A stretch of DNA of 64,000 nucleotides from IMG/VR virus record IMGVR_UViG_2636416124_000002, positions 18,123 to 82,122 of that record; one strand, 5' to 3'. This document shows, piece after piece, positions 1 to 64,000 of this stretch. The notes beneath the pieces are model-generated. The model worked only from the letters and a program-made list of their open reading frames with translations. It had not been told where the DNA came from and ran no database searches. A program made the translations under genes and the position numbers. The stretch comes from a virus (taxonomy: Duplodnaviria > Caudoviricetes). Positions within the stretch are counted from its first letter, which is position 1; every line of letters begins with the position of its first letter.

Positions 1-1416
1 GCCGAGCTGCTCCGCCAGACCGCGACCGCAGCTGGCGGTGAGGCCTGGACCGCGGAGCACTTCCCGGAGGGAACGATCGTCCGCCCGGCGGCGAACACGC
101 ACAGCCTTTTCCGCCTCGCCGCCCACGGGAACCGTGCGGCTGGCACTCCGTGCGTCACCCCGCAGGTCGGCACGCACATTGCCCTGCTGCACCCCAAGGT
201 TGGTTTCGCCCTGGCCGCCTGGCTGGAGTCGGCGGCCGAGCGGTTGGGCGGCACGGAGGCGCCTCTCGCCGCGCTGCTCGACCCGTCCGCCCTGGCGGTG
301 GCCCGGCAGCTCCTCGGCACCAGCACGGGCGAGGACACGGGCGCCGACGCCCAGACCGTCAGCTACTGGCAGCAGAAGCTCAGCGCTGTCACCGACGGCC
401 GTGACCACCTGAAGCGGGAGAACGACCGGCTCCGGAGGGAACTGGCCCAGTCGGAACGCATCCGGGAGAACGCCGACTTCCACCTCGGGCAGGAGATGGC
501 CCGCCGCCAGCTCGCCGAGAAGGCGACCGCCGTCCCGCCCGCGCCTGCCGACCGGGCCGCCCACTACCGCGACGCCGCCGACCACATCGACCACCTTCGC
601 GCCACCATGGGCGCGCCCACCGTCCGGGACTGCTTCGCGAACGGGCTGGGTCACGCAGCCGCAGACCTCCGTCGCCTGGCCGACGCTGCCGCCGGGGTGC
701 AGCCGCCCACCACGACCGAGGCGGACGACATGCGCGCCCGGTTCGAGGCGCTGGCCGCCGAGTGGGAGAAGCGCGGCGAGTACGGCGACTCCTGTTTCCT
801 CTGGGGCGCACGGGGGATCCGGGCCGTCCTCGCCGCCGAGGCGCAGTCCGCTCGCCGTCGTCTCACCCCGGCCGAGCACGACCGGGCCTGGCACGCCATC
901 GAGGGCTCCGCCGGGGAGGAGGGGGCCGACCCGGGCACGGTCCTCAACGCCGTGTTGCACGCCCTCCGCATTGACCCGCCCACTGCCGCCGAGGAGCAGG
1001 CCGCCAGCCCCCGCAACCGTCTGGCCGGTGAGGCTGCCGCCGGGGCACACCAGACCGAACAGGCGGATACCGTGCTCGCCGCCGCGATCCCCGAGTGGGA
1101 AGCCGTGTACGAGCCGGGCAACGTGTCCGACTACCTCATCGGCTACGCCAACAGCGAGGCCGCCGCGAAGGGCGCAGCGATCGCCTGGGTCCTCTCCCAG
1201 TCGGACAAGAACGCCGACCGCCTGGAGTGGGTGCCGCAGAACTGGAACGACCGCCACGACGCGTGGTTCGACCTGATCGAGCGGCACGACGACGGGATCG
1301 ACACCGGGGTCGGCGTCACCGTCCGGCACCGGCTCCACCCGTACACCGCCGCCGACTTCACACCCGAGGACGACGCCACCCCCGCTGTCCCTGCCGCACC
1401 CGAGGAGACCCGGTGA
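1..1416 (+). CDS. Phage hypothetical protein, 5'-truncated by the window, with a coiled-coil segment
   Basis: Frame 1 is open from base 1 (AELLRQTATA...) into the 244..1416 ORF; high GC3; stop overlaps the next GTG. Confidence 0.75.
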   Translation, partial: AELLRQTATAAGGEAWTAEHFPEGTIVRPAANTHSLFRLAAHGNRAAGTPCVTPQVGTHIALLHPKVGFALAAWLESAAERLGGTEAPLAALLDPSALAVARQLLGTSTGEDTGADAQTVSYWQQKLSAVTDGRDHLKRENDRLRRELAQSERIRENADFHLGQEMARRQLAEKATAVPPAPADRAAHYRDAADHIDHLRATMGAPTVRDCFANGLGHAAADLRRLADAAAGVQPPTTTEADDMRARFEALAAEWEKRGEYGDSCFLWGARGIRAVLAAEAQSARRRLTPAEHDRAWHAIEGSAGEEGADPGTVLNAVLHALRIDPPTAAEEQAASPRNRLAGEAAAGAHQTEQADTVLAAAIPEWEAVYEPGNVSDYLIGYANSEAAAKGAAIAWVLSQSDKNADRLEWVPQNWNDRHDAWFDLIERHDDGIDTGVGVTVRHRLHPYTAADFTPEDDATPAVPAAPEETR

Positions 1417-1675
1417 CCGCCCGGCCCCTGCTCTGCACCAAGTGCGGCGAACCCGTCGGTGTCGTCGAGGAGGTCGTCTGCCGGATCGTCTGGGACGAGG
1501 CGGTCATCGACGCCGACGGCACTGTCCGCCCCGCCGAGCAGCACATGGAGTTCTGGAAGGGCGACCCGCACCGCACGCTCGCCGTCTGCGACAACCCCAC
1601 CTGTCGTCATCGGTGGACGCTGCGCAGGACGTTCGAGCCCGAGGCGCCCAACACCCCGCCCCTGCTGCCGGGTGA
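1413..1675 (+). CDS. Small Cys-rich (CxxC...CxxxxC) protein, probable frameshift in the C-run near 1655
   Basis: VTARPLLCTKCGEP...VCDNPTCRHRW; GTGA overlap with the upstream stop; adding one C gives a stop at 1673-1675. Confidence 0.55.
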
Positions 1676-1701
1676 TCCCGGCCCACACCACGGAGACCCA
1701 C

Positions 1702-2081
1702 ATGACCACGCCCACCCGCATCCAGCGCCGCCGCACCAAGGGCTGGCGGCTCCCCGAGAACGCCGTCATCGTCAGCCGACCGTCCCGCTTCGGGAACCCG
1801 TTCCTGATCAAGGACGCCATCGAAGCCGAGATGGGCAACCCGCACAGCGCCTGCACCCAGCTGTACAGCGAGTGGCTGCGCGTCGGCACCGAAGGCGACT
1901 GGTACCAGGAGACCTACCAGGTCGGCCGCCAGGTCTTCGACCGCCGCCGCGTCCTCGACGAACTTCACCTGCTGCGCGGCAAGGACCTCGCGTGCACCTG
2001 CCCGCTCCCCGCTGAGGGCGAGCCGGACCACTGCCACGCCGCCGTCCTGCTGGCCCTCGCCAACGCCACCCCGCCGCCTGA
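1702..2081 (+). CDS. DUF4326-family protein
   Basis: RIQRRRTKGWRLPENAVIVSRPSRFGNPF...LRGKDLACTC...CHAAVLL is typical of the family; the stop is inferred after restoring one C near 2070. Confidence 0.8.
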
Positions 2082-2145
2082 CCCCTGTCTGCTGTGTGGC
2101 CGCCTGTGGTGGGGCGGCCACACCAACCCGGAAGGACCACCCGCC

Positions 2146-2340
2146 ATGGCCGACACCGCCGCCTTCACCTTCACCGCCGACCGAGGCCCCTGCATCGTCT
2201 ACGCCTCCAGCACCGGCGACGCCATCACCCTCGTCGACCACATGCCCGTCTCCGACGCCCGCGAGCGGGCCATCTGCCGGGCGCTCCTCGTCCACGCCCT
2301 GACCCTGCTCGACGACGACACCACCGAGGGGGCCCGGTGA
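2146..2340 (+). CDS. Hypothetical protein
   Basis: GAAGGA RBS before ATG; MADTAAFTFTADRGP... Confidence 0.65.
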   Translation: MADTAAFTFTADRGPCIVYASSTGDAITLVDHMPVSDARERAICRALLVHALTLLDDDTTEGAR

Positions 2341-2579
2341 CCACCCAGCCCGGGAAGCCCCCGCTCGCCGACCTCTTCGCCGCCGCCCTCCGCAAGCGCG
2401 ACGAGAACGGTGGCCGCCACCTCCACCACCGCGACTGCATCCACAACCTGCCCCCAGAACGGCAAGTCGCCATGCGCGGCAAGACCACCGAGTGGTGGAC
2501 CCGGATCATCGGCCCGCTCCCCGTGCAGATCACCCCCGATCAGTGGGAGACCGAACCACCGCAGTGGGAGGAAACGTGA
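2337..2579 (+). CDS. Hypothetical protein
   Basis: Coupled GTGA overlap; part of ORF 2094..2579. Confidence 0.65.
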   Translation: MTTQPGKPPLADLFAAALRKRDENGGRHLHHRDCIHNLPPERQVAMRGKTTEWWTRIIGPLPVQITPDQWETEPPQWEET

Positions 2580-2842
2580 CCCAGCCCCAGCGCGACGAGC
2601 GTCTCCATCACCTCCTCGACCGGCTGCTCCGCGGCGTACTCCTCCCCGAGGAAGCCGAGCAACTCGCCGGAGCCGTCCGGGTCCTCCAGGCCCGGGTCAA
2701 CGACCAGGACGGGGCCGCCAGCGTCGCTGTGAGCGCCGTCCGGCTCATGAACCAGGCCGGAGCCCAACGCGACCGCGCCGAGGCCCGTATCCGCGAGCTG
2801 GAGGCCCAGGTCGCCCGGCTCGCCCCCGGGACCACCCCGTGA
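2576..2842 (+). CDS. Hypothetical coiled-coil protein
   Basis: Coupled overlap; VTQPQRDERLHHLLDRLLRG... Confidence 0.7.
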   Translation: MTQPQRDERLHHLLDRLLRGVLLPEEAEQLAGAVRVLQARVNDQDGAASVAVSAVRLMNQAGAQRDRAEARIRELEAQVARLAPGTTP

Positions 2843-2985
2843 ACGGGCCCCCGCCCTGCGCCTACGGGCACCCCTGCCACTGGGACGACGAGGCGGGCGC
2901 CTGCCCCTGCGACGACGACGTCCCGCCCGAGGACGAGCCCGAACCCCGGCCCGTGGTCGACGTGCCCGTCGGCCACTACCTCTGA
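2839..2985 (+). CDS. Small Cys/His-rich protein
   Basis: Coupled overlap; CAYGHPCHWDDEAGACPC. Confidence 0.55.
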   Translation: MNGPPPCAYGHPCHWDDEAGACPCDDDVPPEDEPEPRPVVDVPVGHYL

Positions 2986-2998
2986 CCCAAGGAGCCCC

Positions 2999-3178
2999 AT
3001 GACCCGCCGCGAACCCACCATCCACAACCCGGCCCTTACCGTCACCTGCCCGCACTGCCGGTGCGTCCCCGGCGCCCCCTGCCTCGACAAGCGCGGTAGC
3101 CGGCTCAAGGAAGGCCGGGTCCACCGTCGGCGGACCACCGAGTACAACCGGCGGAACACCGCCAAAACCACCCGATGA
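2999..3178 (+). CDS. Small zinc-finger protein
   Basis: AAGGAG RBS; VTCPHCRCVPGAPC...RVHRRR. Confidence 0.65.
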   Translation: MTRREPTIHNPALTVTCPHCRCVPGAPCLDKRGSRLKEGRVHRRRTTEYNRRNTAKTTR

Positions 3179-3339
3179 CAGGCCCATCCACCACACCCCG
3201 GGGCGAGCACGCCGGCCGCCCCGGGGCCGGGTGGGAAACCGTCCTCCAGCCCGGCGCCGAACAGCACATCCCCGACGACCAACCCCAGCCGCGCGCCAAC
3301 CGGGCCGCGCGCCGAGCAGCACGGAAGAGGAACCGATGA
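3175..3339 (+). CDS. Hypothetical protein
   Basis: ATGA overlaps at both ends; ...QPRANRAARRAARKRNR. Confidence 0.55.
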   Translation: MTGPSTTPRGEHAGRPGAGWETVLQPGAEQHIPDDQPQPRANRAARRAARKRNR

Positions 3340-3728
3340 GCAGCAAGAAGAACGGGCGCCGCACCAGCGGCGACCCCCGCAAGTCCGGTGGCGACATTGC
3401 TGGCCCTGGAGGCCCACAAGACCGTCACGGCGTCATCCTCGACGACCGCAACGCCGTCCTCCTCGACCACTCCACCGTCACCCTCGTCGAAACCCGGAGC
3501 GGCGGACCCGTCCCCGCCATGCTCCTCGAAGGGCGCATCAACAAGAGCCCGGACCGGGCCCGGAACCTGTACCTGATGAACGAGGACGGGGCAGCCGCGA
3601 TCGTCACCGAACTGATGGCCCTGGCCAACCGGATCAGCCCCGAGTTCGGGGACCGGTTCACCGCCCGCATTCAGCACCTCATCGACACCGGATCGTTCGG
3701 CCACGGCCAGCAGGGAGACCTCACATGA
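3336..3728 (+). CDS. Hypothetical phage protein
   Basis: Coupled start; MSSKKNGRRTSGDPRK... Confidence 0.7.
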   Translation: MSSKKNGRRTSGDPRKSGGDIAGPGGPQDRHGVILDDRNAVLLDHSTVTLVETRSGGPVPAMLLEGRINKSPDRARNLYLMNEDGAAAIVTELMALANRISPEFGDRFTARIQHLIDTGSFGHGQQGDLT

Positions 3729-3955
3729 GCCAGCCCAGGCGCTTTCACCTCCAGCGCAACTTCGACGTGACCGGGGCGTCCGGCACTGGCCGAGTGGCCG
3801 ACGGCGTTCTCTGGCCGGACGGGACGGCCACACTGCGGTGGCGGGGTGAGCGGGCATCGACAGTCAACTGGGACCGCATCGAGGACGCAGAAGCCGTCCA
3901 CGGGCACGGAGGGCACACCGTCATCGTCTGGGACGACCCCGAGGAGTGTCCGTGA
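3725..3955 (+). CDS. Actinophage-type hypothetical protein
   Basis: FHLQRNFDVTGASGTGRVADGVLWPDG...HGHGG resembles a recurrent actinophage small protein. Confidence 0.75.
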   Translation: MSQPRRFHLQRNFDVTGASGTGRVADGVLWPDGTATLRWRGERASTVNWDRIEDAEAVHGHGGHTVIVWDDPEECP

Positions 3956-4155
3956 TCCCCCGTCTCGCTGGTCGTCTCGCGACCGCCCTCACCCGGTACG
4001 CCCACCAGCACGGGGCTTACCACTACCTGTCCACTGGCTGCTTGCACGGGGAGCACGAGTACTGCCAAGGGAACACCGGGAAGGCGGGGGCGAAGAAGCC
4101 CGCCGAGTGCAAGTTCTGCCAATCGCACTGCCAGTGCGGTTGCCACCACAACTGA
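3952..4155 (+). CDS. Cys/His-rich metal-binding protein
   Basis: YLSTGCLHGEHEYC...CKFCQSHCQCGCH. Confidence 0.7.
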   Translation: MIPRLAGRLATALTRYAHQHGAYHYLSTGCLHGEHEYCQGNTGKAGAKKPAECKFCQSHCQCGCHHN

Positions 4156-4213
4156 CCCCGGACACACCGCGGCCCCCACCGGTTGGTGGGGGCCGCGGTG
4201 TGTCCGGGGTCAG
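4152..4213. terminator. Bidirectional terminator hairpin
   Basis: Perfect 29-bp stem (4152-4180 with 4185-4213, loop GGTT) between convergent genes. Confidence 0.85.
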
Positions 4214-4596
4214 CGGCGGCCGTCGCGAATCTGGTAAATCCGTGACCGTGACAGGTCGGCGTGGGTGGCGATGGCCGTCACCGAGATCCGAGCCGCGACG
4301 GCCTGACGGATGAGCTGGTCTCGTCGCTGCTCGCCCTCACTGATGGCGTGCGCCACGTTGGAGATCTCGTCGAGGAGATTACCCTCGGCGGTGGGGCCGG
4401 GGTGGGCTCCGGGCAGCTCGCTGTTGACCTGGTCTGCGAGTACCTGCCAGGACTCTTCGGTGGGGGTGCCGTCGTCGTCGGTGTCGAAGTCGAGGCCTTC
4501 GAAGTCTTCGAGGGCGACGGGCGCGTAGTCGTCGCCGCGGTTGATGGTGCCGCCGTTGGCCCAGAGGTTCTTGATCTGCTCCACGGTGACCTGCAT
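4210..4596 (-). CDS. Protein with C-terminal HTH (putative small regulator)
   Basis: GGAG RBS; C-terminus RDQLIRQAVAARISVTAIATHADLSRSRIYQI. Confidence 0.75.
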   Translation of the reverse strand: MQVTVEQIKNLWANGGTINRGDDYAPVALEDFEGLDFDTDDDGTPTEESWQVLADQVNSELPGAHPGPTAEGNLLDEISNVAHAISEGEQRRDQLIRQAVAARISVTAIATHADLSRSRIYQIRDGRR

Positions 4597-4619
4597 AACG
4601 CTCCCCTCCGCCGCCACCC

Positions 4620-4680
4620 TGTGTAGCGCGCTACACAAAGACTCCTCCATGACGGGGTGACTGTCAAGCACGCTACACAG
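4620..4680. promoter_or_regulatory. Palindromic operator TGTGTAGCGCGCTACACA plus a second half-site
   Basis: Perfect 18-bp palindrome at 4620-4637 and CGCTACACA repeated at 4671-4679, upstream of the HTH gene. Confidence 0.65.
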
Positions 4681-4815
4681 TTCAGATCGCCGACCTCTAT
4701 CCCGCAGGCGGCTATGGGCAGGACCATGGCCCGGCCGCCTGAGGCGCCCCGCCGGCTGTGTCCCAGTCCGTCGTCACCTCCGTACCCGGGCAACAAGGGG
4801 CATAGAGCGTGGGGA

Positions 4816-5955
4816 TCAGAACTTCATGGATGGGTGACACCTAGGGCACGGCACCGCCGCAGGCAGCCCATCCCAGCCAGTCTCGTCCCGCCGACGGGTG
4901 ACCTCGTCACACTCGGGGTCCCCGCAGTGCTTCCACTTCTCCCACCCTGTCGGCCGCGCCCCAGTGGCAGCCTCCTCCAGGCGCCGCCACGAGTCCTGAT
5001 ACGGCCTGTGCGGGCCCGAACGCCCGGCAAGCTGCATCCACCCGTCCACGACCGCATCCGTGCCCTGCAGGGGCCTCCTGGCCGCCTCGCGGAAGGCTGC
5101 CGGGTCCGGGAGTTCATCCACGGCCAGCCGGTGCACGTACACCGCCGCAGCAGAGTTCACCGCCGCACCCCCGAGGTCGAGGTACGTCTTCAAGTCCTGC
5201 TCCATCCAGCCGGCGTCCAGGGCGGCAGCGACCAGAGCGACCAGCCGCCCCCGCTGCTTCGACCCCGGTGGACGGCCCCGGAAGTCCAGGGCGGCCACGA
5301 AGGGCTCGGCCAGCGGGTGAAGCTCGCCCGAAGGGGGAGCCACCGCTGCCCCATGCCCGGCGGAAGGCCCAGTCGTGGCTGTCCCTTCGAAGAAGGAATC
5401 GCCACCGCCTCCGCCCTCGGCTGCCGACTCCCGGGCCGCAGGGGAGGACTCCGCCGCGGGGGAGGAGGTGTTAGAGGGGGTCTTGAAAGAGGAGATAGGA
5501 GGAGTAGGGGTCACCTGAGAGATGACCCTTTCCTCACCTGTCAGGTGACCCTTTCGCTCAAGAGGGTCACCTGAGGAGTGATCCTTCTCGCGGCCGCCTT
5601 CTGAAAGGGTCACCTCCGGGGTGACCCTCTCCGGCCGGGTGCAGTGCCCCCTCCAACCGTCATGCGGAGACTCCGGGCATAGCTGTGCAAGCCTGTACAC
5701 CGCAACCTGGCCGACACGCCCCTGCGCGTGCTGAACCAGCACACCCTTCTTCAGCAGCTTGCTGATCGAGTTCTTCCAGCCCGCCGCCGACTTGTTCGCC
5801 CGATGCAGCATGTACTCCTCATGCACCGGACCCCACGTCAGCCGACTCCCATCGTTCGCGTTCTCCGCGAGCAGCAGAAGGTCGCTCCGCTCGCCCGCGG
5901 TCAACCCGGCGTCCTGCCAGTGATCCAACACCTCGACGATCAAACGCACGCCCAC
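4816..5955 (-). CDS. Replication initiator-like protein (N-terminal wHTH)
   Basis: MGVRLIVEVLDH...LLLLAENAND N-terminus typical of actinophage HTH rep proteins; iteron block in the middle of the gene; C-terminal HCGDPECDE...CPRCH. Confidence 0.75.
   Translation of the reverse strand: MGVRLIVEVLDHWQDAGLTAGERSDLLLLAENANDGSRLTWGPVHEEYMLHRANKSAAGWKNSISKLLKKGVLVQHAQGRVGQVAVYRLAQLCPESPHDGWRGHCTRPERVTPEVTLSEGGREKDHSSGDPLERKGHLTGEERVISQVTPTPPISSFKTPSNTSSPAAESSPAARESAAEGGGGGDSFFEGTATTGPSAGHGAAVAPPSGELHPLAEPFVAALDFRGRPPGSKQRGRLVALVAAALDAGWMEQDLKTYLDLGGAAVNSAAAVYVHRLAVDELPDPAAFREAARRPLQGTDAVVDGWMQLAGRSGPHRPYQDSWRRLEEAATGARPTGWEKWKHCGDPECDEVTRRRDETGWDGLPAAVPCPRCHPSMKF
5508..5627. repeat. Iteron array, probable origin of replication
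   Basis: Four 21-bp units GGGTCAC-N7-GTGACCC (some degenerate) at 5508, 5531, 5564 and 5607. Confidence 0.75.
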
Positions 5956-6099
5956 AGCCGGCCCCCTCTCGCCAGGCCCGGCACGGCAACGGACAGCACA
6001 AACACAGCACTCCTACGGGGATAGCTCGGGACTCGCCCGCCGATCTGGAAACGGCCGGGCAGCAGACGCCGCCCGGCCGTGAGAAACCGCAGGGGCTGA

Positions 6100-6525
6100 T
6101 CAGCCCATCTGGCGGCGAAGGACCCGCAGGGTGTCCACGAACGCCTGCATCTGCGCGATGAGGATGTCGGCGCCATCCTTGTCGACCTCGACGTCCGACT
6201 CCCCGCCCAGGTACATGACGAACGTGTCCTCATCCGGACTGCGGTCGATCTTGAGGAGTTGGGCCTTGATGAGCGCGTCAGACGAGTCGCCGTCGAGCGG
6301 ATCGGGGTTTGCCACACTGTGCTCCGCCGACAGGTGGATCGTCATGCCCAGGGTGGCGCACGCCGACGCCAAGTGCTTCTCACGGCACCAGGCGGCACAG
6401 GGGGTGGGATGTGACACCGGAGCCGGCGGCTGCGGAGGAACCGGAGCCGACAGGACCGGGGCGGGAGCGGGCGCAGTGGCCCCACCGGCAGCCACCGCAG
6501 AGTTTTCGATATCGGATACCATCAC
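6100..6525 (-). CDS. DUF6907-like protein
   Basis: PCAAWC...H motif after a Pro/Ala linker. Confidence 0.55.
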   Translation of the reverse strand: MMVSDIENSAVAAGGATAPAPAPVLSAPVPPQPPAPVSHPTPCAAWCREKHLASACATLGMTIHLSAEHSVANPDPLDGDSSDALIKAQLLKIDRSPDEDTFVMYLGGESDVEVDKDGADILIAQMQAFVDTLRVLRRQMG

Positions 6526-7086
6526 GACGAGACCTTCTTCCTGGACGAAGCGGGTTGAAGACCAGACGGATGGTGCCGCTGGTCACAGGCCGGGCGGACC
6601 CAAACCGCCCGGCCTTTTAGCGCCCCCGGGGTGGTGAGCCCCAGGGCCCTGCAGCGTCGGCTGGTGAGGCCGACGACGTGGGAAGAACCTAGATCAGGCC
6701 ACAGGGGGCCTACACAACATTCAGACCCCTGAAAGTGCGCCTCGACTATCAACGTTGATAGAACAACGAAGAGTCGAAACCGCAGGTCAGTACAGTCTTA
6801 ATAGACAAACGCGGCCCCCTGACCACCAGGTTTCCCGATAACGGGAAACCCCCTCCGTTGTGTAACTGGATTTCGGTATGTACCTTCACCGGCCCGCCAA
6901 ACCTGGCCGAAACGCGACCGTGGCTGCAGTCACCCCACGAACCTAGCCTCCCGTCAGAACCGGCCATCGAAAACCGGCGACGCTTCTAACTTGATCAAGA
7001 GGGGGCTGCGGTGACATATTCTCAATTTCGGGCAAATCGCAGGTCGCTGACCTGGGACATGTACCTGAGGTATATCCATGTAGCGC

Positions 7087-7722
7087 TCACGTACAGCCGA
7101 AAGACGTGTCCTGAATTCGATCATGGCGGCGGGTCCTGGAGTGCGCCGCGTCGCACTCAACCCGCAGGACTCTCGTGAACCAGGGGTCGGTGCGCACTCC
7201 GGAAACGGCGGGCACATCGGAGGGCGGGGCGCTCCCGCCCGGCGTCGGGGCCTTGAAGTGGTGGCCCCACTTCGCGAGTCGCCCTTCCTCGGCCAGCTTC
7301 GCCAGGGCCGCCCGGGATGTAGAGGACGATGCGTTGAACTCGCGGCCGACGTCGGACCCGTACAGGGGAGTGCCAGGTGCGTACCCTCCACGCTCAAGTG
7401 TGGCTTCGATTCCGGCGCGCACCCGGCGCTGGTCTTCGGCGTCGTCGTACTTGTGGGCCTTGCCGGGCCAGCCTCGCCCGAGGTGGTGGTACCCGTTGTA
7501 GAGCGGGCGCTCGCTGGTGATGGCGTCGTTCTCCGCGGTGAGTGCGGACTCCCGGTCGTCCAGCCACTGGACGTCCTTCCGTGTGACGTGGTGCCACCAG
7601 TTCTTGTCGCCAGCGTGCTCGATGAACCGGGTCTTCGGGAACGCGCTGATCCCGATGTAGAGCAGCTGGTCGTCGGCGTCGTAGAGGCGGTAGAGCGCAG
7701 TGCGCTCGGGCGGTGCGGGCAT
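7087..7722 (-). CDS. GIY-YIG nuclease domain fused to a GntR-like wHTH
   Basis: TALYRLYDADDQLLYIGIS...RFIEH...E...ERPLYN, followed by ATLERGGYAPGTPL...SRAALAKLAEEG. Confidence 0.8.
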   Translation of the reverse strand: MPAPPERTALYRLYDADDQLLYIGISAFPKTRFIEHAGDKNWWHHVTRKDVQWLDDRESALTAENDAITSERPLYNGYHHLGRGWPGKAHKYDDAEDQRRVRAGIEATLERGGYAPGTPLYGSDVGREFNASSSTSRAALAKLAEEGRLAKWGHHFKAPTPGGSAPPSDVPAVSGVRTDPWFTRVLRVECDAAHSRTRRHDRIQDTSFGCT

Positions 7723-7857
7723 AGAGGTTCCCTCCGTTGCCGTGGGTGCGGCTACCAGAAGAACCGTATCGGTATTTGTGAATAGTCGCTAGCGACTCTG
7801 ATGAGAAGAACGAGAAAGCGCCCCAACTCGCGGGGGTTGGGGCGCCTGAAGTGCAGG

Positions 7858-8634
7858 TCAGAAGTCGTACCGCAGCGAGTAGAGGTGGCCCGCTTTCGCC
7901 ATGGTCGTCACCTCGATCACGCGGTCGCCCGTGCTGTGGACCACCCGAAACGTCCGGAGGATGGCTACCTGGCGCGGCAGCTGCAACGCCTCGTACTCCT
8001 CGTTCGTCGCTTCCTCGGCTGTCACGTGGTCCACGGTGCGCAGCGGTGGAAAACCGAGGCTGGCAAGTAGAGTCGGGCTCCCGCCCTTGATCTTCGCCTT
8101 GCCCTCCAGTGCGGTACCCGCCGCCAGCTCTAGCGGGTAGTACGAGTGCACGAGCTCGCACGGCTCGCCCTGGAGCGACAGGAGCTGCTTGCGCAGGACT
8201 GCTCTCCCCGTCGGTTCAAGGCCCATGGCTGCCCGGACGTCGGCCGGAGGGGTCGTCTCCGCTACTTCCAGGAGGCGGATGCTGGGGCGTCGGCCGTTCT
8301 TCTCGGCCTCGCTCAGCCATCGGTACGGCTGCCCAGCCTCGGAGGGCTTCGAATAGGCCGCTGGCGTCATGGTCTGGCGGCGCACCTCGAGCGCCTTGAC
8401 GGATGAGCCGGCTCGCCCTTCCAGCAGCCCCTCGGCTTTGAGCATTGAGACGGCCTTCTGGATGCTGGCGCTGGACGCCCCAAAGCGCTCCTTGAGCTGT
8501 CCGGTGCTAGGGATCGCTTCGCCAGCTGGTAGGTCGCCGACGAGGATCGCGCGACGGAGGTCGGTCGCGATGCGCTCGTGAAGGGGCCTGGGGTCTGCCG
8601 CGTCGCTGGGGGTGCGGTTCTTCGCTTCCGGCAT
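7858..8634 (-). CDS. GntR/HutC-family regulator (wHTH plus UTRA), TraR/KorA-like
   Basis: RPLHERIATDLRRAILVGDLPAGEAIPS...KAVSMLKAEGLL followed by a UTRA domain. Confidence 0.9.
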   Translation of the reverse strand: MPEAKNRTPSDAADPRPLHERIATDLRRAILVGDLPAGEAIPSTGQLKERFGASSASIQKAVSMLKAEGLLEGRAGSSVKALEVRRQTMTPAAYSKPSEAGQPYRWLSEAEKNGRRPSIRLLEVAETTPPADVRAAMGLEPTGRAVLRKQLLSLQGEPCELVHSYYPLELAAGTALEGKAKIKGGSPTLLASLGFPPLRTVDHVTAEEATNEEYEALQLPRQVAILRTFRVVHSTGDRVIEVTTMAKAGHLYSLRYDF

Positions 8635-8635
8635 C

Positions 8636-9180
8636 TCAGTGCACCTTCATTTCGTATCGGAGTCTCCGGAGTTTGGCGGGGGCCACCATCACGTCCGCCT
8701 GGACCGGTCGGCCCGCCTCGTCCAGCGAGAGGCGTTCGATGACCACGACCGGCTCGTGATCAGTGAGCTGGAGTTGCTGCTGCTCAGTCTGCGAGGAGGG
8801 GCGGGCTGTGACGTCTTCGATAACGCGCGTGGCGACGTGGCCCAGCTTGGCGAGCAAGGTGATCGCACCCCCCTTGATCTTTCGCGGCTCGGCGAGCGCG
8901 GTGCCCTTTGCGATGTCGCGCGGGTAGTACGTGTCTGCGAGCTCAACCGGCGCGTCATCGGAGTAGATCGTGCGCCCGCGAACGATCGCGGTCTCGCCGG
9001 CCGCCAGGCCGAAAGCGTTCGCCACGGTCGCGGGCGGAACCGTCTCGCCGGTGCGGGTGAGCTCCTGGCTCCCCTTCGTGGACTGGCGGTTGGCCTCTTC
9101 CGTCCAGGCGTCCGCCGCTCCTGGGGGCGGGGCTTGGTGTAGTCCGCCGACGTGCTGACCCACTCGTTTTCGCTGGCCAC
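8636..9180 (-). CDS. Stand-alone UTRA-domain protein (frameshift in G-run near 9125)
   Basis: MASENEWVSTSADYTKPRP joins PGAADAWTEEA...; paralogous to the C-half of the adjacent GntR (KIKGG motif); no HTH. Confidence 0.75.
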
Positions 9181-9341
9181 TGGCGTCTCCGTCTCCTTCT
9201 CCGTAGTACGAACCTAGCTGGTTATCACGATAAGCAGGCGTGCCGGGCATCCGGATGTCGCGAGAAGCTTGCTGCTTTTTAGAAATAGCAGTACGGTTGC
9301 GAAGTCAGCCCGACACCAACCTCGGATTGGAGGACTTCGCG

Positions 9342-9581
9342 ATGGCGCTTCCCCAAAAGCTGCCGACGCTGTCCGTCAAGGAAGCGGCCACCGCCCTGGA
9401 CGTACACCCGTCGACGATCTACCGCTGGGTGGACGAAGGCGAGCTCACCGCCGTCCGCTACGGCAAGAGCCCCAGCGAGGGCAGCAAGAAGAGGGGCGGC
9501 GAGATCCGCATCCCCGAGCACGTCATCGCCGACCGCATGCGTCGTGGCCCCGTCGCCGAGATCGTCGAGGCTGCGGCATGA
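9342..9581 (+). CDS. Excisionase/Cro-like HTH protein
   Basis: LSVKEAATALDVHPSTIYRWVDEGELTAVR...IRIP; divergent from the GntR pair; GGAGG RBS. Confidence 0.85.
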   Translation: MALPQKLPTLSVKEAATALDVHPSTIYRWVDEGELTAVRYGKSPSEGSKKRGGEIRIPEHVIADRMRRGPVAEIVEAAA

Positions 9582-9745
9582 CCCCGCCGCTCACCCCGCC
9601 GTCCGCCCTGCTCTCCGATGCCGACATCGCCGCCCACGCCGCCGGCTCTTACGTCCGCCGCCCGGCCCGGGTTTCCCGCGAGTCGGTGATTCTCCCCGTC
9701 GCCCCGGCTGCTCGCCGTCGGCTGATCGCTCTCCGGCGTCTGTGA
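9578..9745 (+). CDS. Hypothetical protein
   Basis: ATGA-coupled small ORF. Confidence 0.5.
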   Translation: MTPPLTPPSALLSDADIAAHAAGSYVRRPARVSRESVILPVAPAARRRLIALRRL

Positions 9746-9888
9746 TGGCGACGGCCGAGCAGCCCCGTGAGAACAAGGTTGTCGCGGAGCGTGCGACTCC
9801 GGATGCGTGCCGCCGCGATTACGAGGCTGGTGCTCAGGTTCGGGCCCGGTTGGCCCGGCAGGAAGCCCGCCGCCGCAAGACCACCTAG
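9745..9888 (+). CDS. Hypothetical protein
   Basis: TGATG-coupled; ...RDYEAGAQVRARLARQEARRR. Confidence 0.55.
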   Translation: MATAEQPRENKVVAERATPDACRRDYEAGAQVRARLARQEARRRKTT

Positions 9889-9960
9889 ACCGCCGCTCCT
9901 GCCCGGTGTCCCCCCGTCCCGGGCAGGAGCGGCTTCCCACCCCAACCGAAGGGAACCCTC

Positions 9961-10410
9961 ATGGTCGCCAGCATCATCTCCGCCACCTCCGCCCTGTTAG
10001 GTGTCGGCCTGACCCTGTTCTTCCAGCAGCGGCAGGCCCGGCAGGTGCGGGCTGAGGGGCTGGCCGGTGAGCTGCGACGGGACACGCTGCAGGCGGTTGC
10101 GGAGCTTGCTGCTGCTGTTGCGGATCACCGCCGGACCATGTGGGTGAGGGAAGAGAAGCGGCTGAACGGCGAGGACTGGGCGCAGGATCGTGCCGCGTCG
10201 CATGCCACCCGGTCCGCGATCACTATCCCGTACACCCGGCTGTGCATCCTCGCCCCGGTTCTTGACCGGGCGGCGAATGACGCCCTCGCAGCGACATACG
10301 CGATGCGGAACGCCACCACCATCCTTGAGCTCGAAGACCAGCGGGATCTTGCGTTCGTTGCCCAGGCCCGCCTGATGGCGGCAGCCACTGCCGAACTCAA
10401 CCCGAACTGA
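9961..10410 (+). CDS. KilB-like protein (N-terminal TM helix); contains a TTA codon
   Basis: MVASIISATSALLGVGLTLFFQQR; similar to 17584..18102; TTA at 9997-9999. Confidence 0.6.
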   Translation: MVASIISATSALLGVGLTLFFQQRQARQVRAEGLAGELRRDTLQAVAELAAAVADHRRTMWVREEKRLNGEDWAQDRAASHATRSAITIPYTRLCILAPVLDRAANDALAATYAMRNATTILELEDQRDLAFVAQARLMAAATAELNPN

Positions 10411-10461
10411 ACCCCAGCGCACCTCGCTGTACCCCACCCAAGCCAACCGAAGGGCACCCCC

Positions 10462-10773
10462 ATGTCTCCGTACCTGATGTCCGCGCCCCGCCTCGACCTC
10501 CTGTCTGATGCCGATGATGCCGCCACGTCGGTGTCCGCGGTGTGGCGCAGGGCGAACACGACTGTCGCCCAGGCCGAGGAGGCCGCCGAGGGTGCTGACC
10601 GTGACCGGCTTGCGGTGTCCCTGCTCTCCGAGTACCGGGACGCCCGGTCGAAGAACGACCGGGACCGCATGTCGCACGTCCTCCTCGCCGCGACCGACCT
10701 TGACCACGCGTCCCCCGGTTGGCCGCGGCTGATGGACGAGATTCGCGGCCTGAACACCCCGGCCGCCGCCTGA
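10462..10773 (+). CDS. Hypothetical protein
   Basis: ORF with RBS inside the transfer operon. Confidence 0.65.
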   Translation: MSPYLMSAPRLDLLSDADDAATSVSAVWRRANTTVAQAEEAAEGADRDRLAVSLLSEYRDARSKNDRDRMSHVLLAATDLDHASPGWPRLMDEIRGLNTPAAA

Positions 10774-10814
10774 CTCTTTTCGCCCTCCATCGCCGCCATC
10801 ACCTGGAGCCCCAC

Positions 10815-11210
10815 ATGAGCATGCCCCGCCCCATTGCCGACCTGATCTGCCTGGGTCGGGACCTTGTCCGCCACCCGCGGATGGTGCTCCTGAACCGGGG
10901 GCATCACCGGTGGACGCCTGCCGGGCTGATCGCCGCAGCCGCTGTCGCCTCGGCTGGCACCCCGGTCGGCTACCACGTCCTTGCCGCCGCGGTGCTCGTC
11001 GCCGGGCCGTTCTGGGCGCTCGACATGATCGGCGCCCTCGCCCACGGGCTGTGGCAGTCCGGGCGGATCTGGTCCGACCTGGAGTGCCAGTGCTGCGGCG
11101 ACGACCCCGACGACGAAGACGACGACCCCGTACCGGACGAGCCGGAAGACGACGGCGGACTCGCCGCCGACATCGAGACCTGGCTCAAGACCCAGACCAC
11201 CCACCACTGA
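10815..11210 (+). CDS. Membrane protein with an acidic tail
   Basis: Two hydrophobic segments, then CQCCGDDPDDEDDD. Confidence 0.65.
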   Translation: MSMPRPIADLICLGRDLVRHPRMVLLNRGHHRWTPAGLIAAAAVASAGTPVGYHVLAAAVLVAGPFWALDMIGALAHGLWQSGRIWSDLECQCCGDDPDDEDDDPVPDEPEDDGGLAADIETWLKTQTTHH

Positions 11211-11221
11211 AGGGCCCCGTC

Positions 11222-11524
11222 ATGATCACGCAGACCGCCTGGCCCGAGAACGTCATCGCCCGCTACCTCACCGCCGGCGGAGCCACCGTCGACCTGACGC
11301 ACCGGCTCACCGTGCATAACCCGCCCGAGCCGTTCGCCACCCTCGCGACATGCACAGGCTGCCCCGTCACCGAGGAGCGTGGCCACTACCGCACCTACTA
11401 CCCCTCGGGCGGCTTTCTGGGTGACGCGGTCGAAGAGCACGAGCCCGAGGCGGCCGACGCACAGGCCCGTGCCTGGGCGCAGTCCCACGCCGAGACCTGC
11501 CGCGCCATCCCCAAGCCCGCCTGA
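11222..11524 (+). CDS. Hypothetical Zn-binding protein
   Basis: VIARYLTAGGATVDL...CTGC...WAQSHAETCRAIPKP. Confidence 0.7.
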   Translation: MITQTAWPENVIARYLTAGGATVDLTHRLTVHNPPEPFATLATCTGCPVTEERGHYRTYYPSGGFLGDAVEEHEPEAADAQARAWAQSHAETCRAIPKPA

Positions 11525-11540
11525 CCCGAAAGGAGCGACA

Positions 11541-11753
11541 GTGCCGAGCGATCCCATCACCGGACTTCGACTGAAGGACGGCAGCACCATCACGGTCAAC
11601 CCACGAGACCCCCGCGACTGCCACACCATCAGCCACACCTTCTTCCGGGCGACGGTCCGCTGCGCCGCAACAGGTGCGGTTCGGCGAATCAAGTGGCGGA
11701 ACGTCGTGCGCGTCCGCCGGACCTCCGAAGACGGCCACTACTGGACCTCCTGA
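11541..11753 (+). CDS. Hypothetical protein
   Basis: GAAAGGAG RBS before GTG. Confidence 0.6.
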   Translation: MPSDPITGLRLKDGSTITVNPRDPRDCHTISHTFFRATVRCAATGAVRRIKWRNVVRVRRTSEDGHYWTS

Positions 11754-11779
11754 ACACCCCTCACTCAAAGGACACCGCC

Positions 11780-11875
11780 ATGGCACTCCTGATCACGATC
11801 GCATTCCTGTCTCCCATGATCGCCGTCACCATCTGGCTCGCCTTCAGCCAGCCGGTGAACCGCGACGACTCCTGA
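11780..11875 (+). CDS. Small single-TM protein
   Basis: AAGGA RBS; MALLITIAFLSPMIAVTIWLAF. Confidence 0.5.
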   Translation: MALLITIAFLSPMIAVTIWLAFSQPVNRDDS

Positions 11876-11907
11876 ACCAAGCAACCCAGAAAGGACACCG
11901 ACCCGTC

Positions 11908-12183
11908 GTGACCACGCAGATCATCGAGCCCGGCCGCTATGACTACCGCCTCACCGTCAAGTTCCCCAGCACCTACACCCCCGACCACACGCCGCCCGCG
12001 TTCCGCTTGGCCGCCGCGTACCCGACCAAGCGAACCCGCAGCGTGTTCGGGCAGTTCAACCTCACTGCGCGCATGCCGCATGACCTCATCCGCGATCACT
12101 TCGTCCGCCGGGTCACGGATGAGCTGCTGCTGACGAGCGGTGACATCGAGCTTGTCAGCTTCACCCTCGACCAGCCCGCCTGA
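11908..12183 (+). CDS. Hypothetical protein
   Basis: GAAAGGA RBS before GTG. Confidence 0.6.
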   Translation: MTTQIIEPGRYDYRLTVKFPSTYTPDHTPPAFRLAAAYPTKRTRSVFGQFNLTARMPHDLIRDHFVRRVTDELLLTSGDIELVSFTLDQPA

Positions 12184-12218
12184 GCAACCACCCCACACCA
12201 GGAAGGAATAGACCCGTC

Positions 12219-13592
12219 GTGACGACCAGCCCGCCCCAGGTGAACGGCCACCGCCGCCGCATCCCCGTGATCACGGAGTGGCAGACGCTCCTCGCGGCAA
12301 CCGCCGAGGAGCCGGTCGCCACCACCGAACCCCAGCCCGAACCGGCCCCGCCCACTGTGGACCTCATCGCCCAGGCCGAGGCCGACGCCATCCGCACCAA
12401 GGCCTACGCCGACGCCGAAGAACAGCGCGCCCGAGCCGAAGCTGAGGCCGAGGCCCTGCGCATCAAGGCCGAAGGCGAGGCCAAGGCCGCCGAGATCAAG
12501 GCGGCCGAGGAAGCCCGCAAGCTGAAGCTCGCCAACGACAAAGCCCAGGCCCGCGCCATCGAGGAACAGGCCGCCCGGGACGCCCGCATCGCCGAAGCCA
12601 ACCGGAAGCGCGCCGAAGCCGAACGTGGCCAGCGGGACGACGAGCGCGCCCACCGGGAGCAGCAGCAGACCGCCGCCGCCGCCGAAGCTGAGATCGCGAA
12701 GGCCGCCAGCACCTGGCGCGGGTACGCCATCGCCTTCTACGCCGTGTGCGCGGTCGTCGCCCTCCCGGTGCAGATCGCAGCGTTCTGGGACCCGGACGCA
12801 CCCTGGCTCGTCATCGCCCCGCTCATGCTCGAAGGTGCCGCGCTCGTCGTCACCAAGGGCGCCGCCGCAGCTGTTGCCGCGACCCGCCCGCACTGGCACT
12901 ACCGCACCGTCGCCTGGATGTTCGCGTTCATCGCCGCCGGGATCAACCTCGTCCACGGGCTCGACGCGTTCGATCCCGCCACCGCGATCGGCACCGCCTT
13001 TGCGTCCCTCGCCGGCCCCGGGGTGTGGGACCTCCACGAGCACGGGCGGATCCGGCGCCGCGACGGTGTTCTGACGCGGCGGCAGCGGAAGGCCCAGGCT
13101 GCCGCGGCCAAGGCGGAGCTCAGGCAGAAGGCGGCCGAAGAGAAGCGGAAGGCCAGCGAGAAGGAAGCCGCGGAGGAGGCTGCCCGGGAAGCCGCCGAGG
13201 CGCTCGCCAACTCCCGCGCCGAAGAGTTCCCGGAGGTGTGGGACGAGGCGGAGAAGATCGCTGCGGCAGTCGGCGAGATCACCGTCACGGAGGCCGTTTG
13301 GAAGCGCGCCTACCGCAACATCCAGGGCGCCGAGCCTGGCGAATCCATTGAGTCCATCACAGCCCGCCGGAAGGCCGAAGGGCGAGTCGCAGCAGCCCTC
13401 TCCGGGACCCCAGTCGCCACCCTCAGCAAGAACAAGAACGCGCAGCGTGCAAACCAAATGCCCCGGGTTCAGCGAGGGCCTGCACGCAAGCCTCCCGTCC
13501 GCCGCCCGGGAGACACCGCGAAGTACGTCCAGGCCGCCCGCAAGCAGGCCGCCATCACCGCCAAGAACGCCTCCACCGAGGAGCAGAAGTGA
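12219..13592 (+). CDS. SpdA/DUF2637-like membrane spread protein
   Basis: Coiled coil, four TM helices (…AFIAAGINLVHG…), then a second coiled coil; directly upstream of traA/traB. Confidence 0.65.
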   Translation: MTTSPPQVNGHRRRIPVITEWQTLLAATAEEPVATTEPQPEPAPPTVDLIAQAEADAIRTKAYADAEEQRARAEAEAEALRIKAEGEAKAAEIKAAEEARKLKLANDKAQARAIEEQAARDARIAEANRKRAEAERGQRDDERAHREQQQTAAAAEAEIAKAASTWRGYAIAFYAVCAVVALPVQIAAFWDPDAPWLVIAPLMLEGAALVVTKGAAAAVAATRPHWHYRTVAWMFAFIAAGINLVHGLDAFDPATAIGTAFASLAGPGVWDLHEHGRIRRRDGVLTRRQRKAQAAAAKAELRQKAAEEKRKASEKEAAEEAAREAAEALANSRAEEFPEVWDEAEKIAAAVGEITVTEAVWKRAYRNIQGAEPGESIESITARRKAEGRVAAALSGTPVATLSKNKNAQRANQMPRVQRGPARKPPVRRPGDTAKYVQAARKQAAITAKNASTEEQK

Positions 13593-13620
13593 CCGTCCGA
13601 ATCAACACTGAGGAGACTCG

Positions 13621-14214
13621 ATGAGCACCCCCTCCGAGCAGGTCCGTAACTTCGCCCAGCAGCAGGCCGACCAGCCCTTCACCGCCCCGCCCCGCCCCCG
13701 CAAGGCGCCGACGAACGGTACCCACCAGGGCGGGGACAACAACTCGAAGACGCGTAACGGCGGAGGGTTCAACCCGAAGGTCGGCCTGACCCTCAACAAG
13801 ACCGTCGTCCAGGGTGCTGGCACAGTCGGCGCCACCCCGGGCGCGGGCACCCGCTCCGGAACCGGCGGGAAGGTCCCGGGTTCCGACTTCATGTCGAACG
13901 AGGACATCCGGGCGTTCTGCGAGCACCACCGCAAGCAGTCCCGGAACGGGGCCACCGAACTCGCCCTCGACGCAGACCACCTGGAGACAGTCCTCCGCGC
14001 GATCCGCGACCCCAACGGCACCATCGGAGGGTCCCGGGCCAGGGCCCGCCGTGTCACCCGGTGGCTGAAGAAGGCTGCCGCCGCCCAGAAGGCACAGCAG
14101 AAGTACTTCGCCGCCCTCTACGCCACGTTCGAGCGGGAGTTCGACTCCAACCTCCGCACCGTCGGCAAGGCTCGCTCCCAGCAGCGCCCCACCCGCAACT
14201 TCAACTGGCAGTAA
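13621..14214 (+). CDS. TraA-like plasmid transfer protein
   Basis: Gly-rich N-terminus then FMSNEDIRAFCE...RARARRVTRWLKKAA; position directly before traB as in pSN22/pJV1-type plasmids. Confidence 0.55.
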   Translation: MSTPSEQVRNFAQQQADQPFTAPPRPRKAPTNGTHQGGDNNSKTRNGGGFNPKVGLTLNKTVVQGAGTVGATPGAGTRSGTGGKVPGSDFMSNEDIRAFCEHHRKQSRNGATELALDADHLETVLRAIRDPNGTIGGSRARARRVTRWLKKAAAAQKAQQKYFAALYATFEREFDSNLRTVGKARSQQRPTRNFNWQ

Positions 14215-14238
14215 CCGTCCCTGACTGGAGTACATCCC

Positions 14239-16235
14239 GTGGCTGACAGCCCCAAGGCCGACCTGTGGAAGGCCATCAAGCACCCCCGCATGAGGCCCTG
14301 GCTGACAGTCGCCGCCGAGGTCCCCGCCACCTTCGCCTCCCACCACTACTGGGGCGACTCCGTACCCGCAGCGATCGGCCTCACCGTCGCCGCCGGGGTA
14401 CTCACCGCCGCAACCTGGTGGGCGGCAGAGGGCACCCGGCCCGGCAGGCGGATCCACGCCACCCTGTCCACCGGCCTCGGAACCTCCTACCTCGTCGTCG
14501 GGACCGTCACCGGCCCGTTCGACCCGGCCATGGCATCCACCCTCGTCATCGGCGGTGCGGTCGCCGCGGGGTCCTGGAACATCCGCCAAGCGTTGCGCGT
14601 CAACGTCGACCCCCAGAAGACAGGCGGCAACGCCGAGACCGGTGTACTCGTCAAGGCCATCGGTGACGCCAAGGTCGCCCTCCGAAGCAAGCCGAAGATC
14701 GAACCTAACAAGGTCACCGCACCCCTCCAACTCGCCGCCGGACAGGTCACCTCCGACGACCTTGGCAACCGCATCAAGCACATCGCCGGCGAACTCGGCG
14801 TCTCCCCGACCAGCATCCGCGTCATCCCCGACCCCGACGACGCCGCCCGCGCCACCCTCGTCGTCGTCCCCAAGGACGAACTCAAGCAGCCCACCCCTGG
14901 CCCGGCCCGTCCAGCCCGGGTGGCAGCATCACCGAGCCCGTCGTCCCCGGCATCTACGAGGACGGTGAGGAGGCGACGCTGTGGTTCCCCGCCGGACCCG
15001 GCCGGAACGCCACGCACTTCCTCACCGCCGGGATGAACGGCTCCGGGAAGTCCGCCGGCCAGTCCGTTGCCATCACCGAAGCCCTGACCCGCCGCGACGC
15101 CATCGTGTGGGCCGTCGACCCGTCGAAGGGCATGCAGACCTTCGCCCCGTTTCTGCCCCACCTGGACTGGGTCGAGATGACCGAGGCCGGCGGCAACGAG
15201 ATGATCGACGCCCTGTCGCAGGTCATCACTGCCCGCGCCAACCGCCTCGGCCAGCACGGCTACAAGAACTGGACCCCGGACGCGTTCGACCAACTCGGCA
15301 TGCCGTACCTGATCGTGTGGATCGAGGAAGCCGCCAAGTTCTTCCGCAACGGCACCGAGATGGAAGGCTTGGTCATGGAGGCCAGGTCCGCCGGGATCAG
15401 CGTCATCATCAGCCTCCAACGCCCGTCCGCCACGTCGATGCCGACCGACGTCCGCGAGCAGCTCGGCGGCGTCCTCTGCTTCGGCGTCAAGGGCTCCACC
15501 ACCGCCGACATGGCCCTCCCCGACGACGTCCGCGACGCCGGCGCCCGCCCCGAAGCATGGGAGAACCGCAAGCCCGGCTACGCCTACCTCGTCGCCCCCG
15601 GCGTCGACGAAGACCGCTACGCCACCCCGCTGCGCACCTACCTCATCGACGACGACCAGATCACCGGGGCCCTCGCCATCCTGCCCCGCACCCCCATCGA
15701 CCCCGTCACCGCCGCCGCAGCCGGTGACGCCTACGCCAACCGCACCCAATACGACACCGACAGTCCACTGACCAGCGGTGACACCGACAGGCAGGAGCCC
15801 GTCCTCATGACCAAGGACGACAACGAGCAGGCAGAGAAGGCACTGCTGGAGAAGCAAGTCGACCGCGAGATCGACGCCATGGTCGGCGACGACCCCGACG
15901 ACGACGGACACGTCCCCGATGTCGACGCCGACCAGGAAATCGCCGCGGTGAGCGAGGTGTGGTCGTTCGGCCAGGCCCAGGCGACCGTGGAGGAGAAAAC
16001 ACCGGAGGCCGGGATGGAAGCCCTGATGGTGATGCTCGACGAGTTCCGGGCCGAGGAGCGGGAGACGATCGGACCGAAGGACTTCAGCCCCTACGGCAAG
16101 GGTTCACGCATCGGAAGGGCCCGTTCCTGGGTGTCAGGGGCCCTCGGAGACCTGTCAGATGCCGGGATTCACCTGTCAGAAACGGACAAGCCGGGGGTGT
16201 ACCGGCTGCTGTACCCGGAGCTGGCGGAGGTCTGA
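14239..16235 (+). CDS. traB: TraB, FtsK/SpoIIIE-like conjugal DNA translocase (one frameshift in C-run near 14895)
   Basis: N-terminal TM helices; Walker A GMNGSGKS; Walker B IVWIEEA; ARSAGISVIISLQRPS; C-terminal wHTH. Confidence 0.88.
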
Positions 16236-16411
16236 CACCCGGGGGTGTCAGCGCTGACACCCCATCTGACCTGCGGTGACACCGTTCTGACAGGGTTCTG
16301 ACACCCCGAAGGTGTCAGGACCGGTGTCAGAAGCCCTCCGGAGGGCCGATCTCTATAGGTCATGCGCGTGCGCGCGCATGACCCGCCCCTCCGTGACACC
16401 CCAACCTGACA
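16132..16411. repeat. clt-like cluster of TGACACC(C) direct and inverted repeats
   Basis: TGACACCC at 16233, 16255, 16299 and 16394; TGACACCG at 16277; GGTGTCA at 16244, 16311 and 16323; further TGTCAG copies inside the traB 3' end. Confidence 0.8.
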
Positions 16412-16425
16412 CAGGAGACAAACCC

Positions 16426-16855
16426 GTGAAAAGCCCCGAACCGGACGGAGGTCGGGCCAAGGTACTCGCCGCAGCACTCCGCACCTGGACCACCGTCGAC
16501 AACGACCCCAACCCCCGTCGCACGCCTCGAAATCCGGTATCCACCCCACTGGGCCTTCACCCACACCAACCCCATCACCGCCCGCCAGCAGACCCGGCTC
16601 CTCGCCTTCCTCCGCGACGACCTCGCCGAGAACCGGCCCACCCACTCCACCCCCGAACGAGCCGCCGCCGTCATCCAAGGGCTCCTCGCCGAGCACGCCG
16701 CGGCCGGCCGTAGTCGCATCACTACCGCAGACCTTGCGCAGGCTGCGCCGCGCATCGGCCGGTCCCGGGCCTGGATCGCCGCTCACATCACAGACCTCAT
16801 CGACGCCGGAGTGCTTCGCGAGACCAGGCGCCCCGACACCTTCCGCATCACCTAG
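16426..16855 (+). CDS. Small protein ending in a TraB-like wHTH (frameshift near 16505-16515)
   Basis: AGGAG RBS before GTG at 16426; joined frame ends IGRSRAWIAAHITDLIDAGVLRETRRPDTFRIT. Confidence 0.7.
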
Positions 16856-16865
16856 GAGCCTTCTC

Positions 16866-17354
16866 ATGCAGCTGCCCGAGCAGCCCGTCGCCGGGCAGCC
16901 CGACCCCACCGTCCGTCGCAACGCCGACCAACTGATGGCCGCGGTCGACGAGGCTCTTCTCGCCCGGCAGGCCACCTTTCACCGTGACGACCGCCCGCTC
17001 CCCGCCGTGGGTACGGCACCGCCTGTTGCCCAGCCTGGGACTCCTCCGATGTCGCAGTGGGCCACGGACGCGAGCGGCGTCCTCAAGGCCGTGTCCGTGG
17101 CGGCCCTGCCGATCGGCGGCGCCCTGTGGATCGTCGGCCAGGTCGATCCGCTGACCCTCGGCATCATCTTCGGCTCCCCGGCCGTCGCGGCCCTGGCCGT
17201 CGCCCGGCTCGTCGCGAAGGTCAAGGACGCCAACCAGAACGCCCCCCAGCCGGTCACCAACCACTTCCACGGCACCGTCCACCAGGACACCCACACCGTC
17301 ACCAGCACCACCCGGGGGATCATCGCCAACACCCGCAACCAACACGGAAACTGA
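16866..17354 (+). CDS. Spread-type membrane protein
   Basis: Two TM helices; Pro-rich N-terminus; ...NHFHGTVHQDT... tail. Confidence 0.65.
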   Translation: MQLPEQPVAGQPDPTVRRNADQLMAAVDEALLARQATFHRDDRPLPAVGTAPPVAQPGTPPMSQWATDASGVLKAVSVAALPIGGALWIVGQVDPLTLGIIFGSPAVAALAVARLVAKVKDANQNAPQPVTNHFHGTVHQDTHTVTSTTRGIIANTRNQHGN

Positions 17355-17406
17355 GCAGCCACCCCAAACCGACTCACAACCCCGACAAAGACGGGACGAT
17401 CGAAAA

Positions 17407-17559
17407 ATGACCCACAAGCCCAACAGCAACCAAGACGAGCAACCACCCGCTGCTACGCCTCCACTGGACCCACATGAGAACCAGGCAGAGTCCGACCACA
17501 TGCGTGACGTCGACTTCTGGGATGGCACCGGAGACCCGCTCGACTTCTACGACCCCTGA
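17407..17559 (+). CDS. Small acidic hypothetical protein
   Basis: Short ORF between transfer genes. Confidence 0.4.
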   Translation: MTHKPNSNQDEQPPAATPPLDPHENQAESDHMRDVDFWDGTGDPLDFYDP

Positions 17560-17583
17560 ACCGCGACCTGAAGGAGCCCACAG

Positions 17584-18102
17584 ATGTGGGACAGCATCAT
17601 TGCCGTCACAGGCACCCTCGCGGGTGGCCTCCTCGTCACGGTGACCCAGCAGTGGACCGCCCGGCGCGCCCGGCGCGAGCAGCACCGACAGCAGGTGGCA
17701 GACCTCACCGGCCAGCTACTCAGCGCGGCGCTCCGCTACCGCCAGCTCTACTGGCTCCGGGTCGACTCCCTTCGGGAGGGCGAGCCGGACCCGGTCGCCC
17801 GCGGCGACTTCTACCAGGCCCGGTCCGACGTCACCGAAGCCCGCGACCGGCTCGCCCTGGTGGTCACCGACGAGGCGCTGCTCCGGGCAGCTGGTCGAGC
17901 GGCGTGGTCAGCACTGGACCTCTCCGACATCGACCCCGGCCACCCGCAGGACGGCCGGTACGCCCCGGAGGTCGAGGCCCGCCTCGACGCCGCACGGGAA
18001 CGCAGCCGAGACGCCCACACGGAGCTACGACAGGCCGCTACCGGCTACGGCACCCGGGCAGCACCTGGTCGCGCCGTCGATACCCGGTCGCAACGCACCT
18101 GA
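17584..18102 (+). CDS. KilB-like protein
   Basis: MWDSIIAVTGTLAGGLLVTVTQQW...ARDRLALV; resembles pIJ101 KilB-type proteins. Confidence 0.65.
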   Translation: MWDSIIAVTGTLAGGLLVTVTQQWTARRARREQHRQQVADLTGQLLSAALRYRQLYWLRVDSLREGEPDPVARGDFYQARSDVTEARDRLALVVTDEALLRAAGRAAWSALDLSDIDPGHPQDGRYAPEVEARLDAARERSRDAHTELRQAATGYGTRAAPGRAVDTRSQRT

Positions 18103-18115
18103 TTCGAGCGCAACG

Positions 18116-18143
18116 AGGCCCCGGACCGTCTGGTCCGGGGCCT
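18116..18143. terminator. Terminator hairpin
   Basis: AGGCCCCGGACC-GTCT-GGTCCGGGGCCT between convergent operons. Confidence 0.8.
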
Positions 18144-18316
18144 TCTGTGTTGCACGGGCGATCCACGAGTCACCGAGACTGTTCGTGGGCCGGAGGGTGA
18201 CCTGTACGTCGAGCCGGCTGCACAGGTCGTCCAGCGCTTGCTGGCATTCGTCGTGAGTGCTGCCGTGGACCGTGAACCTCGCCATGAGCACAGTCTGCCG
18301 GGGGAGTATGGGGGCG

Positions 18317-18748
18317 TCAGGTGTTTTCCGCTTCCCAGGGAGCCCAGTCGGCCTGGTAGTCGGGGTGGTCGGCGTACAGGGCGGCGAAACAGCGGAGGGT
18401 GTACTCCAGTGCGGCCCGGTAGCCGCTGACGAAGATGGCGGGCGGGTAGACGCCCTGAACGTGGTCGGGGTGCGGCAACGCTTCGTTCCGCACGGCGATG
18501 TCGTAGATGCCGATCAGCTGCCGTTTCGCTTCGACTTCCCGCAGGGTGCGGGCCGGGTCCTGGCGGGCAATGTGGGCTCCCTCGTCTGCCCAGGTGTGCC
18601 GCGCTACGGGAGCCCCGTCGCCGGCGAGAACAGTCGCCCCTTCCAGCCTCCAAGAGGCGCCGCCTTGTTCGCGGCTGGCCGCCTGCCGCGCCACCTGCTC
18701 GTCGTCGTCGAGCCGGGCCTTGAGGAAGGCCACCAAGTCGTCGGTCAT
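18317..18748 (-). CDS. DUF6221-family protein
   Basis: DDLVAFLKARLDDDE...DPARTLREVEAKRQLI...YADHPDYQADWAP. Confidence 0.85.
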   Translation of the reverse strand: MTDDLVAFLKARLDDDEQVARQAASREQGGASWRLEGATVLAGDGAPVARHTWADEGAHIARQDPARTLREVEAKRQLIGIYDIAVRNEALPHPDHVQGVYPPAIFVSGYRAALEYTLRCFAALYADHPDYQADWAPWEAENT

Positions 18749-19266
18749 GAGGACTCCTGGTTCTGCCGCCGCAGTTCGTCGAGCAGCGACGGGTTGACGA
18801 TCCGGACGATGGTCTCAATGTCACGGTCTACGGCGGCAGGCCACAGGATGTCCCGGGCCGCCCGGTACTTGGAGGCCAGCCGGGTCCGCTGCTCCTCGGG
18901 CAGCTTGACCGCCCGGTCGGGGTGGCTGTTGTGCGCGTTGTCCGCGACCTTCAACAGAACCGCGTCACGGCCCCGCCCGGTGATGCGGGCCACCTTCTCC
19001 CCGTAGGGCACCCCGCGCTCGTTCGTGACCGCCTCCACCAGCGCGACCACGTGATCCGGGACCCCTGTCTCACGCAGCTGCTCAGCCGTCCAGTCGGTGT
19101 CCTCGATGACGTCGTGCAACAGCCCAGCCATCACCAGCTCGTCACCGAACGGGACCAGCCCGGCAGCCACCGCACGCACGTGCTCGATGTACGGGACGCC
19201 GACCTTGTCCACCTGGCCGGCGTGCGCGGCCGAGGCCAGGGCGTCAACCTCGGCGACGGACTTCAT
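18745..19266 (-). CDS. HD-domain hydrolase, RelA/SpoT-hydrolase (Mesh1/SAH)-like
   Basis: AHAGQVDKVGVPYIEH, LLHDVIEDT, KVADNAHN. Confidence 0.85.
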   Translation of the reverse strand: MKSVAEVDALASAAHAGQVDKVGVPYIEHVRAVAAGLVPFGDELVMAGLLHDVIEDTDWTAEQLRETGVPDHVVALVEAVTNERGVPYGEKVARITGRGRDAVLLKVADNAHNSHPDRAVKLPEEQRTRLASKYRAARDILWPAAVDRDIETIVRIVNPSLLDELRRQNQESS

Positions 19267-19505
19267 ACCTGCTCCTTCTCGGCCTGACTGGCGGCTCGCT
19301 CCCTGTCGATGCGGTCGGCGATCTTCCGTGCCCACTCGCGGCTGTACGGCGTGTGCTTGGCGATCGTCATGAGCGGAACCCCGGCGGCCCTGGCGTCCGC
19401 AATCAGGTCGTCGAGGTTAGCCCGCGCTTTCTCGTGGGCGGAGGTTGCGCGGTCGAGGCGGCGGAGCCATGAGGCTTCGACGTCGGGTTCGGGGCGTGGC
19501 GTCAT
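19263..19505 (-). CDS. Small HTH-type regulator
   Basis: LDDLIADARAAGVPLMTIAKHTPYSREWARKI. Confidence 0.7.
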   Translation of the reverse strand: MTPRPEPDVEASWLRRLDRATSAHEKARANLDDLIADARAAGVPLMTIAKHTPYSREWARKIADRIDRERAASQAEKEQV

Positions 19506-19530
19506 ACCGTCGATGATCTCACGCGGGCCT

Positions 19531-19650
19531 GCCAAGTCGGTGGGCAGTGATCCGCCAACCTTGTGGGCGCTGATTCTCGGATTCGTCATGCCAACTATGT
19601 TGCACCCGGGTGGGCCTCTGTGTCACTATCGAAGTGCCAAGAAAGTTGGC
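19531..19650. promoter_or_regulatory. Four operator-like sites GCCAA-N4-G-T(T/G)G(G/C)(C/A)
   Basis: Copies at 19531, 19554, 19590 and 19636; the last is a perfect GCCAA-N5-TTGGC; all lie between divergent genes. Confidence 0.7.
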
Positions 19651-19671
19651 AGTCGAACCCGAGGGGGACCC

Positions 19672-20010
19672 GTGATCGCCAGCAACCGCACCCGCCGCGC
19701 CACACTCCGCGCCCGCCAGCTCGCCAACCGGGCCGCCGCCCGCATCCGCCGCACCGGCACCGGCACCCTCGCCACCCACTGTTTGGCCGCTGGCCTCACG
19801 CCCCGCGAAGCCCAGTCGGTCGCCGGCTCCCTCCGGAAGAACGCCAAGAAGGCCGGGGTTCTCGGCACGGTCGGCCGCACGTTCCGGAAGGGCGCCGCCC
19901 GGGTCTGCACCCGCTACACCCGGGCCGCTGTCGCCCTGATCGCCGCGATCTACCGGCCCCGCAAGGCCGCGTACAAGGTCGCCGCCGCCAAGCTCGCACT
20001 CGTCGCCTGA
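19672..20010 (+). CDS. Basic phage protein
   Basis: GAGGGGG RBS; Arg/Ala-rich; GTLATHCLAAGL...YRPRKAAYK. Confidence 0.7.
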   Translation: MIASNRTRRATLRARQLANRAAARIRRTGTGTLATHCLAAGLTPREAQSVAGSLRKNAKKAGVLGTVGRTFRKGAARVCTRYTRAAVALIAAIYRPRKAAYKVAAAKLALVA

Positions 20011-20039
20011 CCCTCGCCCCGCCTTCGGAAGGACACCCG

Positions 20040-20477
20040 ATGACCGACACCCCGATGACCCCGGACCGCGAGCAGGAGATCCGCACCTTGGACCTCCTGG
20101 AGCTGATGTCCGACCGTGCGGCTCCTGTGATCAGCGGCCACCTTGCCGCACTGCTCGGAGAGGTCGACCGGCTGCGTGCCCGGGTTGCCGAGCTGGACGA
20201 CGCGAACGCCCAGTTGAACCAGCAGATCGCCGCCCAACGATCCACCGCCAAGCAACTCCTCGGGCGGGTCTCTGAGCTGACCGCCGCCCCGGTAGACGAG
20301 GCGGTCGAGATGGCCGAGGCGGAGGTGGAGCTGGAGGCCATGCGCCGCGAGCACCCCGCCCCGTGCAGGGTCCCCGACTCCCCGGACTGCACCTGCCCGT
20401 CGACGGAGCGCCTCTTGGCCAGAGACGAGTTGAAGAAGGCGCTCCGTGGACACCTCTTCGGCGGCGGCACCCCGTGA
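20040..20477 (+). CDS. Coiled-coil hypothetical protein
   Basis: LLGEVDRLRARVAELD; AAGGA RBS. Confidence 0.7.
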   Translation: MTDTPMTPDREQEIRTLDLLELMSDRAAPVISGHLAALLGEVDRLRARVAELDDANAQLNQQIAAQRSTAKQLLGRVSELTAAPVDEAVEMAEAEVELEAMRREHPAPCRVPDSPDCTCPSTERLLARDELKKALRGHLFGGGTP

Positions 20478-20590
20478 CCCCGCCGCCCGCCCCGGCCCCG
20501 TTGCCGCCGTGGGAGGAAACCCTGGACGAGATCAAAGCCTGGGACCGGTACGTGTTCGACCGGGACTATGACAACAACGACGAGGACTGA
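20474..20590 (+). CDS. Hypothetical protein
   Basis: GTGA-coupled small ORF. Confidence 0.45.
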   Translation: MTPPPAPAPLPPWEETLDEIKAWDRYVFDRDYDNNDED

Positions 20591-20591
20591 C

Positions 20592-20762
20592 ATGAACGAA
20601 TACCCGCACCTCCCCGCCGAATGCCGTAACGGTCGCTGCGACCACGAACCCAACCGGTGCGTCCGCTACAGGTCTCGGCGTTGCCTCTCCGGCGAATGCA
20701 CCCACGCCCGCCAAGACCTGATCTGCGCCGTGAACTACCCTGCCGGCGGCGATAAGCAGTGA
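20592..20762 (+). CDS. Cys-rich small protein
   Basis: CRNGRCDH...C...CLSGECTH...C. Confidence 0.55.
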   Translation: MNEYPHLPAECRNGRCDHEPNRCVRYRSRRCLSGECTHARQDLICAVNYPAGGDKQ

Positions 20763-21001
20763 CCGCCCCGAACCCGATGGGCTGCCGCTGGTGCGGTATC
20801 GACCGGCGGGAACACATGCAGCAGTGGAAGCCGCCCGCTGGCTGGCACCAGTGGACCCAGCCCACTCAAGACCAGATCAAGGACCGGATGCGTGCACGGC
20901 GGGTGGCCCGTCCGAAGCGCGTCCGGCACTCCGGGCCCGACACCAAGTTCTGCGTCCTCTGCCTGTCAGGGGAACACCAGCGCATCGACGAAGAGGAGTA
21001 G
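20759..21001 (+). CDS. Zn-finger hypothetical protein
   Basis: GCRWCGIDRREH...WHQWTQPT...CVLC. Confidence 0.65.
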   Translation: MTAPNPMGCRWCGIDRREHMQQWKPPAGWHQWTQPTQDQIKDRMRARRVARPKRVRHSGPDTKFCVLCLSGEHQRIDEEE

Positions 21002-21005
21002 ACCG

Positions 21006-21218
21006 ATGGCCATTAAGAAGCCCCGGAAGCCGTGGCGGGTCATCGTCACCGGGCCGGACGTGAACGCCACCTCCGACCACACCAGCGAGGACAACGCCTA
21101 CACCCTGGTGCGTGCCGCGCTTGGCGGTGACAGCCCCGCTGAGCAGGCCCGCATCGAGTACTGGAAGGACGGCCAGTGGCGGTGGTTCGAGACCGTCACC
21201 GCCGACGAAATCCCCTGA
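21006..21218 (+). CDS. Hypothetical protein
   Basis: AGGAGTAGACCGATG start; KPWRVIVTGPD...WKDGQWRWFET. Confidence 0.7.
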   Translation: MAIKKPRKPWRVIVTGPDVNATSDHTSEDNAYTLVRAALGGDSPAEQARIEYWKDGQWRWFETVTADEIP

Positions 21219-21240
21219 CCCACCCGCGAGGAGCAGACCG

Positions 21241-21465
21241 ATGAGCGCACGCGACGACCTGACCACCTACGCCGCAACCACCCGCACTATCACCGCTGAC
21301 AGCATCGCCCCGTACATTGACGCCGTCGAGAAGGCCGCCTACGACCGGGCCATCGAAGCCGTCCGCGCCGAGTACCTGACCGACGACACCAGCACCGCCG
21401 AAGACGAGGCGTACAACCAGGGAATCAGCGATTCCGTCGTCGCCATCCGAGACCTCAAGGAGTAG
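21241..21465 (+). CDS. Hypothetical protein
   Basis: AGGAGCAGACCGATG start. Confidence 0.7.
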   Translation: MSARDDLTTYAATTRTITADSIAPYIDAVEKAAYDRAIEAVRAEYLTDDTSTAEDEAYNQGISDSVVAIRDLKE

Positions 21466-21469
21466 ACCG

Positions 21470-21686
21470 ATGAGCGAGCAGGGCACCCACTTCTGGTACA
21501 TGAGCTTCTTCGCCCACAACTCGATCGGGCTCACCGCACAGGAGCGCAGCGGCCACTGGACCCGCCCCCGGCATGACTCGCATGGACGCCATGAACGAGC
21601 TGCGACGCCAAGTTGACGAAGCCTCGCCGCACCTGACTAACGCCGTGATGCTCAGCTTCGACATCCAGCTCAACCAACTGCCCTGA
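21470..21686 (+). CDS. Hypothetical protein (frameshift in C-run near 21565)
   Basis: AGGAGTAGACCGATG start; repaired frame ends ...MLSFDIQLNQLP. Confidence 0.55.
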
Positions 21687-21740
21687 CCGTCCCTGGGCTG
21701 CCGTGTACGGCACGGCAGCCCACAACCCGAGGAGAACCCC

Positions 21741-22004
21741 ATGCTCGCCGTCTCGGAACGCGTCCCCGGCTACGGACGTACCCCCGACCAGACCGTCTGG
21801 CACAAGCCCGCCGCTGGCCACCGGTGCACCGGGGAGTGCGACTTCCACCCCATCGCATGCAGCGAGGAGGAAGGGATCGTCTTCCCCGGCCCGAAGCAGG
21901 ACGTCCCGATCCGACTGGACCAGGAGAACGAGGCGTGGTGCGCCGACTGCCTCAGCCTCCACCGCCAGCAGCAGCGGACCACCACCCAGAAGCCCCCGCG
22001 ATGA
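21741..22004 (+). CDS. Hypothetical Cys-containing protein
   Basis: GAGGAG RBS; WHKP...C...WCADCL. Confidence 0.65.
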   Translation: MLAVSERVPGYGRTPDQTVWHKPAAGHRCTGECDFHPIACSEEEGIVFPGPKQDVPIRLDQENEAWCADCLSLHRQQQRTTTQKPPR

Positions 22005-22186
22005 TCCAGCACGGACAGACCGGCACCCCCGACAGCGACGTCGTCGTCACGAAGAAGGGCCACCCGCTCTACGCGCTCACCGTGTCCAGAAACCGCATGG
22101 AGCGCTACAAACTCACCGAAGCCGACGTCAGCACCACCCGCGACGGGACGCCCCGCCGCACCGGATACGTCCTGGAGGACACATGA
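22001..22186 (+). CDS. Hypothetical protein
   Basis: ATGA-coupled small ORF. Confidence 0.55.
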   Translation: MIQHGQTGTPDSDVVVTKKGHPLYALTVSRNRMERYKLTEADVSTTRDGTPRRTGYVLEDT

Positions 22187-22249
22187 GGACCTGCCCGGTG
22201 ACGCAGAAAGGCCCCGTCCGGTAAGGTCGGGGCCAGGCGGTCATCTTCA

Positions 22250-22374
22250 GGATGGGTCCGGTTCGTCACCGGAACCGCCACTGTGCGGGAGATCCCGGTT
22301 CAAGTCCGGGCCAGTCGACTCAGTCGGCTAGTAGCTCAATGGCCAGAGCGTCCGCTCCTAACGAACCGCATCCC
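22250..22374 (+). ncRNA. Circularly permuted tRNA-like RNA (YrlA/Y-RNA-like topology)
   Basis: T arm CCCGG-TTCAAGT-CCGGG (22294-22310) precedes the D arm GCTC-AATGGCCA-GAGC (22334-22349). Acceptor-like stem 22311-22319/22323-22331 is closed by a loop. GCGGG (22285-22289) pairs with TCCGC (22351-22355). The ends pair (GGATG/CATCC and GGTTCGT/ACGAACC). Confidence 0.7.
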
Positions 22375-23229
22375 GGCCAGCCTTCAGCTCCATGGGCGTC
22401 ATGGCCAGGTCGCGGTAGTACGTCATCGCGTGCCCCTGGAGCCGCTGTACCACCCGGTCCTGTTCGGGACCACTCAATCCGTGACCGGCGGGCGCCGCGT
22501 TGAACCTTCGGCGGCTGACCGCCGTCGAGCTACGGTAGTCGCGAGCGATGGCCTCCGCCCACTGGGCGCGGGTGAGGGCACGCTGGACTCGCCCGTTGAT
22601 CTCATGAGCCGACTCCTTCGTCACCGCCAACGTTGCCATGATCTCGGGCCAACCCAGCGTCGGCGGCATGTCGACCTTCGTGTACGTGAAAGGCCGCCCT
22701 GCGAGGCTCTCCCACCGTGTCACCGCTGCGGGCGACAGCCCTTTCCACCGGTCGATCAGCTTCTTGTTGACCTTTCCGGCTCCGTGCATCATCGCGTTGC
22801 GCCACGTCAAGCAGAAGCCCAGTAGCTCGTCTGCGACGGTCTCGGCTTTGCCGAAACGCAACGTCTCATGGAGTGCTGGCACCGGCCAGCCCCCGGAGCT
22901 GACTGCTTCGTGATCAAGGGCGGGAAATGCTGGCACTCAACGATCGTGCCCACACACAGTTCGATGTGCAGTGCCATGACTTGAGGGATGGCGAGAACCG
23001 CCATGTCGGCCGCCGCCGAGCCGAAGATCTTTGTCGCGTCGGCGACCGTGACGTCGAGTCGCTCCGCCTGCGGCACCGCGTTCAGTATCGTGCTCGCCCT
23101 GATCTCGGGGTCTGGAGCCTGGTCCATATCCTGCTGGATGTGATGCGCCCCTACCGACAGGGCCAGGATGCTGTTGTTCGAGCGCTTCTGCATGGCCTGC
23201 CACGTCCGAAACGCGCTGTACTGGATCAA
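22358..23229 (-). CDS. HEPN-motif (Rx4H) all-alpha protein, about 290 aa after repairing a frameshift near 22920
   Basis: ORFs 22807..23229 and 22358..22936 join as ...CQHFPPLDHEAV... with one extra C; motif WRNAMMHG. Confidence 0.6.
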
Positions 23230-23379
23230 GTCGCCCCCTGGTTATCGGTGTTGGTACAGCCTAGTGCGCGTGACTCCGCGTACCCCCACCCTCGGGCCCG
23301 TCCTGAACCATCAGGCGGGCCCGAGGCGTTGTGCACAGCAGGTCGGCGGGAACACTCCAGGGAGACCACGGAGGTGACC

Positions 23380-23547
23380 ATGCCAGGCCGACGACACACC
23401 GGCTTCAAATCCAAAGCACAGTGGAAGATGTTCTTCGCCAACCCCCGGCTCCGCCGCTACGCCCGCCAGAAAGCCCGCGCCACCAAGGGTGGAAAGATCA
23501 CCCGCTACCGGCGGCTCCCCGCCCGCAAGGGCACCCGCCGTCGCTAA
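23380..23547 (+). CDS. Small highly basic protein
   Basis: GGAGG RBS; MPGRRHTGFKSKAQWKMFFANPRLRRYA. Confidence 0.65.
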   Translation: MPGRRHTGFKSKAQWKMFFANPRLRRYARQKARATKGGKITRYRRLPARKGTRRR

Positions 23548-25235
23548 GCCGCCAACTCCGGACGCAAGCCCCCGCCCACCAGCTCGTCCGGCTCCTCCGA
23601 CTGGCCCTCATCGAAACCCGGCTCAATCCCGTCGTCCGGCCGTTCCTCGGCCAGCTCTCCGCCACCCGTGCTGAACGGATCCCCGGCCGGAACCGCCGCA
23701 GCCTTGTCGTCCCGGATCCGCCGCACCTCCGCCAACACCTCCGCGTCCCCCCACGACGGCTCCCGCATCTTCACCTTCATGAACGTCGAGATCGCCCCCG
23801 CCGACTCCAGCAACGACAACGACCGAGCCGTCGCCTCCGGATCCGGCTGCACCGCCTGCGGCCACGACGCCGTCAGCTCCGCCGCCGGGTCCACACCCTT
23901 CGCCCCGCAATGCGTCACGTCCACCCACATCAGGGTCGTCAGATGCTCCAGCAGCGCCGGACGCTGGTAGAGGATCTTCAGGCCCCGGGTCGTCAGCGAC
24001 TCCTCCTTGCGGGCCGCCACCTCCGTGGCAGTCACCGCCACCGAGCCCTCCTCCCCATACGACTGGGCCGAGTAGCCGGCCGACGCCAGGATCTGACGGC
24101 GCAACGCCTTCGCCGTCCGCTCGTGATCCTCCACGCGGATCGCGAACTGCACCTCGGTGATCGAGTCCTTCATCGACTTGTCGTCGCCCAGGAACCCGGA
24201 CACCGACACCAGCAGCTCCTTGTCCAGGTCGAACGACGCACCATTCCCCGGCCCGTTGGTGTCGAGCATCTCCTGCGGCACCACCACCCTGGCCTTCCCC
24301 AGGCGCAGGTCACGCATCCACGACGACCACGTCTCGTCCAGGCTGTCCATCATCGGTTCGATGCCCGCGTAGTCGCTGCGCCCGAGCGGCGCCGTGTCCG
24401 GCACCCCGTCCCACACCCGGTTCGGGAGGACGTTCGGCATGTGCGTGATCAGCAGCCGGTCGACCCCCGTCGCCTGCCGACCCTTGCCGTCGGTCCGGCT
24501 CGTCAGGAACTCGGTCTCGTGATGGTCCGCGAACCCCATCTGCATACCCAAAGTGCCGTGGTCACCCTTGTACACCCCGTACTCGATCAACCCAGGCGTG
24601 TGGTACTCCAACAGCCGCCACACACCCCCACCGTCATCCAGCGGCTCCAGCTCCCGCCACACCGTCGCCGCCGCCAACATCCCCCAACGCCACTCCGGCA
24701 CCACCGCGTTCGCCTGGATCACATCCGACCACGGGCGCGGGCGCAGCGACGTGTCCCACACAGCCCGCAGGTACACGTTCGACAACCCGGCGGCCAACTC
24801 GGCGGCCTCACGCATCTTCGCGTGACCCCGGTCATCCAGGTACCGGCCGATCTGAGCCTGCGTGGTCTCCGCCGTCGCCTTGTCTGTCGAGTCCACGTCG
24901 ACCGTCACCGTGGGGACGTCCGACCACAGCAGGTTCGCGGACATCTCCGCAATGTCCCCGCCTATGGGGACGTGGAGTTTCGCCGCCTGCTGGCCCGGCG
25001 ACGGCTCCTGGCCCCAGAACATGCGCAGCTCATCACCGCCCACCGCCCGGCGCGCATCCACGTCGAAGAAGGCACGGGCGATGCCGTTCCGGGTGTAGCT
25101 CGCCGGCCCGCCGTACACCTGCGCCAAATGCCCGGGGTCACCGGCGTACCAGGCCCGCCACATGTCCATGTCGGCATGCGGGATCTCCAACTTCGGCGGG
25201 GGCCACGGGGTGTTCCCAGACGGAGGCAGCGGCAT
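23544..25235 (-). CDS. Portal protein (SPP1 gp6-like)
   Basis: 563 aa; LHVP...IAEMSANLL; GRSDYAG; follows terL in the same operon. Confidence 0.9.
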   Translation of the reverse strand: MPLPPSGNTPWPPPKLEIPHADMDMWRAWYAGDPGHLAQVYGGPASYTRNGIARAFFDVDARRAVGGDELRMFWGQEPSPGQQAAKLHVPIGGDIAEMSANLLWSDVPTVTVDVDSTDKATAETTQAQIGRYLDDRGHAKMREAAELAAGLSNVYLRAVWDTSLRPRPWSDVIQANAVVPEWRWGMLAAATVWRELEPLDDGGGVWRLLEYHTPGLIEYGVYKGDHGTLGMQMGFADHHETEFLTSRTDGKGRQATGVDRLLITHMPNVLPNRVWDGVPDTAPLGRSDYAGIEPMMDSLDETWSSWMRDLRLGKARVVVPQEMLDTNGPGNGASFDLDKELLVSVSGFLGDDKSMKDSITEVQFAIRVEDHERTAKALRRQILASAGYSAQSYGEEGSVAVTATEVAARKEESLTTRGLKILYQRPALLEHLTTLMWVDVTHCGAKGVDPAAELTASWPQAVQPDPEATARSLSLLESAGAISTFMKVKMREPSWGDAEVLAEVRRIRDDKAAAVPAGDPFSTGGGELAEERPDDGIEPGFDEGQSEEPDELVGGGLRPELAA

Positions 25236-25250
25236 GACGAATCCTTTCGA

Positions 25251-26507
25251 TCAGGCGGCCAGGGCGAGCTGGCGCTGCCACAGAGCACGAGTGGTAAATA
25301 GGGCATAGCGGGCCGAGTCAATTCCATGATCGGCAACCTTGATCGGACGGTCCTCGCCCTTCTCAGCCGCCTTGTCATCCCAGGCGTAACCAGGCATCTC
25401 GCCGATCAAGCCCTTGCACGACGAATGAACGAGGAGCCTCCCCGACGCCAGAAGGCTCGCCATCGTGCGGATGCCGTCCAGCACGTCGTTCTTCGCAGGC
25501 GTCGGCGTCAGCTTGTCCCGGCGCAGCTGCGCGCTGAAGCTCGCCGCGGACGGGTCCACCGTCACGAACTGCGGGCGCACCGGACCAATCCCCGGCACGT
25601 CACCAAGCCAGCCGCGCATCCGCTCCGAGTACTCGGCATCCGTCAACTGGCGGCGCTGATGGCGCCCGTCGTACCGCCACTCCGACGCCACATACAGGCG
25701 CCGATCCGTCCCCAACCCCAGCAGCGTCGCGTGGAACGGGTTACTCGTTCCATAGTCAACGCCCACAGAAAGCCACCGGTGCATCCGCGGCAGAGTGCCG
25801 ACAACATGACGCTCGTCATCCCACATGTCGAATACGGCCCCCTCGGCCGCGATCCACTTGCCCTCGATGAACCGCTTGAAGAAGAGCGTTCCCTCCCCAT
25901 ACTCGGCCTTAATCGACTCCGTGTATTCGAGAGTGAGAGACGGGTTGTCGTCGAGCGTGAAGTGCCAATGCCCGATGCCCAACTCAAGGGCCCTGTCAAT
26001 GAAGTCCCGCTTCAACCAGTGCGCAGAGCTATCAGGGTTCGTTGTACCGAGCAGACGGGCGCCCGGCACAGAGAGCCGGCCGAGGAGCTGCTTGAAGAAC
26101 GCCTCCGGGAGGAGGGTGATCTCGTCCGCTATGGCCAGGCACACGCTGGCCCCACGAAGCCTCCCCTCCGCTCGGGCATCCGATGCGCCGATGAGGTGCA
26201 CGGTCCGACCCAGGATGACCGCAGTGGTTGAGCCTCTGGTGTGGACCACGTGGAGGGACAGCGCCCCAAAAATCGCGGGGTCCTGCAGTGGCTCAATAAG
26301 GTTCCGCTCGATCGTCTGAAGTGATCGGCCAGCAATGATCACAAGGCCCGTAGAGGGAGCTACGGACAAAGCGATCAGGAAGGCAACCAGGGAGGCGATC
26401 GTCTTACCTGAACGAATTGCCCCCGACCAGATCGCAATCCGGTGCCGTGCAGACTGCGCAATAGACCGCAGCTGCTTACGCGACATCGGAAGCGACGACA
26501 GGTTCAC
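25251..26507 (-). CDS. Terminase large subunit (PBSX-like)
   Basis: Walker A GAIRSGKT; Walker B IADEIT; TTNPD; nuclease domain GVDYG...VDPSA...DHGIDSARY. Confidence 0.95.
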   Translation of the reverse strand: MNLSSLPMSRKQLRSIAQSARHRIAIWSGAIRSGKTIASLVAFLIALSVAPSTGLVIIAGRSLQTIERNLIEPLQDPAIFGALSLHVVHTRGSTTAVILGRTVHLIGASDARAEGRLRGASVCLAIADEITLLPEAFFKQLLGRLSVPGARLLGTTNPDSSAHWLKRDFIDRALELGIGHWHFTLDDNPSLTLEYTESIKAEYGEGTLFFKRFIEGKWIAAEGAVFDMWDDERHVVGTLPRMHRWLSVGVDYGTSNPFHATLLGLGTDRRLYVASEWRYDGRHQRRQLTDAEYSERMRGWLGDVPGIGPVRPQFVTVDPSAASFSAQLRRDKLTPTPAKNDVLDGIRTMASLLASGRLLVHSSCKGLIGEMPGYAWDDKAAEKGEDRPIKVADHGIDSARYALFTTRALWQRQLALAA

Positions 26508-27049
26508 TCATCGCCGCTTTCCGGCACGTCATCTTGCGCGGCAAGTTCCGCGATGCCTTGGGCAAGCTTCCCGAGCATGGACTTGGCATCGTCTGCACCG
26601 CTACTGCCTGTCTCCGTCGGCGCGAGCTTGAGGGACTTGTCGACGGCTATGCCGACGGTGCTCATGAGGGAGCGCTTGTCGGCGGGCGGTGGTTCGTCGA
26701 CCAGCTCCTTGGTGAAGACGTTCTGCGCCCCTCCGAAGGCGTACACGAACGTGGGCTCCCAGAGCTTCCTCCGGAGGCGTTCGGCGTCGCTGGTGAGCTG
26801 TTCGGCGAGGATGCTGCGCCGCTCGGCAAGGTCAGCGAGACGGGCGGCGGTTGCGGCCTCGATGCGGGACCGGTCGAAGGTGAGCTCCAGGTGCTCGGCG
26901 GTCCGCGACACCACCGCATTGCAGATCCCCATCTCGCGGCTGATCGCGTTGCGGCCGAGCCCTTGGGCGTGCAGTTCGCGGAACCGTTCCCACTTCGTCG
27001 AGGCCATTACTCCGTGGGGCACGTCGGTCTCCTGCGGGTCGTCAGGCAT
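26504..27049 (-). CDS. Terminase small subunit (HTH)
   Basis: LHAQGLGRNAISREMG HTH; coupled directly upstream of terL. Confidence 0.8.
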   Translation of the reverse strand: MPDDPQETDVPHGVMASTKWERFRELHAQGLGRNAISREMGICNAVVSRTAEHLELTFDRSRIEAATAARLADLAERRSILAEQLTSDAERLRRKLWEPTFVYAFGGAQNVFTKELVDEPPPADKRSLMSTVGIAVDKSLKLAPTETGSSGADDAKSMLGKLAQGIAELAAQDDVPESGDE

Positions 27050-27920
27050 CAGGCCCTCCGTTCGGTTCGTGCGGCCCGGCGTAGCAGGGCGGGTAGTGGT
27101 GTGCCGTCGATGGGCCAGGTGGGGGAGTAGGGGATGGTCCAGCACCGGCAGTGCGGGTGGAGGGGTGGCCCGGTGGGGCGGTGGCGAAGACGGTGCGCCG
27201 CGGGTCGAGGGAGAGTGCGGCGGGGAACCGGCGGCCAGCGACGACGCTGCGCCCGGCGTAGGCAGCACAGGCGGGGCATGCCCCGGGTTCGGCCACCCAT
27301 AGGAGCCGGGTGGTGGGCCCGATCGCGCGGGCGACCGCAGCAGCGGCGTGTGCGGCGGCGCTGGTGACGGCGACGGCAGCGTGCCGGGCGATGCGAGTGA
27401 CAGCACGGCGGGCCCGGCTGAACACCCCTGTGACGGCGGAGAAACCGAGGGCGGTGACGCTGGCCGTGGTGAGGAGCGCCAAGGCCCGCTGGTGCTCGTC
27501 CGCGACCGCTGCTGGAACGGCGTCAGCTGCGTTTGCGGCGTTGGGCCCGATGACGGGCTGGACGGGTGGGGCGGGCGTGCCGCTCATCATGGCGGCGAGC
27601 GCGGAGGCTTGACGGGCGCTGGCTTGGGCGGAGTTGAACGCGGCGATGCGGATTGCATCCGCCGCGATCTTCCCCTTGCCTCGGAACGCGTCGGCGAGGC
27701 CCTGCTTGACGGCGGCGATGTACCGGTCGAGTGCTGCTGGTGCGGGCAGCGTCTGCCGGGGGCCGGTGGCCTGGAGCCACTGCCGGGTGGCGGTCTGCTG
27801 GGCGGTGGCGAGCGCGGTGGCGAGCGGGGCTGCGGCGTCGCGGGCTGCTTGCTGTTCCAGGCGGCGGAGCGCGGCGGGGTGTTGCCGTGCGATGTCGGCT
27901 ATGCGGTTGCTGCTGACCAC
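27049..27920 (-). CDS. MuF-like minor head protein (frameshift near 27170)
   Basis: WVAEPGACPACAAYAG and PPLHPHCRC after frame repair. Confidence 0.8.
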
Positions 27921-28077
27921 CCTTACCCACCCCCTTGATCCTTGGATTCAAAGGATATCTTGCGCTATGACCTTTGATTGTGCAGCATTGTGGTGGGTTC
28001 AGGGTTAACATCTGGGCTAACACGCCAGCGGACAAGGCGCCGCTGACCGCGTGTAGGCCGCCCAAGGAGGCACCGAG
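27921..28077. promoter_or_regulatory. Divergent late promoter region with GA(T/A)TC(A/C)AAGG motifs
   Basis: Lower-GC intergenic DNA; motif copies at 27940(-), 27945(+) and 27971(-); the same motif recurs at 48623-48669. Confidence 0.6.
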
Positions 28078-28868
28078 ATGACGACCCCGCCCCGCAGCAC
28101 CCGAGGGAACAACGACGGACCCCGGCACCCAGCCGGCCAACCCGCCCAACCCCCGGCCGCACCACCCGCACCGGCCCAACCGGAGCCGGCCGCACCCACC
28201 ACCGCCGAACCGAGCGAACCGAACCAGCCCGAACCGAAGGCCAAGGCGCCCAAGTTCGAAGGCGACTTCGACCCCGCCCGGTTCGAGAAGCTCGTCGAGA
28301 ACCTTCGCGGCGACGTCGCAGCCGAGAAGGCCAAGCGCGAAGCCCTGGAACAGAAGGCCAAGGACGACCAGGACGCCCTCATGAAGCGGGTGGCCGCAGC
28401 GTTCGGCCTGGAGACCGACGAGGCCAAGCCGCCCACCCCCGAAGAGCTCGCCAAGCAACTGGACGAGGCCCGCGGAGAGACCAAGGAGTCCCGCGCGCAG
28501 GCCCGCCAGACGCAGGTCGAACTCGCCGTCTACAAGACGGCCGGGAAGCACGGTGGCGACCCCGACGCACTGCTCGACTCACGCACCTTCGCCAACGCCA
28601 TCTCGAAGCTCGACCCGGCCACGGACGACTTCAACGAGCAGGTCGGCAAGGCAGTGAAGACGGCAGTCGACAGCAACCCGAAGCTCGCGGCCAAGGCGCC
28701 GCAGCCGAAGGAGCCGGAGCCCACCCCGCAGGGGGCGCACCGATGGACGGGGCCGGTGGGAGCAAGAAGCAGCTGGGCGAGGCGGATCTAGCTCGCATGA
28801 CTCCCAAGCAGATCAACCAGGCCATGGCCGAAGGGCGGTTCGACCGCTACCTGGGCAGGGCCGGATAA
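28078..28868 (+). CDS. Capsid scaffolding protein (frameshift near 28725)
   Basis: Pro-rich N-terminus, coiled coil, DPDALLDSRTF; repaired C-terminus ...MTPKQINQAMAEGRFDRYLGRAG. Confidence 0.85.
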
Positions 28869-28877
28869 GGACCCACC

Positions 28878-29738
28878 ATGTCCGTCGCGCTGTTCAAGCC
28901 TCAGATCTGGTCCGCCCAGATCCTGGCCGGTCTGGACGAGGCACTCGTCTACGCGCAGCCCCAGATCGTCAACCGCGACTACGAGGGCGAGATCACCTCG
29001 CAGGGCCAGTCGGTGCGGATCGTCACCATCGGCGACCCGTCGATTTTCCCGTACAAGTCCGGCGACACGATCAACTACGAGGACATCGACACCGCCGGTC
29101 TGGACCTGCCCATCGACCAGGGCGACGCGTTCGCGTTCAAGCTCGACGACGTCGACAAGGCGCAAGTCGCCCTCAACCCGATGGCCAAGACCACCCAGCG
29201 CGCGGCCCGGAAGCTCGCCGCCCAGGCCGACCGGTACGTCGCCTCCCTGTACACCGGGGTCGCCCCGTCCAACGTCGTCGGCACCAGCGGTGCCCCCATC
29301 AACATCACGACGAACCCCAAGGACGCCTGGGACAAGGTCCTCATCCCACTCCGCACCAAGCTCAACCGGGCCAACGTCCCCGGCATGGACCGGTACGTCG
29401 TCGTGTCCCCCGAGTTCACCGGGGCGCTCCTTCAGGACGACCGGTTCGTCCGCGTCGACGCCTCCGGCAGCGAGCAGGGCCTCCGCAACGGCATCGTCGG
29501 CCGCGCCGCAGGCTTCGACGTCCTGGAGTCCAACGTCACCCCGAACCCGTCGTCGGACACCCAGGTCATCCAGGCCGGCTACCCCGGCGCCCTGACGTTC
29601 GTCGACCAGATCCTGGAGACCGAGGCACTGCGCCTGGAGTCGACGATCGCCGACGCCGTCCGTGGACTCCACGTGTACGGCGCGAAGCTGGTCCGCCCCG
29701 AGGGCATCGCCGTCGCCTACGTCGACCCGTCCGCCTGA
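28878..29738 (+). CDS. Major capsid protein
   Basis: FKPQIWSAQIL...VNRDYEGEI...DAVRGLHVYGAKLVRPE. Confidence 0.92.
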   Translation: MSVALFKPQIWSAQILAGLDEALVYAQPQIVNRDYEGEITSQGQSVRIVTIGDPSIFPYKSGDTINYEDIDTAGLDLPIDQGDAFAFKLDDVDKAQVALNPMAKTTQRAARKLAAQADRYVASLYTGVAPSNVVGTSGAPINITTNPKDAWDKVLIPLRTKLNRANVPGMDRYVVVSPEFTGALLQDDRFVRVDASGSEQGLRNGIVGRAAGFDVLESNVTPNPSSDTQVIQAGYPGALTFVDQILETEALRLESTIADAVRGLHVYGAKLVRPEGIAVAYVDPSA

Positions 29739-29778
29739 TCCCTCCCACCACCTCGTCGGCGTTCTCTCTGGAGGAATC

Positions 29779-30153
29779 ATGCCGCGCACTGCTCTCACCC
29801 CGACCAACCTCGGCGCCACCGATGTCGCTGACCCGACCGGCACCGCGATCGACTCGACGCTCGTGACGAACGGTGTCGTCATCAACGCCGCTGACCCGTC
29901 GCGCACCATGCTGCGGGTCGCGAACTCGGCCGGCTCCACCAAGAAGATCACCATCCGGGCGGGCGGTAAGGACGGCCCGGCCTGGATGCGCACCCAGGGT
30001 GACACTGAGGTGTCCGTCGCCGCTTCCGGTACCCGGTGGATCGGCCCGTTCTCCGAGGCCCGCTACCTCCAGCACGGCGGGAAGCTGAACCTGGACTTCG
30101 AGTCCGGGTTCACCGGCACCATCACCGCTTTCAAGATCGCGCGGCATCTCTGA
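29779..30153 (+). CDS. Putative head decoration protein
   Basis: Beta-rich; directly after the capsid gene. Confidence 0.6.
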   Translation: MPRTALTPTNLGATDVADPTGTAIDSTLVTNGVVINAADPSRTMLRVANSAGSTKKITIRAGGKDGPAWMRTQGDTEVSVAASGTRWIGPFSEARYLQHGGKLNLDFESGFTGTITAFKIARHL

Positions 30154-30830
30154 TGGCGGCCCGCGAGTACGTCGGCGCGGGTGGCATGCGGGTCCTGCTC
30201 GACGAGCCGCTCGACCCGATGATGGCCGCCCAGGTCCACCGGGGCGAGCTGCGCCTAGCGGAAGACGGTGACCCACTGCTGGACCCGGACCAAAGGGTGC
30301 AGCCGCAGGTCATCCAGCACGGCGCGGACGCCCCCGCAGCAACCCGGGTCGGGAAGAACGTGCACGGCGCCGCCGAGAAGCCGGAACCGGGCGACCACAC
30401 AGGGGCATGGGCCACCTACGCGGTACGGCTCGGGCTCCTCGCCACGAAGGCGTCCACCATGTCCCACCGGCAGCTGCTGGAGTGGGTCGACGCCGTCGAG
30501 GAGACCGACACGGGTGTGGTCGGTGACGCGGGCGAGGGTGTCCGCGGCCCGGAGCACGCGAGCGTCGACGGCCGCCCCAGTGAGGTGCGCGGCGACGTGC
30601 ACCCGAAGTCGGAGCCCCGACAGTCCGAGCCGGCCGACGACGAGCCGACGACCGGCCTGCCGAAGAAGCCGGCGGTGAACGCCAAGGTCGACACGTGGCG
30701 GGAGTACGTCATCGCCCTGGGCATGGACCCGGATCAGGCGAAGGACGCCACCAAGCAGGAGTGCCAGGACTACGCCCAGGTCGTCGAGGACTCCCGCGAG
30801 ACCGCCGTCGACCCCGAGGGCCAGGAGTAG
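30153..30830 (+). CDS. Virion-region protein with two short helical repeats
   Basis: WATYAVRLG...LLEW and WREYVIALGM...KQECQDY. Confidence 0.65.
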   Translation: MAAREYVGAGGMRVLLDEPLDPMMAAQVHRGELRLAEDGDPLLDPDQRVQPQVIQHGADAPAATRVGKNVHGAAEKPEPGDHTGAWATYAVRLGLLATKASTMSHRQLLEWVDAVEETDTGVVGDAGEGVRGPEHASVDGRPSEVRGDVHPKSEPRQSEPADDEPTTGLPKKPAVNAKVDTWREYVIALGMDPDQAKDATKQECQDYAQVVEDSRETAVDPEGQE

Positions 30831-30833
30831 CCG

Positions 30834-31208
30834 GTGCCCTACGCGACCGTTCCCGATCTCGCAGCGTGGCTGGCCCCTGAGCCGGCCCCGCCGAACGCCA
30901 TGCGCCTGCTGACGTTGGCGTCGCAGCGTGTCGACCGTGCCCTGTTGGGGGCGTGGTACGAGGCGGACGACGCCGAGGTGGTGGAGGTGCTGCGGCAGGC
31001 GACGGTCCAGCAGGTGCATTGGATGCTGGAGCGGGGAGACGAGACCGAGGCGCAGGCTGATCTGCAGTCGATGTCGACGGGGTCGCGTTCGTTCACCCGG
31101 CGCACGGTCGGCCAGGGGGCGGGACAGTCTATGCAGTTGGCCCCGTCGGTGGTGGATCTGCTGCGGACCTGCGGCCGGCTCCGGTTCGATCCGCTGGTGG
31201 TGGGCTGA
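30834..31208 (+). CDS. Head-tail adaptor
   Basis: MPYATVPDLAAWL...LTLASQRVD; synteny. Confidence 0.75.
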   Translation: MPYATVPDLAAWLAPEPAPPNAMRLLTLASQRVDRALLGAWYEADDAEVVEVLRQATVQQVHWMLERGDETEAQADLQSMSTGSRSFTRRTVGQGAGQSMQLAPSVVDLLRTCGRLRFDPLVVG

Positions 31209-31546
31209 TGCCGGGCCACATCGGACGCCAAACGGTCGTGCTCCTCGATGCACCGTTGGTCGCCGGGGACTTCAACACGGAGGTGCGGGACTGGGCTCAT
31301 GCCACCCGTACCCCGGTGTACGGGTGCACTGTCGACTACTCGTCGTCGTCGGAGTTGCGTGAGGCCCGGGATCAGACGGTGACGGCCGCGTACCTGTACA
31401 TGCCGCGCCGCGCCCCCAGGGTGTCGGAGTGGTCCCGGGTGGAGTGGGGCGGCCGGACCTGGGATGTCGACGGGGTTCCGAAGGACGTCCAGGAGGCCGG
31501 TCCGCTGTCGGGGCAGACGGTGCGGCTGCTGGAGGTGGCGGGATGA
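31208..31546 (+). CDS. Head closure/stopper protein
   Basis: RVEWGGRTWDVDGVP; synteny. Confidence 0.75.
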   Translation: MPGHIGRQTVVLLDAPLVAGDFNTEVRDWAHATRTPVYGCTVDYSSSSELREARDQTVTAAYLYMPRRAPRVSEWSRVEWGGRTWDVDGVPKDVQEAGPLSGQTVRLLEVAG

Positions 31547-31875
31547 GCCGCATCGTCGTCGAGGTGGACGAGGGCGCTATCGCCGGGCTGGTCCACGACG
31601 AGGCTGTGCAGGCCGACTTGGGTGACCGGATGAAGCGGGCGGAGGTCGTGGCGAAGGCTACGGCCCCGGTCGATACGGGCGAGTACCGGTCGAAGATCCA
31701 CGTGGTGGAGCAGGCCGACCCGGACGGCACCCGGCACATGGACGCAGACGCCGACCACTCCATCTACGTCGAACTCGGCACCCGGCAGACCGACCGGAAC
31801 GGCCGCCGTATTCACCTGCCGAATCACACGCTCGGCAACTCTCTCGACGCCACAGGAGGCGACCACGATGTCTGA
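31543..31875 (+). CDS. HK97 gp10-like neck protein
   Basis: APVDTGEYRSKI...YVELGT. Confidence 0.8.
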   Translation: MSRIVVEVDEGAIAGLVHDEAVQADLGDRMKRAEVVAKATAPVDTGEYRSKIHVVEQADPDGTRHMDADADHSIYVELGTRQTDRNGRRIHLPNHTLGNSLDATGGDHDV

Positions 31876-32076
31876 CACCGTGAAGATGAAGCTCACGTTC
31901 CCCCGGGGAAGGCGATGCCCGGCGAGATCGTGGATGTTCCGGCCGACGAGGTCCACCGCTGGAAGGGCTTCGCCGAGCCCGTCGAGGGCGACCCGAAGGC
32001 CGACGAGCCCGCCAAGGCGTCCGCCGACAAGAACCCGACGACCGGCAGCGTGCCGCAGAAGGCCGCAGGCAAGTAG
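31868..32076 (+). CDS. Small virion-region protein (frameshift in G-run near 31905)
   Basis: Repaired reading: MSDTVKMKLTFPRGKAMPGEIVDVPADEVHRWKGFAEPV. Confidence 0.55.
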
Positions 32077-32078
32077 CC

Positions 32079-32510
32079 ATGGCCACCCCGCTGGTCCTCC
32101 CCAACTCGAAGCAGATGGTCATGGATCTGCTGTCCGACGCCATGCCCGGCGTTCGGGTCACGTCGAAGCTCCCCGAGGGCAAGACGCTCAACGGTGCTCT
32201 GCCCATCGTGAGGGTGCTCAGGGTTGGCGGGATCAGCGACATGCGCGGCTGGTCGGACCCGGCGACCCGGGACCAACCCCGGTTCTCCGTCGACTGCTTC
32301 GCTTCCGATGAGGGCGCAGCCATGCGCCTCGCCCTCCGGGTGTGCGCCGAGTGGGAGCTGCTCCCCGGCCAGTCCACGGAGGACGGCATCGTCGCCGGGA
32401 TCTCGCAGGAGACCGGCCCGCAAGACCGACCCGAAGAGCCCAACACCGGCATCAGCCGTGTCGGCATGATCCTGGGGATGAGCGTCCGCCCACCCCTCCC
32501 GAACAGCTAG
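32079..32510 (+). CDS. Tail terminator protein
   Basis: Synteny; VRVLRVGG...RFSVDCFA. Confidence 0.75.
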   Translation: MATPLVLPNSKQMVMDLLSDAMPGVRVTSKLPEGKTLNGALPIVRVLRVGGISDMRGWSDPATRDQPRFSVDCFASDEGAAMRLALRVCAEWELLPGQSTEDGIVAGISQETGPQDRPEEPNTGISRVGMILGMSVRPPLPNS

Positions 32511-32520
32511 GAGGCCCGTC

Positions 32521-33107
32521 GTGGGCGACTCTGCGAACATCATCGTCGGTACGGCGGGCAAGGCCTACGCCGCGCCGGTTGGCACGACTTTCCCGGCCGG
32601 TCCCGAGGTCGCCTGGCCGAGCGGTTTCGCCGACATGGGGTTCATCACCCCGGACGGCCTCGAAGAGGCCATGGCCGAAGAGCGCACCCAGCTCGACGCG
32701 TGGGGTGAGGACGCCCCCGTCGTCGACCTCGCAAAGAAGCGCACCCAGACGTTCAAGCTGACGTTCCGGGAGACGACCGCCCGGATCCTGTCCCTGTACT
32801 ACCAGGTGCAGATGGCGAACATGACGTCGACCGCAGCGGCCGTAGGCCCCCGGCGACCAAGCAGTTCCTGTCCTTCGGGAGCGGTTCGGTCACGGACACG
32901 GTCGAGATCGCGCTCGGCCTGGACGTCATCTACGGCGGCAAGCGCCACCGCATCATGATCGCCCGCTGCGGTGTGTCCGACCGAGGCGCCCGCCAGCACA
33001 GCGCGGACGACAGCTCGAACTTCGAGCTCACCTTCACCGCGCTGTCCGCGCCGGGTGGCGCCCAGTCCGTCCAGCACATGATCACGGACGTCACCCTGCC
33101 CGCCTAA
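32521..33107 (+). CDS. Major tail tube protein (frameshift in C-run near 32848)
   Basis: GKAYAAPVGT...DMGFITPDG; repaired frame continues ...FELTFTALSAP... Confidence 0.85.
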
Positions 33108-33201
33108 CGACTGGTGATCCGCTGCGCTCAATCCCTGGGCGGGGGCGGCACAGCGGATCACCTGCAAGCCCCCGCCCGCCCCTGCCCAAGAAGGACAAGC
33201 C

Positions 33202-33627
33202 ATGTCAAAGCCCAACCGCAAGATCATCAAGCTCCAGCAGATGCGCGCCCAGCAGGCCCAGGCCGCGAAGATCAAGCACGTCGACGTCATCTACGAAGTC
33301 CCGGGCGACGAGGTCGGCACCGTGCAGGAGAAGAGGTGCTCATTCCTCACCCAGGACTACTGGCCCGTCAAGGTCGTCCGCGCCGCCAGCGAGGATGGAG
33401 GCGTCGAGCAGATCGAGCTTCTCCGTAAGGTGGCCAGCCCGCCCGAGGCGTTCGACGAGCTGGTCAGCGTGGCCGACCTGACCTTCGCCGAGTTCAAAGA
33501 GCTCATCGAGGAACTCCAGATGGAGGCGGGTACCGACGAGGGGGAAGACTCCGGCTCCTCCAGCTCCTCGATGAGCACGCAGGAGCCGTCCGCGCAGACC
33601 TCCAGCGGTACTACGGCCGCCGCCTAG
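33202..33627 (+). CDS. Tail assembly chaperone G
   Basis: Lies between tail tube and tape measure; slippery GGGGGAA at 33540-33546. Confidence 0.85.
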   Translation: MSKPNRKIIKLQQMRAQQAQAAKIKHVDVIYEVPGDEVGTVQEKRCSFLTQDYWPVKVVRAASEDGGVEQIELLRKVASPPEAFDELVSVADLTFAEFKELIEELQMEAGTDEGEDSGSSSSSMSTQEPSAQTSSGTTAAA

Positions 33628-34031
33628 AGGAGTTCTGGGCCATGTCCTGGGGCGAAGGGGCCATGTCCTGGGCCGAGCTCCGGGACCTGGTCGAGCACCT
33701 CCCCGAGGACTCCGCGACGAAGGCGGCCACCGCCGGAGACGTGGACGGAAGGCGGTGGACACAGGGCACCTACCTGCAAGCCGCCACGTACAACGCCCTC
33801 CTCCTCATGATCCGCGTCCTGTGGGCCGCCCACCTCAAGGGCGAACCACCAGACATGCCGCCCGTCGAATCGCCCACCACCGAAGCAGACGAACGGCAAG
33901 CCGAACTCGAAGCCGCCGCCGTGGCGTACAGCGAGGCCCTCCTCAACCAGTACTCACCCGGCACCCAGACCGATCAGGCGGAGATCGACTACTGGGAGCA
34001 GAAACTCCGCGAACTCGAACCAACACCGTAA
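33540..34031 (+). CDS. Tail assembly chaperone T segment, reached by a programmed -1 frameshift
   Basis: The -1 frame is open from GGGGGAA: RLRLLQLLDEHAGAVRADLQRYYG...LVEHLP. Confidence 0.8.
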   Translation, partial: GGRLRLLQLLDEHAGAVRADLQRYYGRRLEEFWAMSWGEGAMSWAELRDLVEHLPEDSATKAATAGDVDGRRWTQGTYLQAATYNALLLMIRVLWAAHLKGEPPDMPPVESPTTEADERQAELEAAAVAYSEALLNQYSPGTQTDQAEIDYWEQKLRELEPTP

Positions 34032-34045
34032 GAGGGGAGGGCAGC

Positions 34046-37000
34046 ATGGCCGAGCCGACACTCGTCGGACGCACCCGCGTTTCACTCGTCCCCGACACGC
34101 GACAGTTCGGCAGCCGGCTCCGCGTCGAGCTGCCCTCCGCGATCCGCCAGCCGGCCAAGATGGCTGGGCAGGTTGCTGGGGAGCAGATCCTTGACGGGAT
34201 CCAGCGGAAGCTCGCCGCCGCCACCCCCACCGTCCGGGTTGGTGTCGACCTGGTGACGACGGTTGCCGAGGCGAAGCTCACCAAGCTCACCAAGGCCCGC
34301 ACCGTCAAGGTCGCTGCCGAGCTTGACGACAAGGCCGTCACCTCCGGCCTGACCCGGGTGACCCGGGACCGCACGGTGACGGTCCGGGCCGAGCTGGATG
34401 ACCGTGCGGCCCGGATCGGCATCGGCAGGCTCATCGACCAGCGGACTGTCAGGGTCCTGGCCCAGCTGGATGACCGGGCGGCAAGAGCGGGGATCGCCCG
34501 CCTCATCGACCAGCGCACCGTGCGGGTCGTCGCCCAGCTCGACGACACCGCCGCCAAGGCCAAACTTGCCGGGTTCGGGCAGGCCACCGCCGACGTCGTT
34601 GCGAAGATCGACGAGGCGTCGTTCAAGAAGGCACAGAAGGCCCTCGACAAGCTCACCGCGGACCGGCTCGTCCAGATCAGGGCCACCGTCGACACCCGGG
34701 TCGCCGCGAACGAGATCCGTGCTCTCGGTCAGCGCCAGCGGGTCCGCCTCGGGGTGGATGTAGACACTCGGGTTGCTGCGAACGACCTGGCGAACCTGAC
34801 CCGGCGCCGTACCGCCAGCATCGATGCCCGCGCCGTCACCGCCGCGGCGAACACCGCCCTCAACCATGCGGCCCGCGACCGGGTCGTCAACATCCGCACC
34901 CGCCTGTTCGGGCTCGCCGGGATCACCTCTTCCCTCGGCTCGTTCGGCAGCAGCGGCGGCGACGCCTCTGCCCAGGCAGGGATCCTCTCGGGGCGCATCG
35001 CGAAGATTGCTGCTGCTGCGCTCCTCGCTACACCCCAGCTGTCCGCCATGGGTTCCGCGATCGGGCAGCTCGGCCCACTCGCCGCAGTTGCCGCACCCGG
35101 CATCCTCACACTGGTCAGTGCGTTCGCTGCGATCAAACTCGGCACGGCGGGTGTCGGCGACGCCATCAAGGCCGCGTTCAACCCCGCACCCGCCGAAGCC
35201 AAGGCGGCCGTGACCGCGGCCCGGCAGGTCGAGTCCGCGCAACGCTCCCTCGCCACCGCCCAGCGCGGTGTAGCCGACGCCGAACGGAACCTGTCCCAGG
35301 CGCAGCGCACCGCCCGCCAAGCCCAGCAGGAGCTGTCCGCCGCCCGCAGGCAGGCCACCCGCGACCTGGAGGACATGAACCAGCGCCTCCGCCAAGGCGC
35401 CCTCGACCAGAAGCAGGCTGCGCTCGACATCGAGCAGGCCGAACTCGACCTCGCGAGGACCCGCTCCGACCCGACCGCCACGCAGCTTCAGATCCAGCAG
35501 GCCGACCTTGCCGTGCAGAAGGCGCGGGCCGCCGCCGAGGAGCAAAAGCGGCAGCAGAAGCGCCTCCAGGTCGACACCGCCGCCGCGAACAAGGCCGGGG
35601 TCGCAGGCTCCGACGCGGTCGTGAAGGCGCAGGAGCGGATCCGGGCGGCGAACGAGCAGGTCGCCGCCCAGGAACGCTCCCTGGCTGACGCCCACCGGGC
35701 CGTGGCCGACGCCACCCGCGCCGTCGCAGAGGCCCAGCAGAACGCCGCCGCCCAGACCACGAAGCTCGACGACGCCCTCAGCAAGCTGTCCCCGAACGCC
35801 CGCCGCTTCGTCGGCATCCTCCAGGAGATGGCCCCCGCCTGGCGGGCCATGAAACTCGACGTCCAGGACACCCTGTTCGCTGGGCTCGGCGAACGCCTCC
35901 AGGCCGTCGGCGGGCGAATCCTCCCCACCGTCCGGGCCGGACTCGTCGGAGCCGCCACCGAACTCAGCACCATGGCGAAGAACGCCCTGTCCGCCGTCGA
36001 CAACCTGGAGCGCAGCGGTCAGCTCCGGGGCACCTTCGACGTCATCCGCAGCGGCCTCGCCAACATGAACAGGATCCCGGGCCAGATCCTGACGGGCCTG
36101 TCCCAGCTCACCATCGCCTCCAAGCCCGCATGGGACCGCATCACCAACGGCGCCGGCGAGGCCATGGACCGGGTCATGGACAAGTTGGCCAAGGGGCTGG
36201 AGAACGGGCGCCTCGAAGAAGCCATCAGCACCGCCCTCGATGTGGCGGTCAGCTTCGGGCGGGTACTGGCGGACCTTGGCGGCATCATCAAGAACATCTT
36301 CGGGGCCGCAGCAGACGGCGGCGGCGACTTCTTCGCCGTGATTGGCGCCGCTCTGGAAGAGATCCGCCGGGTCACCGCCCTCCCGGAGGTGCAGGAGTCC
36401 CTCAAGGCCATCTTCGCCGCTGTGCAGGCCTTCGCGGGGCTCCTCGCCGGAGCCTTGGGTTCTGCTCTTCAGGCCGTCATGCCCGTCCTGGCGGCGCTCG
36501 CCCCGTCCGTCATCCAGATCACCCGACTCCTCGGCCCGGTCGTCCGCGACCTGATGGAGACACTCGGGAAGGCGCTCCTGCCTGTTGCGGAGGCCCTCGG
36601 CCCGGTGCTGGTGGTGGCCGCCAGGGCTGTCATCGCCCTGGTGAAGGCGGTGTCCCCGATGCTGCCGGTCCTCGGGAAGCTGATCGGTGACCTGCTTCCG
36701 CTCGTGACGCCCATCTTCGACACCCTCGTCACCGTCTTCACGAACTTGATCCCGGTCGTCACCCGCATCGCAGGGATGCTCGGGCCGGTCCTCAGCCCCA
36801 TCATCGAGGGCCTGTCCGCGGTCATCGGGGAGCTGGCGCAGCAGTACGCGGCGATGTTCATGCGGGTCCTGCAACAGCTCCTGCCGATCATCCCGATGCT
36901 CGTGCCGCCGCTGGTACAGATCGGGAAGAGCATCGGCGACATCCTCATCGCCCTCGCCCCCTACTCCCGCAACTGGCTTTGCTGGGCACGGAGTTCCTGC

Positions 37001-39909
37001 TCCAGTTGCTGCCTGCGATCCTGCCGCTGCTGCCGCCGCTGATCCAGCTCACGATGCTCATGACGCAACTGGCCACCGCAGTCATCCTGCGGGTCGTCAT
37101 CCCGGCGGTGGCATCGTTCGTCCGGCAGATCACCGGCCTCGGCAAGGCGCTGCGGCCCGGGGTCGACGCGGCGAAGTGGCTGACCGAGAACATCGCCCGC
37201 TCCTTCAAGTGGCTCGACGGCGACCTCCTCGGAGCGAAGGGCCGCATCCCGGGCCTGGTCGGCGGGGCGCTGCGCTGGTTCACCGACCTGCGAACCAAGT
37301 CTGTTCTGCTCTTCACTGCCCTGAAGGACAAGGTGGCCACCACGTGGTCCAGCCTGTGGTCCGACATCAACCTGATCGCCACCGCATCGTGGGGAGTCGT
37401 CCGCGCCGGGTTCGACGCGTTCGCAGAGCGACTGTCCGGGGCTTTCAACACCCTGAAGAAGGGCCTCGGGAAGATCTGGTCCGGGCTGAAAGACCTGGTC
37501 AAAGAGCCGATCAAGTTCTGGATCGACGTCGTCTACAACAAGGGCATCGTCCCCGTCTGGAACAAGACCGCGGCGAAGATCCCCGGTGTCACCGACCTCA
37601 AGCCGATGCCGACCCCGAAGGGATTCGCCCGCGGCGGGATCCTGCCCGGCCAGTCGTCATGGCGGCAGGGTGATGACCAGCTGGTGCCGATGCGCCGCGG
37701 CGAGGGCGTGTACGTCTCCGAGGCGATGCGGGACCCGTATGAGCGGGCCCGGCTCCACGCCGTCAACCAGGCGGCCATGCGCGGCCAGTCACTGCGCGCC
37801 TTCCGTGGCTTCGCGGAGGGCGGCATTTTCGACGGCATCACCAACGCTGTCGGGAGCGTCCTGTCCAAGGGGGCGGACGTCGCCCGCGGTGGTCTCGCGG
37901 ACCTGGCCGAAGCGGCGCTCTCCCCGGTCAAGAGCGGCATCACGAAGACCCTCGGGAAGAACAAGGGCACCTGGCCCGGCATGATCGCCCAAGCCCCTAT
38001 CGGGCTCATCAACCGGGCGATCGACTACATCCGCGGCAAGGACATCGTGGAGGGCACCGGCGACTGGCTGAAGCCCGTCTCCGCCCCTTACGGCACCCCG
38101 TTCGGGAAGGCCGGGCTCATGTGGAGTTCGGGCCGGCACACCGGTCTGGACTTCCCTGCGAAGACCGGCACGCCGATCCGGGCCGTGGACTCCGGGATTG
38201 TCCACAAGGCGGTCGACTCCGGGCCTTACGGCAAGCACGTCGAGATCAACCACGGGTCGGGCCTGTCTAGCCTGTACGCCCACATGTCCGCGATGCTCGC
38301 CAAGGCGTCGGACACGGTGAAGCGCGGCCAGCAGATCGGGCGGGTCGGAGCCACCGGCAACACCACCGGCCCCCACCTCCACCTCGAAGCCCGCATCACC
38401 GGCCGCACCGTCGACCCCATGCGGTACCTGGAGGGCGGCACCGGCGGGGACGCCGGGGCGGGCGTGGAGCGCTTCCGAGGTGTGGTCACCCAGGCCCTGG
38501 GGCAGGTCGGCCAGTCTCTGTCCCTGGTGAACACGACGCTCCGCCGCATGAACCAGGAGTCCGGCGGCAACACCCGGGCGGTCAACCGCAACGACATCAA
38601 CTGGATCAACGGCACGCCCAGCGTCGGGCTGATGCAGGTTATCCGGCCCACGTTCGACGCCTACGCCGGGAAGTACCGGAAGACCGGGCCCAAGCTGTAC
38701 GGGGTCAGCGTTGATCCGATGGCGAACATCTACGCCTCCATGCGGTACGCCCTCGCCCGGTACGGGTCCCTGTCCGCGGCGTACAACCGGATCGGCGGGT
38801 ACGCCCGCGGCGGCATCGTCGGCGGCGTGCAGATCAGTACCGGGCTGCGCAGGGGCGGCGGGTACGCCACCGGCGGGATCATCCGGGTCGGTGGCAAACG
38901 CATCGACACCGGGCCGATCGCCGCCTCCGTAGGGGCGAACTTTTTGAAGACGCTGGCCGGTACGGCGTCCGCGATCGACAAGGCCATGACGACCGTGGCC
39001 ACCGCGGTGAAGAGCGCGTTCAAGGGCGTCAAGACCACCCTCGATGACCGGCTCATCAAGAACCTCACCGCTCAGAACAAGACCCTGCAGAGCCTCGCCA
39101 CCCAGCGCGACAACCTCCGGGCGAAGATCGCCCAGGCCAACACGTTCGCTGCGGAGACGACCGCGTCCGCCTCGTCGTTCGCCTCCCTCACCGGGCTGCC
39201 CAACTCAGGTTTGCCGTTCGGGGTGGACGGCATCCTCAACGGGCTCAAGGTGCGCCTCGGGCAGCTCCAGGCGTTCTCCTCCAACATTGCCACCCTCGGC
39301 AAGCGGGGCCTGTCCAAGGAGTTCCTCGGCCAGCTCATCGCCGCTGGCCCGGACCAGGGCGCCCCGTATGCCGCGGCCTTGGTCAAGGCGACCGATGCGC
39401 AGCTGAAGAGCATCAACGCGACGCAGGTGCAGATCGGGAAGGCCGCTACCGCCTACGGGCAGAACGCCGCCGACGTGATGTACGACGCCGGGGCCATGTC
39501 CGGGAAGGGCTACCTGGCGGGGCTGAAGGCGCAGGAAGCCTCGATCGTGAAGGCGATGGCCGACCTGGCGAAGAAGATCCAGAAGACCATCAAGGTCGAA
39601 CTGCGCATCAAGTCCCCGTCCCAGGTACTCGCCGCACTCGGCCGGTTCACGGGCCTTGGCTTCGCCCGCGGGGTCCGCGACACCATCCCGCAGGCCGCCG
39701 CCGCAGCCGCCACCATGGCCCGCACCGTCCGGTCCACCGCCGCAGCCACCGTAGCCCGCACCGAGGTCAGCACCGTCAACAACACCAACGCGGAGCGGAT
39801 TCTCAACTACCACGCCCGCGTCACCGAGGTCGCCCCGAAGCGCAGCATCCTCGACGCCCTGGCGCAGGAAGACATGCTTCACCGCCCGGTCATGAGCGGA
39901 GCTAGCTGA
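34046..39909 (+). CDS. Tape measure protein with M23 peptidase and lytic transglycosylase domains (frameshift in C-run near 36958)
   Basis: About 1950 aa, Ala-rich repeats; HTGLDF...YGKHV...HxH (M23); QESGGN...GLMQVI...DPMANIYA (SLT). Confidence 0.92.
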
Positions 39910-40847
39910 TGCCGATTCTTGTCGCCTCATCGACTCCGCCCGTAGAGCAGCCGCCGTGGGAGTGGCCGCAGCGTCCGGTCGAGATGCCGCTCCTGTCGTT
40001 CACCGACCCCGGTGGTGTGACGACGCTCCTCACGGACTGGGAGCGCGGCTGGGTGGTGCAGCCGGGCATCAAGGGGCTGGACATGCCCGCCTATGTCATG
40101 GCCACCGACGAGTCCCCGGGGATCGACGGGTACGAGGTGCGGCAGGTCCGCGCCCAGGGCAAGGCGATCTCGATTCCGTTGGCGTTCTGGGCCAACGACT
40201 CCCGGTCCGCCTACCTGAACCGGAGGCGGACGTTCATTCGCGCCCTCAATCCGAAGCGCGGCCAGGGCACCCTCACGCTCACACAGCCCGACGGGGCCAC
40301 CCGCAGCATCGGCGTCCGCTACCAGGACGGCATGGAAGGCGACGAGTCCCTCGACGCCGCAGGCCGCCGCTGGTGCATCGGCGTCATCACGTTCGCCGCC
40401 CCAACCCCGTACTGGGCGGGCGGCGAGGTCACCCACGCGTGGAAGACCGACCCCGGCGGCGACTTCTTCCCGTTCCTGCCGCTCGTCGTCGGCGACTCCC
40501 AGGTGCTGGGGTTGGTCACGGTCGACAACGACGGCGACGACGACGCCTACCCCGTCTGGACGATCACCGGCCCGGCCACCTCGGTGACCCTCACCAACGT
40601 GACGACCGGGCAGACCCTCGTCCTGAGCCACACCATCACCGGCACCGACACGATCGTCATCGACACCCGCGAGCGCCGCCAGACCGCACTTCTCAACGGG
40701 GTCACGAACCTGTGGCCCGACCTCTCCGACGTGTCCTCGCTGTGGCCGCTGGAGACCGGCACCAACGAACTCACGCTCACCGTCGCCGGATCCACCGCCG
40801 ACACCGAGGTCCGCATGACCTACCAGCCCCGCTACCTGGCCGCCTGA
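39909..40847 (+). CDS. Distal tail (Dit-like) protein
   Basis: Follows the tape measure gene; AYPVWTITGP; LWPLETGTNEL. Confidence 0.8.
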   Translation: MPILVASSTPPVEQPPWEWPQRPVEMPLLSFTDPGGVTTLLTDWERGWVVQPGIKGLDMPAYVMATDESPGIDGYEVRQVRAQGKAISIPLAFWANDSRSAYLNRRRTFIRALNPKRGQGTLTLTQPDGATRSIGVRYQDGMEGDESLDAAGRRWCIGVITFAAPTPYWAGGEVTHAWKTDPGGDFFPFLPLVVGDSQVLGLVTVDNDGDDDAYPVWTITGPATSVTLTNVTTGQTLVLSHTITGTDTIVIDTRERRQTALLNGVTNLWPDLSDVSSLWPLETGTNELTLTVAGSTADTEVRMTYQPRYLAA

Positions 40848-40860
40848 GAGGAGGACACCC

Positions 40861-42033
40861 ATGCCCAGCACCGCACTCCGCGTCTACGTCCGCAACCCCA
40901 CCCTGGAACGCATCGGGCAGATCGACGACTACACCAGCCTCACCGTCATGCCCCGCTACAACGGAATCGGCAGATTCACCCTCGAAGTCTCCGCCGACTC
41001 GAGCAAGGCGAATCTCCTGGCCGAAGGCAACGGGCTGATCATCCGCACTGCTGACGGCACCCTCGTCGACTCCGGGCCGATCCGCGCCGTCGACTGGTCC
41101 CGCTCCAATGACGACTCTGGCGCCGGGAAACTCACCGTCAACGGGCTTTCCGACACGGAGATCTTGGACCGCTACACCTGCTGGCCTGCCCCCGGCAGCG
41201 CGATCGGGTCGCAGACGGACACGGTCTACAAGATCAGCGCCGTGGTGGCCGAGACGGCGATGCGGACCCTCGTCAACGCTAACGCCGGGCCCGGAGCACT
41301 GGCTGCCCGCAAGAACCCGCTTCTCACCCTCGCCGCCAACGGGAACCGTGGGCCGACGATCACCCGGCAGCTCAACCAGTTCGACAGCCTCCTCGTCGTC
41401 CTCCAGGACATAGCGAACGCCGCCGGGCTCGGGTTCCGTGTTGTTCAGGTCGGCGGCGGCCTTCAGTTCCAGGTGTACGAGCCCGTCGACCGGTCCGGCA
41501 CCGCACGGTTCGCGTTCAACCTCGGGAACCTCACCGACGCCAACTACACCACCACGCCACCCACATGCACCCGGGCCATCGTCGTCGCCGGCGGGCAGAC
41601 CTCCCCGCGGTCCTGCAAAACAGTCGACCGGGCGGACCCGCTCTTCCCTGGGTTGGTCCTGGAGCAGTTCGTCGACTTGACCAGTGTCGACACGGCATCG
41701 GTCGACCTGGTGGCGCAGATGGATCAGGCAGCCAGCGAGGCCCTGACCGCCGGTGCCGGGCAGGGCTCGCTGGCGATCAGCCCGATCGATATTCCGCTGC
41801 TCCAGTACGGGCGGGACTACCAAGTCGGCGACACGGTGTCCGCGAAGGTCCGCGAGACGTGGATGACCGACGTCGTTCGCGAGGTCACCCTGTCCTGCAC
41901 CGCCGGGGACGGCACCACCGTCAAGGCCGCCGTCGGATCGACCGACGGCGACGGCACCGTGGCCCGCATCTACAAGTACCTCGCCCAGGTCAAGAAGGAC
42001 CTCGGGCGCGTCAAGACCAGGAAGGCGGCCTGA
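40861..42033 (+). CDS. Baseplate hub / ReqiPepy6 gp37-like protein
   Basis: Synteny; YGRDYQVGDTVS...VREVTL. Confidence 0.8.
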   Translation: MPSTALRVYVRNPTLERIGQIDDYTSLTVMPRYNGIGRFTLEVSADSSKANLLAEGNGLIIRTADGTLVDSGPIRAVDWSRSNDDSGAGKLTVNGLSDTEILDRYTCWPAPGSAIGSQTDTVYKISAVVAETAMRTLVNANAGPGALAARKNPLLTLAANGNRGPTITRQLNQFDSLLVVLQDIANAAGLGFRVVQVGGGLQFQVYEPVDRSGTARFAFNLGNLTDANYTTTPPTCTRAIVVAGGQTSPRSCKTVDRADPLFPGLVLEQFVDLTSVDTASVDLVAQMDQAASEALTAGAGQGSLAISPIDIPLLQYGRDYQVGDTVSAKVRETWMTDVVREVTLSCTAGDGTTVKAAVGSTDGDGTVARIYKYLAQVKKDLGRVKTRKAA

Positions 42034-42035
42034 GC

Positions 42036-43054
42036 ATGGCCGAGTTCAGTGCGCCGTTCGACGAGTCGCCGATCGCCACCCAGTCCCAGTGGTCCCGCAT
42101 GGCCCGACGCTGGGGGCTCGACGGTATTCACGCCCCGACCCCGACAGCACCACGCTGAAGGTCGCCGGGAACGGCACCGGCAACGTCACCCTCCAGCCGG
42201 GCGAGGCGTTCGTCAACGGGTTCTACTACCTCAACGACGCCGTCAAGAACATCGCCGTCACCCCCAACGCCGGAACCGTCGCCCGCATCGACCTCGTCGT
42301 CCTCCGGGCCAGCATGAGCGCCAAGTCCGTCGTCGCCGCATACAAGACCGGCGGCAGCAGCGCCCCCACGCTGTCCGCCGACGAGGACGGGGTGTACGAG
42401 ATCCCGCTCGCCCAGTGCACCGTCGCCGCCGGATCCTCCGTCGTCACCGCCGTCAACGTGCTGGACCGCCGCTGGTTCACCGACAGCGGGGCCACCCCCA
42501 GCCTCCCCGGGGCCCGCCGGCCCAGCGTCCGCGGACGGCTCCTCACCGAGAGCGGGCGCCTGTACATCGGGGACGGGGCCACCTGGCAGTGGATCGGATC
42601 CCCGGGCGTGGAGGAGGGCACGTACACCCCGCAGTGGTCCGCTGGTACCAGAAACTTCCACTGGGGCACGGACGCCGTCAATCGCGGGATCTACCAGGTG
42701 CGTGGGCGGCGTGTTGATGTGTCGATCCGTGTGCTCGTGGCGTCCAACCCGGGCGGCTCCGGCTACCCGGATCCGCTCGGGGTGTCTCTCCCGCCGGGCT
42801 ATCCGTGCACGACGACGGAGCGGTCGCTGTTCGTGTGGAACTACACCTCGGAGAACGGTGAGGGGTCCGCGATTGGGGTGGCGACGACTCTCCCGACCAC
42901 GTCCACCACGAAGATCGCCCGCCTGCGGTACTCCATGACGAACGGCGCCAGCCAGTCCGCGGTGCCGAACGCCTACAGCATGTTCGTCAATACCCCTTTC
43001 AACATCCGCAACGGCGACGTCATCGACATCACCGGCTCCTACTGGACCACCTGA
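42036..43054 (+). CDS. Minor tail protein (frameshift near 42135)
   Basis: EFSAPFD...QWSRM; VQPGEAFVNG-like and RIDLVVLR motifs. Confidence 0.8.
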
Positions 43055-43073
43055 CCCCTGAAAGGAACTCTCC

Positions 43074-44852
43074 ATGCGGCACCTCTTTGGGGGATCTACC
43101 AGTGACTACGCCATGGAGCAGGTCGGCAACCAGCTCCTGCTCCGGCCCGGGGCAACCGGCACCGTGTGGGATGCGGTGACCGGTGGCACCCAGCTCACCG
43201 ACCTGACCGACACCAGCGGCCTCCCCATCACCAGTGTGGTCGCAGCAGCGGACGGGTTCGTCGCCTTCTACGGGCCTGAGGACGCCACCACGGTCTACCT
43301 CGATTTTGGGCTCGGCCGCCGGTACGCCATGGTCGCCTCGGACATTGCCGAGATCGTCTCCGCACGGGTCGCCGGAGTGCAGTCCGCCGCAGCCGATGAC
43401 GCAACCGCAAAGGCTGCCGACGCACAGTCCGCAGCCATCGCCACGGCCGGAGCGAATGCTGCCGCCCTGTACCTGCCGAACGCCATCACCACGATCGACA
43501 GCATCATCAACCCCGCCACGCCCGTCGCCCCCGTGTACTTCGCTCACAGGGGTGGCGGCATGGTCCGCCCCGAGCACACCCTGGTCGCCTACCGGGCTGC
43601 TGCCGCGATGCGGTACCCGCTCGAAATCTCCGTCAACGTGGACGCCAGCGGCGAGCTGTGGTGCCTGCACGACCCGACCGTGGACCGGACCACGAACCGG
43701 ACGGGGAACCTCAACGGGTACACGACGGAGGAGATTGGGCAGCAGATCCAGACGAACTCCCGGTCGCTGCTCGGCGCCGGCTGGGCGGAGCAGCGGCTGG
43801 TGCCGCTCAGGCAGGTGCTGGATGAGTTCTTGGGCCGGGTGCCGATCCTGCTAGAGCCGAAAGCAAATGATGCGGTGGTGCCCACCCAGCAGTTGCTGGA
43901 CGCCTCGTACCCGCACGCCCCGCGCAGCGTGATTTGGAAGTGCCACATAGGCACCCTGTCGCTGCCGTGGGCGAAGGCGCGTGGCTACCGGACGTGGGTG
44001 TATCTGGATGCGGGGACCAGCGACTCGACGATGGACGGCAAGGACAGCCTCGTCGACTACTGGGGTGTGAACACGACGTTCACCGACACCCGGATCAGCC
44101 AGGTTGTGGCCCGGGGGAAGCCCGTCTTCGCGTGGGCGGTGTACAGAAGGTCGCAGGTCGCGCGACTGACCGGGCTGGGTGTGGTTGGCATCATGGCGTC
44201 TGATCCCCGGTATGTGTCGACGTCGGCTCCGATGCGCACGGCGTCCCGGTGGGATTTGCAGATCAAGGAGCCTGGGTGCACGCCGACGATCGACTACGAC
44301 CCTGACTACGCGCTGCAGTTCGCCCCGTCGCCGGACGTGGGTTGGGTGTCGATTCCGGCGGTGCCGTTCCAGTCGGTGGGCCTGGGCACGTACTGCCCGG
44401 TGGCTGCCGGGGCGGGTGGGTACCGGATCAGCTTCGACATGAAGTTCAAGGTGCTGCCGGGGACGAGCACTCTGCACGGCGGGATCTACTTCGGGAAGCA
44501 GAGCGACGATGCGTACAGGTTCAGCCAGTCGAACGCGACGGGCGGTTATCACCTGGTGATGCGGGCGAACGGCCAGATGCAGCTGAACAAGCACACGGCG
44601 GGGTCGACGTCGGGTACGACGATGGGTTCGGCGATTGCGACGACGGCTCCGACGGCTGATGGGGTGATGTCTTTCCAGGTGAATGTGACGCCGACGACTG
44701 TGGAGGTGCGGCGCACGGACGGTACGGGGTGGACGACGGGCGCCCTGGCGGATACGACGTACCGGGGCGGGTATTTCGGCCTGTCGAACGGTTCGATCAC
44801 GGATGTGGCGACGCGCCCGTACTGGCGGAACCTGGTGGTGACCCAGCTGTGA
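43074..44852 (+). CDS. Tail fibre/RBP with a glycerophosphodiester phosphodiesterase (GDPD) domain
   Basis: Virion-type N-terminus; YFAHRGGG...PEHTL...LEISV...LHDPTVDRTTN; beta-rich C-terminus. Confidence 0.85.
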   Translation: MRHLFGGSTSDYAMEQVGNQLLLRPGATGTVWDAVTGGTQLTDLTDTSGLPITSVVAAADGFVAFYGPEDATTVYLDFGLGRRYAMVASDIAEIVSARVAGVQSAAADDATAKAADAQSAAIATAGANAAALYLPNAITTIDSIINPATPVAPVYFAHRGGGMVRPEHTLVAYRAAAAMRYPLEISVNVDASGELWCLHDPTVDRTTNRTGNLNGYTTEEIGQQIQTNSRSLLGAGWAEQRLVPLRQVLDEFLGRVPILLEPKANDAVVPTQQLLDASYPHAPRSVIWKCHIGTLSLPWAKARGYRTWVYLDAGTSDSTMDGKDSLVDYWGVNTTFTDTRISQVVARGKPVFAWAVYRRSQVARLTGLGVVGIMASDPRYVSTSAPMRTASRWDLQIKEPGCTPTIDYDPDYALQFAPSPDVGWVSIPAVPFQSVGLGTYCPVAAGAGGYRISFDMKFKVLPGTSTLHGGIYFGKQSDDAYRFSQSNATGGYHLVMRANGQMQLNKHTAGSTSGTTMGSAIATTAPTADGVMSFQVNVTPTTVEVRRTDGTGWTTGALADTTYRGGYFGLSNGSITDVATRPYWRNLVVTQL

Positions 44853-44892
44853 TGCCGGGCAGGGGATACCGGCCACGGGCGCTCGCCTCCTG

Positions 44893-45477
44893 CTACTTGG
44901 CCGGGACGTCCCACTCCAAGGGTTCGTCCAGTGCGTCGGGGGCGTAGACGATGCGGGCGGGCCGCTGGCCGCTGGGGACGGGGAAGGGGATCTTCCCGCG
45001 CACGCAGCGATCCGTCTTCACCATCACGTCGTTGGGGAATTCGGGCTTGGGCATGTCGCCGCCGCTGAGCCCAGTGGCTTGGATACGGGTGCCGCCCTCG
45101 TAGTCGAGGGACCAGGGGAACTGGCTGACGCTGATGGTTTCGCCCTTGACGTTGCAGACCTTGGCCTCGACGGTCGCCCAGACGTCGCCGCCGAGCTCGC
45201 TGGTGGGTGGCTGGGGGCCCTGGACGGGCTGTGTATAGGCGATGACGGTGGCGTTGAAAGTGACGTTGTTGGGCGCGTCGTTGATGTCTGCGGTGTCGCC
45301 GATATCGAAGGTGGTCTGCTGCTCGGGCTCGGGCGTCGGGCTGGGCGTGGTGGGCGACGGTTCGGGTGTGGCGTCGCTCTTGGTGACGGTGGCCTTCTCG
45401 GGTTCGCTGCTGCACCCGGTGAGGGTGAGCAGGGCAGCCGCGAGGGCGACGGCGGTGATGGTGGTGCGGGTGCGCAT
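44893..45477 (-). CDS. DUF4352-like lipoprotein
   Basis: Lipobox LTLTG-C; Pro-rich linker; CVRGKIPF. Confidence 0.75.
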   Translation of the reverse strand: MRTRTTITAVALAAALLTLTGCSSEPEKATVTKSDATPEPSPTTPSPTPEPEQQTTFDIGDTADINDAPNNVTFNATVIAYTQPVQGPQPPTSELGGDVWATVEAKVCNVKGETISVSQFPWSLDYEGGTRIQATGLSGGDMPKPEFPNDVMVKTDRCVRGKIPFPVPSGQRPARIVYAPDALDEPLEWDVPAK

Positions 45478-45534
45478 GGTCCCCCCAGGGATGGTGGCGT
45501 AAGTGGCCATCATCGGGGGCGGTGCGGGCAGCTG

Positions 45535-45912
45535 TCAGGCGTTGTCGCTATCAAGCTCTGCGCGTAGCCGGTGAAGTCTCTCGCCTGCCCAGCACCGGGA
45601 GGTCTTTGCGGCAAGGGTTCGAACCGCCTCGTCAGAGGAGTGGTAGGCGGCGGCCAGGAGGCGGAGCCACTCGGACTCAGTCCACGCTGTGCTGTTGTGG
45701 TAGCAGGTCACCTTGGCCCGGTGGTCGCGACTGGGCGGGCAGCCGACCTCGACGAGAGGGTAGGAGTAGCGGCCGATGATGAGGTCGCAGTGCGGGTGCC
45801 CGTCGACTCCGGCGGCGACGGCTTCCTCGGCGCCTTCGGCGCGGCGCCAGTCCCCGTCGATGATGATGGCCGGGTCGTGGGACAGGCACAGGACACGGTA
45901 GGTGCTGCTCAT
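45535..45912 (-). CDS. Hypothetical Cys/His protein
   Basis: MSSTYRVLCLSHDPAI...HPHCDLIIGRYSYPLVEVGCP. Confidence 0.7.
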   Translation of the reverse strand: MSSTYRVLCLSHDPAIIIDGDWRRAEGAEEAVAAGVDGHPHCDLIIGRYSYPLVEVGCPPSRDHRAKVTCYHNSTAWTESEWLRLLAAAYHSSDEAVRTLAAKTSRCWAGERLHRLRAELDSDNA

Positions 45913-46178
45913 TCGCCGTCCTCCGTGATGCGTCGTTGGGCGAGGTAGGCGCCGTGGTCCATGCGGACGTACTCCAGCAGTCCGACGGTTTCCCACTGGC
46001 GTTGGTCGGGCCCTGTCCAGCAGGAGAGCTGCTTCTCGCCGTTGTTGTTGACGGTGACTCCGATGACGACGCTGGCGACGAGCATGTCGCCGCGTAGGTC
46101 GCGGAGTGTTCCAGCGATGGCGTCGTGGATGCGGTCGCGTTCCTGCTCCCACTCGTCACCGTTCCGTTCGGCGGTCAT
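45909..46178 (-). CDS. Hypothetical protein
   Basis: Coupled; PDQRQWETVGLLEY. Confidence 0.65.
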   Translation of the reverse strand: MTAERNGDEWEQERDRIHDAIAGTLRDLRGDMLVASVVIGVTVNNNGEKQLSCWTGPDQRQWETVGLLEYVRMDHGAYLAQRRITEDGE

Positions 46179-46303
46179 CGGCCCTCCTGCTGCCTGGCGA
46201 GCTGCCGCTGCGCGGCGGCGAGGCATTCGGTGTACGGCTTGCCGGTGGCGGCCTGGATCTCGCGGGCGAGCTTCTGAGCGGGGGTGCGCTTTTTCTTCGG
46301 CAT
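46175..46303 (-). CDS. Small basic protein
   Basis: KLAREIQAATGKPYTECL. Confidence 0.55.
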   Translation of the reverse strand: MPKKKRTPAQKLAREIQAATGKPYTECLAAAQRQLARQQEGR

Positions 46304-46688
46304 CAGCCGGTCTCCTCGTCGTCGAGCCCGTAGCCCTCGGCGAGGGCGAGGATGGTGGGGCAGTTCCCGCGCCCTTCGGTGTCCGTGCCGCCGTACTCGT
46401 CTGCGGTGACGTGGCAGGTGACGCACCCAAAGTCGGCGCCCTTGGCCCGGTAGATGGGGCTGACGACTTCGTTGGTGTACGGGTGGGCTTCGAGGATCTT
46501 GCGGTGGGCGGCACACCACCGGTCCTCCACTGACCCGATCTCCGCTGCGGCTTGGGCCTTGTCGAGCAGGCCGCTGATCCAGTCGTGAAGGCCGGGGTGA
46601 CGTCGAGCGTCACCTTCTCGTAGTCGAAGTCGGGGTCGTCGTCTGAGAGGCGCCGGAGGTCGGCCAGGCGCAGCTTCTTAGGACTCAC
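46303..46688 (-). CDS. Hypothetical protein (frameshift near 46595)
   Basis: HRKILEAH...CVTC...CPTILALAEGYG. Confidence 0.6.
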
Positions 46689-47561
46689 GGGGCGCCTCCT
46701 TGCGGAGTATGGCCAGCACGGCTGTGGCTACGTGCCCGCCCATGTCGCCGGGGAGATCCTGGTTCAGCACGGTGCGCACGGCCAGGGCGACGCGGGCGTG
46801 GACGGGGTCTCCGTCTTCGTCGAGGGCGGCGTCGATGATGTCGGCTACGGGGTCCCATGTGCGTGTGGTGGCACGGATGTAGGCGGAGGCGTCGCGTACT
46901 CGCCGGATGGTGGCCTCGGCCTGCTCGGCGCGCGCCACAGCCTGGGCACGCTCGAACTCCAGCAGGTCCGCCGTCATGGGGGTGGCTACGTCCACGTGAA
47001 CGAGCGCCGTCCGAACGGCCCGCCAGATGATCGCGTTGCGGTGGACGGTGTCGGGCGGCAGGTACTCCCCGAGGTTGTGGATGTTCTCGTAAACGGCGTC
47101 GTAGGCGGGCTGGCGCGGGTCTGGGCGAACCTGCGCGGCGTCAAGGGCGGGGCCGGAGGCTCGGCCCCTTCGCTCTTCGCGCTCGCTGTGCGGGCTTGGG
47201 CTTCGTGAACGATGCCCTCGGTGGTCCATCTGCGGTCCCGGCCGACGCGCCCGTCGTAGCTGTCGGAGACGTCGGCCACCATCTCGTGGATGTCCGACCA
47301 CAGGCGGTGTACACGGTCCTCGCTGGCCGTGTGGACGTGGCCGCACGGTTTCACGGTGAGCCGGATATCCCGAAGCAGGCGGTCTGGGCGGCCGGTGGTG
47401 ACCTGCCACGCCGCGTCGACAGCCTCCCCGCAGGTGGGGCACGGCGGGTACGGCAGGAGCAGAGTGCCGTCGCGCCCCTGCCTCGACCGGTGAGTGAGGA
47501 CGACCGCCCACGCCAGCAGGTCCGCATCGGAAAGGGGCTGCACCTCCGGAGCGTCAGGCAT
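46678..47561 (-). CDS. Hypothetical protein with a Zn ribbon (frameshift near 47130)
   Basis: CPTCGE...PCGH; second half AYDAVYENI...NAIIWRAV. Confidence 0.55.
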
Positions 47562-47955
47562 CGGGGGCCTCCTCCGTGGTCAGCCGTATGCCGAGGATGC
47601 GGGCCGTTGGGGCGAGGAACACCCGGGTGTTCCGCAGGTAGAACGATGTCCACGTTTCGCCCGGGTCGACGGTGTCGGCGGTGATGGCCCGGGTGGTGCC
47701 GTCGTCGGTGGTCACCTCGTACACCGGGGTGCTGCCCGGCTCCGGATCGTGGGACAGCATCTGCTCGGGCGTCACGCCGAAGGCGTTGGCGAAGTCGACT
47801 AGGTCGTCCACGGTGATGCGCCGCTTGCCGATCTCGGCGGTCGCTACGACCTGCGAGAACTTCTGCCCCATCTCGGCGGCCAGCTGGTTCTGGGTCCAGC
47901 CGCGCCGGGTGCGGAGAAGCTTCACGTTCGCAGCCACCCGCTCGACAGGAGTCAC
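47554..47955 (-). CDS. XRE-family HTH protein
   Basis: VKLLRTRRGWTQNQLA...EIGKRRITVDDLVDFANAFGV. Confidence 0.85.
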   Translation of the reverse strand: MTPVERVAANVKLLRTRRGWTQNQLAAEMGQKFSQVVATAEIGKRRITVDDLVDFANAFGVTPEQMLSHDPEPGSTPVYEVTTDDGTTRAITADTVDPGETWTSFYLRNTRVFLAPTARILGIRLTTEEAPDA

Positions 47956-48506
47956 GACGCGCCCCTCCATGCCTGCCGGGCGAGCCAGCGACGCACGGTC
48001 TGATTGTGGCGGGCGTCCGCCAGTGCGTTGTGCTCGCCGGACTCCTGCTTCGGCAGCTCGTCCCAGTTGAACCCGAGGCGCCGTGCTTCCTGCTGGATGT
48101 CGTGAGTGAACATAGGTACCCCGTCTGGCAGGGCGATCATCGGCCCCCAGAGCTGGGCGAGCGCCACGTGGTCGTAGGCCCCGTAGTTCGCCCACAGCTC
48201 GACGTCGTCGGTGGCCTGGATGAACGCGGCCACCTCGGCGGCGATGGTCTTACGGGTCTTCACGCGCGGATCGCCGTAGTGGAACAACCAGCGCTTCGAC
48301 ATGCTGTTCCGCAGGTCGCCATGCCCCTTGGGCAGGTGCGGGACGACGTTCTCCATCAGCCATGGATGCTTCCGGATTCGCCGCACAGGCATGTCCCGGT
48401 TCGCGGCGTAGTACTCGCGGCCGTCGTCGCAGACCATCCCGATAGAGATCAGCTCGATGGTGCGGCCGTCTTCCAAGAACTCAAGGTCGTAGTCGATAGC
48501 GGTCAT
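47952..48506 (-). CDS. DEDDh 3'-5' exoribonuclease (RNase AS/DUF5051-like)
   Basis: YDLEFLEDG...LISIGMV; WANYGAYDHV; HNALADARH. Confidence 0.88.
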   Translation of the reverse strand: MTAIDYDLEFLEDGRTIELISIGMVCDDGREYYAANRDMPVRRIRKHPWLMENVVPHLPKGHGDLRNSMSKRWLFHYGDPRVKTRKTIAAEVAAFIQATDDVELWANYGAYDHVALAQLWGPMIALPDGVPMFTHDIQQEARRLGFNWDELPKQESGEHNALADARHNQTVRRWLARQAWRGAS

Positions 48507-48610
48507 GTCCGCCTCCGGTGCGGGTGGGTGCGGGTTGGGGTGGCTGGCCCAGACCCGCACGGCCAGGCCAGCCACCAGAGGTCGCCTCGCGGCAACGACC
48601 TAGGTGCACC

Positions 48611-48670
48611 ATAACCCCTGAACCTTGGAATCGTAGGCATATGCGATTCAAAAGCCTATGATTCAAAGGT
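48611..48670. promoter_or_regulatory. Lysis promoter region with the same motif as the head/packaging promoter
   Basis: CCTTGGAATC at 48623, GATTCAAAAG at 48645, GATTCAAAGG at 48660; CCCTGAACC at 48616. Confidence 0.6.
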
Positions 48671-48717
48671 CAACGGTCGATGCGGGCCAGCACCCCGCCA
48701 CCCCGCAGGAGACACCC

Positions 48718-49674
48718 ATGGCCACACCACTCACAGCCGACCAACTCCTCAAAGCCCTCCGCGACGAAGGCCTCCAGGTCATCGAGCACCGGAACTGGCG
48801 CACCAACAACCGCAACCACAAAGGCCCCTGGGGCCCGACGCACGGCGTGATGATCCACCACACCGTCACCAGCGGCACCAACAACTCCGTCGAGCTCTGC
48901 TACAACGGCCACAGCACCCTGCCCGGGCCCCTCTGCCACGGCGTCATCGACAAAGCCGGAGTCGTCCACCTCGTCGGGAACGGGCGGACCAACCACGCCG
49001 GACTCGGCGACGCGGACGTCCTCCGAGCCGTCGTCGCCGAAGCCGAACAGCTCCCGGTCGACAACGAAGCCAACACCGACGGCAACCGGCACTTCTACGG
49101 CTTCGAATGCGTCAACCTCGGAGACGGCAAGGACCCCTGGCCCGCCGCCCAGCTGCTGGCGATCGAACGCGCGGCCGCCGCACTGTGCCGGGCGCACGGC
49201 TGGTCGGAGCGCTCCGTCATCGGCCACCTCGAATGGCAGCCCGGAAAGATCGACCCGCGCGGCTTCACCATGGCATCCATGCGGGCTCGGATCGGGAAGC
49301 GCCTCGCCCCCACCACCAAGCCCACCAAGCCGCCCACGGCCAAGCCCACCACCCCGGCCAAGCCCAACCCGCCCAAGGCCCCGTCCATCTCCCTGGCCAA
49401 GCTCATCGCCGCAGCCCGCCACAACCCGGCCGCCAAGGGCAACCCCGTCACCTACGCCGGGGTCCGCATCGTCGAAGCCGCCCTCGTTGACGCCGGGTAC
49501 TTGGCCAAGCCGCTTCTCGACGGGCACTTCGGCACCGCCACCGTCACCGCCTACTCCCGCTGGCAGAAATCCAAGCCCGGAGGCAGCTACACCGGAAGCG
49601 CCGCCGACGGCATCCCCGGCAAGGACTCCCTCACCCGGCTCGGCAAACGCGCCGGATTCACGGTGACGGCATGA
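48718..49674 (+). CDS. Endolysin: N-acetylmuramoyl-L-alanine amidase with a C-terminal peptidoglycan-binding domain
   Basis: VMIHHT; GRTNHAG; YGFECVN; VIGHLEW...KIDP; DGHFGTATVTAY..WQ, DGIPG. Confidence 0.92.
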   Translation: MATPLTADQLLKALRDEGLQVIEHRNWRTNNRNHKGPWGPTHGVMIHHTVTSGTNNSVELCYNGHSTLPGPLCHGVIDKAGVVHLVGNGRTNHAGLGDADVLRAVVAEAEQLPVDNEANTDGNRHFYGFECVNLGDGKDPWPAAQLLAIERAAAALCRAHGWSERSVIGHLEWQPGKIDPRGFTMASMRARIGKRLAPTTKPTKPPTAKPTTPAKPNPPKAPSISLAKLIAAARHNPAAKGNPVTYAGVRIVEAALVDAGYLAKPLLDGHFGTATVTAYSRWQKSKPGGSYTGSAADGIPGKDSLTRLGKRAGFTVTA

Positions 49675-50012
49675 TCCTCAACCTGACACCGCACCCCGTC
49701 CGCCTGTACTGGGGAGAGCGCGAGGACGGCAGCGACGACCTCGATGCGCACCTCATGGAGGTCTACGAGCCCGAGCCGACTCCGGCCCGGCTCGCCACGA
49801 ACGAAGTAAGCAGCGGCATGTGGCCCGTGCTCGTCGAGTTCGGGCACGCCCAGAACCTGCCGCCCAAGCAGGACGGCTACCAGTACATCGTGTCCCTCGT
49901 CGTCGCCCTCGCCCTGGCCGACCGGCGCGGCGACCTCCTCGTCCCCTACCGCGAGGTCCGCAACGCCTCCGGAACCGTCATCGGCTGCCGCGCACTCGCG
50001 CAGCCCGTCTGA
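49671..50012 (+). CDS. NLTPH-motif small protein, candidate Crn4-like ring nuclease
   Basis: MILNLTPHPV...LPPKQDGYQYIVSLVVA...DLLVP...VRNASGTVIGCRAL. The family link is from memory. Confidence 0.5.
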   Translation: MILNLTPHPVRLYWGEREDGSDDLDAHLMEVYEPEPTPARLATNEVSSGMWPVLVEFGHAQNLPPKQDGYQYIVSLVVALALADRRGDLLVPYREVRNASGTVIGCRALAQPV

Positions 50013-50026
50013 GAAACGAGACCCCA

Positions 50027-50371
50027 GTGAAGATCTTCGGTCGCGAGCCCGCCCTCATCATCGCCACCATCTCCGCCGCCCTCTCCCTCCTCGTCAGCTT
50101 CGGCTTCGGGCTCAGCGCCGAACAGGCCGGCGCGATCATCGCCGTCATCAGCGCCGTGTTCGCCGCAGCGACCGCCGCCATCACCCGGCCCATCGCCCCG
50201 TCCGCGTTCACCGGACTCGTCGCCGCCACAGTCGCCCTCCTCGCCGCCTACGGGCTCAACGTCTCCGCCGAGACCGTCGGCGCCCTCAACGCCGTCGTCC
50301 TCGCCGTCCTCGGCCTCATGACCCGCGGCCAGGTCACCCCGGCCAAGCCGACCACACCCACAGGCAGCTGA
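50027..50371 (+). CDS. Holin
   Basis: KIFGREPAL...four hydrophobic helices...RGQVTP. Confidence 0.85.
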   Translation: MKIFGREPALIIATISAALSLLVSFGFGLSAEQAGAIIAVISAVFAAATAAITRPIAPSAFTGLVAATVALLAAYGLNVSAETVGALNAVVLAVLGLMTRGQVTPAKPTTPTGS

Positions 50372-50804
50372 TGCGCGCGGCGGCCCGGCGGCTCCGAAAG
50401 CGACTGGGCCGCCGCGGGCAGATCCTCCTCATCTTCGGCATCGGCAAAGTCTGCTGGGGCGTCGGATTCATCGTCACCCCAGTCACCACCGCACCAGGCC
50501 TCAAACTCCTCACCGACCGATGCAGCCTCGCCGCCTGGGCCTGGCTCTGGATCATCGCCGGACTCGCCTGCATCGGCTGCGCCTTCCTCCGCATAGGCCG
50601 CGACCTCCTCGGCTTCCTCGCAGCCCTCGCACCCCCTCCGTCTGGGCACTGGCCTACGGGTACGCCGCCCTCACCGGCGAGTACGCGCGCGGCACCACCG
50701 TCGCGATCTGGTACCTCACCTCGCACGTCGGGGTCATCATGTGGGCCGCCACCGTCCCGGAACACTCCGTCCCGAGGCGCGCCCGGAAAGGCAAGGCCCC
50801 GTGA
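50371..50804 (+). CDS. Multi-TM lysis-cassette protein (frameshift near 50632)
   Basis: RLGRRGQILL...WAWLW; hydrophobic. Confidence 0.7.
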
Positions 50805-51163
50805 ACATCACGGAGATCGCCGCAGTGGCCACCGCGGCGGGCGCAGTCCTCGGCGGCGGAGGCTTCTTCGTCGCCCGCGCCACCCTCAGAGCCGCACAGG
50901 CCACAGCCCGCGCCAACGAAGCAGTCGCGGCGATCAACGCCGGGCCGCAAGGCCGGGCGCAAGACCTAGCCGTCCTCAAGGCCACCGTCGAACGAGTCGA
51001 CGAAGAGAACGGGGCCCTCCGCGGGCGCATGTCACGCCTGGAGTCCCTCCTGCGCGCGTTCTCGTGGACCACCGACCGGTGGGCAGGTCAGATGCACCGA
51101 GCCGGAATCGAACCAGAGCCAGTCCACCCGCTCGTCGACGAGTACAACCGGACAGGAGTCTGA
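50801..51163 (+). CDS. TM plus coiled-coil lysis-associated protein
   Basis: N-terminal TM helix, then a coiled coil. Confidence 0.7.
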   Translation: MNITEIAAVATAAGAVLGGGGFFVARATLRAAQATARANEAVAAINAGPQGRAQDLAVLKATVERVDEENGALRGRMSRLESLLRAFSWTTDRWAGQMHRAGIEPEPVHPLVDEYNRTGV

Positions 51164-51227
51164 GCATGCCGTTCCCCGAGGGCACCCTCCAGTTGATGTC
51201 GACCGTCCCCGCGATCCGCACATGACC

Positions 51228-51259
51228 GCGCCCCCTCGGCCACATGACCGAGGGGGCGC
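51228..51259. terminator. Terminator hairpin
   Basis: GCGCCCCCTCGG...CCGAGGGGGCGC between convergent genes. Confidence 0.7.
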
Positions 51260-51274
51260 AGGCTGGCAGTGTGG

Positions 51275-51864
51275 TCAGCCGACGTCACCGCGAACGCTGT
51301 CACCGATGAGCCCATCGGTGTACGTCACGTACTTGGCGTCGAACTTGCCCTTACCAGTGATCGTTCCAGTGACGTTCTCGCCAGGGGCGAGCGTGACCGT
51401 GTCCAGCTGGTCCTCGTCAACACCAAGCTCGGCAGTGTGCTTGCTGCCGCCTGTGTCGGTGATGGTGACGTACAGCGGGTTGATCTCGATGTTGTCCTTG
51501 CTGTTGTTCGTGATGGTGACCTGGACGCTGGTGTAGTCGTCGCCCTGGGCGAGGATGCTCTTCTTGAACTCCGCCTTCTTCGCGGTGACGGTCACCGGGG
51601 CCTTCTTGGCCGGCTCTGCTTCTTCCTTCTTCGGCTCGTCCTTCTTGGTTTCGCCCTGGGTGGCGGCGGGTTTGGTTGCCGAAGGCTCGTCGTTGCCGCC
51701 GCCTCCTGCCACGGCGGCGATGATCCCGATGAGGATGAACACGCCGACGATGCCAAGGCACCCGAAGCCGATGATCTTCCCGGTCTTCTTCTTCGGTGCT
51801 GGCGGCGGCTGCTGGCCCACCCCGGCTGCTGCGACTGTCCGGGCTGAGGCTGCTGGTACGACAT
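51275..51864 (-). CDS. DUF4352-like membrane-anchored protein (frameshift near 51820)
   Basis: TM KIIGFGCLGIVGVFILIG; VQVTITNN...INPLY...TLAPGENVTG. Confidence 0.75.
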
Positions 51865-52061
51865 GCGTCCCCCTACGTGCGGATCTGGAGGCACGACCGT
51901 AGCGAGCTGATCACGTGTCAGGGAGCAAGACCAACCGGAGGTGACGGAGTTGTGACCAAACAGCGGGGGAGAGGTGCGGGTGACCTGCCGCATCGTGGGG
52001 TGCCGGGCGCCCCAAGTCCGTACACTGAAACCGGCGCGGGGCCAGAACAGCTAGGAGCACC

Positions 52062-52607
52062 ATGTTCAAGATCCCCGACCGTGTCGCGGACCTCTTCGGC
52101 GACCAAACCATCCGCGTCGAGTTCCAGCAGGCACTCCTCGCCGTCGGCCAAGTCCAGGGCTACGAGATGAAGTACCTGGAAGACGGACCTTTCTCCGAAG
52201 CCGCCCGCATCACCCATGAACGGCTTCACGGAGTCGACCTCCAGGCTGTCCCAGAGGGGCAGCGCAGCCTAGTCGCCGGCGCCAGAGCTCTCTCCCGTCG
52301 GCTCATCACTTCCGGCTACGCCATCCACCAGGCCGCCAAGGCGGGTGAGCGAGCCCAAGGAGACTGGAGTGACCTTCTCGCCTTCGCTCGGGAGAAGTGC
52401 GCAGGCAGTGCACAGATCGCGGACAACGCTGGATGGGAGCGCTGCTACACCTACATCCTCGACCGGGCCGAGGCGGCGCTAGAGTCCGAGCGGTCCGCGG
52501 AGGACCGCGATGCGGGGTACGCCGTCCTCCGCCACCTCGCGTCGTTCTACCGGGCTGACGCCGGGTTCCAGCCCAGCTGGTACATCCAGGTGCCCGAAGC
52601 GAGCTGA
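52062..52607 (+). CDS. Hypothetical alpha-helical protein
   Basis: AGGAG RBS; 181 aa. Confidence 0.7.
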   Translation: MFKIPDRVADLFGDQTIRVEFQQALLAVGQVQGYEMKYLEDGPFSEAARITHERLHGVDLQAVPEGQRSLVAGARALSRRLITSGYAIHQAAKAGERAQGDWSDLLAFAREKCAGSAQIADNAGWERCYTYILDRAEAALESERSAEDRDAGYAVLRHLASFYRADAGFQPSWYIQVPEAS

Positions 52608-52659
52608 CCCCCGCGCGACTGCGCCCCGCTCTCATCCGAGGGCGGGGCGCAGTGCTGTG

Positions 52660-52848
52660 TCATCGGCCCTGTTGTACCGCTTGGGCCAGTTCCCGCAGCG
52701 CTGCTCCGATAGAGAGGAGGGCGTGGGTCTGCGCGTCTGTGCTTAGCCGTTGCGCCACGTCAGGCTTGTTGGCATTGGCGGCCGACTGCGCCATCTCCAT
52801 CCGGTCGATCGATCGCGCCTGCAGTGATTCGAAATCCGGCAGCGGCAC
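52660..52848 (-). CDS. Hypothetical protein
   Basis: GAGGGG RBS; AQTHALLSIGAAL. Confidence 0.5.
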   Translation of the reverse strand: MPLPDFESLQARSIDRMEMAQSAANANKPDVAQRLSTDAQTHALLSIGAALRELAQAVQQGR

Positions 52849-52948
52849 AGGTGCCCCCTCAGGTCGTCTGACTTGTCCGGAAGAGTCTCCCCGGCCGGGG
52901 GCGCGCTGTCAGTAGCGCCTTCGCGTGCCAGGTAGAGCGAACCGAGCT

Positions 52949-53452
52949 CTACCTGGCCGGGCGTCGCCCAAGATGAGCTGGTGGGCGATCTGTATCAAGC
53001 TCGCGCCGTATCGCAGCCTCAAGCGAGTCGAACGCGCGCCCGCCTTCCACGCGCAGCCGCATCTGGGCAGTGTCCCTGTCTACTTGGGCCAGCGTGTGGG
53101 ACATGTGAACGTGCCCGACGACGGCAAGAACCTCATTGAAGGCTCGGTTGACCTGCCGACTCCCCATAGCCGCGCCGCGAGCGCCAAGACGTGCCCGTTC
53201 CAGAGGAGGCAGCCGCAAGTCTTCGAAGCGGACCGTGGCCTGGGCAGTCTCGTCCAACATGGCGTACTGGCACCATTCACGCTCGGCCAGCGCCTCGACG
53301 AGCATGTCGGCGTAGAGCGACGATCGTTGATCTCGCGCCCATCGGGCGTGCTCTTGGCGCAACGCGTACCGGAAGGCGAGCCACGGGACAGCGATAGCCA
53401 CAGCGGAGGCGCTTGCCGCTGCCGCAAGGGCGATGACGCTCTCGGAGTTCAC
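52949..53452 (-). CDS. N-terminal TM helical protein (KilB-like architecture)
   Basis: VIALAAAASASAVAIAVPWLAF...RSSLYADML. Confidence 0.65.
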   Translation of the reverse strand: MNSESVIALAAAASASAVAIAVPWLAFRYALRQEHARWARDQRSSLYADMLVEALAEREWCQYAMLDETAQATVRFEDLRLPPLERARLGARGAAMGSRQVNRAFNEVLAVVGHVHMSHTLAQVDRDTAQMRLRVEGGRAFDSLEAAIRRELDTDRPPAHLGRRPAR

Positions 53453-53583
53453 TGCATCATCGTATGAGTCCGGCTGGATGGGCGTTCATCAATCGGTCGA
53501 TAGGTGAAGCAGGGGGAATCGAGTGCGCTCGAGCTGACAGGAATCCCGAAGTCGTTCACCAAAGGGTTCAGCAACAGGTATCG

Positions 53584-53614
53584 TTCAACTACCTACTCCA
53601 TCCCCTTAGTTGAA
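53584..53614. promoter_or_regulatory. Inverted repeat, candidate res subsite
   Basis: TTCAACTA-N15-TAGTTGAA directly upstream of the resolvase. Confidence 0.5.
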
Positions 53615-53624
53615 GCGAGGCTGC

Positions 53625-54233
53625 ATGGCCCTGGTCGGACTCGTCCGCGTATCCACTGACAAGCAGAACGTCGACCGACAGCACGACGCGCTCGGACCCA
53701 TTTGCGTCAAGGTCTTCGAGGAGAAGGTCTCCGGGAAGCTGGCCGTCGCCGAACGCCCCGGTCTCAGTGCCGCCCTCGAGTACCTCCGCGACGGAGACAT
53801 GCTCTGCGTCCAAGAAGTCGACCGTCTCGGGCGCGACACTCTCACCGGGCTCATGACGCTTGCCGAGCTCTTTCAGCGCAACATCGCCGTCAAAGTCCTC
53901 GAGGGCGTCGGCGCTGGCGAGCACACCGAAATGAACCTCCTCCTCGAGCTCGCACTCGTCCTGGCCTCCGAGCGCCGACGCGACATCGTGAAGAAGACCA
54001 AGAACGGACTGGAGGCCGCTCGAGCTCGTGGGCGAGTCGGCGGTCGGCGCCCCGTCATGACCGAGCCTCTCGTCGTCCAGGCTGTTGCGCTGCGGAACAA
54101 GGGCTACAGCCTCAAGCAGATCCAGCCCCACCTCCGCATCGGCGAGGGCAAGAACAAGGGGAAGAACCCAAGCATCGGCGCCATCTCCCAGGCGCTCCGG
54201 GACCACGACGCGGCCAAGGGGGTAGCAGAGTGA
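53625..54233 (+). CDS. Small serine recombinase (resolvase/invertase)
   Basis: VRVST, EKVSG, DRLGR, ERRRDIVKKTKNGLEAARARGRVGGRRP, C-terminal HTH. Confidence 0.93.
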   Translation: MALVGLVRVSTDKQNVDRQHDALGPICVKVFEEKVSGKLAVAERPGLSAALEYLRDGDMLCVQEVDRLGRDTLTGLMTLAELFQRNIAVKVLEGVGAGEHTEMNLLLELALVLASERRRDIVKKTKNGLEAARARGRVGGRRPVMTEPLVVQAVALRNKGYSLKQIQPHLRIGEGKNKGKNPSIGAISQALRDHDAAKGVAE

Positions 54234-55543
54234 TGGATCGAACGAGCGGACAGCCGCAGCCCTGGGACATCAGTTCGAAGGCCACCGTCCACATCGCTGC
54301 GCTGATGGATCTGTTTCGCCAGGCATGCCAGCGCCAGAAGTTGGTGCCGAGCGCAGAGCGAGGGCTGGCCGGTTGGACCGATGTCAGGTGCAAGGACGGG
54401 CACGAGTTCAGCCTCAGGGTGCTGGACGTTGTGTCGACCTCTAGGCCCTTCGGGCTGGAACCGGACGAGCCGTGGTGCCAGAAGTGCAGCAGCGCCGAGT
54501 GGGTCAAGGAGTGCCTGGCCGTTCTGCAGTCTGTAGCTGCAGCTCAGGGCGTAGAGCTCAAGGTGACGGAGAGGGATGACGAGAGCGGTGAGGGGCACGT
54601 CGTGTTCGCGGCGAAGTGCCCGAAGGGGCACCGGTTCGACGCAACAGGGCGTGACGCGAACTGGCGCGGAGAACCGGTTGAGGTTCTATGCCCCGACTGC
54701 TACCAGGCTGCGAAGATCGCCGAAGGGTTCGCCAAGGTTGAGGCGGTCCTTCGCGAGACTCGGGCCACCATGACGAAGAGGTACCGAAACGCCGCAGAGA
54801 TCAGGTGCCGTCGCGGCCACCCGCACACGTTCCACGTGGACAGTCCGGATGGACGGCAGGCCATCCGTCCAAACTTCTGTGGGCCCTGCGCCAAGTTGGT
54901 CACGTTTCAGGAGTTCTCGGAGGCAGCTAAGGATCTCGGCGTCACTGTGCTCGAGTCGCAGTGGATAGCCAAGTCGCGGTCTCACCGGGCAGTCTGCTTC
55001 GCCGGACACGAGTTCGGCCTCGTCCCGAACAAGATGAAGCGCGGATGCCCCGAGTGCCCACGGGGGATGTATGGCGGAGCCGTCCCGCCTCACGACGTGT
55101 ATTACGTCGTCAGCGGGTTGGACGCCGCGACAGGCAAGGAGACCGTGAAGCCGGGCATCAGCTCCGGGGTTGGCTACAACCGGCTTCGGCAGCACGCCGA
55201 GGATGGGCTGACCACCCAGCATCTCCGAATCTGCGGGCTGCCCCTCGGGATGGCGCGAGTACTGGAAGGGTTCGTCCTGGGTGGGCTCGACGGCGAAGGC
55301 TGGCTGTCCACCCGCGGGGTCGAGTACTTCCCAGCAGAGGCGCTGCAGGACGTCATGGACTTGGTGGGCGAGTGGTTCACGGATCAGCCAGGGCTGACCA
55401 TCCGCCCCGTGGTCGTTGACGTCGACGAGGTGTACGGCGTCGCAGAGACGTCCGCAGCTCGTGAGGTTGTGGACCTGGACGTTGACTCTGCCGTGGTGTT
55501 CGACTCCGGCGACCTGACGCCTGTTGCGGCGTTGACGCGCTGA
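54233..55543 (+). CDS. Four Zn-ribbon repeats plus a C-terminal GIY-YIG/T5orf172-like domain
   Basis: CxxGH...CxxC four times; VYYVV...VKPGISS...NRLRQH...E...EYF. Confidence 0.7.
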   Translation: MDRTSGQPQPWDISSKATVHIAALMDLFRQACQRQKLVPSAERGLAGWTDVRCKDGHEFSLRVLDVVSTSRPFGLEPDEPWCQKCSSAEWVKECLAVLQSVAAAQGVELKVTERDDESGEGHVVFAAKCPKGHRFDATGRDANWRGEPVEVLCPDCYQAAKIAEGFAKVEAVLRETRATMTKRYRNAAEIRCRRGHPHTFHVDSPDGRQAIRPNFCGPCAKLVTFQEFSEAAKDLGVTVLESQWIAKSRSHRAVCFAGHEFGLVPNKMKRGCPECPRGMYGGAVPPHDVYYVVSGLDAATGKETVKPGISSGVGYNRLRQHAEDGLTTQHLRICGLPLGMARVLEGFVLGGLDGEGWLSTRGVEYFPAEALQDVMDLVGEWFTDQPGLTIRPVVVDVDEVYGVAETSAAREVVDLDVDSAVVFDSGDLTPVAALTR

Positions 55544-55757
55544 CTGCACCCTGATCAACCGTTTCCGGTCACACCTCTACCCCTGTGGCCGGTTCGGGTG
55601 CATCGTTGCCTTTGTGAGACCCCTCCTTCCAGGGCGAGGTTTCCACCCCCAGGCCCTGCCCGCTGACCCCCTGCGGGCGAGGCCTGCCGCTCCTCCCGGC
55701 TCCTCGCGGGAGGCTCCGCGGCTGCCCTCAGCCAGTTCGCATCGCTGGAGTGTTCGC

Positions 55758-56056
55758 ATGCCCTTCGAGATCCGACCGGGTGAGACCCCCAGTGCTTTGA
55801 CCTATACGAGGGTGAGGACAGGATCGGAGAAGTCGTCTACGCCCCAGCCGAGGATGATTTCCCTGAAGCCTGGGATGTCCGCGTGTGGAACGTGGCGAAT
55901 TCCGCCCAGGCGTGGAGCGACTCGGCGGGCACGGTCGAGGACGTGGCGGAACTGGCGCGGATCTTCTATCGAGAGCTGGTCGATGCACGCCGGGGCGAGA
56001 CCGGCAAGAGCGTTTCTGCGATCAGCACTCCGATGGGCGGCCAGCGCCGCAGGTAG
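55758..56056 (+). CDS. Hypothetical protein (frameshift in C-run near 55788)
   Basis: Repaired reading: MPFEIRPGETPQCFDLYEG...ISTPMGGQRRR. Confidence 0.55.
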
Positions 56057-56059
56057 CCG

Positions 56060-56927
56060 CTACCGCATGCGGGTGACGGTGAGCGTCCCGTGCCTGCCTG
56101 AGCCGGCGAGCACCTCGACGACGAGGTCGGATTCGACTCGGGTGTACGTCTCCCCTTCGGCCTGCCGCTCCCCGAGTACCTCGGCCGCGCCGAGCGCCTT
56201 TGCGATGCGCCCGGCGAGTACGGGGTCGAGCCGTGCGGATAGCCGGATGGGTGCACCTTCGTCGCCGGTGGCGAGTGCGAGCCGGTGTGGCCGGCGTCGG
56301 GGTCCGAGGTAGCCGACGACGAGTGCGTCTTCGGTGTCGGCGTGCCGGACCTTGAGCCAGTCGCGCCGGCCGAGCGGGTAGGGGCTGTCCCCTTCTTGGC
56401 GACGATCCCTTCGATGCCCTGCTCCTGAAGCCCGTCGTACCAGGCGATGGCGACGTCCCGGTCGTCGGTGGCGGGTACGGCTTGGATGGGTGGCGGGATG
56501 TCGTGGAGCAGGCCGACAAGGAGCTGCCGCCGCTCCGTGTAGGGGAGTCCGGTGACCTGCCCTCGGTCGGGGTGCTCGAGGACGTCCCAGGCGAGGTAGG
56601 AGGCGGGGTGTTGTGCGGCGAGGGCCCGGGCCCGGGTGATGGAGGAGGCGGCCCGGGACTGGGCGGCGGCGAAGCTGATCTTCCCGTCTTTCCAGATGAC
56701 GGCTTCTCCGTCGAGCGTGGTGCCGGGTGGTAGCTGCATGCCTGCGACGGCGAGGTCTATCCAGTGGCTGGTGACGACCCGACCTGAGCGGGCGTAGAGG
56801 ATAGTGGTCTCCTCGGTGCGCCGGAGGATGGTGCGGTGTCCGTCGAATTTGGGCTCGTACCACCAGTCGGGCCCGTCGGGGATGACGGGTACGGCTTGGG
56901 CGAGGGCGGGTTTGACCGGGTGCTCCA
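56060..56927 (-). CDS. ATP-dependent DNA ligase, LigC/D ligase-domain type (frameshift in G-run near 56392)
   Basis: YEPKFDGHR, TLDGEAV, WDVL, EGIVAK, WLKVR. Confidence 0.9.
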
Positions 56928-56969
56928 CAGCTTGATCCTGCGTTGGGGTGTCATGGGACGCGCGCCGGG

Positions 56970-57316
56970 TTACTCCAGGAGTCCGAGTTCGGTGTCCGGC
57001 TTGCAGAACTGGCATGCGCGGAGGCCGTCAGCCAGTAGGCGGCGGGCCTCTTCCCGGGTCACGGCCTTCCGTCGCCGGTGTGCCCACATGATGCATCCGC
57101 CGAGGTGTACCTCTTCTGGGGTGCCGCTGAGTTGGTGTACGCCGATCATCCATGAGGGTGGTGGTGGGGTGTTGCGGCTCGGCGTTCTTGGGCTGCCTGG
57201 GCTTCGCGTTCTTGTTGCTCGGCTGTCTGGATTGCCTGGTCGATGCGTTGGAGCCACATGGCGTGCCAGGTTCGCAGTGTGCGGAGGCGGTCCAGGTCGG
57301 GCGGCAGATCGTACAT
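56970..57316 (-). CDS. DUF6233-family protein (frameshift near 57160)
   Basis: MYDLPPDLDRLRTLRTW...VHLGGC...ACQFCKPDTELG. Confidence 0.8.
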
Positions 57317-57324
57317 GTGTTCGA
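57309..57324. promoter_or_regulatory. LexA (SOS) box
   Basis: TCGTAC-ATGT-GTTCGA, one mismatch from the actinobacterial TCGAAC-N4-GTTCGA consensus; it covers the DUF6233 start codon. Confidence 0.7.
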
Positions 57325-57452
57325 GTCTAGTGCGGTCCATCTTCTTGTTCGCAAGGAAGGGGAAGTAACGTGAGCTAACAGCAGACAGATGAGTCGTGTC
57401 GAGCTAGTCTCATTAGGCAGACATCAATTCACGTCTGTAGAAACGAGGGCTG

Positions 57453-57875
57453 GTGAAGATCACGATCACCGTCGAGCAGCCCACCGGAGACTTCCAGAAG
57501 AAGCTCCTGGCCCTGCTCGCCGACCACGCCGCCGACATCGAACCCGACACCACCTGGACCAAGGAACGAGCCGAGCGCCTCTACCTGGCCCTGCCGACCA
57601 ACGCGCGCCGCATCATCAAGGAAGCCGCCAACCGTGGCGGCTTCGTCTCCGCCGACGACCTACGCAGCGGCGAGGACAGCAGCCTGCGCGGCCACAGCGC
57701 CGCCATCAAGCGGGCCGTCGACAGGGGCGCACGAAGCGGCTGGTGGCCGAACACCCTTGAGTCGCCGGTCCAGGCTCAAGGCCCCGGCTTCGGCAAGGTC
57801 GTCGGCTACCTCATTCCTGCCGACCTCGTCGAGGTGTTCAAGCACGCCGCCAACAAGCCCAGCCGAGACTGGTAA
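57453..57875 (+). CDS. wHTH-like protein
   Basis: WTKERAERLYLALP...IIKEAANRGG; GAGGG RBS. Confidence 0.65.
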   Translation: MKITITVEQPTGDFQKKLLALLADHAADIEPDTTWTKERAERLYLALPTNARRIIKEAANRGGFVSADDLRSGEDSSLRGHSAAIKRAVDRGARSGWWPNTLESPVQAQGPGFGKVVGYLIPADLVEVFKHAANKPSRDW

Positions 57876-57902
57876 CCCACCCCACCACAAGGAGGCACGA
57901 TC

Positions 57903-58649
57903 ATGGGACGTGAAGTCCGACGAGTTCCGCTCGACTTCGACTGGCCGCAGAACAAGGTGTGGGAAGGGTTCCTCACCCCCGATCGCCTGCATGAGGACCG
58001 CTGCCCTGACTGCACTCGCGGCTACACCGCAGCTGCTGAATGGCTCCAGGTTTTCGCCAGCAGGATGGACATGCTTGGCAGCGACATCGCCGACCAGCGG
58101 CGCGGACGCCCCCTTCACCCTTGGCTTGCGCAGGACAGCTACCCGCCGAACGATGCCCAGTACCAGGTGGTGCGCCCGTCCGAGGACATCCTCGACCTCC
58201 TCGCCGGTCTTACCGGTGAGAGCAAGGACCGCTCTCTGCATCCGCTGCGGGGCGGGGATGGTTACCGCATCGCCCGGAAGATCGTCGAAGCTGCCGGGCT
58301 CGACTCGAAGACGTGGGGCGTCTGCCCGACATGCAATGGGCACGGCAGCATCGAGAAGTACGAGGGGCAGCGCGCTGAGGCCGAGGCGTGGGAGCCGAGT
58401 GGCCCGCCCGAGGGTGAAGGTTGGCAGCTATGGGAGACGGTCAGTGAGGGGTCTCCGATCAGCCCCGTGTTCGGATCGGCCGACGGCTTGGCCGAGTGGA
58501 TGTCGGACCCGGCGCGAGGTGACCGTTGGGTGCCTGGCGATGTGGCCAGGAAGTTCATCGATGAGGGCTGGGCCCCGACTGGCGTTATGTCCTTCAGCCA
58601 GGGTCTCCAGTCCGGCGTAGAGGCGATCGGCTGGAACGACAAGGCCTGA
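57903..58649 (+). CDS. Phage protein with a split DnaJ-like Zn finger
   Basis: CPDCTRG...CPTCNGHG; PPEGEGWQLWETVSEGSPISPVF. Confidence 0.75.
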   Translation: MGREVRRVPLDFDWPQNKVWEGFLTPDRLHEDRCPDCTRGYTAAAEWLQVFASRMDMLGSDIADQRRGRPLHPWLAQDSYPPNDAQYQVVRPSEDILDLLAGLTGESKDRSLHPLRGGDGYRIARKIVEAAGLDSKTWGVCPTCNGHGSIEKYEGQRAEAEAWEPSGPPEGEGWQLWETVSEGSPISPVFGSADGLAEWMSDPARGDRWVPGDVARKFIDEGWAPTGVMSFSQGLQSGVEAIGWNDKA

Positions 58650-58659
58650 CCCGCACAGC

Positions 58660-58697
58660 GCGACGCCCCGGCCACCTCTAATGGCCGGGGCGTCGCC
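58660..58697 (+). terminator. Terminator hairpin
   Basis: GCGACGCCCCGGCCA...TGGCCGGGGCGTCGC. Confidence 0.75.
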
Positions 58698-58766
58698 GTG
58701 TCAGCGTATCGCCCACCCCGCCCCGCCTTCCCTGCCACACTCGTCACCCAACCTGGGAGGACCCTG

Positions 58767-59144
58767 ATGAACGACCCGCTCGACCCCGACAGACCCACAC
58801 CCCACCGCCGCGCCCGAATATGGCTGGCCGCAGGGGGTTTCCTGCTGCTGGTGGCCGGTGCTGCCGCTGGCGGGCACTTCGCTGGCCGACCCGACCGGGA
58901 CGTGACGGCAGACCCGTGTGAGGGGATCCGGCAGCAGATGCTGGACATGCGGGCGGAGGCTGATGCGAACCCGGACCGGGCTGCGGACATCACCCGGGTT
59001 CAGGCGAACATGGTGTTGCAGAACCCCGAGTGCTTCCCGGCGAGGCTGCGCGCTGCCGTGCAGGCCGGGCTGGACGCGGCTGATCAGGAGGCGGCGGCGC
59101 AGGCCCTGTGTGATGCCTCGGATCGTCCTTGGTGGGAATGCTGA
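58767..59144 (+). CDS. Membrane-anchored Cys-containing protein
   Basis: TM IWLAAGGFLLLVAGAAAGG; DPC...NPECFP...C..WWEC. Confidence 0.65.
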   Translation: MNDPLDPDRPTPHRRARIWLAAGGFLLLVAGAAAGGHFAGRPDRDVTADPCEGIRQQMLDMRAEADANPDRAADITRVQANMVLQNPECFPARLRAAVQAGLDAADQEAAAQALCDASDRPWWEC

Positions 59145-59224
59145 CGGTGGCCGCCACCGCCCTGCCACACTGGTACTGCCCTCGTCGCCTCCCCCGTCGA
59201 CGGGGGCACCCCGAGGAGGACACT

Positions 59225-59458
59225 GTGACGCACCGCCCGTACCCGAGCGTTGACCGCGCCCGTTCCCAGCTCGACCGGCACGTCCACACCGTGGAGGTCC
59301 CTGAGTGGCGGGAGAAGGTGGCAGCCGATGCCCGTCGTGCTCTCGCGGTGGCCGCCGAGGTCATGGAGCCCATGACCCGCGTGGGTCGCTTCACGGACCG
59401 AGAGTGGGAGAGTGCCGTGGGCGGGCCGTGCTGGCAGGAGGGCTTGAAGACCGGGTGA
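59225..59458 (+). CDS. Hypothetical protein
   Basis: GAGGAGG RBS; HRPYPSVDRARSQL. Confidence 0.55.
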   Translation: MTHRPYPSVDRARSQLDRHVHTVEVPEWREKVAADARRALAVAAEVMEPMTRVGRFTDREWESAVGGPCWQEGLKTG

Positions 59459-59669
59459 GCCGCCACGCCGGACCTGATGGCTCTCGGGTTGTCGGCGCCC
59501 ACCCGTAGGCTTTTCACATCAACCCAGGGCCCGTGGCCCGCGATCAGGGGTTGCTTCTGAACCCGCCCCGCCCGAGTGGAACCGGACGGGGCGGGGCTGC
59601 GTCCGGGGGTTTTCCCGGAGGTCCGTGAAAACGCAGGTCAGGGCCATGTTGCGCATCTGCGCAACATGG

Positions 59670-59945
59670 TCAGGCGTCCGGCTCCGGGTGCAGCACGGCC
59701 TTCTTCGCCGCCTGCTCCAGCTCGTACCGGCTCTGCTTCGGCTCTTGGTCGGCCTCGGCCGTCAGCGCGGCCTGGAACGTTTCCGCAGCCCCACGCCACG
59801 GGGCCCAGCCCTCCTTCGTGTACGGCTGGGACAGGGCCTTCTGCTGCGCCTCCATGGACGCACGGCACAGGTTGATCAGGTGTTCACTCGGTTTCGCCAC
59901 GGCCGGAAGCCTAAACGAGGGGTCTGACAGCGGGCCGTCTGCCAT
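59670..59945 (-). CDS. Hypothetical protein
   Basis: WAPWRGAAETFQAALT...RYELEQAAKKAVLHPE. Confidence 0.7.
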   Translation of the reverse strand: MADGPLSDPSFRLPAVAKPSEHLINLCRASMEAQQKALSQPYTKEGWAPWRGAAETFQAALTAEADQEPKQSRYELEQAAKKAVLHPEPDA

Positions 59946-59952
59946 GCTGGTG

Positions 59953-60025
59953 GGGCGGGTAGCTCAGTGCTAGAGCAGCCGATTCATACTCGGTACAGAC
60001 GTCGGTTCAACTCCGACCCTGCACA
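59953..60025 (+). tRNA. tRNA with CAT anticodon (elongator Met or Ile2)
   Basis: D arm GCTC/GAGC; anticodon arm GCCGA-TTCATAC-TCGGT; T arm GTCGG-TTCAACT-CCGAC; acceptor has a G2:A71 mismatch; no encoded CCA. Confidence 0.75.
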
Positions 60026-60135
60026 GGCCCGCTCGTCTGCCACTGGGAAACCGTGGCACCCGGGGAGGTCCGGCATAGCCGGGCGGGCCGCAGTGGGCTG
60101 AACCCGCCCTCCTTGGCGGGGTAGACCCACGATCA

Positions 60136-60167
60136 AGGCCCCCGCTCGTGGCGGGGGCCTCTTCGTT
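60136..60167 (+). terminator. Intrinsic terminator
   Basis: AGGCCCCCGC-TCGTG-GCGGGGGCCT followed by CTTCGTT. Confidence 0.75.
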
Positions 60168-60202
60168 GCCGGACTGTCAGCGCAGTACGTCACGATGGAC
60201 GC

Positions 60203-60655
60203 ATGCCTCCTCGCCTCACCACCCACCAAGGCCTCAGCGCCGAAGAAGTCCTCTACGCTCTTTACGGCCGCCGCACCGTACCCCTGCACCGGATCGGTCT
60301 CGTCGTCGTCACCGGTACCTACACACCCTTCCACCCCGAGCCGGAATGGCCGTATGCCCCCGGCGAGATCATCGTGGTTGAGCACACCCGGGAAGGGGCC
60401 CGTGAACTGCTCACACCCCACCGCGACCCCTACACCGCCTGGGCTGACGCCCGCTGGTGCTACTACGCCACCGACAACCTGGAGAAAGCCCTGGAGCTAG
60501 CCAACCTTGTCACCAGTGAACGGCCGCGCGGCTACTACACGTGGACTGAGGATGGCTGGTCCGAGGAAGGGGACCAGGAGGTGGCCCACTGGCGCTGGGC
60601 GGGCGCCCCTGACAGCTATGCACGCGTGGCCGACCATGCGGGGCGGGGCCACTGA
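60203..60655 (+). CDS. Hypothetical protein
   Basis: 150-aa aromatic-rich ORF. Confidence 0.6.
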   Translation: MPPRLTTHQGLSAEEVLYALYGRRTVPLHRIGLVVVTGTYTPFHPEPEWPYAPGEIIVVEHTREGARELLTPHRDPYTAWADARWCYYATDNLEKALELANLVTSERPRGYYTWTEDGWSEEGDQEVAHWRWAGAPDSYARVADHAGRGH

Positions 60656-60746
60656 TTCAACCTGTGAGGGAAATCGCAGGTCAGGGCGTTTTCGCGGACC
60701 TCCGTAAGAACCCCTCCGGATCACTTCCGCAGCACCGCGAACGCGA

Positions 60747-60923
60747 TCAAGCCGCTTCGGTCACGTCGCCGCGCACCGCCGCAGCCCACTCCACCAACAG
60801 CTCCTCATACCGGCGGCGGGCCTCAGGCGACACCAGCCCGCCGCTCGTCAGCAACGCCCGGATCTCCTCGTTCACAGCCGACAGCGAACGGGCAGCACGC
60901 GGCGACGAGGAGGACGTGGACAT
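60747..60923 (-). CDS. Small helical protein downstream of the flavoprotein
   Basis: RSLSAVNEEIRALL...RRRYEELLVEWAAA. Confidence 0.6.
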   Translation of the reverse strand: MSTSSSSPRAARSLSAVNEEIRALLTSGGLVSPEARRRYEELLVEWAAAVRGDVTEAA

Positions 60924-60932
60924 GCGGGCAGT

Positions 60933-61477
60933 CTACGGGCGAGCACTGACAACCGCCTCGACCGCGTCCAGTGCGCGAGACCACGGGAACGCCTTCGAGT
61001 CACCCTGCTTCGGCGGATGCGACTCATACCCGGCCGGACCATCCAAATACACCACACCCTGCGCCCGCAGATCCGCAATGCTCCGGGCCACCGCAGGCTG
61101 AGCCCCCTGCGCCCGGTTGAAATACGGCATCGCCAACACCGGCACACCCAGGTGCACACCCTCCGACACCAAGCCAAGCGCCACCGTGTCCGCGATCCCG
61201 TTGCCCCACTTGTTCAAGCTCGTGCACGACAACGGCGCCACCAACATCACGTCCGCCCTCGGCAGAGCATCCTTCTCGCCCGGCAGCTTGTACTGCCACC
61301 GCACCCGGTGCCCCGTCAACGCCTCCAGCTCACCCATGCGCGGCCCCCACCAGCGGGCAGCCGACGGCGTCAGGATCAGGCACACGTCCCAACCGCGGGC
61401 CTGCGCCAAGCGCACCCCTCGTCGACGTGCTCGGTGGGGCCAGCGGCACAGGCGATCAGGTACAGGACTCGGGTCAT
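60933..61477 (-). CDS. HFCD/PPC-decarboxylase-like flavoprotein (frameshift near 61418)
   Basis: VLYLIACAAGP; CLILTPSA; ADVMLVAPLSCTSLNKWGNGIADT; AMPYFN. Confidence 0.88.
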
Positions 61478-62685
61478 GCCTGGAGTCCACATCGTTCGGC
61501 CAGCGCACGCAACTCACTGCTCGGCTTGGCCGTTGCTCCCACCACGTCCTTCACCAAGTTCACCGTGGCTGGCCTGCCCTTGAACTCCTCCGGCGCCAAC
61601 TGGGCAGCCTCCACCAGAGACTTCGCGGCGGCATCCTTCTTCCGTGTCAAGAGCTGAGCGCGTGCCATCGTAATCAGGTGCCCGGCCCGCCGCTCCTGCT
61701 TCAACCCGCGCACCGCAGCCCCGTCCATGCCGTCAGCGGCCTCCAACGCTGACCAGCCGTCCTCGAACCGGGCCAGAACATCCACCCGGTGCAGGCCAAC
61801 GTTCGTCGGCCCGAAGTTCGTCCAGTCCGCATTCAGGTCAGCGCCCTGCTGGTCCGCCACCTCGTCGGCTTGGCCCACGTGCTCGATCGCCTCCTGCACC
61901 CGGGCGGTCGTCCGCTCCATCGAGGACGCCGCGATCGCCGCAGACAGGTACAACATCCCCAACGTCGACAACCCGAGAGGCCCGGCCGCCGCCAAGTCGG
62001 CGTGGAGGCGCCGCGCGGACCCTATGGCGAACTCCACCGCGGCGGCCGGCTGGGCCTGGGCCGACAGCGACTTCGCGACCCGGCGGGATGCCGCCCCGAT
62101 CGCCACCGGATCCCCCGCCCGCTCCGCCGCGGCAAGCGCCCGGTCCGCCACCACCGCCGCCGGTGCCGCGGTCGGCTGCCCGTACTTGTGGAGGAACGAC
62201 GCGGCCAGCTGCAGCACCCGGGAGTTCAGCACGTGCACCTCCCGCTCCTCCGTACCGGCTGCGGCCGAGGCCTGGGCGGCGCCCATGATGAGGGCTGGGA
62301 GGTCACGGCCGAGAGCACCGTAGTGGCAGGCCTGGAACGCCTCGCAGCAGAACGTGAGCCGCTGCCGAAGGGAATCCAGGGGCGGCGGCTGGACGTCGGA
62401 GGCGTCCCGGTACAGGACGTCGATGACTGCGGCAGCTTCCGTCGGCGGGCGGCCCACAACTGGCGCCGTGGGGGTGGGGTCGGTCAAGAGCTGCTCCAGG
62501 GGGACGCGCAGGGCCTCGGCGGCACGCACGAGGACGGACAGGCGCGGGTCCTGCTGGCGCTGCCCGCCTTCGAGATCCTGCACCCAGCGGCGGCTCTGCC
62601 CCATGATCCGCCCGAAGTCCTCCTGGGTGAAGCCGCGTTGGTCCCGCCAGAAGGCGATACGGCGGCCGATGCGCTCAGTGTTCAC
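61474..62685 (-). CDS. XRE-family HTH regulator with a large helical C-domain
   Basis: IGRRIAFWRDQRGFTQEDFG...WVQDLEGGQRQ; FGPTNVGLHRV. Confidence 0.88.
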   Translation of the reverse strand: MNTERIGRRIAFWRDQRGFTQEDFGRIMGQSRRWVQDLEGGQRQQDPRLSVLVRAAEALRVPLEQLLTDPTPTAPVVGRPPTEAAAVIDVLYRDASDVQPPPLDSLRQRLTFCCEAFQACHYGALGRDLPALIMGAAQASAAAGTEEREVHVLNSRVLQLAASFLHKYGQPTAAPAAVVADRALAAAERAGDPVAIGAASRRVAKSLSAQAQPAAAVEFAIGSARRLHADLAAAGPLGLSTLGMLYLSAAIAASSMERTTARVQEAIEHVGQADEVADQQGADLNADWTNFGPTNVGLHRVDVLARFEDGWSALEAADGMDGAAVRGLKQERRAGHLITMARAQLLTRKKDAAAKSLVEAAQLAPEEFKGRPATVNLVKDVVGATAKPSSELRALAERCGLQA

Positions 62686-62788
62686 GGGGTGCCCTCACGG
62701 TAAGGCACGCAATCTGCGTGCACACCACCGTTGTACCGCGCCCTACCTTGCAGAAACAGCAGGTCGTCAACACCGAGCAGGGGCTGCC

Positions 62789-62998
62789 ATGACCACCAGA
62801 GCTTTACCGCCCGTCACCACTCTGACCGAGGCCCAGCAGCGCGGCTGGGCGTGCGTCTGGTGCCGGACCGCGCTCGGCATCGGGCTGGGGGACAACCTGG
62901 GAGAACAGCGGGTGACACCTGCCACCGGCGCCGCGTACACATGGTTCCCCCGGCAGTGCCCCGACCGGCCGGCCTGCCAGGCACGGGAGGGGGCGTGA
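62789..62998 (+). CDS. Small Zn-finger protein
   Basis: LTEAQQRGWACVWC...WFPRQCPDRPAC. Confidence 0.7.
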   Translation: MTTRALPPVTTLTEAQQRGWACVWCRTALGIGLGDNLGEQRVTPATGAAYTWFPRQCPDRPACQAREGA

Positions 62999-63174
62999 TC
63001 TGCGCCCGCTGCGACAGGACGATCCTCGGGGAGTACGTGGTCCTCGACCGGTCGGACTCGATGTCCGGGGCCCGTCCGGACGACTACGCGCACCGGGTGG
63101 GGGATGCAGAGTGCAGACCGTATCCGGCCACCCGGTCGCCGCTGCAGCAGGCGGTCCGCCACACCGTCAGGTAA
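62995..63174 (+). CDS. Small Zn-finger protein
   Basis: ICARCDRTI...SMSGARPD.YAH...C. Confidence 0.7.
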   Translation: MICARCDRTILGEYVVLDRSDSMSGARPDDYAHRVGDAECRPYPATRSPLQQAVRHTVR

Positions 63175-63330
63175 GGCAAACCTTTGCTCTGGCCTGCAGG
63201 TATACGCGCGGTGACCGTGACGGATGCTCAGGGCATTTGTTGCCATCGGGCACTAGTTTTTCAGTCAAACATGAGCGAAGCTCGAAATCGCTGCTGACCC
63301 GGGAGTCAGCACCCGCCGCCACGCCGCTGA

Positions 63331-63558
63331 TCAGCCAAGGAGGTCCCGCACGTGAACCCGGAGCGCCCGCGCGATCCTCAGCAGGTGGCTGATCTTCGCC
63401 TCTTCTCCGTACTCGATCCGCTGGATCGTGCTGCGGTCGACCTCGGCCGCTTCGGCGAGCCGCTCCTGGGTCATGTCGAGGTGCATGCGCCGGACGCGGA
63501 CGCGGTCGCCGATGGCTCGGCGGGCGTCGAGGATCCACTGGTCGTCTGCGGGTGGCAC
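63331..63558 (-). CDS. XRE-family HTH protein
   Basis: RAIGDRVRVRRMHLDMTQERLAEAAEVDRSTIQRIE...LLRIARAL. Confidence 0.88.
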   Translation of the reverse strand: MPPADDQWILDARRAIGDRVRVRRMHLDMTQERLAEAAEVDRSTIQRIEYGEEAKISHLLRIARALRVHVRDLLG

Positions 63559-64000
63559 GCCAGCCACGCTCCGCTGAAGATCATCTTATGTCCGCAGCAG
63601 ATTTGAGGCATTCTTTGATCATGGAGTGATCGGGCCTGACCGTTGGCCCTTGCCTCAGTGCCGGGGGTTGGCACCCAGCCCTCAAGTGTTCGTTCAATCT
63701 GCTGAGCCGCCAACGGGACGCCGCCGTCCCGTTGGGTACATCGCCGGCCCCGGATCGCAGTCCACACCCCCCAAGGTGCGGCGATCCGGGGCCGGTTTTA
63801 TGTCATGGTGAACGAATGGCTGCGTTTCGGGGGAGTCTCTCGCCTTAAGGCGTGGGGGAGGTGGGAGACGGCTGGGAGATGATCATGATGAGCATTGACT
63901 AACTACAGATAACTAGAGCGAACTGGCGCCCCGTCGAAATTCCGCTGGCACCTAGGGGCAGCTTGCTTCCAGCGCTTCTACGATCTAGGGGGAGAGAGAG

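Follow-up and report, generated by a model that had tools for sequence, protein, structure and literature searches.

AICE replication relies on RepSA, RepAM or Prim-Pol, and these elements are small and not known to carry virion genes. Those that have been characterised range from 10.9 to 17.3 kb (PMC2440964). The combination of phage and conjugation functions has been known since 2010 from the plasmid-phage pZL12/phage phiZL12 (GQ919031; Zhong et al. 2010, J Bacteriol 192:3747, as cited in PMC4487206 and PMC3583192), with pFP4 serving as a further plasmid-phage precedent (Chen et al. 2012, Plasmid 68:170, as cited in PMC6950372), and an integrating form of this combination is described here. 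In pWTY27, clt has been experimentally defined as TGACACC repeats, which are bound in vitro by the plasmid's own Tra protein, and the tra and clt pair mediates transfer between strains (PMC3583192, where the gene corresponding to TraB of NCBI is named traA).

The window analysed here is a stretch of 64,000 nucleotides, comprising bases 18123 to 82122 of an 82,122-bp IMG/VR virus record. The region is probably the centre of one integrating temperate siphovirus-like Streptomyces element of about 82 kb, of the mosaic pZL12/pCQ3 kind, with a conserved plasmid-type dsDNA conjugation block built in between its early/replication and late genes. Judging from its gene content, the element may spread both as virions and by mating.

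Boundaries and integration of the element

The record is classed as linear in IMG/VR, with a CheckV completeness of 100 %. Its flanks, which the initial annotation had singled out for inspection (integrase, att sites or circularity), hold a tyrosine integrase (phrog_1) at the left end and one copy per end of the arm motif TGGGAGACGnnTGGGAG (record positions 80 and 81984 only). A relative that is colinear with the record from its integrase as far as base 79074, close to the right end, lies in the chromosome of Streptomyces sp. ADI96-02, where it is flanked by exact 14-bp direct repeats at 5651918 and 5737778. It is inserted in an ABC-permease gene, the reading frame of which is restored when the flanks are joined in silico, and its G+C content is 0.68, as opposed to 0.72–0.76 outside. 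The record ends fall between the two arm motifs, matching the places of attL and attR in the integrated relative, and no internal copy of the 14-bp att core or the arm motif was found in the element. An AICE-type trait is present in the form of the integrase and arm motifs of the record, and of the repeats and restorable target gene in the ADI96-02 relative. A six-frame search of the whole record gave no AAA_31 or ParB_N match that would indicate ParA/ParB, and the ParAB regions of pZL12 and pCQ3 likewise had no match in the record. The integrase and the att arms at the record ends, together with the lack of a ParAB match, mark the element as integrative and not a pZL12-style plasmid, the att core described here being that of the ADI96-02 relative. 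This integrative nature had been missed in the initial annotation.

The original claim of a single element comprising both transfer and virion/lysis genes is supported by the colinear ADI96-02 relative with its single repeat pair, as well as by an independent 49-kb contig of another strain which spans traA/traB, portal and scaffold. Since this contig bridges the tra genes to portal and scaffold, the join is not an assembly chimera.

Regulatory, replication and recombination genes

The window contains the following regulatory, replication and recombination genes:
4816–5955, minus strand: candidate plasmid-type initiator whose own gene contains iterons (repeats of GGGTCACCT, 5508–5627)
7087–7722, minus strand: protein with a GIY-YIG nuclease domain and a GntR-type HTH (Pfam GIY-YIG 22.6 bits, GntR 21.2 bits, both weak)
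7858–8634, minus strand: GntR/HutC-type repressor, GntR HTH plus UTRA (Pfam UTRA 8e-17, GntR 5e-12)
8636–9163, minus strand: UTRA-only paralogue of the repressor (Pfam UTRA 4e-21; DNA-level paralogy with 7858–8634)
9297–9581, plus strand: excisionase/MerR-like HTH_17 DNA-binding protein (Pfam HTH_17 2.7e-11)
53625–54233, plus strand: small serine recombinase of the resolvase type (Pfam Resolvase 1.5e-26)

Replication had initially been ascribed to a lambda-O-like, iteron-containing initiator. The iteron-bearing ORF exists at 4816–5955, with four exact and two near copies of GGGTCACCT, all in one 120-bp cluster, but its product matches no O family, and an O-like initiator, a DnaC-like loader and DnaB are encoded just upstream of the window, in the record. 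The product of 4816–5955 has no Pfam or PHROG match, and its homologues are all annotated as 'hypothetical'. In its structural model, the N-terminus forms a winged helix and the C-domain is helical, with a disordered linker between them that covers the repeats, and the best fold matches of the model, all weak (E about 0.1), are the RepA_N initiator and DnaD N-domains, the fold thus hinting weakly at initiators of the RepA_N/DnaD type. RepSA, RepAM and Prim-Pol genes were not found in Pfam scans of 57 record proteins, mostly of at least 130 aa, in agreement with the earlier statement that a RepSA system is not used. The GntR repressor named in the initial annotation is confirmed at 7858–8634 by its two Pfam domains. 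Its gene is divergent from the tra genes and TraR/Kor-like by position, and a GntR gene occurs at the equivalent place in pCQ3, pZL12 and CP109440.

Transfer module and clt-like repeats

The transfer module comprises the following features:
9961–12183, plus strand: small co-oriented ORFs, candidate spread (Spd) genes (three with one predicted membrane helix; hydropathy scan)
12219–13592, plus strand: 457-aa protein with three membrane helices and a charged repeat region (TM prediction)
13621–14214, plus strand: TraA (NCBIfam NF041213, 113 bits, cut-off 80; 57 % identical to pCQ3 TraA)
14239–16235, plus strand: traB, FtsK-like dsDNA translocase (NF041214 in two halves; 71–77 % identical to pCQ3 TraB)
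16130–16415, no strand assigned: clt-like TGACACC array in both orientations (nine of the 17 window copies; palindromes)
16426–16855, plus strand: small protein ending in a paralogue of TraB's C-terminal winged helix (41 % identical to pCQ3 TraB residues 599–668)
16866–17354, plus strand: two-helix membrane protein beside the tra genes (TM scan; phrog_19266, 205 bits)

The earlier designations TraA and TraB are borne out by these family matches. The two halves of TraB align to profile positions 2–215 (250.7 bits) and 256–638 (482.2 bits) of NF041214, each below the curated cut-off of 800 bits, which applies to the whole protein; the intact ADI96-02 orthologue (86–91 % identical) scores 833.5 bits, above this cut-off, and a pCQ3 TraB tblastn query matches window frames +1 and +3. 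A Walker A motif (GMNGSGKS) and, for Walker B, a hydrophobic segment that ends in EE can be read from the translation, and the match to Pfam FtsK_SpoIIIE (PF01580) is weak (16.5 bits, under the cut-off). The C-terminal winged helix aligns with those of pWTY27 and pCQ3 TraB, R..SR.W.S..L.D being the conserved core, and is predicted to recognise clt. Homologues of the small protein carrying the paralogous winged helix (47–65 %) come after traB in pCQ3 and seven other loci. The two-helix membrane protein is 40 % identical to pZL12.70c, and its gene is kept downstream of traB in L008–L010 and in a diverged chromosomal relative (G017).

Eight of the 17 TGACACC copies in the window occur within 168 bp (16233–16400), where about 0.03 would be expected, in keeping with the clt-like repeats originally reported, and the traB stop codon falls within the first post-gene copy. 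The array corresponds to pWTY27 clt both in the heptamer and in its position over the tra stop codon.

The labels 'kilB-like' and 'SpdA-like', also applied initially, found no backing, with no match in Pfam, NCBIfam or PHROG. No family matches were obtained for the ORFs at 9961–12183, some of which are conserved beside TraB in relatives. The 457-aa protein, for which Pfam, NCBIfam and PHROG gave no family match, takes the slot of the DUF2637 gene (SpdB2-type by source annotation) in pWTY27, and its homologues (54–64 % identical) precede TraA in L008–L010 and L023. From their membrane-protein character and gene position, the membrane genes are unverified candidates for a role in spread.

Virion and lysis genes

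Virion and lysis functions are encoded as follows:
23544–25235, minus strand: portal protein (phrog_533, 1e-99)
25251–26507, minus strand: large terminase subunit, TerL (Pfam Terminase_6N 4e-11; phrog_2 2e-45)
26504–27920, minus strand: two packaging/head-associated genes, a possible small terminase and a 292-aa protein (phrog_5536, unknown function; CP109440 homologues)
28078–28856, plus strand: scaffold-position protein (phrog_15186; CP109440 homologue matches two frames)
28878–29738, plus strand: major capsid protein (Pfam Phage_capsid_4 2e-12; phrog_267 9e-67)
29779–32510, plus strand: head-tail joining genes, namely connector, HK97 gp10-like and tail terminator-like (phrog_2322; Pfam HK97-gp10_like; weak Phage_tail_terminator_2)
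32521–33107, plus strand: major tail protein (CP109440 196-aa 'phage tail protein' matches two frames)
34046–39909, plus strand: tape measure with M23 peptidase and SLT domains (PHROG tape-measure families; Pfam Peptidase_M23, SLT)
39984–44852, plus strand: distal tail, namely Dit, Gp37-like, a 321-aa structural protein and a GDPD-domain tail protein (Pfam SPP1_Dit, Sipho_Gp37, GDPD; PHROGs)
48658–51163, plus strand: lysis cassette of an amidase endolysin, a 113-aa protein, a 4-helix holin, a pZL12.42c-like gene and a membrane protein (Pfam Amidase_2 2e-20, Phage_holin_9; TM scan; pZL12 homologies)

A temperate siphovirus-type gene set is present, including TerL, portal, major capsid, tape measure, distal tail, endolysin and holin. 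The initial annotation had described the morphogenesis and lysis genes as complete, which holds for the presence of the portal, TerL, capsid, tape measure, tail, endolysin and holin genes but must be qualified in that several genes are frame-shifted in the record; the tape measure, for example, is a single 1889-aa ORF in CP109440.

Distribution of the transfer block among relatives

Four of the transfer genes share 64–91 % protein identity with those of the ADI96-02 relative, with gene order kept. The place of the tra block is common to pCQ3, the pZL12-type plasmids and G017, and in the latter TraA/TraB, tail genes and DnaB/O-like genes are found in one chromosomal stretch. The TraB type of the element is also carried by pCQ3 and the W75 plasmid, with the major capsid gene of pCQ3 about 10 kb downstream of traB. 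TraA/TraB were not found with the element's queries in the closest relative by head genes (G262), which suggests that the module can be exchanged and is not universal. Among 401 Streptomyces genomes sampled, the element's TraB type and its portal type each occur in about 15 %, adjacency of the two being seen only in the relative that served as search centre, and tail genes lie near TraB in one of the 20 TraB loci inspected. On these counts, the pairing of TraB with phage genes is uncommon yet recurrent.

Frame shifts and alternative explanations

At least nine genes of the record are frame-shifted, these being traB and at least eight others, the integrase included. Within the window, eight genes are interrupted by single-base frame changes when compared with their homologues (traB, scaffold, major tail, tape measure and four others). 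There is a net 1-nt deletion in traB at 14886–14897 compared to four relatives, while the winged-helix paralogue gene (16426–16855), shifted near 16510, is 2 nt short in the window against four relatives. Further shifts are located near 27175 (292-aa head-associated protein), 28728 (scaffold-position protein), 32850 (major tail), 36960 (tape measure) and 42135 (321-aa structural protein), and at 50637 (pZL12.42c-like gene). If the breaks in traB, integrase, scaffold, major tail and tape measure were real, the element would be dead, and the nine interrupted genes could then be taken as the mutations of a decaying, immobile relic that forms no virions and does not conjugate. However, wherever a shift could be placed on the ADI96-02 relative, a base is lacking adjacent to a C/G run, with no insertions, longer deletions or nonsense codons among the placed indels; premature stops were not noticed in the homologous stretches, coding bias and 70–90 % protein identity persist beyond each shift, and the shifted genes are in frame in all 16 genome relatives and in short-read contigs. 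The missing bases beside C/G runs and the intact frames of the relatives favour assembly error over decay. The frame shifts are thus most likely assembly errors, the pattern fitting long-read or compression errors in 68 % G+C DNA, and a relic is unlikely.

Smaller still is the likelihood of a non-integrating, pZL12-like plasmid-phage, that is, a circular plasmid opened near a recombinase site, whose recombinase and resolvase would only resolve multimers. Among deposited plasmids, the closest TraB relatives are indeed the 85-kb circular pCQ3 and W75, integrase genes also occur in pZL12 and pCQ3, and the record has a serine resolvase besides the iteron-containing gene of the candidate plasmid-type initiator. 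Yet pZL12 and pCQ3 have both ParA and ParB, neither of which was found in the six-frame search, the IMG/VR class is linear, with ends lying between arm motifs as at attL/attR of the relative, and that colinear relative is clearly chromosomal. The TraB module could also serve the phage within one mycelium, moving prophage or replicating phage DNA across septa to colonise compartments or excluding rivals, with no inter-strain transfer. Besides transfer, the Tra/Spd systems of Streptomyces bring about spreading within the mycelium (PMC4170104), and the module is conserved inside phage-like elements; the sequence gives nothing to separate this reading from conjugation, but the tra-plus-clt pair of pWTY27 mediates inter-strain transfer (PMC3583192), and a purely intramycelial role is considered quite improbable. 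Very improbable are two separate elements, with a small AICE inside or in tandem with an ordinary prophage, their pairing a coincidence and each moving alone. Such an arrangement would agree with the many chromosomal loci in which this TraB type has no phage genes detected within 10–20 kb, and with the modular exchange implied by two unrelated Tra module types in the same slot of related plasmids. Against it, no integrase was found within or beside 5–18 kb, no exact direct repeats bracket this interval, no internal att core or arm motif copy exists, the G+C content is uniform, and the ADI96-02 relative as well as the diverged G017 and pCQ3 keep the order of the genes. An independent AICE inserted in the prophage at 7–18 kb, which the initial annotation had put forward as the refuting case, was rejected on account of the lack of bracketing integrase or att-like repeats, with no second integrase or att pair around these positions.

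Proposed life cycle and significance

For a single integrating element with both gene sets, the tyrosine integrase would insert the element into the chromosome, and the excisionase-like HTH protein would possibly aid its excision. The excised circle would be replicated via the phage O-like initiator, the loader and DnaB, with the product of the iteron-bearing gene as a possible second initiator. From here, the genome could be packaged into capsids by terminase and portal, with release by holin and endolysin. Alternatively, relief of the GntR repressor would allow TraB hexamers to bind the TGACACC repeats and to drive the circle, as double-stranded DNA, into an adjacent hypha; the membrane proteins would spread the element through the mycelium. 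A more speculative proposal, advanced here tentatively, is that Streptomyces may harbour a conserved lineage of integrating 'conjugative phages', in which the excised genome would choose between capsid packaging and TraB export, and the stand-alone TraB winged helix encoded right after clt would act as switch or loader at the TGACACC repeats. Receptor-imposed limits on host range would then be overcome by such prophages, which could also mobilise chromosomal DNA.

If the element works, it would have two independent routes between cells, of which virions are limited by receptors and hyphal dsDNA transfer by contact. In combination, they would open a wider range of hosts to a temperate phage and make the distinction between prophage and AICE less sharp. 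Surveys based on integrase, Rep and Tra within 30–60 kb, or on virion genes alone, would give such elements one label only. Of practical value is a testable system of clt, TraB and winged-helix paralogue in a phage background.

Comparison with known systems

The same TraA-TraB-winged-helix paralogue module is found in pCQ3 (Streptomyces sp. W9, NC_013449, 85.5 kb) and the W75 plasmid (NC_019307), with 71–77 % (TraB) and 57 % (TraA) identity to the element, and in pCQ3 the module is further preceded by a GntR gene and followed, at a distance of about 10 kb, by a capsid gene. Both are, however, circular plasmids, with ParA/ParB carried by pCQ3, and their virion genes are of a different type, only Dit, a holin and a few others matching weakly. 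The order membrane protein-TraA-TraB-clt, the conserved C-terminal winged helix and the TGACACC clt repeats beginning within the last tra codons are shared with pWTY27, but the latter is a 14-kb plasmid with a TraB about 34 % identical to that of the element, whose repeats are more numerous and in both orientations. AICEs of the pSAM2, SLP1 and pMEA300 type (PMC2440964, PMC3218068) resemble the element in their integrase and att sites, FtsK-like Tra, GntR/Kor-type repressor, spread genes and chromosomal integration. In contrast to these, the element is 82 kb in size, has a full morphogenesis/lysis set (portal, terminase, capsid, tail) and phage-type replication genes, and its relative uses a protein-coding gene as integration target.

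With pZL12, the element shares the character of an 82–90 kb Streptomyces element with a siphovirus late operon, lysis genes and a GntR-controlled FtsK-type transfer locus, located in both between early genes and packaging genes. Lysis genes, a GDPD tail protein and several small genes are common to both (40–91 % protein identity). They differ in that pZL12 is a ParAB plasmid, no ParAB being found in the element, that the pZL12 tra genes.71c–.73c (traA–C) have no tblastn match in the record, and that head and packaging genes show no relationship at the search sensitivity applied, while the element is bounded by att arms and its relative is integrated. The pZL12-type trait of morphogenesis/lysis genes and a transfer locus in the same replicon is present in the element.

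Record and gene calling

The virus record IMGVR_UViG_2636416124_000002 is a single sequence of 82,122 bp with a G+C content of 68.4 %, of which bases 18123-82122 form the window, and is entered in IMG/VR in the 'linear' class with a CheckV completeness of 100 %. A search for terminal repeats in the record found none. Nucleotide searches of phage and plasmid collections returned patchy matches only, and thus no near-identical annotated record could be used. As the DNA is G+C-rich, gene calling relied on a model of codon bias for which the clear long genes served as the training set, and the genes were annotated with the Pfam, NCBIfam and PHROGs libraries. No function could be assigned by Pfam, PDB sequence search or PHROGs to a 457-aa membrane protein, an iteron-containing ORF, the first ORF of the window (a pZL12.94 homologue) and a 437-aa protein encoded after a resolvase.

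Transfer block and clt array

The GntR repressor, TraA, TraB and clt-like repeats claimed in the initial annotation were recovered as GntR+UTRA, NF041213 and NF041214 matches and a TGACACC array; no Pfam, NCBIfam or PHROGs family backs the designations 'kilB-like' and 'SpdA-like'. Two of the genes are:

7858-8634, minus strand: GntR+UTRA regulator (family match)
16426-16855: small gene directly after clt, encoding the C-terminal winged helix of TraB as a separate protein

Beside the regulator lie a GIY-YIG/GntR-HTH gene and a paralogue with UTRA alone. The opposite strand carries the genes of an excisionase-like HTH_17 protein, a number of small ORFs, of which some contain a membrane helix, the gene of the 457-aa protein with its three membrane helices, and then those of TraA (113 bits against the NF041213 cut-off of 80) and TraB. 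TraB shares 71-77 % identity with that of plasmid pCQ3. No inverted-repeat operator was found in an inverted-repeat scan of the GntR/tra intergenic region.

The TGACACC array starts at the traB stop codon, with eight of the seventeen copies in the window falling within 168 bp, in both orientations (~0.03 expected). The experimentally defined clt of plasmid pWTY27 comprises four TGACACC repeats, starting within the last 16 bp of the tra gene, on which the Tra protein leaves a footprint (PMC3583192). The pWTY27 sequence presents the same clt layout, and the same order of membrane protein, TraA, TraB and clt. The small winged-helix gene also follows traB in pCQ3 and in no fewer than seven further loci, and its product may bind the same TGACACC repeats.

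Virion, lysis and accessory genes

Terminase, portal, capsid, tail and lysis genes occur in the same element, as initially annotated (Pfam, PHROGs). The portal and large terminase genes, with two further genes, are transcribed leftward from ~27.9 kb, and the rightward genes encode the scaffold, capsid, connector, tail terminator-like and major tail proteins, a tape measure containing M23 and SLT domains, and Dit, Gp37-like and GDPD tail proteins. These are followed by an amidase endolysin, a four-helix holin and lysis-region genes resembling those of pZL12. Within 23544-28856, the packaging genes (292-aa protein, possible TerS, TerL and portal) diverge from the scaffold-capsid-tail operon across a gap of 157 bp, a layout shared with the comparison records CP109440 and CP046906 and the genome G262.

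Accessory genes at 18317-19266 and 47952-48575 encode a DUF6221 protein, an HD-domain protein and an Rv2179c-like 3'-5' exoribonuclease, the last with 70 % identity to its pZL12 counterpart. The interval 53625-56928 encodes a small serine resolvase followed by the 437-aa protein, which has a weak Brz-type zinc-ribbon match, with an ATP-dependent DNA ligase on the strand opposite the resolvase; these proteins may act in multimer resolution or repair. A split large serine integrase was considered for the recombinase and the next ORF and rejected, given that the recombinase, at 202 aa, is as long as resolvases normally are and that the second ORF lacks a recombinase domain.

Integration and unity of the element

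The chromosome of Streptomyces sp. ADI96-02 contains a relative colinear with the entire record; the colinearity starts at the integrase and extends close to the right end (record base 79074). The relative has a G+C content of 0.68 and its flanks one of 0.72-0.76. It spans ~85.8 kb (G001:C1:5651918-5737791; loci L026-L030) and lies between two identical 14-bp direct repeats, AACTTCATCTGGAA, of which it contains no internal copy. Joining the flanks restores the reading frame of an ABC-transporter permease; the target is a sugar-type permease gene, the C-terminus of which was replaced by the insertion.

The record itself starts with a tyrosine integrase, identified by PHROG 1 only, the orthologue having neither a PDB sequence match nor a Pfam catalytic-domain match. 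The arm motif TGGGAGACGnnTGGGAG occurs in the record solely at positions 80 and 81984, and in ADI96-02 is found beside attL and attR at corresponding distances, from which the attachment region is judged to be the place where the record is cut or opened. No tRNA was found at the record ends. The only tRNA gene, a tRNA-Met at 59953-60025, is internal, near the right end, and missing from the ADI96-02 relative. A six-frame search found neither ParA nor ParB.

The combination of phage and conjugation genes could also be read as an independent AICE inserted in a prophage, or as a chimeric join. A 49-kb contig of an unrelated run spans traA/traB through the portal to the scaffold, and the join is therefore not an assembly chimera. 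As for an inserted AICE, family scans detected no integrase within or beside the transfer block, and the block is bracketed by low-identity chance pairs only, with no exact direct repeats, whereas a single 14-bp repeat pair encloses the relative of the whole record. Furthermore, a much more diverged chromosomal locus in genome G017 keeps the order of replication genes, TraA/TraB and tail genes, and pCQ3 that of GntR, TraA/TraB and capsid. In pZL12, CP109440 and their kin the slot of the tra block holds a different Tra type. The colinear relative, attachment data, contig and conserved gene order thus make an AICE within a prophage unlikely, and favour a single integrative element.

Replication genes

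The initial annotation described a lambda-O-like, iteron-containing initiator. The iterons stand, with all four exact GGGTCACCT copies and two near copies lying within 120 bp inside ORF 4816-5955 (minus strand), but the name 'lambda-O-like' is wrong for this ORF. The genuine O-like initiator (phrog_270, phrog_391, phrog_678) is a separate gene just upstream of the window, together with a DnaC/IstB-like loader and a DnaB helicase. The AlphaFold model of ORF 4816-5955 (mean pLDDT 60.5; domains 80-90) comprises an N-terminal winged helix, a disordered linker spanning the repeats and a helical C-domain, and its best fold matches, both weak (E about 0.1), are to RepA_N initiator and DnaD N-terminal domains. 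RepA_N initiators have their origin located inside the rep gene. This hints weakly at a second, plasmid-type origin beside the transfer block.

Frame shifts

Comparison with homologues revealed nine frame shifts in the record, because of which any gene call in it should be treated with care:

near 14890: traB, two frames
near 16510: small gene after clt, two frames
near 27175: 292-aa head-region gene, two frames
near 28728: scaffold, two frames
near 32850: major tail protein, two frames
near 36960: tape measure, two frames
near 42135: 321-aa tail gene, two frames
near 50637: lysis-region gene, two frames
record 483-501 (left part of the record, L006; outside the window): integrase, split

Each difference that could be placed against ADI96-02 is a single base absent from the record, beside a C or G run. 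TraB is in frame in 16/16 genome relatives, and contigs ~92 % identical to the record carry three extra bases over traB and the next gene, as expected if these are in frame. Judging from these comparisons, all with relatives, the frame shifts are probably assembly errors, and real decay of the genes is improbable.

Prevalence and comparison with known elements

Among 401 Streptomyces species genomes, a sample centred on ADI96-02, NF041214 had matches in 62, of which 42 exceeded the cut-off, and the portal type of this record in 60, with the two matches ≤15 kb apart only in ADI96-02, the sample centre. When 20-kb downstream flanks were fetched, tail genes were found near TraB in 1/20 loci, that of G017; phrog_2 identified no terminase in G017 or in genome G002. 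Close TraB proteins among deposited plasmids are restricted to pCQ3 and the W75 plasmid. The closest head genes belong to a chromosomal relative in G262 (L054/L055; G262:C1:700001-740000), in which the replication module and a gene for a 457-aa membrane protein homologue also occur. It gave no TraA/TraB match, and an uncharacterised interval of ~6 kb lies between these genes.

With both gene sets in one element, spread through virions as well as by conjugation can be envisaged. Going by papers that cite pZL12 (2010) and pFP4 (2012) and by the pZL12 record, Streptomyces phages with a plasmid transfer locus have been a known kind since then; a literature search found no description of integrated forms. 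In contrast to the pZL12/pFP4 kind, the present element is integrative and without ParAB, has a TraA/TraB/clt module of the pWTY27/pCQ3 type, and combines it with virion genes otherwise seen in CP109440-type plasmids.

What the first reader, a model, noticed from the sequence alone, without database searches (positions are those of the whole stretch)
22250..22374. Circularly permuted tRNA-like RNA (T arm before D arm, looped acceptor stem) with no Ro60 gene nearby
Seen in sequence: both tRNA halves are present in swapped order. GCGGG(22285)-AGAT leads into T arm CCCGG-TTCAAGT-CCGGG, then CCAGTCGAC, a TCA loop, GTCGGCTAG, TA, D arm GCTC-AATGGCCA-GAGC, G and TCCGC. The acceptor stem (9 pairs with one C:A mismatch and one G:U) is closed by a loop. 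The anticodon-equivalent stem continues into a helix formed by the 5' and 3' ends (GGATG..GGTTCGT with ACGAACC..CATCC). Established: this is the topology described for bacterial YrlA Y RNAs, which are normally encoded beside a Ro60/Rsr gene; permuted tRNA genes are known from red algae and some archaea. No TROVE/Ro60 gene was recognised in these 64 kb. Inference: a phage-encoded orphan tRNA mimic, possibly a decoy for tRNA-targeting defence nucleases or a ligand for host Rsr/PNPase.
Basis: partly seen in the sequence, partly recalled or inferred. Interest (0 to 1): 0.88.

Follow-up and report, generated by a model that had tools for sequence, protein, structure and literature searches.

The report
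tRNA-mimic RNA with HEPN-type partner
This roughly 125-base RNA gene does fold into a back-to-front tRNA look-alike, but it is not an orphan Y RNA: it always sits beside an undescribed HEPN-type (RNA-cutting) protein gene in Streptomyces prophages and genomic islands, which suggests an unstudied RNA-protein toxin/antitoxin-like or anti-phage pair.

Summary
The permuted tRNA-like core (T arm, looped acceptor stem, D arm, anticodon-like stem) is real. Across 18 homologs, 31 of its 38 base pairs show compensatory changes.

- The Y-RNA-like closing helix has no comparative support. The RNA starts at about 22236, behind a conserved TAnnnT promoter box, with a 5' three-way junction.
- The RNA is not an orphan. 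In 20 of 20 loci it lies tail-to-tail with a roughly 290-aa all-helical protein. That protein has a near-invariant RNxxxH motif and HEPN-like predicted structure. In this window the protein gene carries a one-base frameshift.

Rfam's YrlA model matches only the tRNA-like core (19 bits; threshold 69). No Ro60-binding motif is conserved. The 82-kb phage has no TROVE gene, and two of five carrier genomes have no TROVE match.

Best reading (about 0.5): the RNA is a tRNA-shaped ligand, most likely a pseudo-substrate inhibitor, of a new HEPN RNase family. That would be a toxin/antitoxin-like or abortive-infection module.

The scan's first-stage reader had already flagged the HEPN gene beside this RNA. 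Other agents had reported a different pair (DUF7873 with a two-headed tRNA mimic) on other DNA. I found no paper describing this HEPN-type protein/tRNA-mimic pair.

The parts
22198..22227 (+). Promoter of the RNA gene: candidate -35 GTGACG (22198-22203), an 18-nt spacer, and -10 TAAGGT (22222-22227). The RNA begins 8 nt downstream.
   Evidence: A TANNNT hexamer lies 6-13 nt upstream of the first helix in 17 of 19 loci. The background rate is 1.3%, and the hexamer's inner letters vary between loci. An E. coli-type consensus scan finds nothing. Calling it a promoter rests on cross-locus conservation and on the known Streptomyces -10 form TAnnnT (my own knowledge).
22236..22279 (+). 5' domain, a three-way junction. 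P1 is GGCGGT (22236-22241) with ACCGCC (22274-22279). P2 is CATC (22242-22245) with GATG (22251-22254). P3 is TCCGG (22257-22261) with CCGGA (22269-22273), closed by the 7-nt loop TTCGTCA.
   Evidence: RNAalifold consensus. All P1, P2 and P3 pairs show compensatory changes in the 18-sequence alignment, with 95-98% of cells paired.
22280..22284 (+). Linker ACTGT between the two domains.
   Evidence: Alignments A6 and A7.
22285..22355 (+). Circularly permuted tRNA-like domain: anticodon-like stem GCGGG/TCCGC, variable AGAT, T arm, closed 9-bp acceptor hairpin, and D arm.
   Evidence: The T-loop and D-loop tertiary partners are kept or lost together in 18 of 19 RNAs.
22356..22360 (+). 3' tail TCCTA. 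CTA (22358-22360) is the stop codon of the protein gene on the minus strand. The true 3' end of the RNA is not known.
   Evidence: In distant loci (L165, L168, L162) a terminator-like hairpin lies here between the two genes.
22358..23229 (-). Partner gene, a roughly 290-aa HEPN-type protein. In this window it is split into two overlapping frames (22810-23229 and 22361-22936) by a one-base deletion in a G run within 22886-22901. The RNAMMH motif is encoded at 22784-22801.
   Evidence: It is a single open frame of 290-297 aa in all seven close relatives compared. R145, N146 and H150 are invariant among the close Streptomyces relatives; across 45 diverse family members R145 is invariant and N146 and H150 are kept in at least 90%. 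AlphaFold2 model: pLDDT 84.8, all helical. The top structural matches are HEPN domains at Z 8-10.
22210..22234 (.). Hairpin GGCCCCG...CGGGGCC around the -10 box. On the minus strand it is followed by TTTCT. It is a possible terminator for the upstream plus-strand genes and for the minus-strand protein mRNA. It occurs only in the window subgroup (window, L068, L150).
   Evidence: Inference only.

Best explanation
Window 22236-22360 (+) is an independently transcribed small RNA gene. It has two domains: a 5' three-way junction that looks like a reduced tRNA (an acceptor-like helix, a stub hairpin and a T-arm-like hairpin), and an anticodon-less, circularly permuted tRNA-like domain. It is the RNA half of a conserved two-gene module. 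The protein half is the convergent neighbour, a roughly 290-aa HEPN-superfamily protein with an RNxxxH active-site motif. I propose that the RNA binds this RNase as a tRNA-shaped pseudo-substrate and holds it inactive, much as the RNA antitoxins of type III toxin-antitoxin systems and AbiF/RCd22 do. Loss or displacement of the RNA, for example on phage infection or loss of the element, would free the RNase to cut tRNA or other RNA. Shown here: the RNA fold, its promoter box, the strict gene linkage, and the HEPN motif and fold likeness. Inferred: RNase activity, RNA-protein binding, the direction of regulation, and a role in defence or addiction. In this window the protein gene is frameshifted while the RNA is intact, so this prophage may supply only the RNA.
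For: RNA structure: 31 of 38 pairs have compensatory changes and 94.5% of cells are paired, with controls far lower (10-sequence version).
Promoter: a TANNNT box is present in 17 of 19 loci against a 1.3% background.
Linkage: the RNA lies tail-to-tail with the protein gene in the window, L068, L149, L150 and L152-L154, in L158-L160, in L161-L164, and in L165 and L167-L170. The one apparent exception, L151, is an IS insertion at the junction, and the RNA sits on another contig of the same genome. Among 151 Streptomyces genomes, matches of 100 bits or more, or matches next to the protein gene, occur only in the four genomes that carry the protein; seven unrelated DUF7873-linked RNAs score about 50 bits, in the same range as the distant-subfamily members.
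Protein: the RNxxxH residues are invariant or nearly so. There is a weak PADLOC hit to an RT-associated HEPN model (E 0.012 and 0.021). The top 11 matches of a structure search that does not rely on Foldseek are HEPN domains (Z 8.2-10.2), with AbiA, Csm6, LsoA, HepS and RnlA HEPN domains further down. The nearest named ESM Atlas clusters are RiboL-PSP-HEPN proteins.
Context: the module lies in variable, defence-island-like or prophage cargo positions, next to SLFN_AlbA_2, AbiJ_NTD3, DEAD/ResIII and EVE/NOV_C genes. It is sporadic: 6 of 401 Streptomyces species genomes.
Precedent: a HEPN toxin neutralised by a structured RNA, AbiF with RCd22 (PMC12373285).
Against: No expression, binding or toxicity data exist.
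The HEPN assignment rests on a short motif plus Z-scores that the tool itself warns are unremarkable for helical bundles. Foldseek, Pfam, NCBIfam and a PDB sequence search all gave nothing.
The gene arrangement (single-copy RNA, convergent with the protein gene) differs from type III TA and AbiF loci, where the RNA lies upstream on the same strand.
The acceptor hairpin ranges from 0 to more than 12 bp, and five RNAs have lost the elbow contacts. The partner therefore cannot be reading a full tRNA shape in all members.
An activating or guiding role for the RNA fits the same data.
The broken protein gene in this window could be a sequencing error.
Confidence: 0.5

Rival explanations
1. The RNA is a required cofactor, sensor or guide of the HEPN protein, not its inhibitor. 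The two would form a ribonucleoprotein in which the tRNA-shaped RNA recruits tRNA-binding factors, or reports on tRNA-directed attack or modification during infection, and so switches the nuclease on.
For: The same linkage and covariation data apply. HEPN effectors that work with an RNA are known: Cas13 with crRNA, and retron-associated HEPN proteins (one search lists such papers). The strongly conserved 5' domain, with compensatory changes in every helix, suggests a second binding surface beyond simple substrate mimicry.
Against: Nothing in the sequence marks a guide segment. The single-stranded stretches are short (5-nt linker, 4-nt variable region). In this window the RNA is kept intact while the protein gene is broken, which fits a protective RNA better than a cofactor with no enzyme.
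Confidence: 0.25
2. It is an orphan YrlA-type Y RNA that works with the host's Rsr (Ro60) and PNPase.
For: The core has the permuted T arm, acceptor and D arm topology of YrlA. Three of five carrier Streptomyces genomes encode a TROVE protein. Phages with their own Ro60 and YrlA exist (PMC4201824; PMC12135203).
Against: Genuine Streptomyces YrlA RNAs next to TROVE genes match Rfam's model over its full length at 49-64 bits, and phage ones at 41-44 bits. This RNA scores 19 bits on the core only. The closing helix is unsupported. The bacterial motif GNCGAAN0-1G (PMC4201824) is absent. The GGUCCG seen in the window is not conserved among homologs (GGAUCCGG, GGGCCCGG, GGG-CCGG). Two of five carrier genomes show no TROVE match. 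The RNA is linked to the HEPN-type gene, not to rsr.
Confidence: 0.07
3. The RNA acts mainly as a cis-encoded antisense regulator. Convergent transcription across the 3' end of the protein gene controls the protein mRNA, and the tRNA-like fold only stabilises the RNA.
For: In the window subgroup the stop codon lies 3 nt beyond the RNA's last helix. The only terminator-like hairpin for the protein mRNA lies beyond the RNA gene, so that mRNA's 3' UTR would be fully complementary to the RNA.
Against: In distant members (L165, L168, L162) a hairpin terminator separates the two genes, so overlap is not a family feature. Selection clearly acts on the RNA's own helices, including G-U pairs that would be C-A mismatches on the other strand.
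Confidence: 0.08
4. The region is a decayed remnant of two tandem tRNA genes, or an attachment-site scar.
For: Most hits to a 'T loop followed by D arm' pattern in viral contigs are ordinary tandem tRNAs. A tandem duplicate of one tRNA would in principle create this topology.
Against: Compensatory changes occur in every helix except the invariant D stem, across proteins down to about 20-30% identity. The RNA also has a conserved promoter box and a fixed protein partner.
Confidence: 0.02

Closest known systems
YrlA (Y RNA-like A, Rfam RF02553), partner RNA of bacterial and phage Ro60/Rsr (Chen et al. 2014, PMC4201824; bioRxiv 10.1101/312249; phage Ro60, PMC12135203)
   Same: Both have an anticodon-less tRNA-like domain in the order T arm, looped acceptor stem, D arm, with canonical T-loop and D-loop sequences. 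Both are about 100-130 nt. Both occur in actinobacteria and their phages.
   Different: This RNA has no 5'/3' closing stem and no Rsr-binding motif; instead it has a self-contained 5' three-way junction. It is linked to a HEPN-type gene, not to rsr. It scores 19 bits against a gathering threshold of 69. It occurs in genomes with no TROVE match.
AbiF (Abi_2, HEPN) with the RNA RCd22 / abiF motif, and type III toxin-antitoxin systems such as ToxIN (PMC12373285)
   Same: A prophage- or island-borne RNase-type protein is encoded next to a structured non-coding RNA, which in those systems neutralises the protein by direct binding.
   Different: No sequence relationship was detected for either the protein or the RNA (no Abi_2 hit, no abiF-motif hit). 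The RNA here is single-copy, tRNA-shaped, has its own promoter, and is convergent with the protein gene. In those systems the RNA lies upstream, and in ToxIN it is repeated.
HEPN anticodon nucleases and HEPN toxins: PrrC, RloC, ApeA, HepS (PMC13043305), RnlA/LsoA, and the HEPN-MNT toxins
   Same: They share the Rx4-6H motif and an all-helical fold, are carried by prophages or defence islands, and target tRNA or mRNA.
   Different: Those proteins are controlled by protein partners, by nucleotides or by phage proteins. I know of none with a dedicated tRNA-mimic RNA. The present family is not detectably related in sequence to any of them.
DUF7873 with a two-headed permuted tRNA-mimic RNA
   Same: Both are Streptomyces and phage gene pairs of a protein of unknown function with an RNA built from permuted tRNA-like domains, without Ro60.
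   Different: The proteins are unrelated (hhalign probability 0.1). That RNA is 370-570 nt with two tRNA-like heads and lies downstream on the same strand, according to those notes. The covariance model built here cross-hits it only at about 50 bits.
Unannotated element in Microbacterium phages Percival and Gretchen (MH271308.1, OK040779.1)
   Same: The permuted tRNA-like core is 80% identical to the window's and shows compensatory changes. It follows another tRNA-shaped unit after a 4-nt linker, as the core here follows the 5' domain.
   Different: There the 5' unit is a complete tRNA-Lys(CUU). Those phages have no HEPN-type partner gene but do encode an RtcB-like RNA ligase.

Membership tests
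YrlA / bacterial Y RNA (RF02553) | tRNA-like domain in the order T arm, looped acceptor stem, D arm | tested here: met
YrlA / bacterial Y RNA (RF02553) | Helix formed by the 5' and 3' ends, carrying the Rsr-binding motif GNCGAAN0-1G (PMC4201824) | tested here: not met
   The closing helix pairs no better than shuffled columns. The motif is absent, and the window's GGUCCG is not conserved among homologs.
YrlA / bacterial Y RNA (RF02553) | Score at or above Rfam's gathering threshold (69 bits) | tested here: not met
   19 bits over model positions 28-81 only. True YrlA RNAs next to TROVE genes match the full model at 41-64 bits; these too fall below the threshold.
YrlA / bacterial Y RNA (RF02553) | Encoded beside an rsr (TROVE) gene | tested here: not met
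   No TROVE match in the 82-kb record or in L068's record. Two of five carrier genomes have none.
Functional tRNA, including permuted tRNA genes | Anticodon loop, and an acceptor end that can carry CCA | tested here: not met
   No anticodon loop is present. The acceptor stem is closed by a loop of 3-6 nt or more. ARAGORN calls nothing here.
Two-piece (permuted) tmRNA | Permuted tRNA-like domain with a CCA end plus a tag reading frame | tested here: not met
   ARAGORN and Rfam report no tmRNA. There is no CCA after the 3' acceptor strand.
HEPN superfamily (protein partner) | Rx4-6H motif | tested here: met
   R145, N146 and H150 are invariant in 23 Streptomyces proteins. Among 45 diverse family members R145 is invariant and N146 and H150 are kept in at least 90%.
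HEPN superfamily (protein partner) | All-helical HEPN fold | tested here: inconclusive
   The top 11 matches of the VIA-align wide search are HEPN domains (Z 8.2-10.2, 116-137 residues aligned). The tool warns that Z below about 13 is common for helical bundles, and Foldseek found nothing.
HEPN superfamily (protein partner) | Match to a curated HEPN family profile | tested here: inconclusive
   Pfam and NCBIfam gave no hit. PADLOC's RTasHEPN model matched at E 0.012 and 0.021 over 21-23 residues around the motif. The ESM Atlas neighbours are RiboL-PSP-HEPN proteins at 0.87, which is a lead only.
Type III toxin-antitoxin / AbiF-RCd22 | RNA gene upstream of the toxin gene on the same strand; RNA made of repeats or abiF motifs | tested here: not met
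   The RNA is single-copy and convergent with the protein gene. No abiF-motif match in Rfam and no Abi_2 domain.
Type III toxin-antitoxin / AbiF-RCd22 | A toxic RNase neutralised by direct binding of the RNA | not testable with these tools
   This needs expression and binding experiments.
DUF7873-associated tRNA-mimic RNA | Adjacent DUF7873 (PF25283) gene and two tandem permuted tRNA-like heads | tested here: not met
   The partner protein is unrelated. The RNA has only one permuted head.

The most novel reading that the evidence does not exclude
A tRNA-shaped small RNA is the dedicated regulator of a previously unrecognised HEPN RNase family, acting as a pseudo-substrate antitoxin or as an infection sensor. 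This would be a new class of RNA-protein defence or addiction module. Prophages that keep the RNA but have lost the nuclease, as this window may have, could use the RNA to disarm the same system in their hosts.
Probability: 0.4. Interest if true: 0.85.

Novelty: new variant of a known kind. Interest (0 to 1): 0.72.

Why it matters
Permuted, anticodon-less tRNA mimics are known only as Y RNAs that serve Ro60. Here the same RNA design is tied to a different partner, a HEPN-type putative RNase.

Many HEPN nucleases attack tRNA during phage defence. A genome-encoded tRNA mimic that travels with one would be a new way to control such an enzyme. It would also be a new use of tRNA mimicry, and a clean, small two-part system for experiments.

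Together with the DUF7873-linked RNAs found earlier in this scan, it suggests that permuted tRNA-like modules are a reusable RNA scaffold that several unrelated proteins have adopted.

Tried and rejected
- Reading the window's GGUCCG as a Ro60 site: rejected, because it is not conserved among homologs.
- Single-sequence folding gave no signal on either strand (z -1.2 on the plus strand, -2.3 on the minus strand). Strand and structure were settled by tRNA motifs, G-U pairs and covariation.
- Pfam, PHROGs, NCBIfam, a PDB sequence profile search and Foldseek against the PDB found nothing for the protein.
- An E. coli-type promoter and terminator scan found nothing.
One contig had no DNA on hand.
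- Close phage relatives found through the portal protein mostly lack the whole module; only L068 has it. It is therefore cargo, not part of the packaging region.
- RtcB is absent from this phage.
- L151 at first looked like a protein gene without the RNA. It was resolved as an IS insertion.
- Hits of about 50 bits to my model in seven further Streptomyces genomes looked like solitary copies. They are the unrelated DUF7873-linked RNAs.

Full report
**What is in the window**

In order it holds:
- GCGGG (22285-22289) and AGAT
- a T arm, CCCGG-TTCAAGT-CCGGG
- a 9-bp acceptor-like hairpin closed by TCA
- TA, then a D arm, GCTC-AATGGCCA-GAGC
- G and TCCGC (ending at 22355)

ARAGORN finds no tRNA or tmRNA here, and no Rfam family reaches its threshold. 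In a permissive scan, Rfam's YrlA model aligns only to this core (22291-22349, model positions 28-81) at 19 bits, against a gathering score of 69. Folding the single sequence is uninformative on either strand.

The window is part of an 82,122-bp IMG/VR virus record rated complete. That record has no TROVE (Ro60) gene and no RtcB gene. The neighbours are small plus-strand genes ending at 22186. On the minus strand come two overlapping open frames, then the portal and large terminase genes.

**Homologs and the true RNA**

Searching with the downstream open frame found six Streptomyces loci, and the related prophage L068 also carries the gene. Five of these six loci, plus L068, carry the element in the same place.

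The alignment shows a conserved TAnnnT box 6-13 nt upstream of a shared start, GGCG. In the window this box is TAAGGT at 22222-22227, and the RNA starts at about 22236. Over 19 loci the box is present in 17, against a background of 1.3%. I read it as a -10 element of an own promoter. An E. coli-type consensus scan does not see it.

RNAalifold folds the first 44 nt into a three-way junction (P1, P2, P3), followed by a 5-nt linker and the tRNA-like domain. On 10 sequences this structure has 93.6% of cells paired and 10 pairs with changes on both sides. A covariance model built from it recovered more distant copies. On the 18-sequence alignment:
- 94.5% of cells pair
- 31 of 38 pairs have compensatory changes
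- the covariation score is 0.50, against 0.16 for shuffles and at most 0.09 for slid partners

That alignment is fitted to the model, which inflates the numbers somewhat. The margin is still large, and every helix except the invariant D stem contributes.

**The closing helix fails**

Its 5' strand falls in P2 and in the P3 stem and loop. Its 3' strand is the last six codons of the neighbouring gene. In distant members that position holds an unrelated terminator hairpin. The RNA therefore does not have the Y-RNA closing stem.

**Evidence that the tRNA-like domain really folds like tRNA**

- All 13 RNAs with a UUC T loop keep GG in the D loop.
- The five whose T loop begins UGC (L068, L150, L170, L172) or GUC (L160) all lack GG.
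- One RNA, L159 (CUC), keeps GG.

These are the partners of the tRNA elbow (G18-U55, G19-C56; established tRNA knowledge). The joint loss happened in at least three lineages.

The acceptor hairpin, by contrast, varies from 0 bp (L167) to more than 12 bp. Whatever reads this RNA does not measure that arm.

**The partner protein**

The two overlapping minus-strand frames in the window are one gene. In all seven close relatives compared it is a single frame of 290-297 aa. The window lacks one G in a G run within 22886-22901. I cannot tell whether this is a real frameshift or a sequencing error.

- The family has 32 clusters above 50% identity, all from Streptomyces and all named hypothetical. A profile search of 1.84 billion representatives finds 244 clusters at E up to 0.001.
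- No Pfam, PHROG or NCBIfam model matches.
- The motif RNxxxH (R145, N146, H150) is invariant in the close set. In 45 diverse members R145 is invariant and N146 and H150 are kept in at least 90%.
- PADLOC gives weak hits to an RT-associated HEPN model across the motif (E 0.012 and 0.021).
- An AlphaFold2 model (pLDDT 84.8, pTM 0.81) is all helical.
- Foldseek finds nothing in the PDB.
- An exhaustive structural alignment ranks HEPN domains in its first 11 places: SO_3166 toxin at Z 10.2, then YutE, sacsin HEPN, HEPN-MNT toxins and others. HEPN domains of AbiA, Csm6, LsoA, HepS and RnlA follow.
- The nearest named ESM Atlas clusters are RiboL-PSP-HEPN proteins (0.87, a lead only).

I take the protein to be a HEPN-superfamily member, probably an RNase, with about 70% confidence.

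**Linkage of RNA and protein**

Every protein locus with enough flanking DNA has the RNA tail-to-tail with it:
- the window, L068, L149, L150 and L152-L154
- L158-L160, with proteins 52-61% identical to the L152 query
- the metagenomic L161-L164, with proteins 28-33% identical to the first reference protein of alignment A5
- L165 from another actinobacterium, and L167-L170 from a distant Streptomyces subfamily

L151 seemed to lack the RNA. The same genome, however, carries it on another contig at 132 bits. The sequences next to the RNA end and next to the stop codon are inverted copies, with CTAA duplicated. This is an IS insertion exactly at the junction.

The tally is therefore 20 of 20. The module is sporadic: 6 of 401 Streptomyces species genomes, and 2 of 401 in a phylum-wide sample that includes the query genome. 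Its neighbours differ from locus to locus and include defence-island-type genes. Close phage relatives identified through the portal protein mostly lack it.

**Comparison with YrlA**

Genuine YrlA RNAs beside TROVE genes in the host genomes match Rfam's model over its full length at 49-64 bits. Phage YrlA-like RNAs match at 41-44 bits; two of these three share a contig with a TROVE gene.

The bacterial Rsr-binding motif GNCGAAN0-1G (PMC4201824) is absent here. The vertebrate-like GGUCCG in the window is not conserved among homologs. Two of five carrier genomes show no TROVE match.

The RNA shares the design, and perhaps the ancestry, of YrlA's tRNA-like module, but it fails the tests for membership.

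**Other relatives of the design**

Microbacterium phages Percival and Gretchen carry an unannotated permuted tRNA-like core that is 80% identical to the window's. It lies 4 nt after a complete tRNA-Lys(CUU). My model aligns that tRNA's T arm onto P3, which suggests that the 5' three-way junction is a reduced tRNA. Those phages have no partner protein.

Model hits of about 50 bits in seven further Streptomyces genomes are tandem permuted tRNA-like RNAs beside DUF7873 genes. They match earlier reports of this scan. DUF7873 is unrelated to the protein here.

**How it most likely works**

HEPN domains with Rx4-6H are metal-independent RNases, and several cut tRNA in phage defence (established knowledge; HepS, PMC13043305; ApeA, bioRxiv 10.64898/2026.01.26.701840, listed). 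A HEPN toxin neutralised by direct binding of an adjacent structured RNA is documented for AbiF with RCd22 (PMC12373285).

By analogy, I propose that the tRNA-shaped RNA occupies the nuclease as an uncleavable substrate mimic. Its 'anticodon loop' is open, replaced by the linker and the 3' tail. This is inference.

The same data allow a cofactor or sensor role. A purely antisense role is unlikely, because gene overlap is not conserved. I found no paper describing such a pair in the searchable library. That library is limited, so this is not proof of novelty.

**Verdict**

'Orphan Y RNA' is not supported. What stands is a new, well-supported RNA family with a fixed HEPN-type partner.

Noticed in passing
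window 22886-22901 (minus strand): The HEPN-type gene is split by a one-base deletion in a G run, compared with all seven close relatives. It is either a real inactivation of the nuclease in this prophage or a homopolymer sequencing error.
   Followed up: partly
L151:3175 onward and L172:1370-1500 (same Streptomyces genome, two contigs): Imperfect inverted-repeat ends (TACTCCAGC.GGACTTCG...) with a CTAA duplication sit exactly between the RNA's end and the protein's stop codon. This looks like an IS element inserted at the junction of the two genes. The assembly breaks inside it.
   Followed up: partly
L001:2924-3076 and L002:2924-3076 (Microbacterium phages Percival and Gretchen): An unannotated permuted tRNA-like domain lies 4 nt after tRNA-Lys(CUU), about 1.7 kb downstream of an RtcB-like RNA ligase gene. 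There is no Ro60 gene in Percival (Gretchen was not searched for it), and neither phage has a HEPN-type partner.
   Followed up: partly
L027:2164-6272: This viral contig fragment carries about 30 tRNA genes, a tmRNA-model hit and a YrlA-like core (5637-5697). No TROVE gene lies on the 41-kb fragment.
   Followed up: no
L011:3625-4636, L065:5013-5231, L060:1796-2036: Several YrlA-like or permuted tRNA-like units lie in tandem on single viral contigs. L011 and L060 also encode TROVE proteins.
   Followed up: no
L179, L180, L182-L187 (Streptomyces genomes), around 1338-1777: Tandem permuted tRNA-like RNAs lie directly beside DUF7873 (PF25283) genes; Pfam confirmed DUF7873 in three of the eight loci (L179, L180, L184). 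This pair is distinct from the one reported here and was described earlier by other agents of this scan.
   Followed up: partly
134 of 151 Streptomyces genomes: Each genome has one hit of about 89 nt at 38-45 bits to my RNA model. It is presumably a conserved tRNA-related gene, such as a long-arm tRNA. I did not look at it.
   Followed up: no
window 22210-22234: A GC-rich hairpin encloses the RNA's -10 box. On the minus strand it is followed by TTTCT, so the protein mRNA may run antisense through the whole RNA gene before it terminates. This occurs only in the window, L068 and L150.
   Followed up: no
window 59953-60025: tRNA-Met(CAT) gene (53 bits). It may be the prophage attachment region.
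   Followed up: no
L153:670-3505 and L154:4773-7676: A pair of genes, a roughly 770-aa protein with an N-terminal HTH_3 domain and a 185-aa protein, lies next to the module in two loci but on opposite sides of it.
   Followed up: no

What the first reader, a model, noticed from the sequence alone, without database searches (positions are those of the whole stretch)
22250..23229. HEPN-motif protein convergent with, and overlapping, the tRNA-mimic RNA: candidate RNA-protein toxin/antitoxin or defence pair
Seen: after adding one C near 22920, a protein of about 290 aa carries WRNAMMHG (Rx4H). Its stop codon (CTA at 22358-22360 on +) lies inside the RNA, so about 17 nt of the RNA 3' strand are antisense to the coding end. 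Established: Rx4H HEPN domains are RNases, and several (PrrC, RloC, some Abi systems) cut tRNA anticodon loops; type III TA systems use structured RNA antitoxins. Inference: a prophage-borne nuclease controlled or decoyed by a tRNA mimic that lacks a normal anticodon loop. I know of no described system with this combination. The adjacency could also be a chance moron insertion.
Basis: partly seen in the sequence, partly recalled or inferred. Interest (0 to 1): 0.8.

Follow-up and report, generated by a model that had tools for sequence, protein, structure and literature searches.

The report
HEPN nuclease gene paired with tRNA-mimic RNA
A Streptomyces prophage carries a 1.2-kb cassette that pairs a gene for an unannotated HEPN-type RNA-cutting protein (broken here by a one-base deletion) with a small tRNA-shaped RNA gene. 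The same tail-to-tail pair recurs next to very distant relatives of the protein, so the two almost certainly work together, probably as an RNA-controlled toxin or anti-phage system that I did not find described.

Summary

The convergent RNA (22235-22356, +) has a promoter-like sequence of its own. It consists of a 5' three-way junction plus a circularly permuted tRNA-like domain of YrlA type. Of its 37 base pairs, 29 show compensatory changes.

The key result is co-occurrence. The RNA lies tail-to-tail, from a 22-nt overlap of the coding end to about 54 nt beyond it, in about 30 of 38 assessable loci. These include protein relatives at 19-40% identity in defence-island contexts. Chance adjacency is therefore rejected.

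The mechanism is inferred, not shown: an RNase effector held in check by a tRNA-shaped pseudo-substrate RNA. I found no description of this pairing in the library searched. The closest precedents are AbiF/RCd22 and the proposed YrlA inhibition of an anticodon nuclease. The scan's earlier notes hold no finding of this pair on other DNA.

The parts
22133..23330 (.). The whole cassette: RNA promoter region, RNA gene, HEPN-family gene and its upstream region. It is exchanged as a unit between different prophage backbones.
   Evidence: blastn of related loci against the window. Homology blocks of L003 (22137-23331) and L040 (22133-23328) end at these borders while their flanks differ. L039 shares the left border (22132). 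L006 matches only 22235-23229.
22198..22227 (+). Promoter-like region of the RNA: -35-like GTGACG (22198-22203), an 18-nt spacer, and -10-like TAAGGT (22222-22227) 7 nt before the RNA start.
   Evidence: Read. A TANNNT hexamer (TAAGGT, TAGACT, TAGAGT, TACACT, TAGAAT, TATAGT...) stands 5-8 nt upstream of the RNA start in most of the 18 loci listed. The generic sigma-70 consensus scan did not call it, so this is an inference.
22235..22356 (+). Conserved structured core of the RNA, 122 nt. The 3' end of the transcript is unknown.
   Evidence: Covariance model R1 scores 136 bits here. On 13 diverse homologues, 95% of cells are paired and 29 of 37 pairs show compensatory changes, against 5-9 pairs with the partners slid. 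Rfam's closest family is YrlA at only 19 bits, E 0.73. ARAGORN finds no tRNA.
22236..22279 (+). 5' domain of the RNA: a three-way junction. P1 is 22236-22241 with 22274-22279. P1a is 22242-22245 with 22251-22254. P1b is 22258-22262 with 22268-22272 and has a 7-nt-type loop starting UUC.
   Evidence: All three helices show compensatory changes across distant members. The GGUUC of P1b is nearly invariant.
22285..22355 (+). Circularly permuted tRNA-like domain. Anticodon-stem-like closing helix: 22285-22289 with 22351-22355. T arm: 22294-22310 (loop TTCAAGT). Loop-closed acceptor-like stem: 22311-22319 with 22323-22331. D arm: 22334-22349 (loop AATGGCCA).
   Evidence: The order T arm, closed acceptor stem, D arm is the YrlA layout (PMC4201824). 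The acceptor stem varies from 0 to 9 bp among homologues, whereas the T arm, D arm and closing helix are always kept.
22358..23229 (-). Gene of the HEPN-fold family (about 290 aa when intact), frameshifted here. The N-terminal frame runs from 23229. The C-terminal frame ends with stop TAG at 22360-22358.
   Evidence: 34 intact homologues of 234-300 aa at E 1e-108 to 4e-37. Alignments A1 and A5. Structure and fold searches.
22890..22894 (.). Frameshift site: a C5 run on + (G5 on the coding strand) where the closest intact homologue has six.
   Evidence: DNA alignment with L039, L040, L002-L004. Protein alignment.
22784..22801 (-). Codons of the putative catalytic motif R-N-A-M-M-H (Rx4H).
   Evidence: Read. 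R is invariant and N and H are at least 90% conserved in 52 diverse members. RNxxxH-type motif is present in 129 of 132 representatives.

Best explanation
Shown. Window 22133-23330 is a two-gene cassette of a Streptomyces prophage. One gene encodes a ~290-aa protein of a widespread, unannotated family with a HEPN fold and a near-invariant RNxxxH motif. In this copy it is interrupted by a 1-nt homopolymer deletion. The other gene is convergent and has its own promoter-like sequence. It specifies a structured RNA of at least 122 nt made of a 5' three-way junction and a circularly permuted tRNA-like domain: T arm, loop-closed acceptor stem, D arm and an anticodon-stem-like closing helix, with no anticodon loop. 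The two genes are a conserved tail-to-tail pair across very distant relatives, in prophages and in defence islands.

Inferred. The protein is a metal-independent RNase effector or toxin of the abortive-infection kind, probably aimed at tRNA or tRNA-shaped RNA. The RNA is its cognate trans-acting regulator. Most likely it is a pseudo-substrate that occupies the tRNA-binding surface but offers no cleavable anticodon loop, so it acts as an RNA antitoxin in the type III manner. Loss or titration of the RNA during infection would free the nuclease. Because the RNA core ends within a few nucleotides of the stop codon, its read-through may also be antisense to the 3' end of the mRNA. In this window the effector gene is probably inactive while the RNA gene is intact.
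For: HEPN fold:
- VIA-align against 48,161 PDB chains puts HEPN domains in the top 12 (model 1, pLDDT 87) and top 14 (model 2, pLDDT 95) places.
- R144-N145-x3-H149 lies at the end of helix 132-149 and is followed by a loop. Published HEPN anatomy places the Rx4-6H motif at the end of helix 3, with a polar residue after the R (PMC3710099).
- R is invariant and N and H are at least 90% conserved in 52 members at 18-60% identity to the first member. The motif is present in 129 of 132 representatives.
- Some members give weak hits to the PADLOC RTasHEPN and AbiA models.

Real RNA:
- 95% of cells are paired, 29 of 37 pairs have compensatory changes, 0 of 500 shuffles reach the observed values, and slid controls give 5-9 pairs.
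- A -10-like box is conserved upstream.

Coupling:
- The RNA is adjacent and convergent in the window, L002-L007, L039 and L040.
- It is also adjacent at L021, L042-L045, L051, L053 and L054 and at 13 metagenome loci. It is always on the opposite strand, from a 22-nt overlap of the coding end to about 54 nt beyond it.
- The cassette moves as a unit.
- In genome G001 the gene and the RNA are on different contigs, separated exactly at the gene/RNA junction, yet both are retained. This is compatible with action in trans.

Defence context of distant members:
- AIPR, N6_Mtase/Eco57I and DUF5677.
- SIR2_2 and T1RH-like.
- D12 methyltransferase and a PIN/MazE pair.

Precedents:
- A prophage AbiF (HEPN-like) toxin is neutralised by the ncRNA RCd22 (PMC12373285).
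- Hughes et al. proposed that the YrlA tRNA-like domain competitively inhibits an anticodon nuclease (PMC7790460).
- HepS is a single-protein prophage HEPN anticodon nuclease (PMC13043305).
Against: - No experiment or transcript data were available. Expression, RNA ends, toxicity, RNA binding and tRNA cleavage are all untested.
- About a fifth of assessable loci have the protein without a detectable RNA (L047, L048, L049/L055, L063, L071). One clade instead sits in an operon with 141-aa and ~1190-aa proteins. The RNA is therefore not obligatory for every family member.
- The RNA occurs without the protein in Microbacterium phages, so it may have a protein-independent role.
- The layout is unlike type III TA systems: convergent and single-copy, rather than upstream tandem repeats.
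- The direction of control (inhibitor versus activator or cofactor) cannot be read from sequence.
Confidence: 0.5

Rival explanations
1. The RNA is a positive partner rather than an inhibitor. The protein and the tRNA-like RNA would form a ribonucleoprotein in which the RNA is a scaffold, specificity factor, sensor or bait. For example, it could be attacked or bound by a phage factor that acts on tRNA, and this would switch the nuclease on. This is analogous to Ro60 with Y RNA, or to ncRNA-dependent DRT and retron systems.
For: The co-occurrence data are the same as for the best explanation and do not tell activation from inhibition. The conserved 5' domain covaries in all three helices, which suggests more than a simple tRNA decoy. 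The YrlA-type domain is known from an RNP, Rsr with Y RNA (PMC4201824). Some family members weakly match the HEPN domains of RT-associated, ncRNA-dependent systems.
Against: In the window the RNA gene is intact while the protein gene is broken. RNA-only copies also exist in G001 (contig C187) and in lytic-type Microbacterium phages. This fits an antidote or decoy that has value on its own better than a cofactor that is useless alone. Protein-only loci exist.
Confidence: 0.25
2. The RNA acts mainly in cis, as a convergent antisense or transcription-interference regulator of the HEPN gene (type I-like). In this reading the tRNA-like shape serves only processing or stability, for example recognition by RNase P or the CCA-adding enzyme, and does not bind the protein.
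For: The tail-to-tail geometry is very tight, from a 22-nt overlap to about 54 nt beyond the stop, in every locus. No terminator was detected between the RNA and the gene in the window. M. smegmatis YrlA is cut by RNase P and receives CCA (PMC4201824).
Against: In L054 a GC-rich hairpin lies between the RNA core and the stop codon, so overlap is not conserved. In G001 the RNA and the gene are unlinked. Antisense control needs no conserved tRNA elbow or three-way junction, and it would not explain covariation throughout 37 pairs.
Confidence: 0.1
3. The two genes have independent functions and merely travel together. The RNA would be a phage tRNA-related or anti-defence element, such as a decoy against host anticodon nucleases or a partner of RtcB-type repair. 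The HEPN gene would be an unrelated defence moron.
For: The RNA is present without the protein in phages Percival and Gretchen, directly after tRNA-Lys and five genes downstream of an RtcB-like ligase. Related tRNA-like RNAs lie next to DUF7873 genes in about 13 of 151 Streptomyces genomes. Some loci have the protein alone.
Against: The same orientation and spacing are conserved at 19-40% protein identity, across prophage, defence-island and housekeeping neighbourhoods, in about 30 of 38 loci. The cassette borders enclose exactly both genes. In 151 Streptomyces genomes the only RNA hits above 100 bits are beside the gene.
Confidence: 0.07

Closest known systems
AbiF(Cd)/RCd22 of a Clostridioides difficile prophage (Abi_2/AbiD/F HEPN-like toxin with an ncRNA antitoxin; PMC12373285)
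   Same: Both are prophage-borne. In both, a HEPN-type protein is associated with a dedicated small structured RNA. In AbiF/RCd22 that RNA has been shown to neutralise the toxin by direct binding, in the type III TA manner.
   Different: The protein here has no Abi_2 (PF07751) match. The RNA is tRNA-shaped, and the Rfam scan reported no other family above noise. The RNA gene here is downstream and convergent rather than upstream in cis. Nothing has been tested experimentally here.
YrlA / bacterial Y RNAs with Rsr (Ro60), Rfam RF02553 (PMC4201824), and the proposal that the YrlA tRNA-like domain inhibits an anticodon nuclease (PMC7790460)
   Same: The module layout is the same: T arm, loop-closed acceptor stem, D arm, closed by a helix where the anticodon stem would be. 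YrlA is the best Rfam hit. A published hypothesis holds that such a domain competitively inhibits a prophage anticodon nuclease.
   Different: Scores are far below the Rfam gathering threshold (19-36 bits against 69). There is no TROVE/Rsr gene in the 82-kb record. No GNCGAAN0-1G Ro-binding motif is present in 14 RNAs. A different 5' three-way-junction domain is present. The conserved neighbour is a HEPN protein, not Ro60.
HepS of Salmonella prophage Gifsy-1 (PMC13043305), and the anticodon nucleases PrrC and RloC
   Different: HepS is controlled by phage tail-tip proteins and PrrC by a restriction enzyme, and neither is reported with a dedicated RNA partner. There is no detectable sequence similarity. 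The substrate here is unknown.
Type III toxin-antitoxin systems (ToxIN, CptIN, TenpIN)
   Same: The proposed logic is the same: a structured RNA directly neutralises an endoribonuclease, and the system is carried on mobile elements with a role in phage defence.
   Different: Type III antitoxins are tandem repeats upstream of the toxin gene in the same operon, and the toxin processes them. Here the RNA is a single, convergent, tRNA-like gene, and the protein has a HEPN fold rather than a ToxN-like fold.
HepT/MNT (HEPN toxin with a nucleotidyltransferase antitoxin; 5yep, 7ae2)
   Different: There is no MNT partner gene. The protein is twice as long, with inserts after helices 2 and 3 and a 70-residue C-terminal extension. 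The partner is an RNA.

Membership tests
HEPN superfamily | Four-helix up-down bundle core, with an insert allowed between helices 2 and 3 | tested here: met
HEPN superfamily | [quoted passage not shown] | tested here: met
   R144-N145-A-M-M-H149 ends helix 132-149 and a loop follows. Conservation is given. The criterion comes from PMC3710099.
HEPN superfamily | Sequence match to a curated HEPN family model | tested here: inconclusive
   No Pfam, NCBIfam or PHROG hit. Single members give marginal hits to HEPN_Swt1 (E 0.059), Ribonuc_2-5A (E 0.087), PADLOC RTasHEPN (1.4e-4) and AbiA (1.7e-3). ESM Atlas gives a lead to HEPN_RiboL-PSP at 0.80-0.84 only.
HEPN superfamily | Metal-independent endoribonuclease activity | not testable with these tools
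   Needs biochemistry.
YrlA / Y RNA (RF02553) | tRNA-like module in the order T arm, closed acceptor stem, D arm | tested here: met
YrlA / Y RNA (RF02553) | Score at or above Rfam's gathering threshold (69 bits) | tested here: not met
   19 bits in the window and 28.7-36.3 bits in relatives. Only model positions of about 23-85 of 114 match.
YrlA / Y RNA (RF02553) | Encoded next to an Rsr/Ro60 (TROVE) gene and carrying the Ro-binding GNCGAAN0-1G strand | tested here: not met
   No TROVE match in the whole 82-kb record. The motif is absent from the window RNA and 13 homologues. In Streptomyces genomes, TROVE-like genes lie 65 kb or more from related RNAs.
Type III toxin-antitoxin | The antitoxin is an array of direct RNA repeats upstream of, and co-transcribed with, the toxin gene | tested here: not met
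   Here there is a single RNA gene, on the opposite strand, downstream of the protein gene, with a promoter-like box of its own.
Type III toxin-antitoxin | The RNA binds and neutralises the protein toxin | not testable with these tools
AbiF / Abi_2 with an abiF-motif RNA | Protein matches Abi_2 (PF07751) and the RNA carries abiF motifs | tested here: not met
   No Abi_2 hit for the window halves or for 52 family members. The Rfam E-value scan of 21900-23500 lists no abiF hit.
tRNA gene | Cloverleaf with an anticodon loop and open acceptor ends | tested here: not met
   ARAGORN finds no tRNA here or at 12 of 13 homologous RNA loci scanned. Its one call, in L054, forces the 5' domain into a tRNA-Ala with a non-complementary acceptor stem.

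The most novel reading that the evidence does not exclude
The cassette defines a new class of RNA-guarded immunity. A tRNA-mimic RNA holds a HEPN nuclease inactive and serves as bait for phage activities that act on tRNA, such as tRNA nucleases, tRNA-modifying or repair enzymes, or host transcription shut-off. Damage to the mimic, or its loss, would unleash the nuclease. Orphan copies of the RNA in lytic actinophages (Percival, Gretchen) would then be antitoxin mimics used as counter-defence, as with the pseudo-ToxI RNA of phage phiTE (that example is recalled from memory and was not checked here). This would also give the first dedicated protein partner for a YrlA-type tRNA-like domain outside Ro60.
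Probability: 0.15. Interest if true: 0.9.

Novelty: new variant of a known kind. Interest (0 to 1): 0.8.

Why it matters
HEPN RNases are among the commonest effectors of bacterial immunity and toxin-antitoxin systems. How each one is kept silent is a central question.

This finding gives a whole, unannotated HEPN family (241 clusters at 50% identity, mostly Actinomycetota) a conserved RNA partner that is shaped like a tRNA without an anticodon loop.

If the RNA is the inhibitor, three things follow:
- The published but untested idea that tRNA-like Y RNA domains competitively inhibit anticodon nucleases (PMC7790460) becomes directly testable in a two-gene system.
- A tRNA-mimic class is added to the known RNA antitoxins.
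- Orphan tRNA-like RNAs in phages may be anti-defence genes.

It also supplies a new RNA family, with strong covariation, that is absent from Rfam.

Tried and rejected
Searches that gave nothing:
- Pfam, PHROGs and PADLOC on the two window ORFs.
- NCBIfam on 52 family members.
- A profile search of PDB sequences, which gave only chance hits such as hyoscyamine hydroxylase at E 0.03.
- Foldseek against PDB with both models; nothing at E <= 0.001.
- tblastn of P0001 against 50,697 phage records; no match.
- A TROVE/Rsr search of the whole virus record; none. TROVE-like genes in Streptomyces are not next to related RNAs.
- hhalign of the family against the DUF7873 neighbour of the chromosomal tRNA-like RNAs; unrelated, probability 0.1.
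- The generic promoter and terminator scan; no calls.
- The literature search found no paper describing this protein-RNA pair.

RNA models R1 and R2 found no RNA at these loci:
- L001.
- L047, L048 and L049.
- L055.
- L063, L071, L073 and L077.
By eye, the downstream regions of L047-L049 show no T arm/D arm pair.

False positives of the RNA model:
- Junctions of tandem tRNA-Asn genes, as Chen et al. warned.

Readings considered and rejected:
- An att-site tRNA remnant. The RNA has a promoter-like box, covaries, and moves with the gene.
- Programmed frameshifting. All homologues are in one frame.
- Part of the gene's 3' UTR on the minus strand. The G-U pairs and the T- and D-loop motifs fit only the + strand, and the models hit only that strand.

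Tools that could not be used:
- Alignments A5 and A8 were too diverse for the metagenome scan. A9 worked.
Full report
**What is in the window.** The record is an 82-kb IMG/VR virus record of high G+C content. The closest relatives of the genes studied here are all from Streptomyces. To the left are small plus-strand genes. Between them, on the minus strand, two overlapping ORFs (22807-23229, 140 aa; 22358-22936, 192 aa) together cover one gene.

**The protein gene and its break.** A search with the C-terminal ORF returned 34 proteins, mostly 275-300 aa (three are 234-246 aa). All that carry a name are called 'hypothetical' and come from Streptomyces. E-values run from 1e-108 to 4e-37, and none has a precomputed Pfam domain. 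In the alignment the N-terminal ORF matches residues 1-116 and the C-terminal ORF matches residues 113-290. The N-terminal frame remains homologous through ...FPPLITKQSAPG. The closest intact relative (L039, 89% protein identity) reads GCTCCGGGGGGCTGG where the window reads GCTCCGGGGGCTGG.

**The protein is a HEPN-fold protein of an unannotated family.** Pfam, PHROGs, PADLOC and NCBIfam have no model for it. A profile search of 1.84 billion cluster representatives found 241 clusters at E <= 1e-3, 161 of them at <= 1e-10, and most members are about 280 aa. ESM Atlas assigns its nearest clusters mostly to Actinomycetota.

In 52 members at 18-60% identity to the first member, R144 and W173 are invariant, and N145 and H149 are conserved in at least 90%. 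An RNxxxH-type motif is present in 129 of 132 representatives of at least 230 aa.

Two AlphaFold2 models, from a shallow and a deep alignment (pLDDT 86.9 and 94.9), are all-helical. Foldseek found nothing significant. The exhaustive VIA-align search of 48,161 PDB chains, however, gave HEPN structures in the top 12 and top 14 places:
- AF_0298, YutE, TT1696 and others

**The RNA.** On the plus strand, 22235-22356 folds into seven helices:
- A 5' three-way junction with helices P1, P1a and P1b.
- A 5-nt linker.
- A tRNA-like domain in permuted order: the 3' strand of an anticodon-stem-like helix, the T arm (loop TTCAAGT), an acceptor-like stem closed by a loop, the D arm (loop AATGGCCA), and the 5' strand of the closing helix.

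ARAGORN sees no tRNA. Rfam's best hit is YrlA, far below threshold (19 bits against 69). Relatives reach 29-36 bits. This layout is that of YrlA-type bacterial Y RNAs (PMC4201824). However, there is no Rsr/TROVE gene in the record, and the Ro-binding GNCGAAN0-1G motif is absent from all 14 RNAs examined.

On 13 diverse homologues aligned to the model, 95.4% of cells pair and 29 of 37 pairs have compensatory changes, including all helices of the 5' domain. Slid controls give 5-9 such pairs, and no shuffle reaches the observed values. That alignment was fitted to the model. The independent MAFFT alignment of seven close sequences already showed covariation in P1, the closing helix, the T arm and the acceptor stem.

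The acceptor stem varies from 0 to 9 bp among homologues. The T arm, D arm, closing helix and 5' domain are constant. The conserved core is therefore the tRNA 'elbow' plus the anticodon stem, not the acceptor end.

A TANNNT hexamer lies 5-8 nt upstream of the first paired base in most loci. In the window this is TAAGGT at 22222-22227, with a -35-like GTGACG 18 nt upstream. The structured core ends at 22355/22356, 2 nt before the stop codon (22358-22360).

**The decisive test: do the two travel together?**

Close relatives (58-89% protein identity):
- The RNA is adjacent and convergent in L002-L007 (genome contigs) and in L039 and L040 (viral contigs).
- In genome G001 the single intact gene copy (contig 469) has no RNA beside it. 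An RNA scoring 131.7 bits lies on contig 187, next to DUF6192 and DoxX genes.
- The two G001 homology blocks end at 22358 and 22361, which is exactly the gene/RNA junction.

Distant relatives:
- A 280-aa homologue at 27% identity (RNAVIHAGG) in L021 has a 46-bit RNA that lacks the acceptor stem. The RNA ends 9 nt from the stop codon. The neighbours are a D12 methyltransferase and a PIN/MazE pair.
- Metagenomic homologues at 19-36% identity have the RNA at L042 (77 bits, overlapping the last 22 nt of the gene), L043, L044, L045, L051, L053 and L054.
- A metagenome scan with a third sub-alignment returned 24 loci. Thirteen carry the RNA directly after the gene. Seven are too short downstream to judge. 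About four appear to lack it.

In all, about 30 of 38 assessable loci have the RNA. It is always on the opposite strand, from a 22-nt overlap of the coding end to about 54 nt beyond it.

Two further results point the same way. Among 151 Streptomyces genomes, the only RNA hits above 100 bits are beside the gene. blastn shows that the unit 22133-23330 is exchanged as a block between otherwise different prophage backbones. Chance adjacency is excluded.

**Where the pairing is not universal.** One protein clade (L049/L050/L055) has no RNA and is followed by co-directional genes of 141 aa and ~1190 aa. L047 and L048 also lack a detectable RNA.

Conversely, the RNA type occurs without the protein in Microbacterium phages Percival and Gretchen. 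There an unannotated tRNA-like domain (75-78 bits with my models; YrlA 36 bits) follows tRNA-Lys(ctt) directly, five genes after an RtcB-like ligase.

More distant tRNA-like RNAs (43-53 bits) lie downstream of DUF7873 genes in about 13 of 151 Streptomyces genomes.

**How it most likely works.**

Shown: a conserved pair of a HEPN-fold protein and a tRNA-mimic RNA, on mobile elements. Its distant members lie among AIPR, methyltransferase/Eco57I, DUF5677, SIR2_2, T1RH-like and PIN/MazE genes.

Inferred:
- The protein is an RNase effector. This rests on established knowledge that HEPN domains with an intact Rx4-6H motif are metal-independent RNases (PMC3710099).
- It probably recognises tRNA-shaped RNA, as PrrC, RloC and HepS do (PMC13043305).
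- The RNA probably binds it as a pseudo-substrate that lacks an anticodon loop and so keeps it silent. This is the logic shown for the prophage AbiF/RCd22 pair (PMC12373285) and proposed for YrlA against the Salmonella anticodon nuclease (PMC7790460).

Several observations fit an antidote better than a cofactor, though none is proof:
- The intact RNA gene beside a broken protein gene in this window.
- The unlinked but retained pair in G001.
- The orphan RNAs in phages.

Activation or scaffolding by the RNA, or purely antisense control, remain open.

**Comparison and novelty.** The protein meets the structural and motif criteria of the HEPN superfamily but belongs to no curated family. The RNA shares the architecture of YrlA but fails its score threshold, lacks its Ro-binding motif and has a different partner. 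The system fails the defining layout of type III TA systems and of AbiF/abiF. I found no paper describing a HEPN protein with a dedicated tRNA-like RNA, and the scan's earlier notes hold no such pair. I rate it a new variant of a known kind, namely an RNA-controlled HEPN toxin or abortive-infection module. It comprises a new protein family and a new RNA family.

**Limits.** There are no expression or biochemical data.

Noticed in passing
L041 (Microbacterium phage Percival MH271308.1) 2999-3072; the same in phage Gretchen OK040779.1 at about 46770-46838: An unannotated YrlA-type permuted tRNA-like domain follows tRNA-Lys(ctt) with no gap. It lies five genes downstream of an RtcB-like RNA ligase and before an HNH endonuclease gene. 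The phage has no homologue of the HEPN family. It could be a tRNA-mimic decoy or a partner in RNA repair.
   Followed up: partly
L019 1375-1612 and similar loci L013, L014, L020, L022-L028, L030, L032, L034-L037 (Streptomyces chromosomes): A different tRNA-like RNA (43-53 bits with R1; a weak YrlA hit just upstream in L019) lies about 200 nt downstream of, and co-directional with, a DUF7873 (PF25283) gene in about 13 of 151 Streptomyces genomes. An aminotransferase gene lies beyond it in L019. TROVE-like genes are 65 kb or more away. DUF7873 is unrelated to the HEPN family by hhalign.
   Followed up: partly
G001: L001/L052 (contig 469) and L010 (contig 187): In one Streptomyces genome the cassette is split exactly at the gene/RNA junction. 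The intact gene is on one contig. The RNA, with its promoter region, is on another, beside DUF6192 and DoxX-like genes.
   Followed up: partly
L054 6930-7019 (-): ARAGORN calls a 90-nt 'tRNA-Ala(cgc)' here by reading the P1b hairpin of the RNA's 5' domain as an anticodon arm. The 7-nt P1b loop (UUCRNNA) looks like both a T loop and an anticodon loop, so the 5' domain may itself derive from tRNA. A GC-rich hairpin (about 6853-6872) between the RNA and the gene looks like a shared terminator.
   Followed up: no
L015-L017, L029, L031, L033, L038: Junctions of tandem tRNA-Asn(GTT) genes score 35-44 bits with the RNA model. The T arm of one tRNA plus the D arm of the next mimics the permuted domain. 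This shows how such RNAs could arise from tRNA dimers, and it is a source of false positives.
   Followed up: yes
window 23381-23547 (+): A 55-aa, extremely basic ORF (MPGRRHTGFKSK...RKGTRRR) lies just outside the cassette, between it and the 563-aa ORF called the portal, and on the opposite strand to both. It has no Pfam match.
   Followed up: no
L021 2472-3083 and L053 7774-8700: A D12-class N6-adenine DNA methyltransferase gene lies within 1 kb of the HEPN/RNA pair in two unrelated distant loci. This may be coincidence or a recurrent third component.
   Followed up: no
L049/L050/L055: A clade of the HEPN family without the RNA is followed by co-directional genes of 141 aa and ~1190 aa (faint SACS and weak NOV_C hits nearby). 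This suggests that the same effector is used in a different, protein-only system.
   Followed up: no
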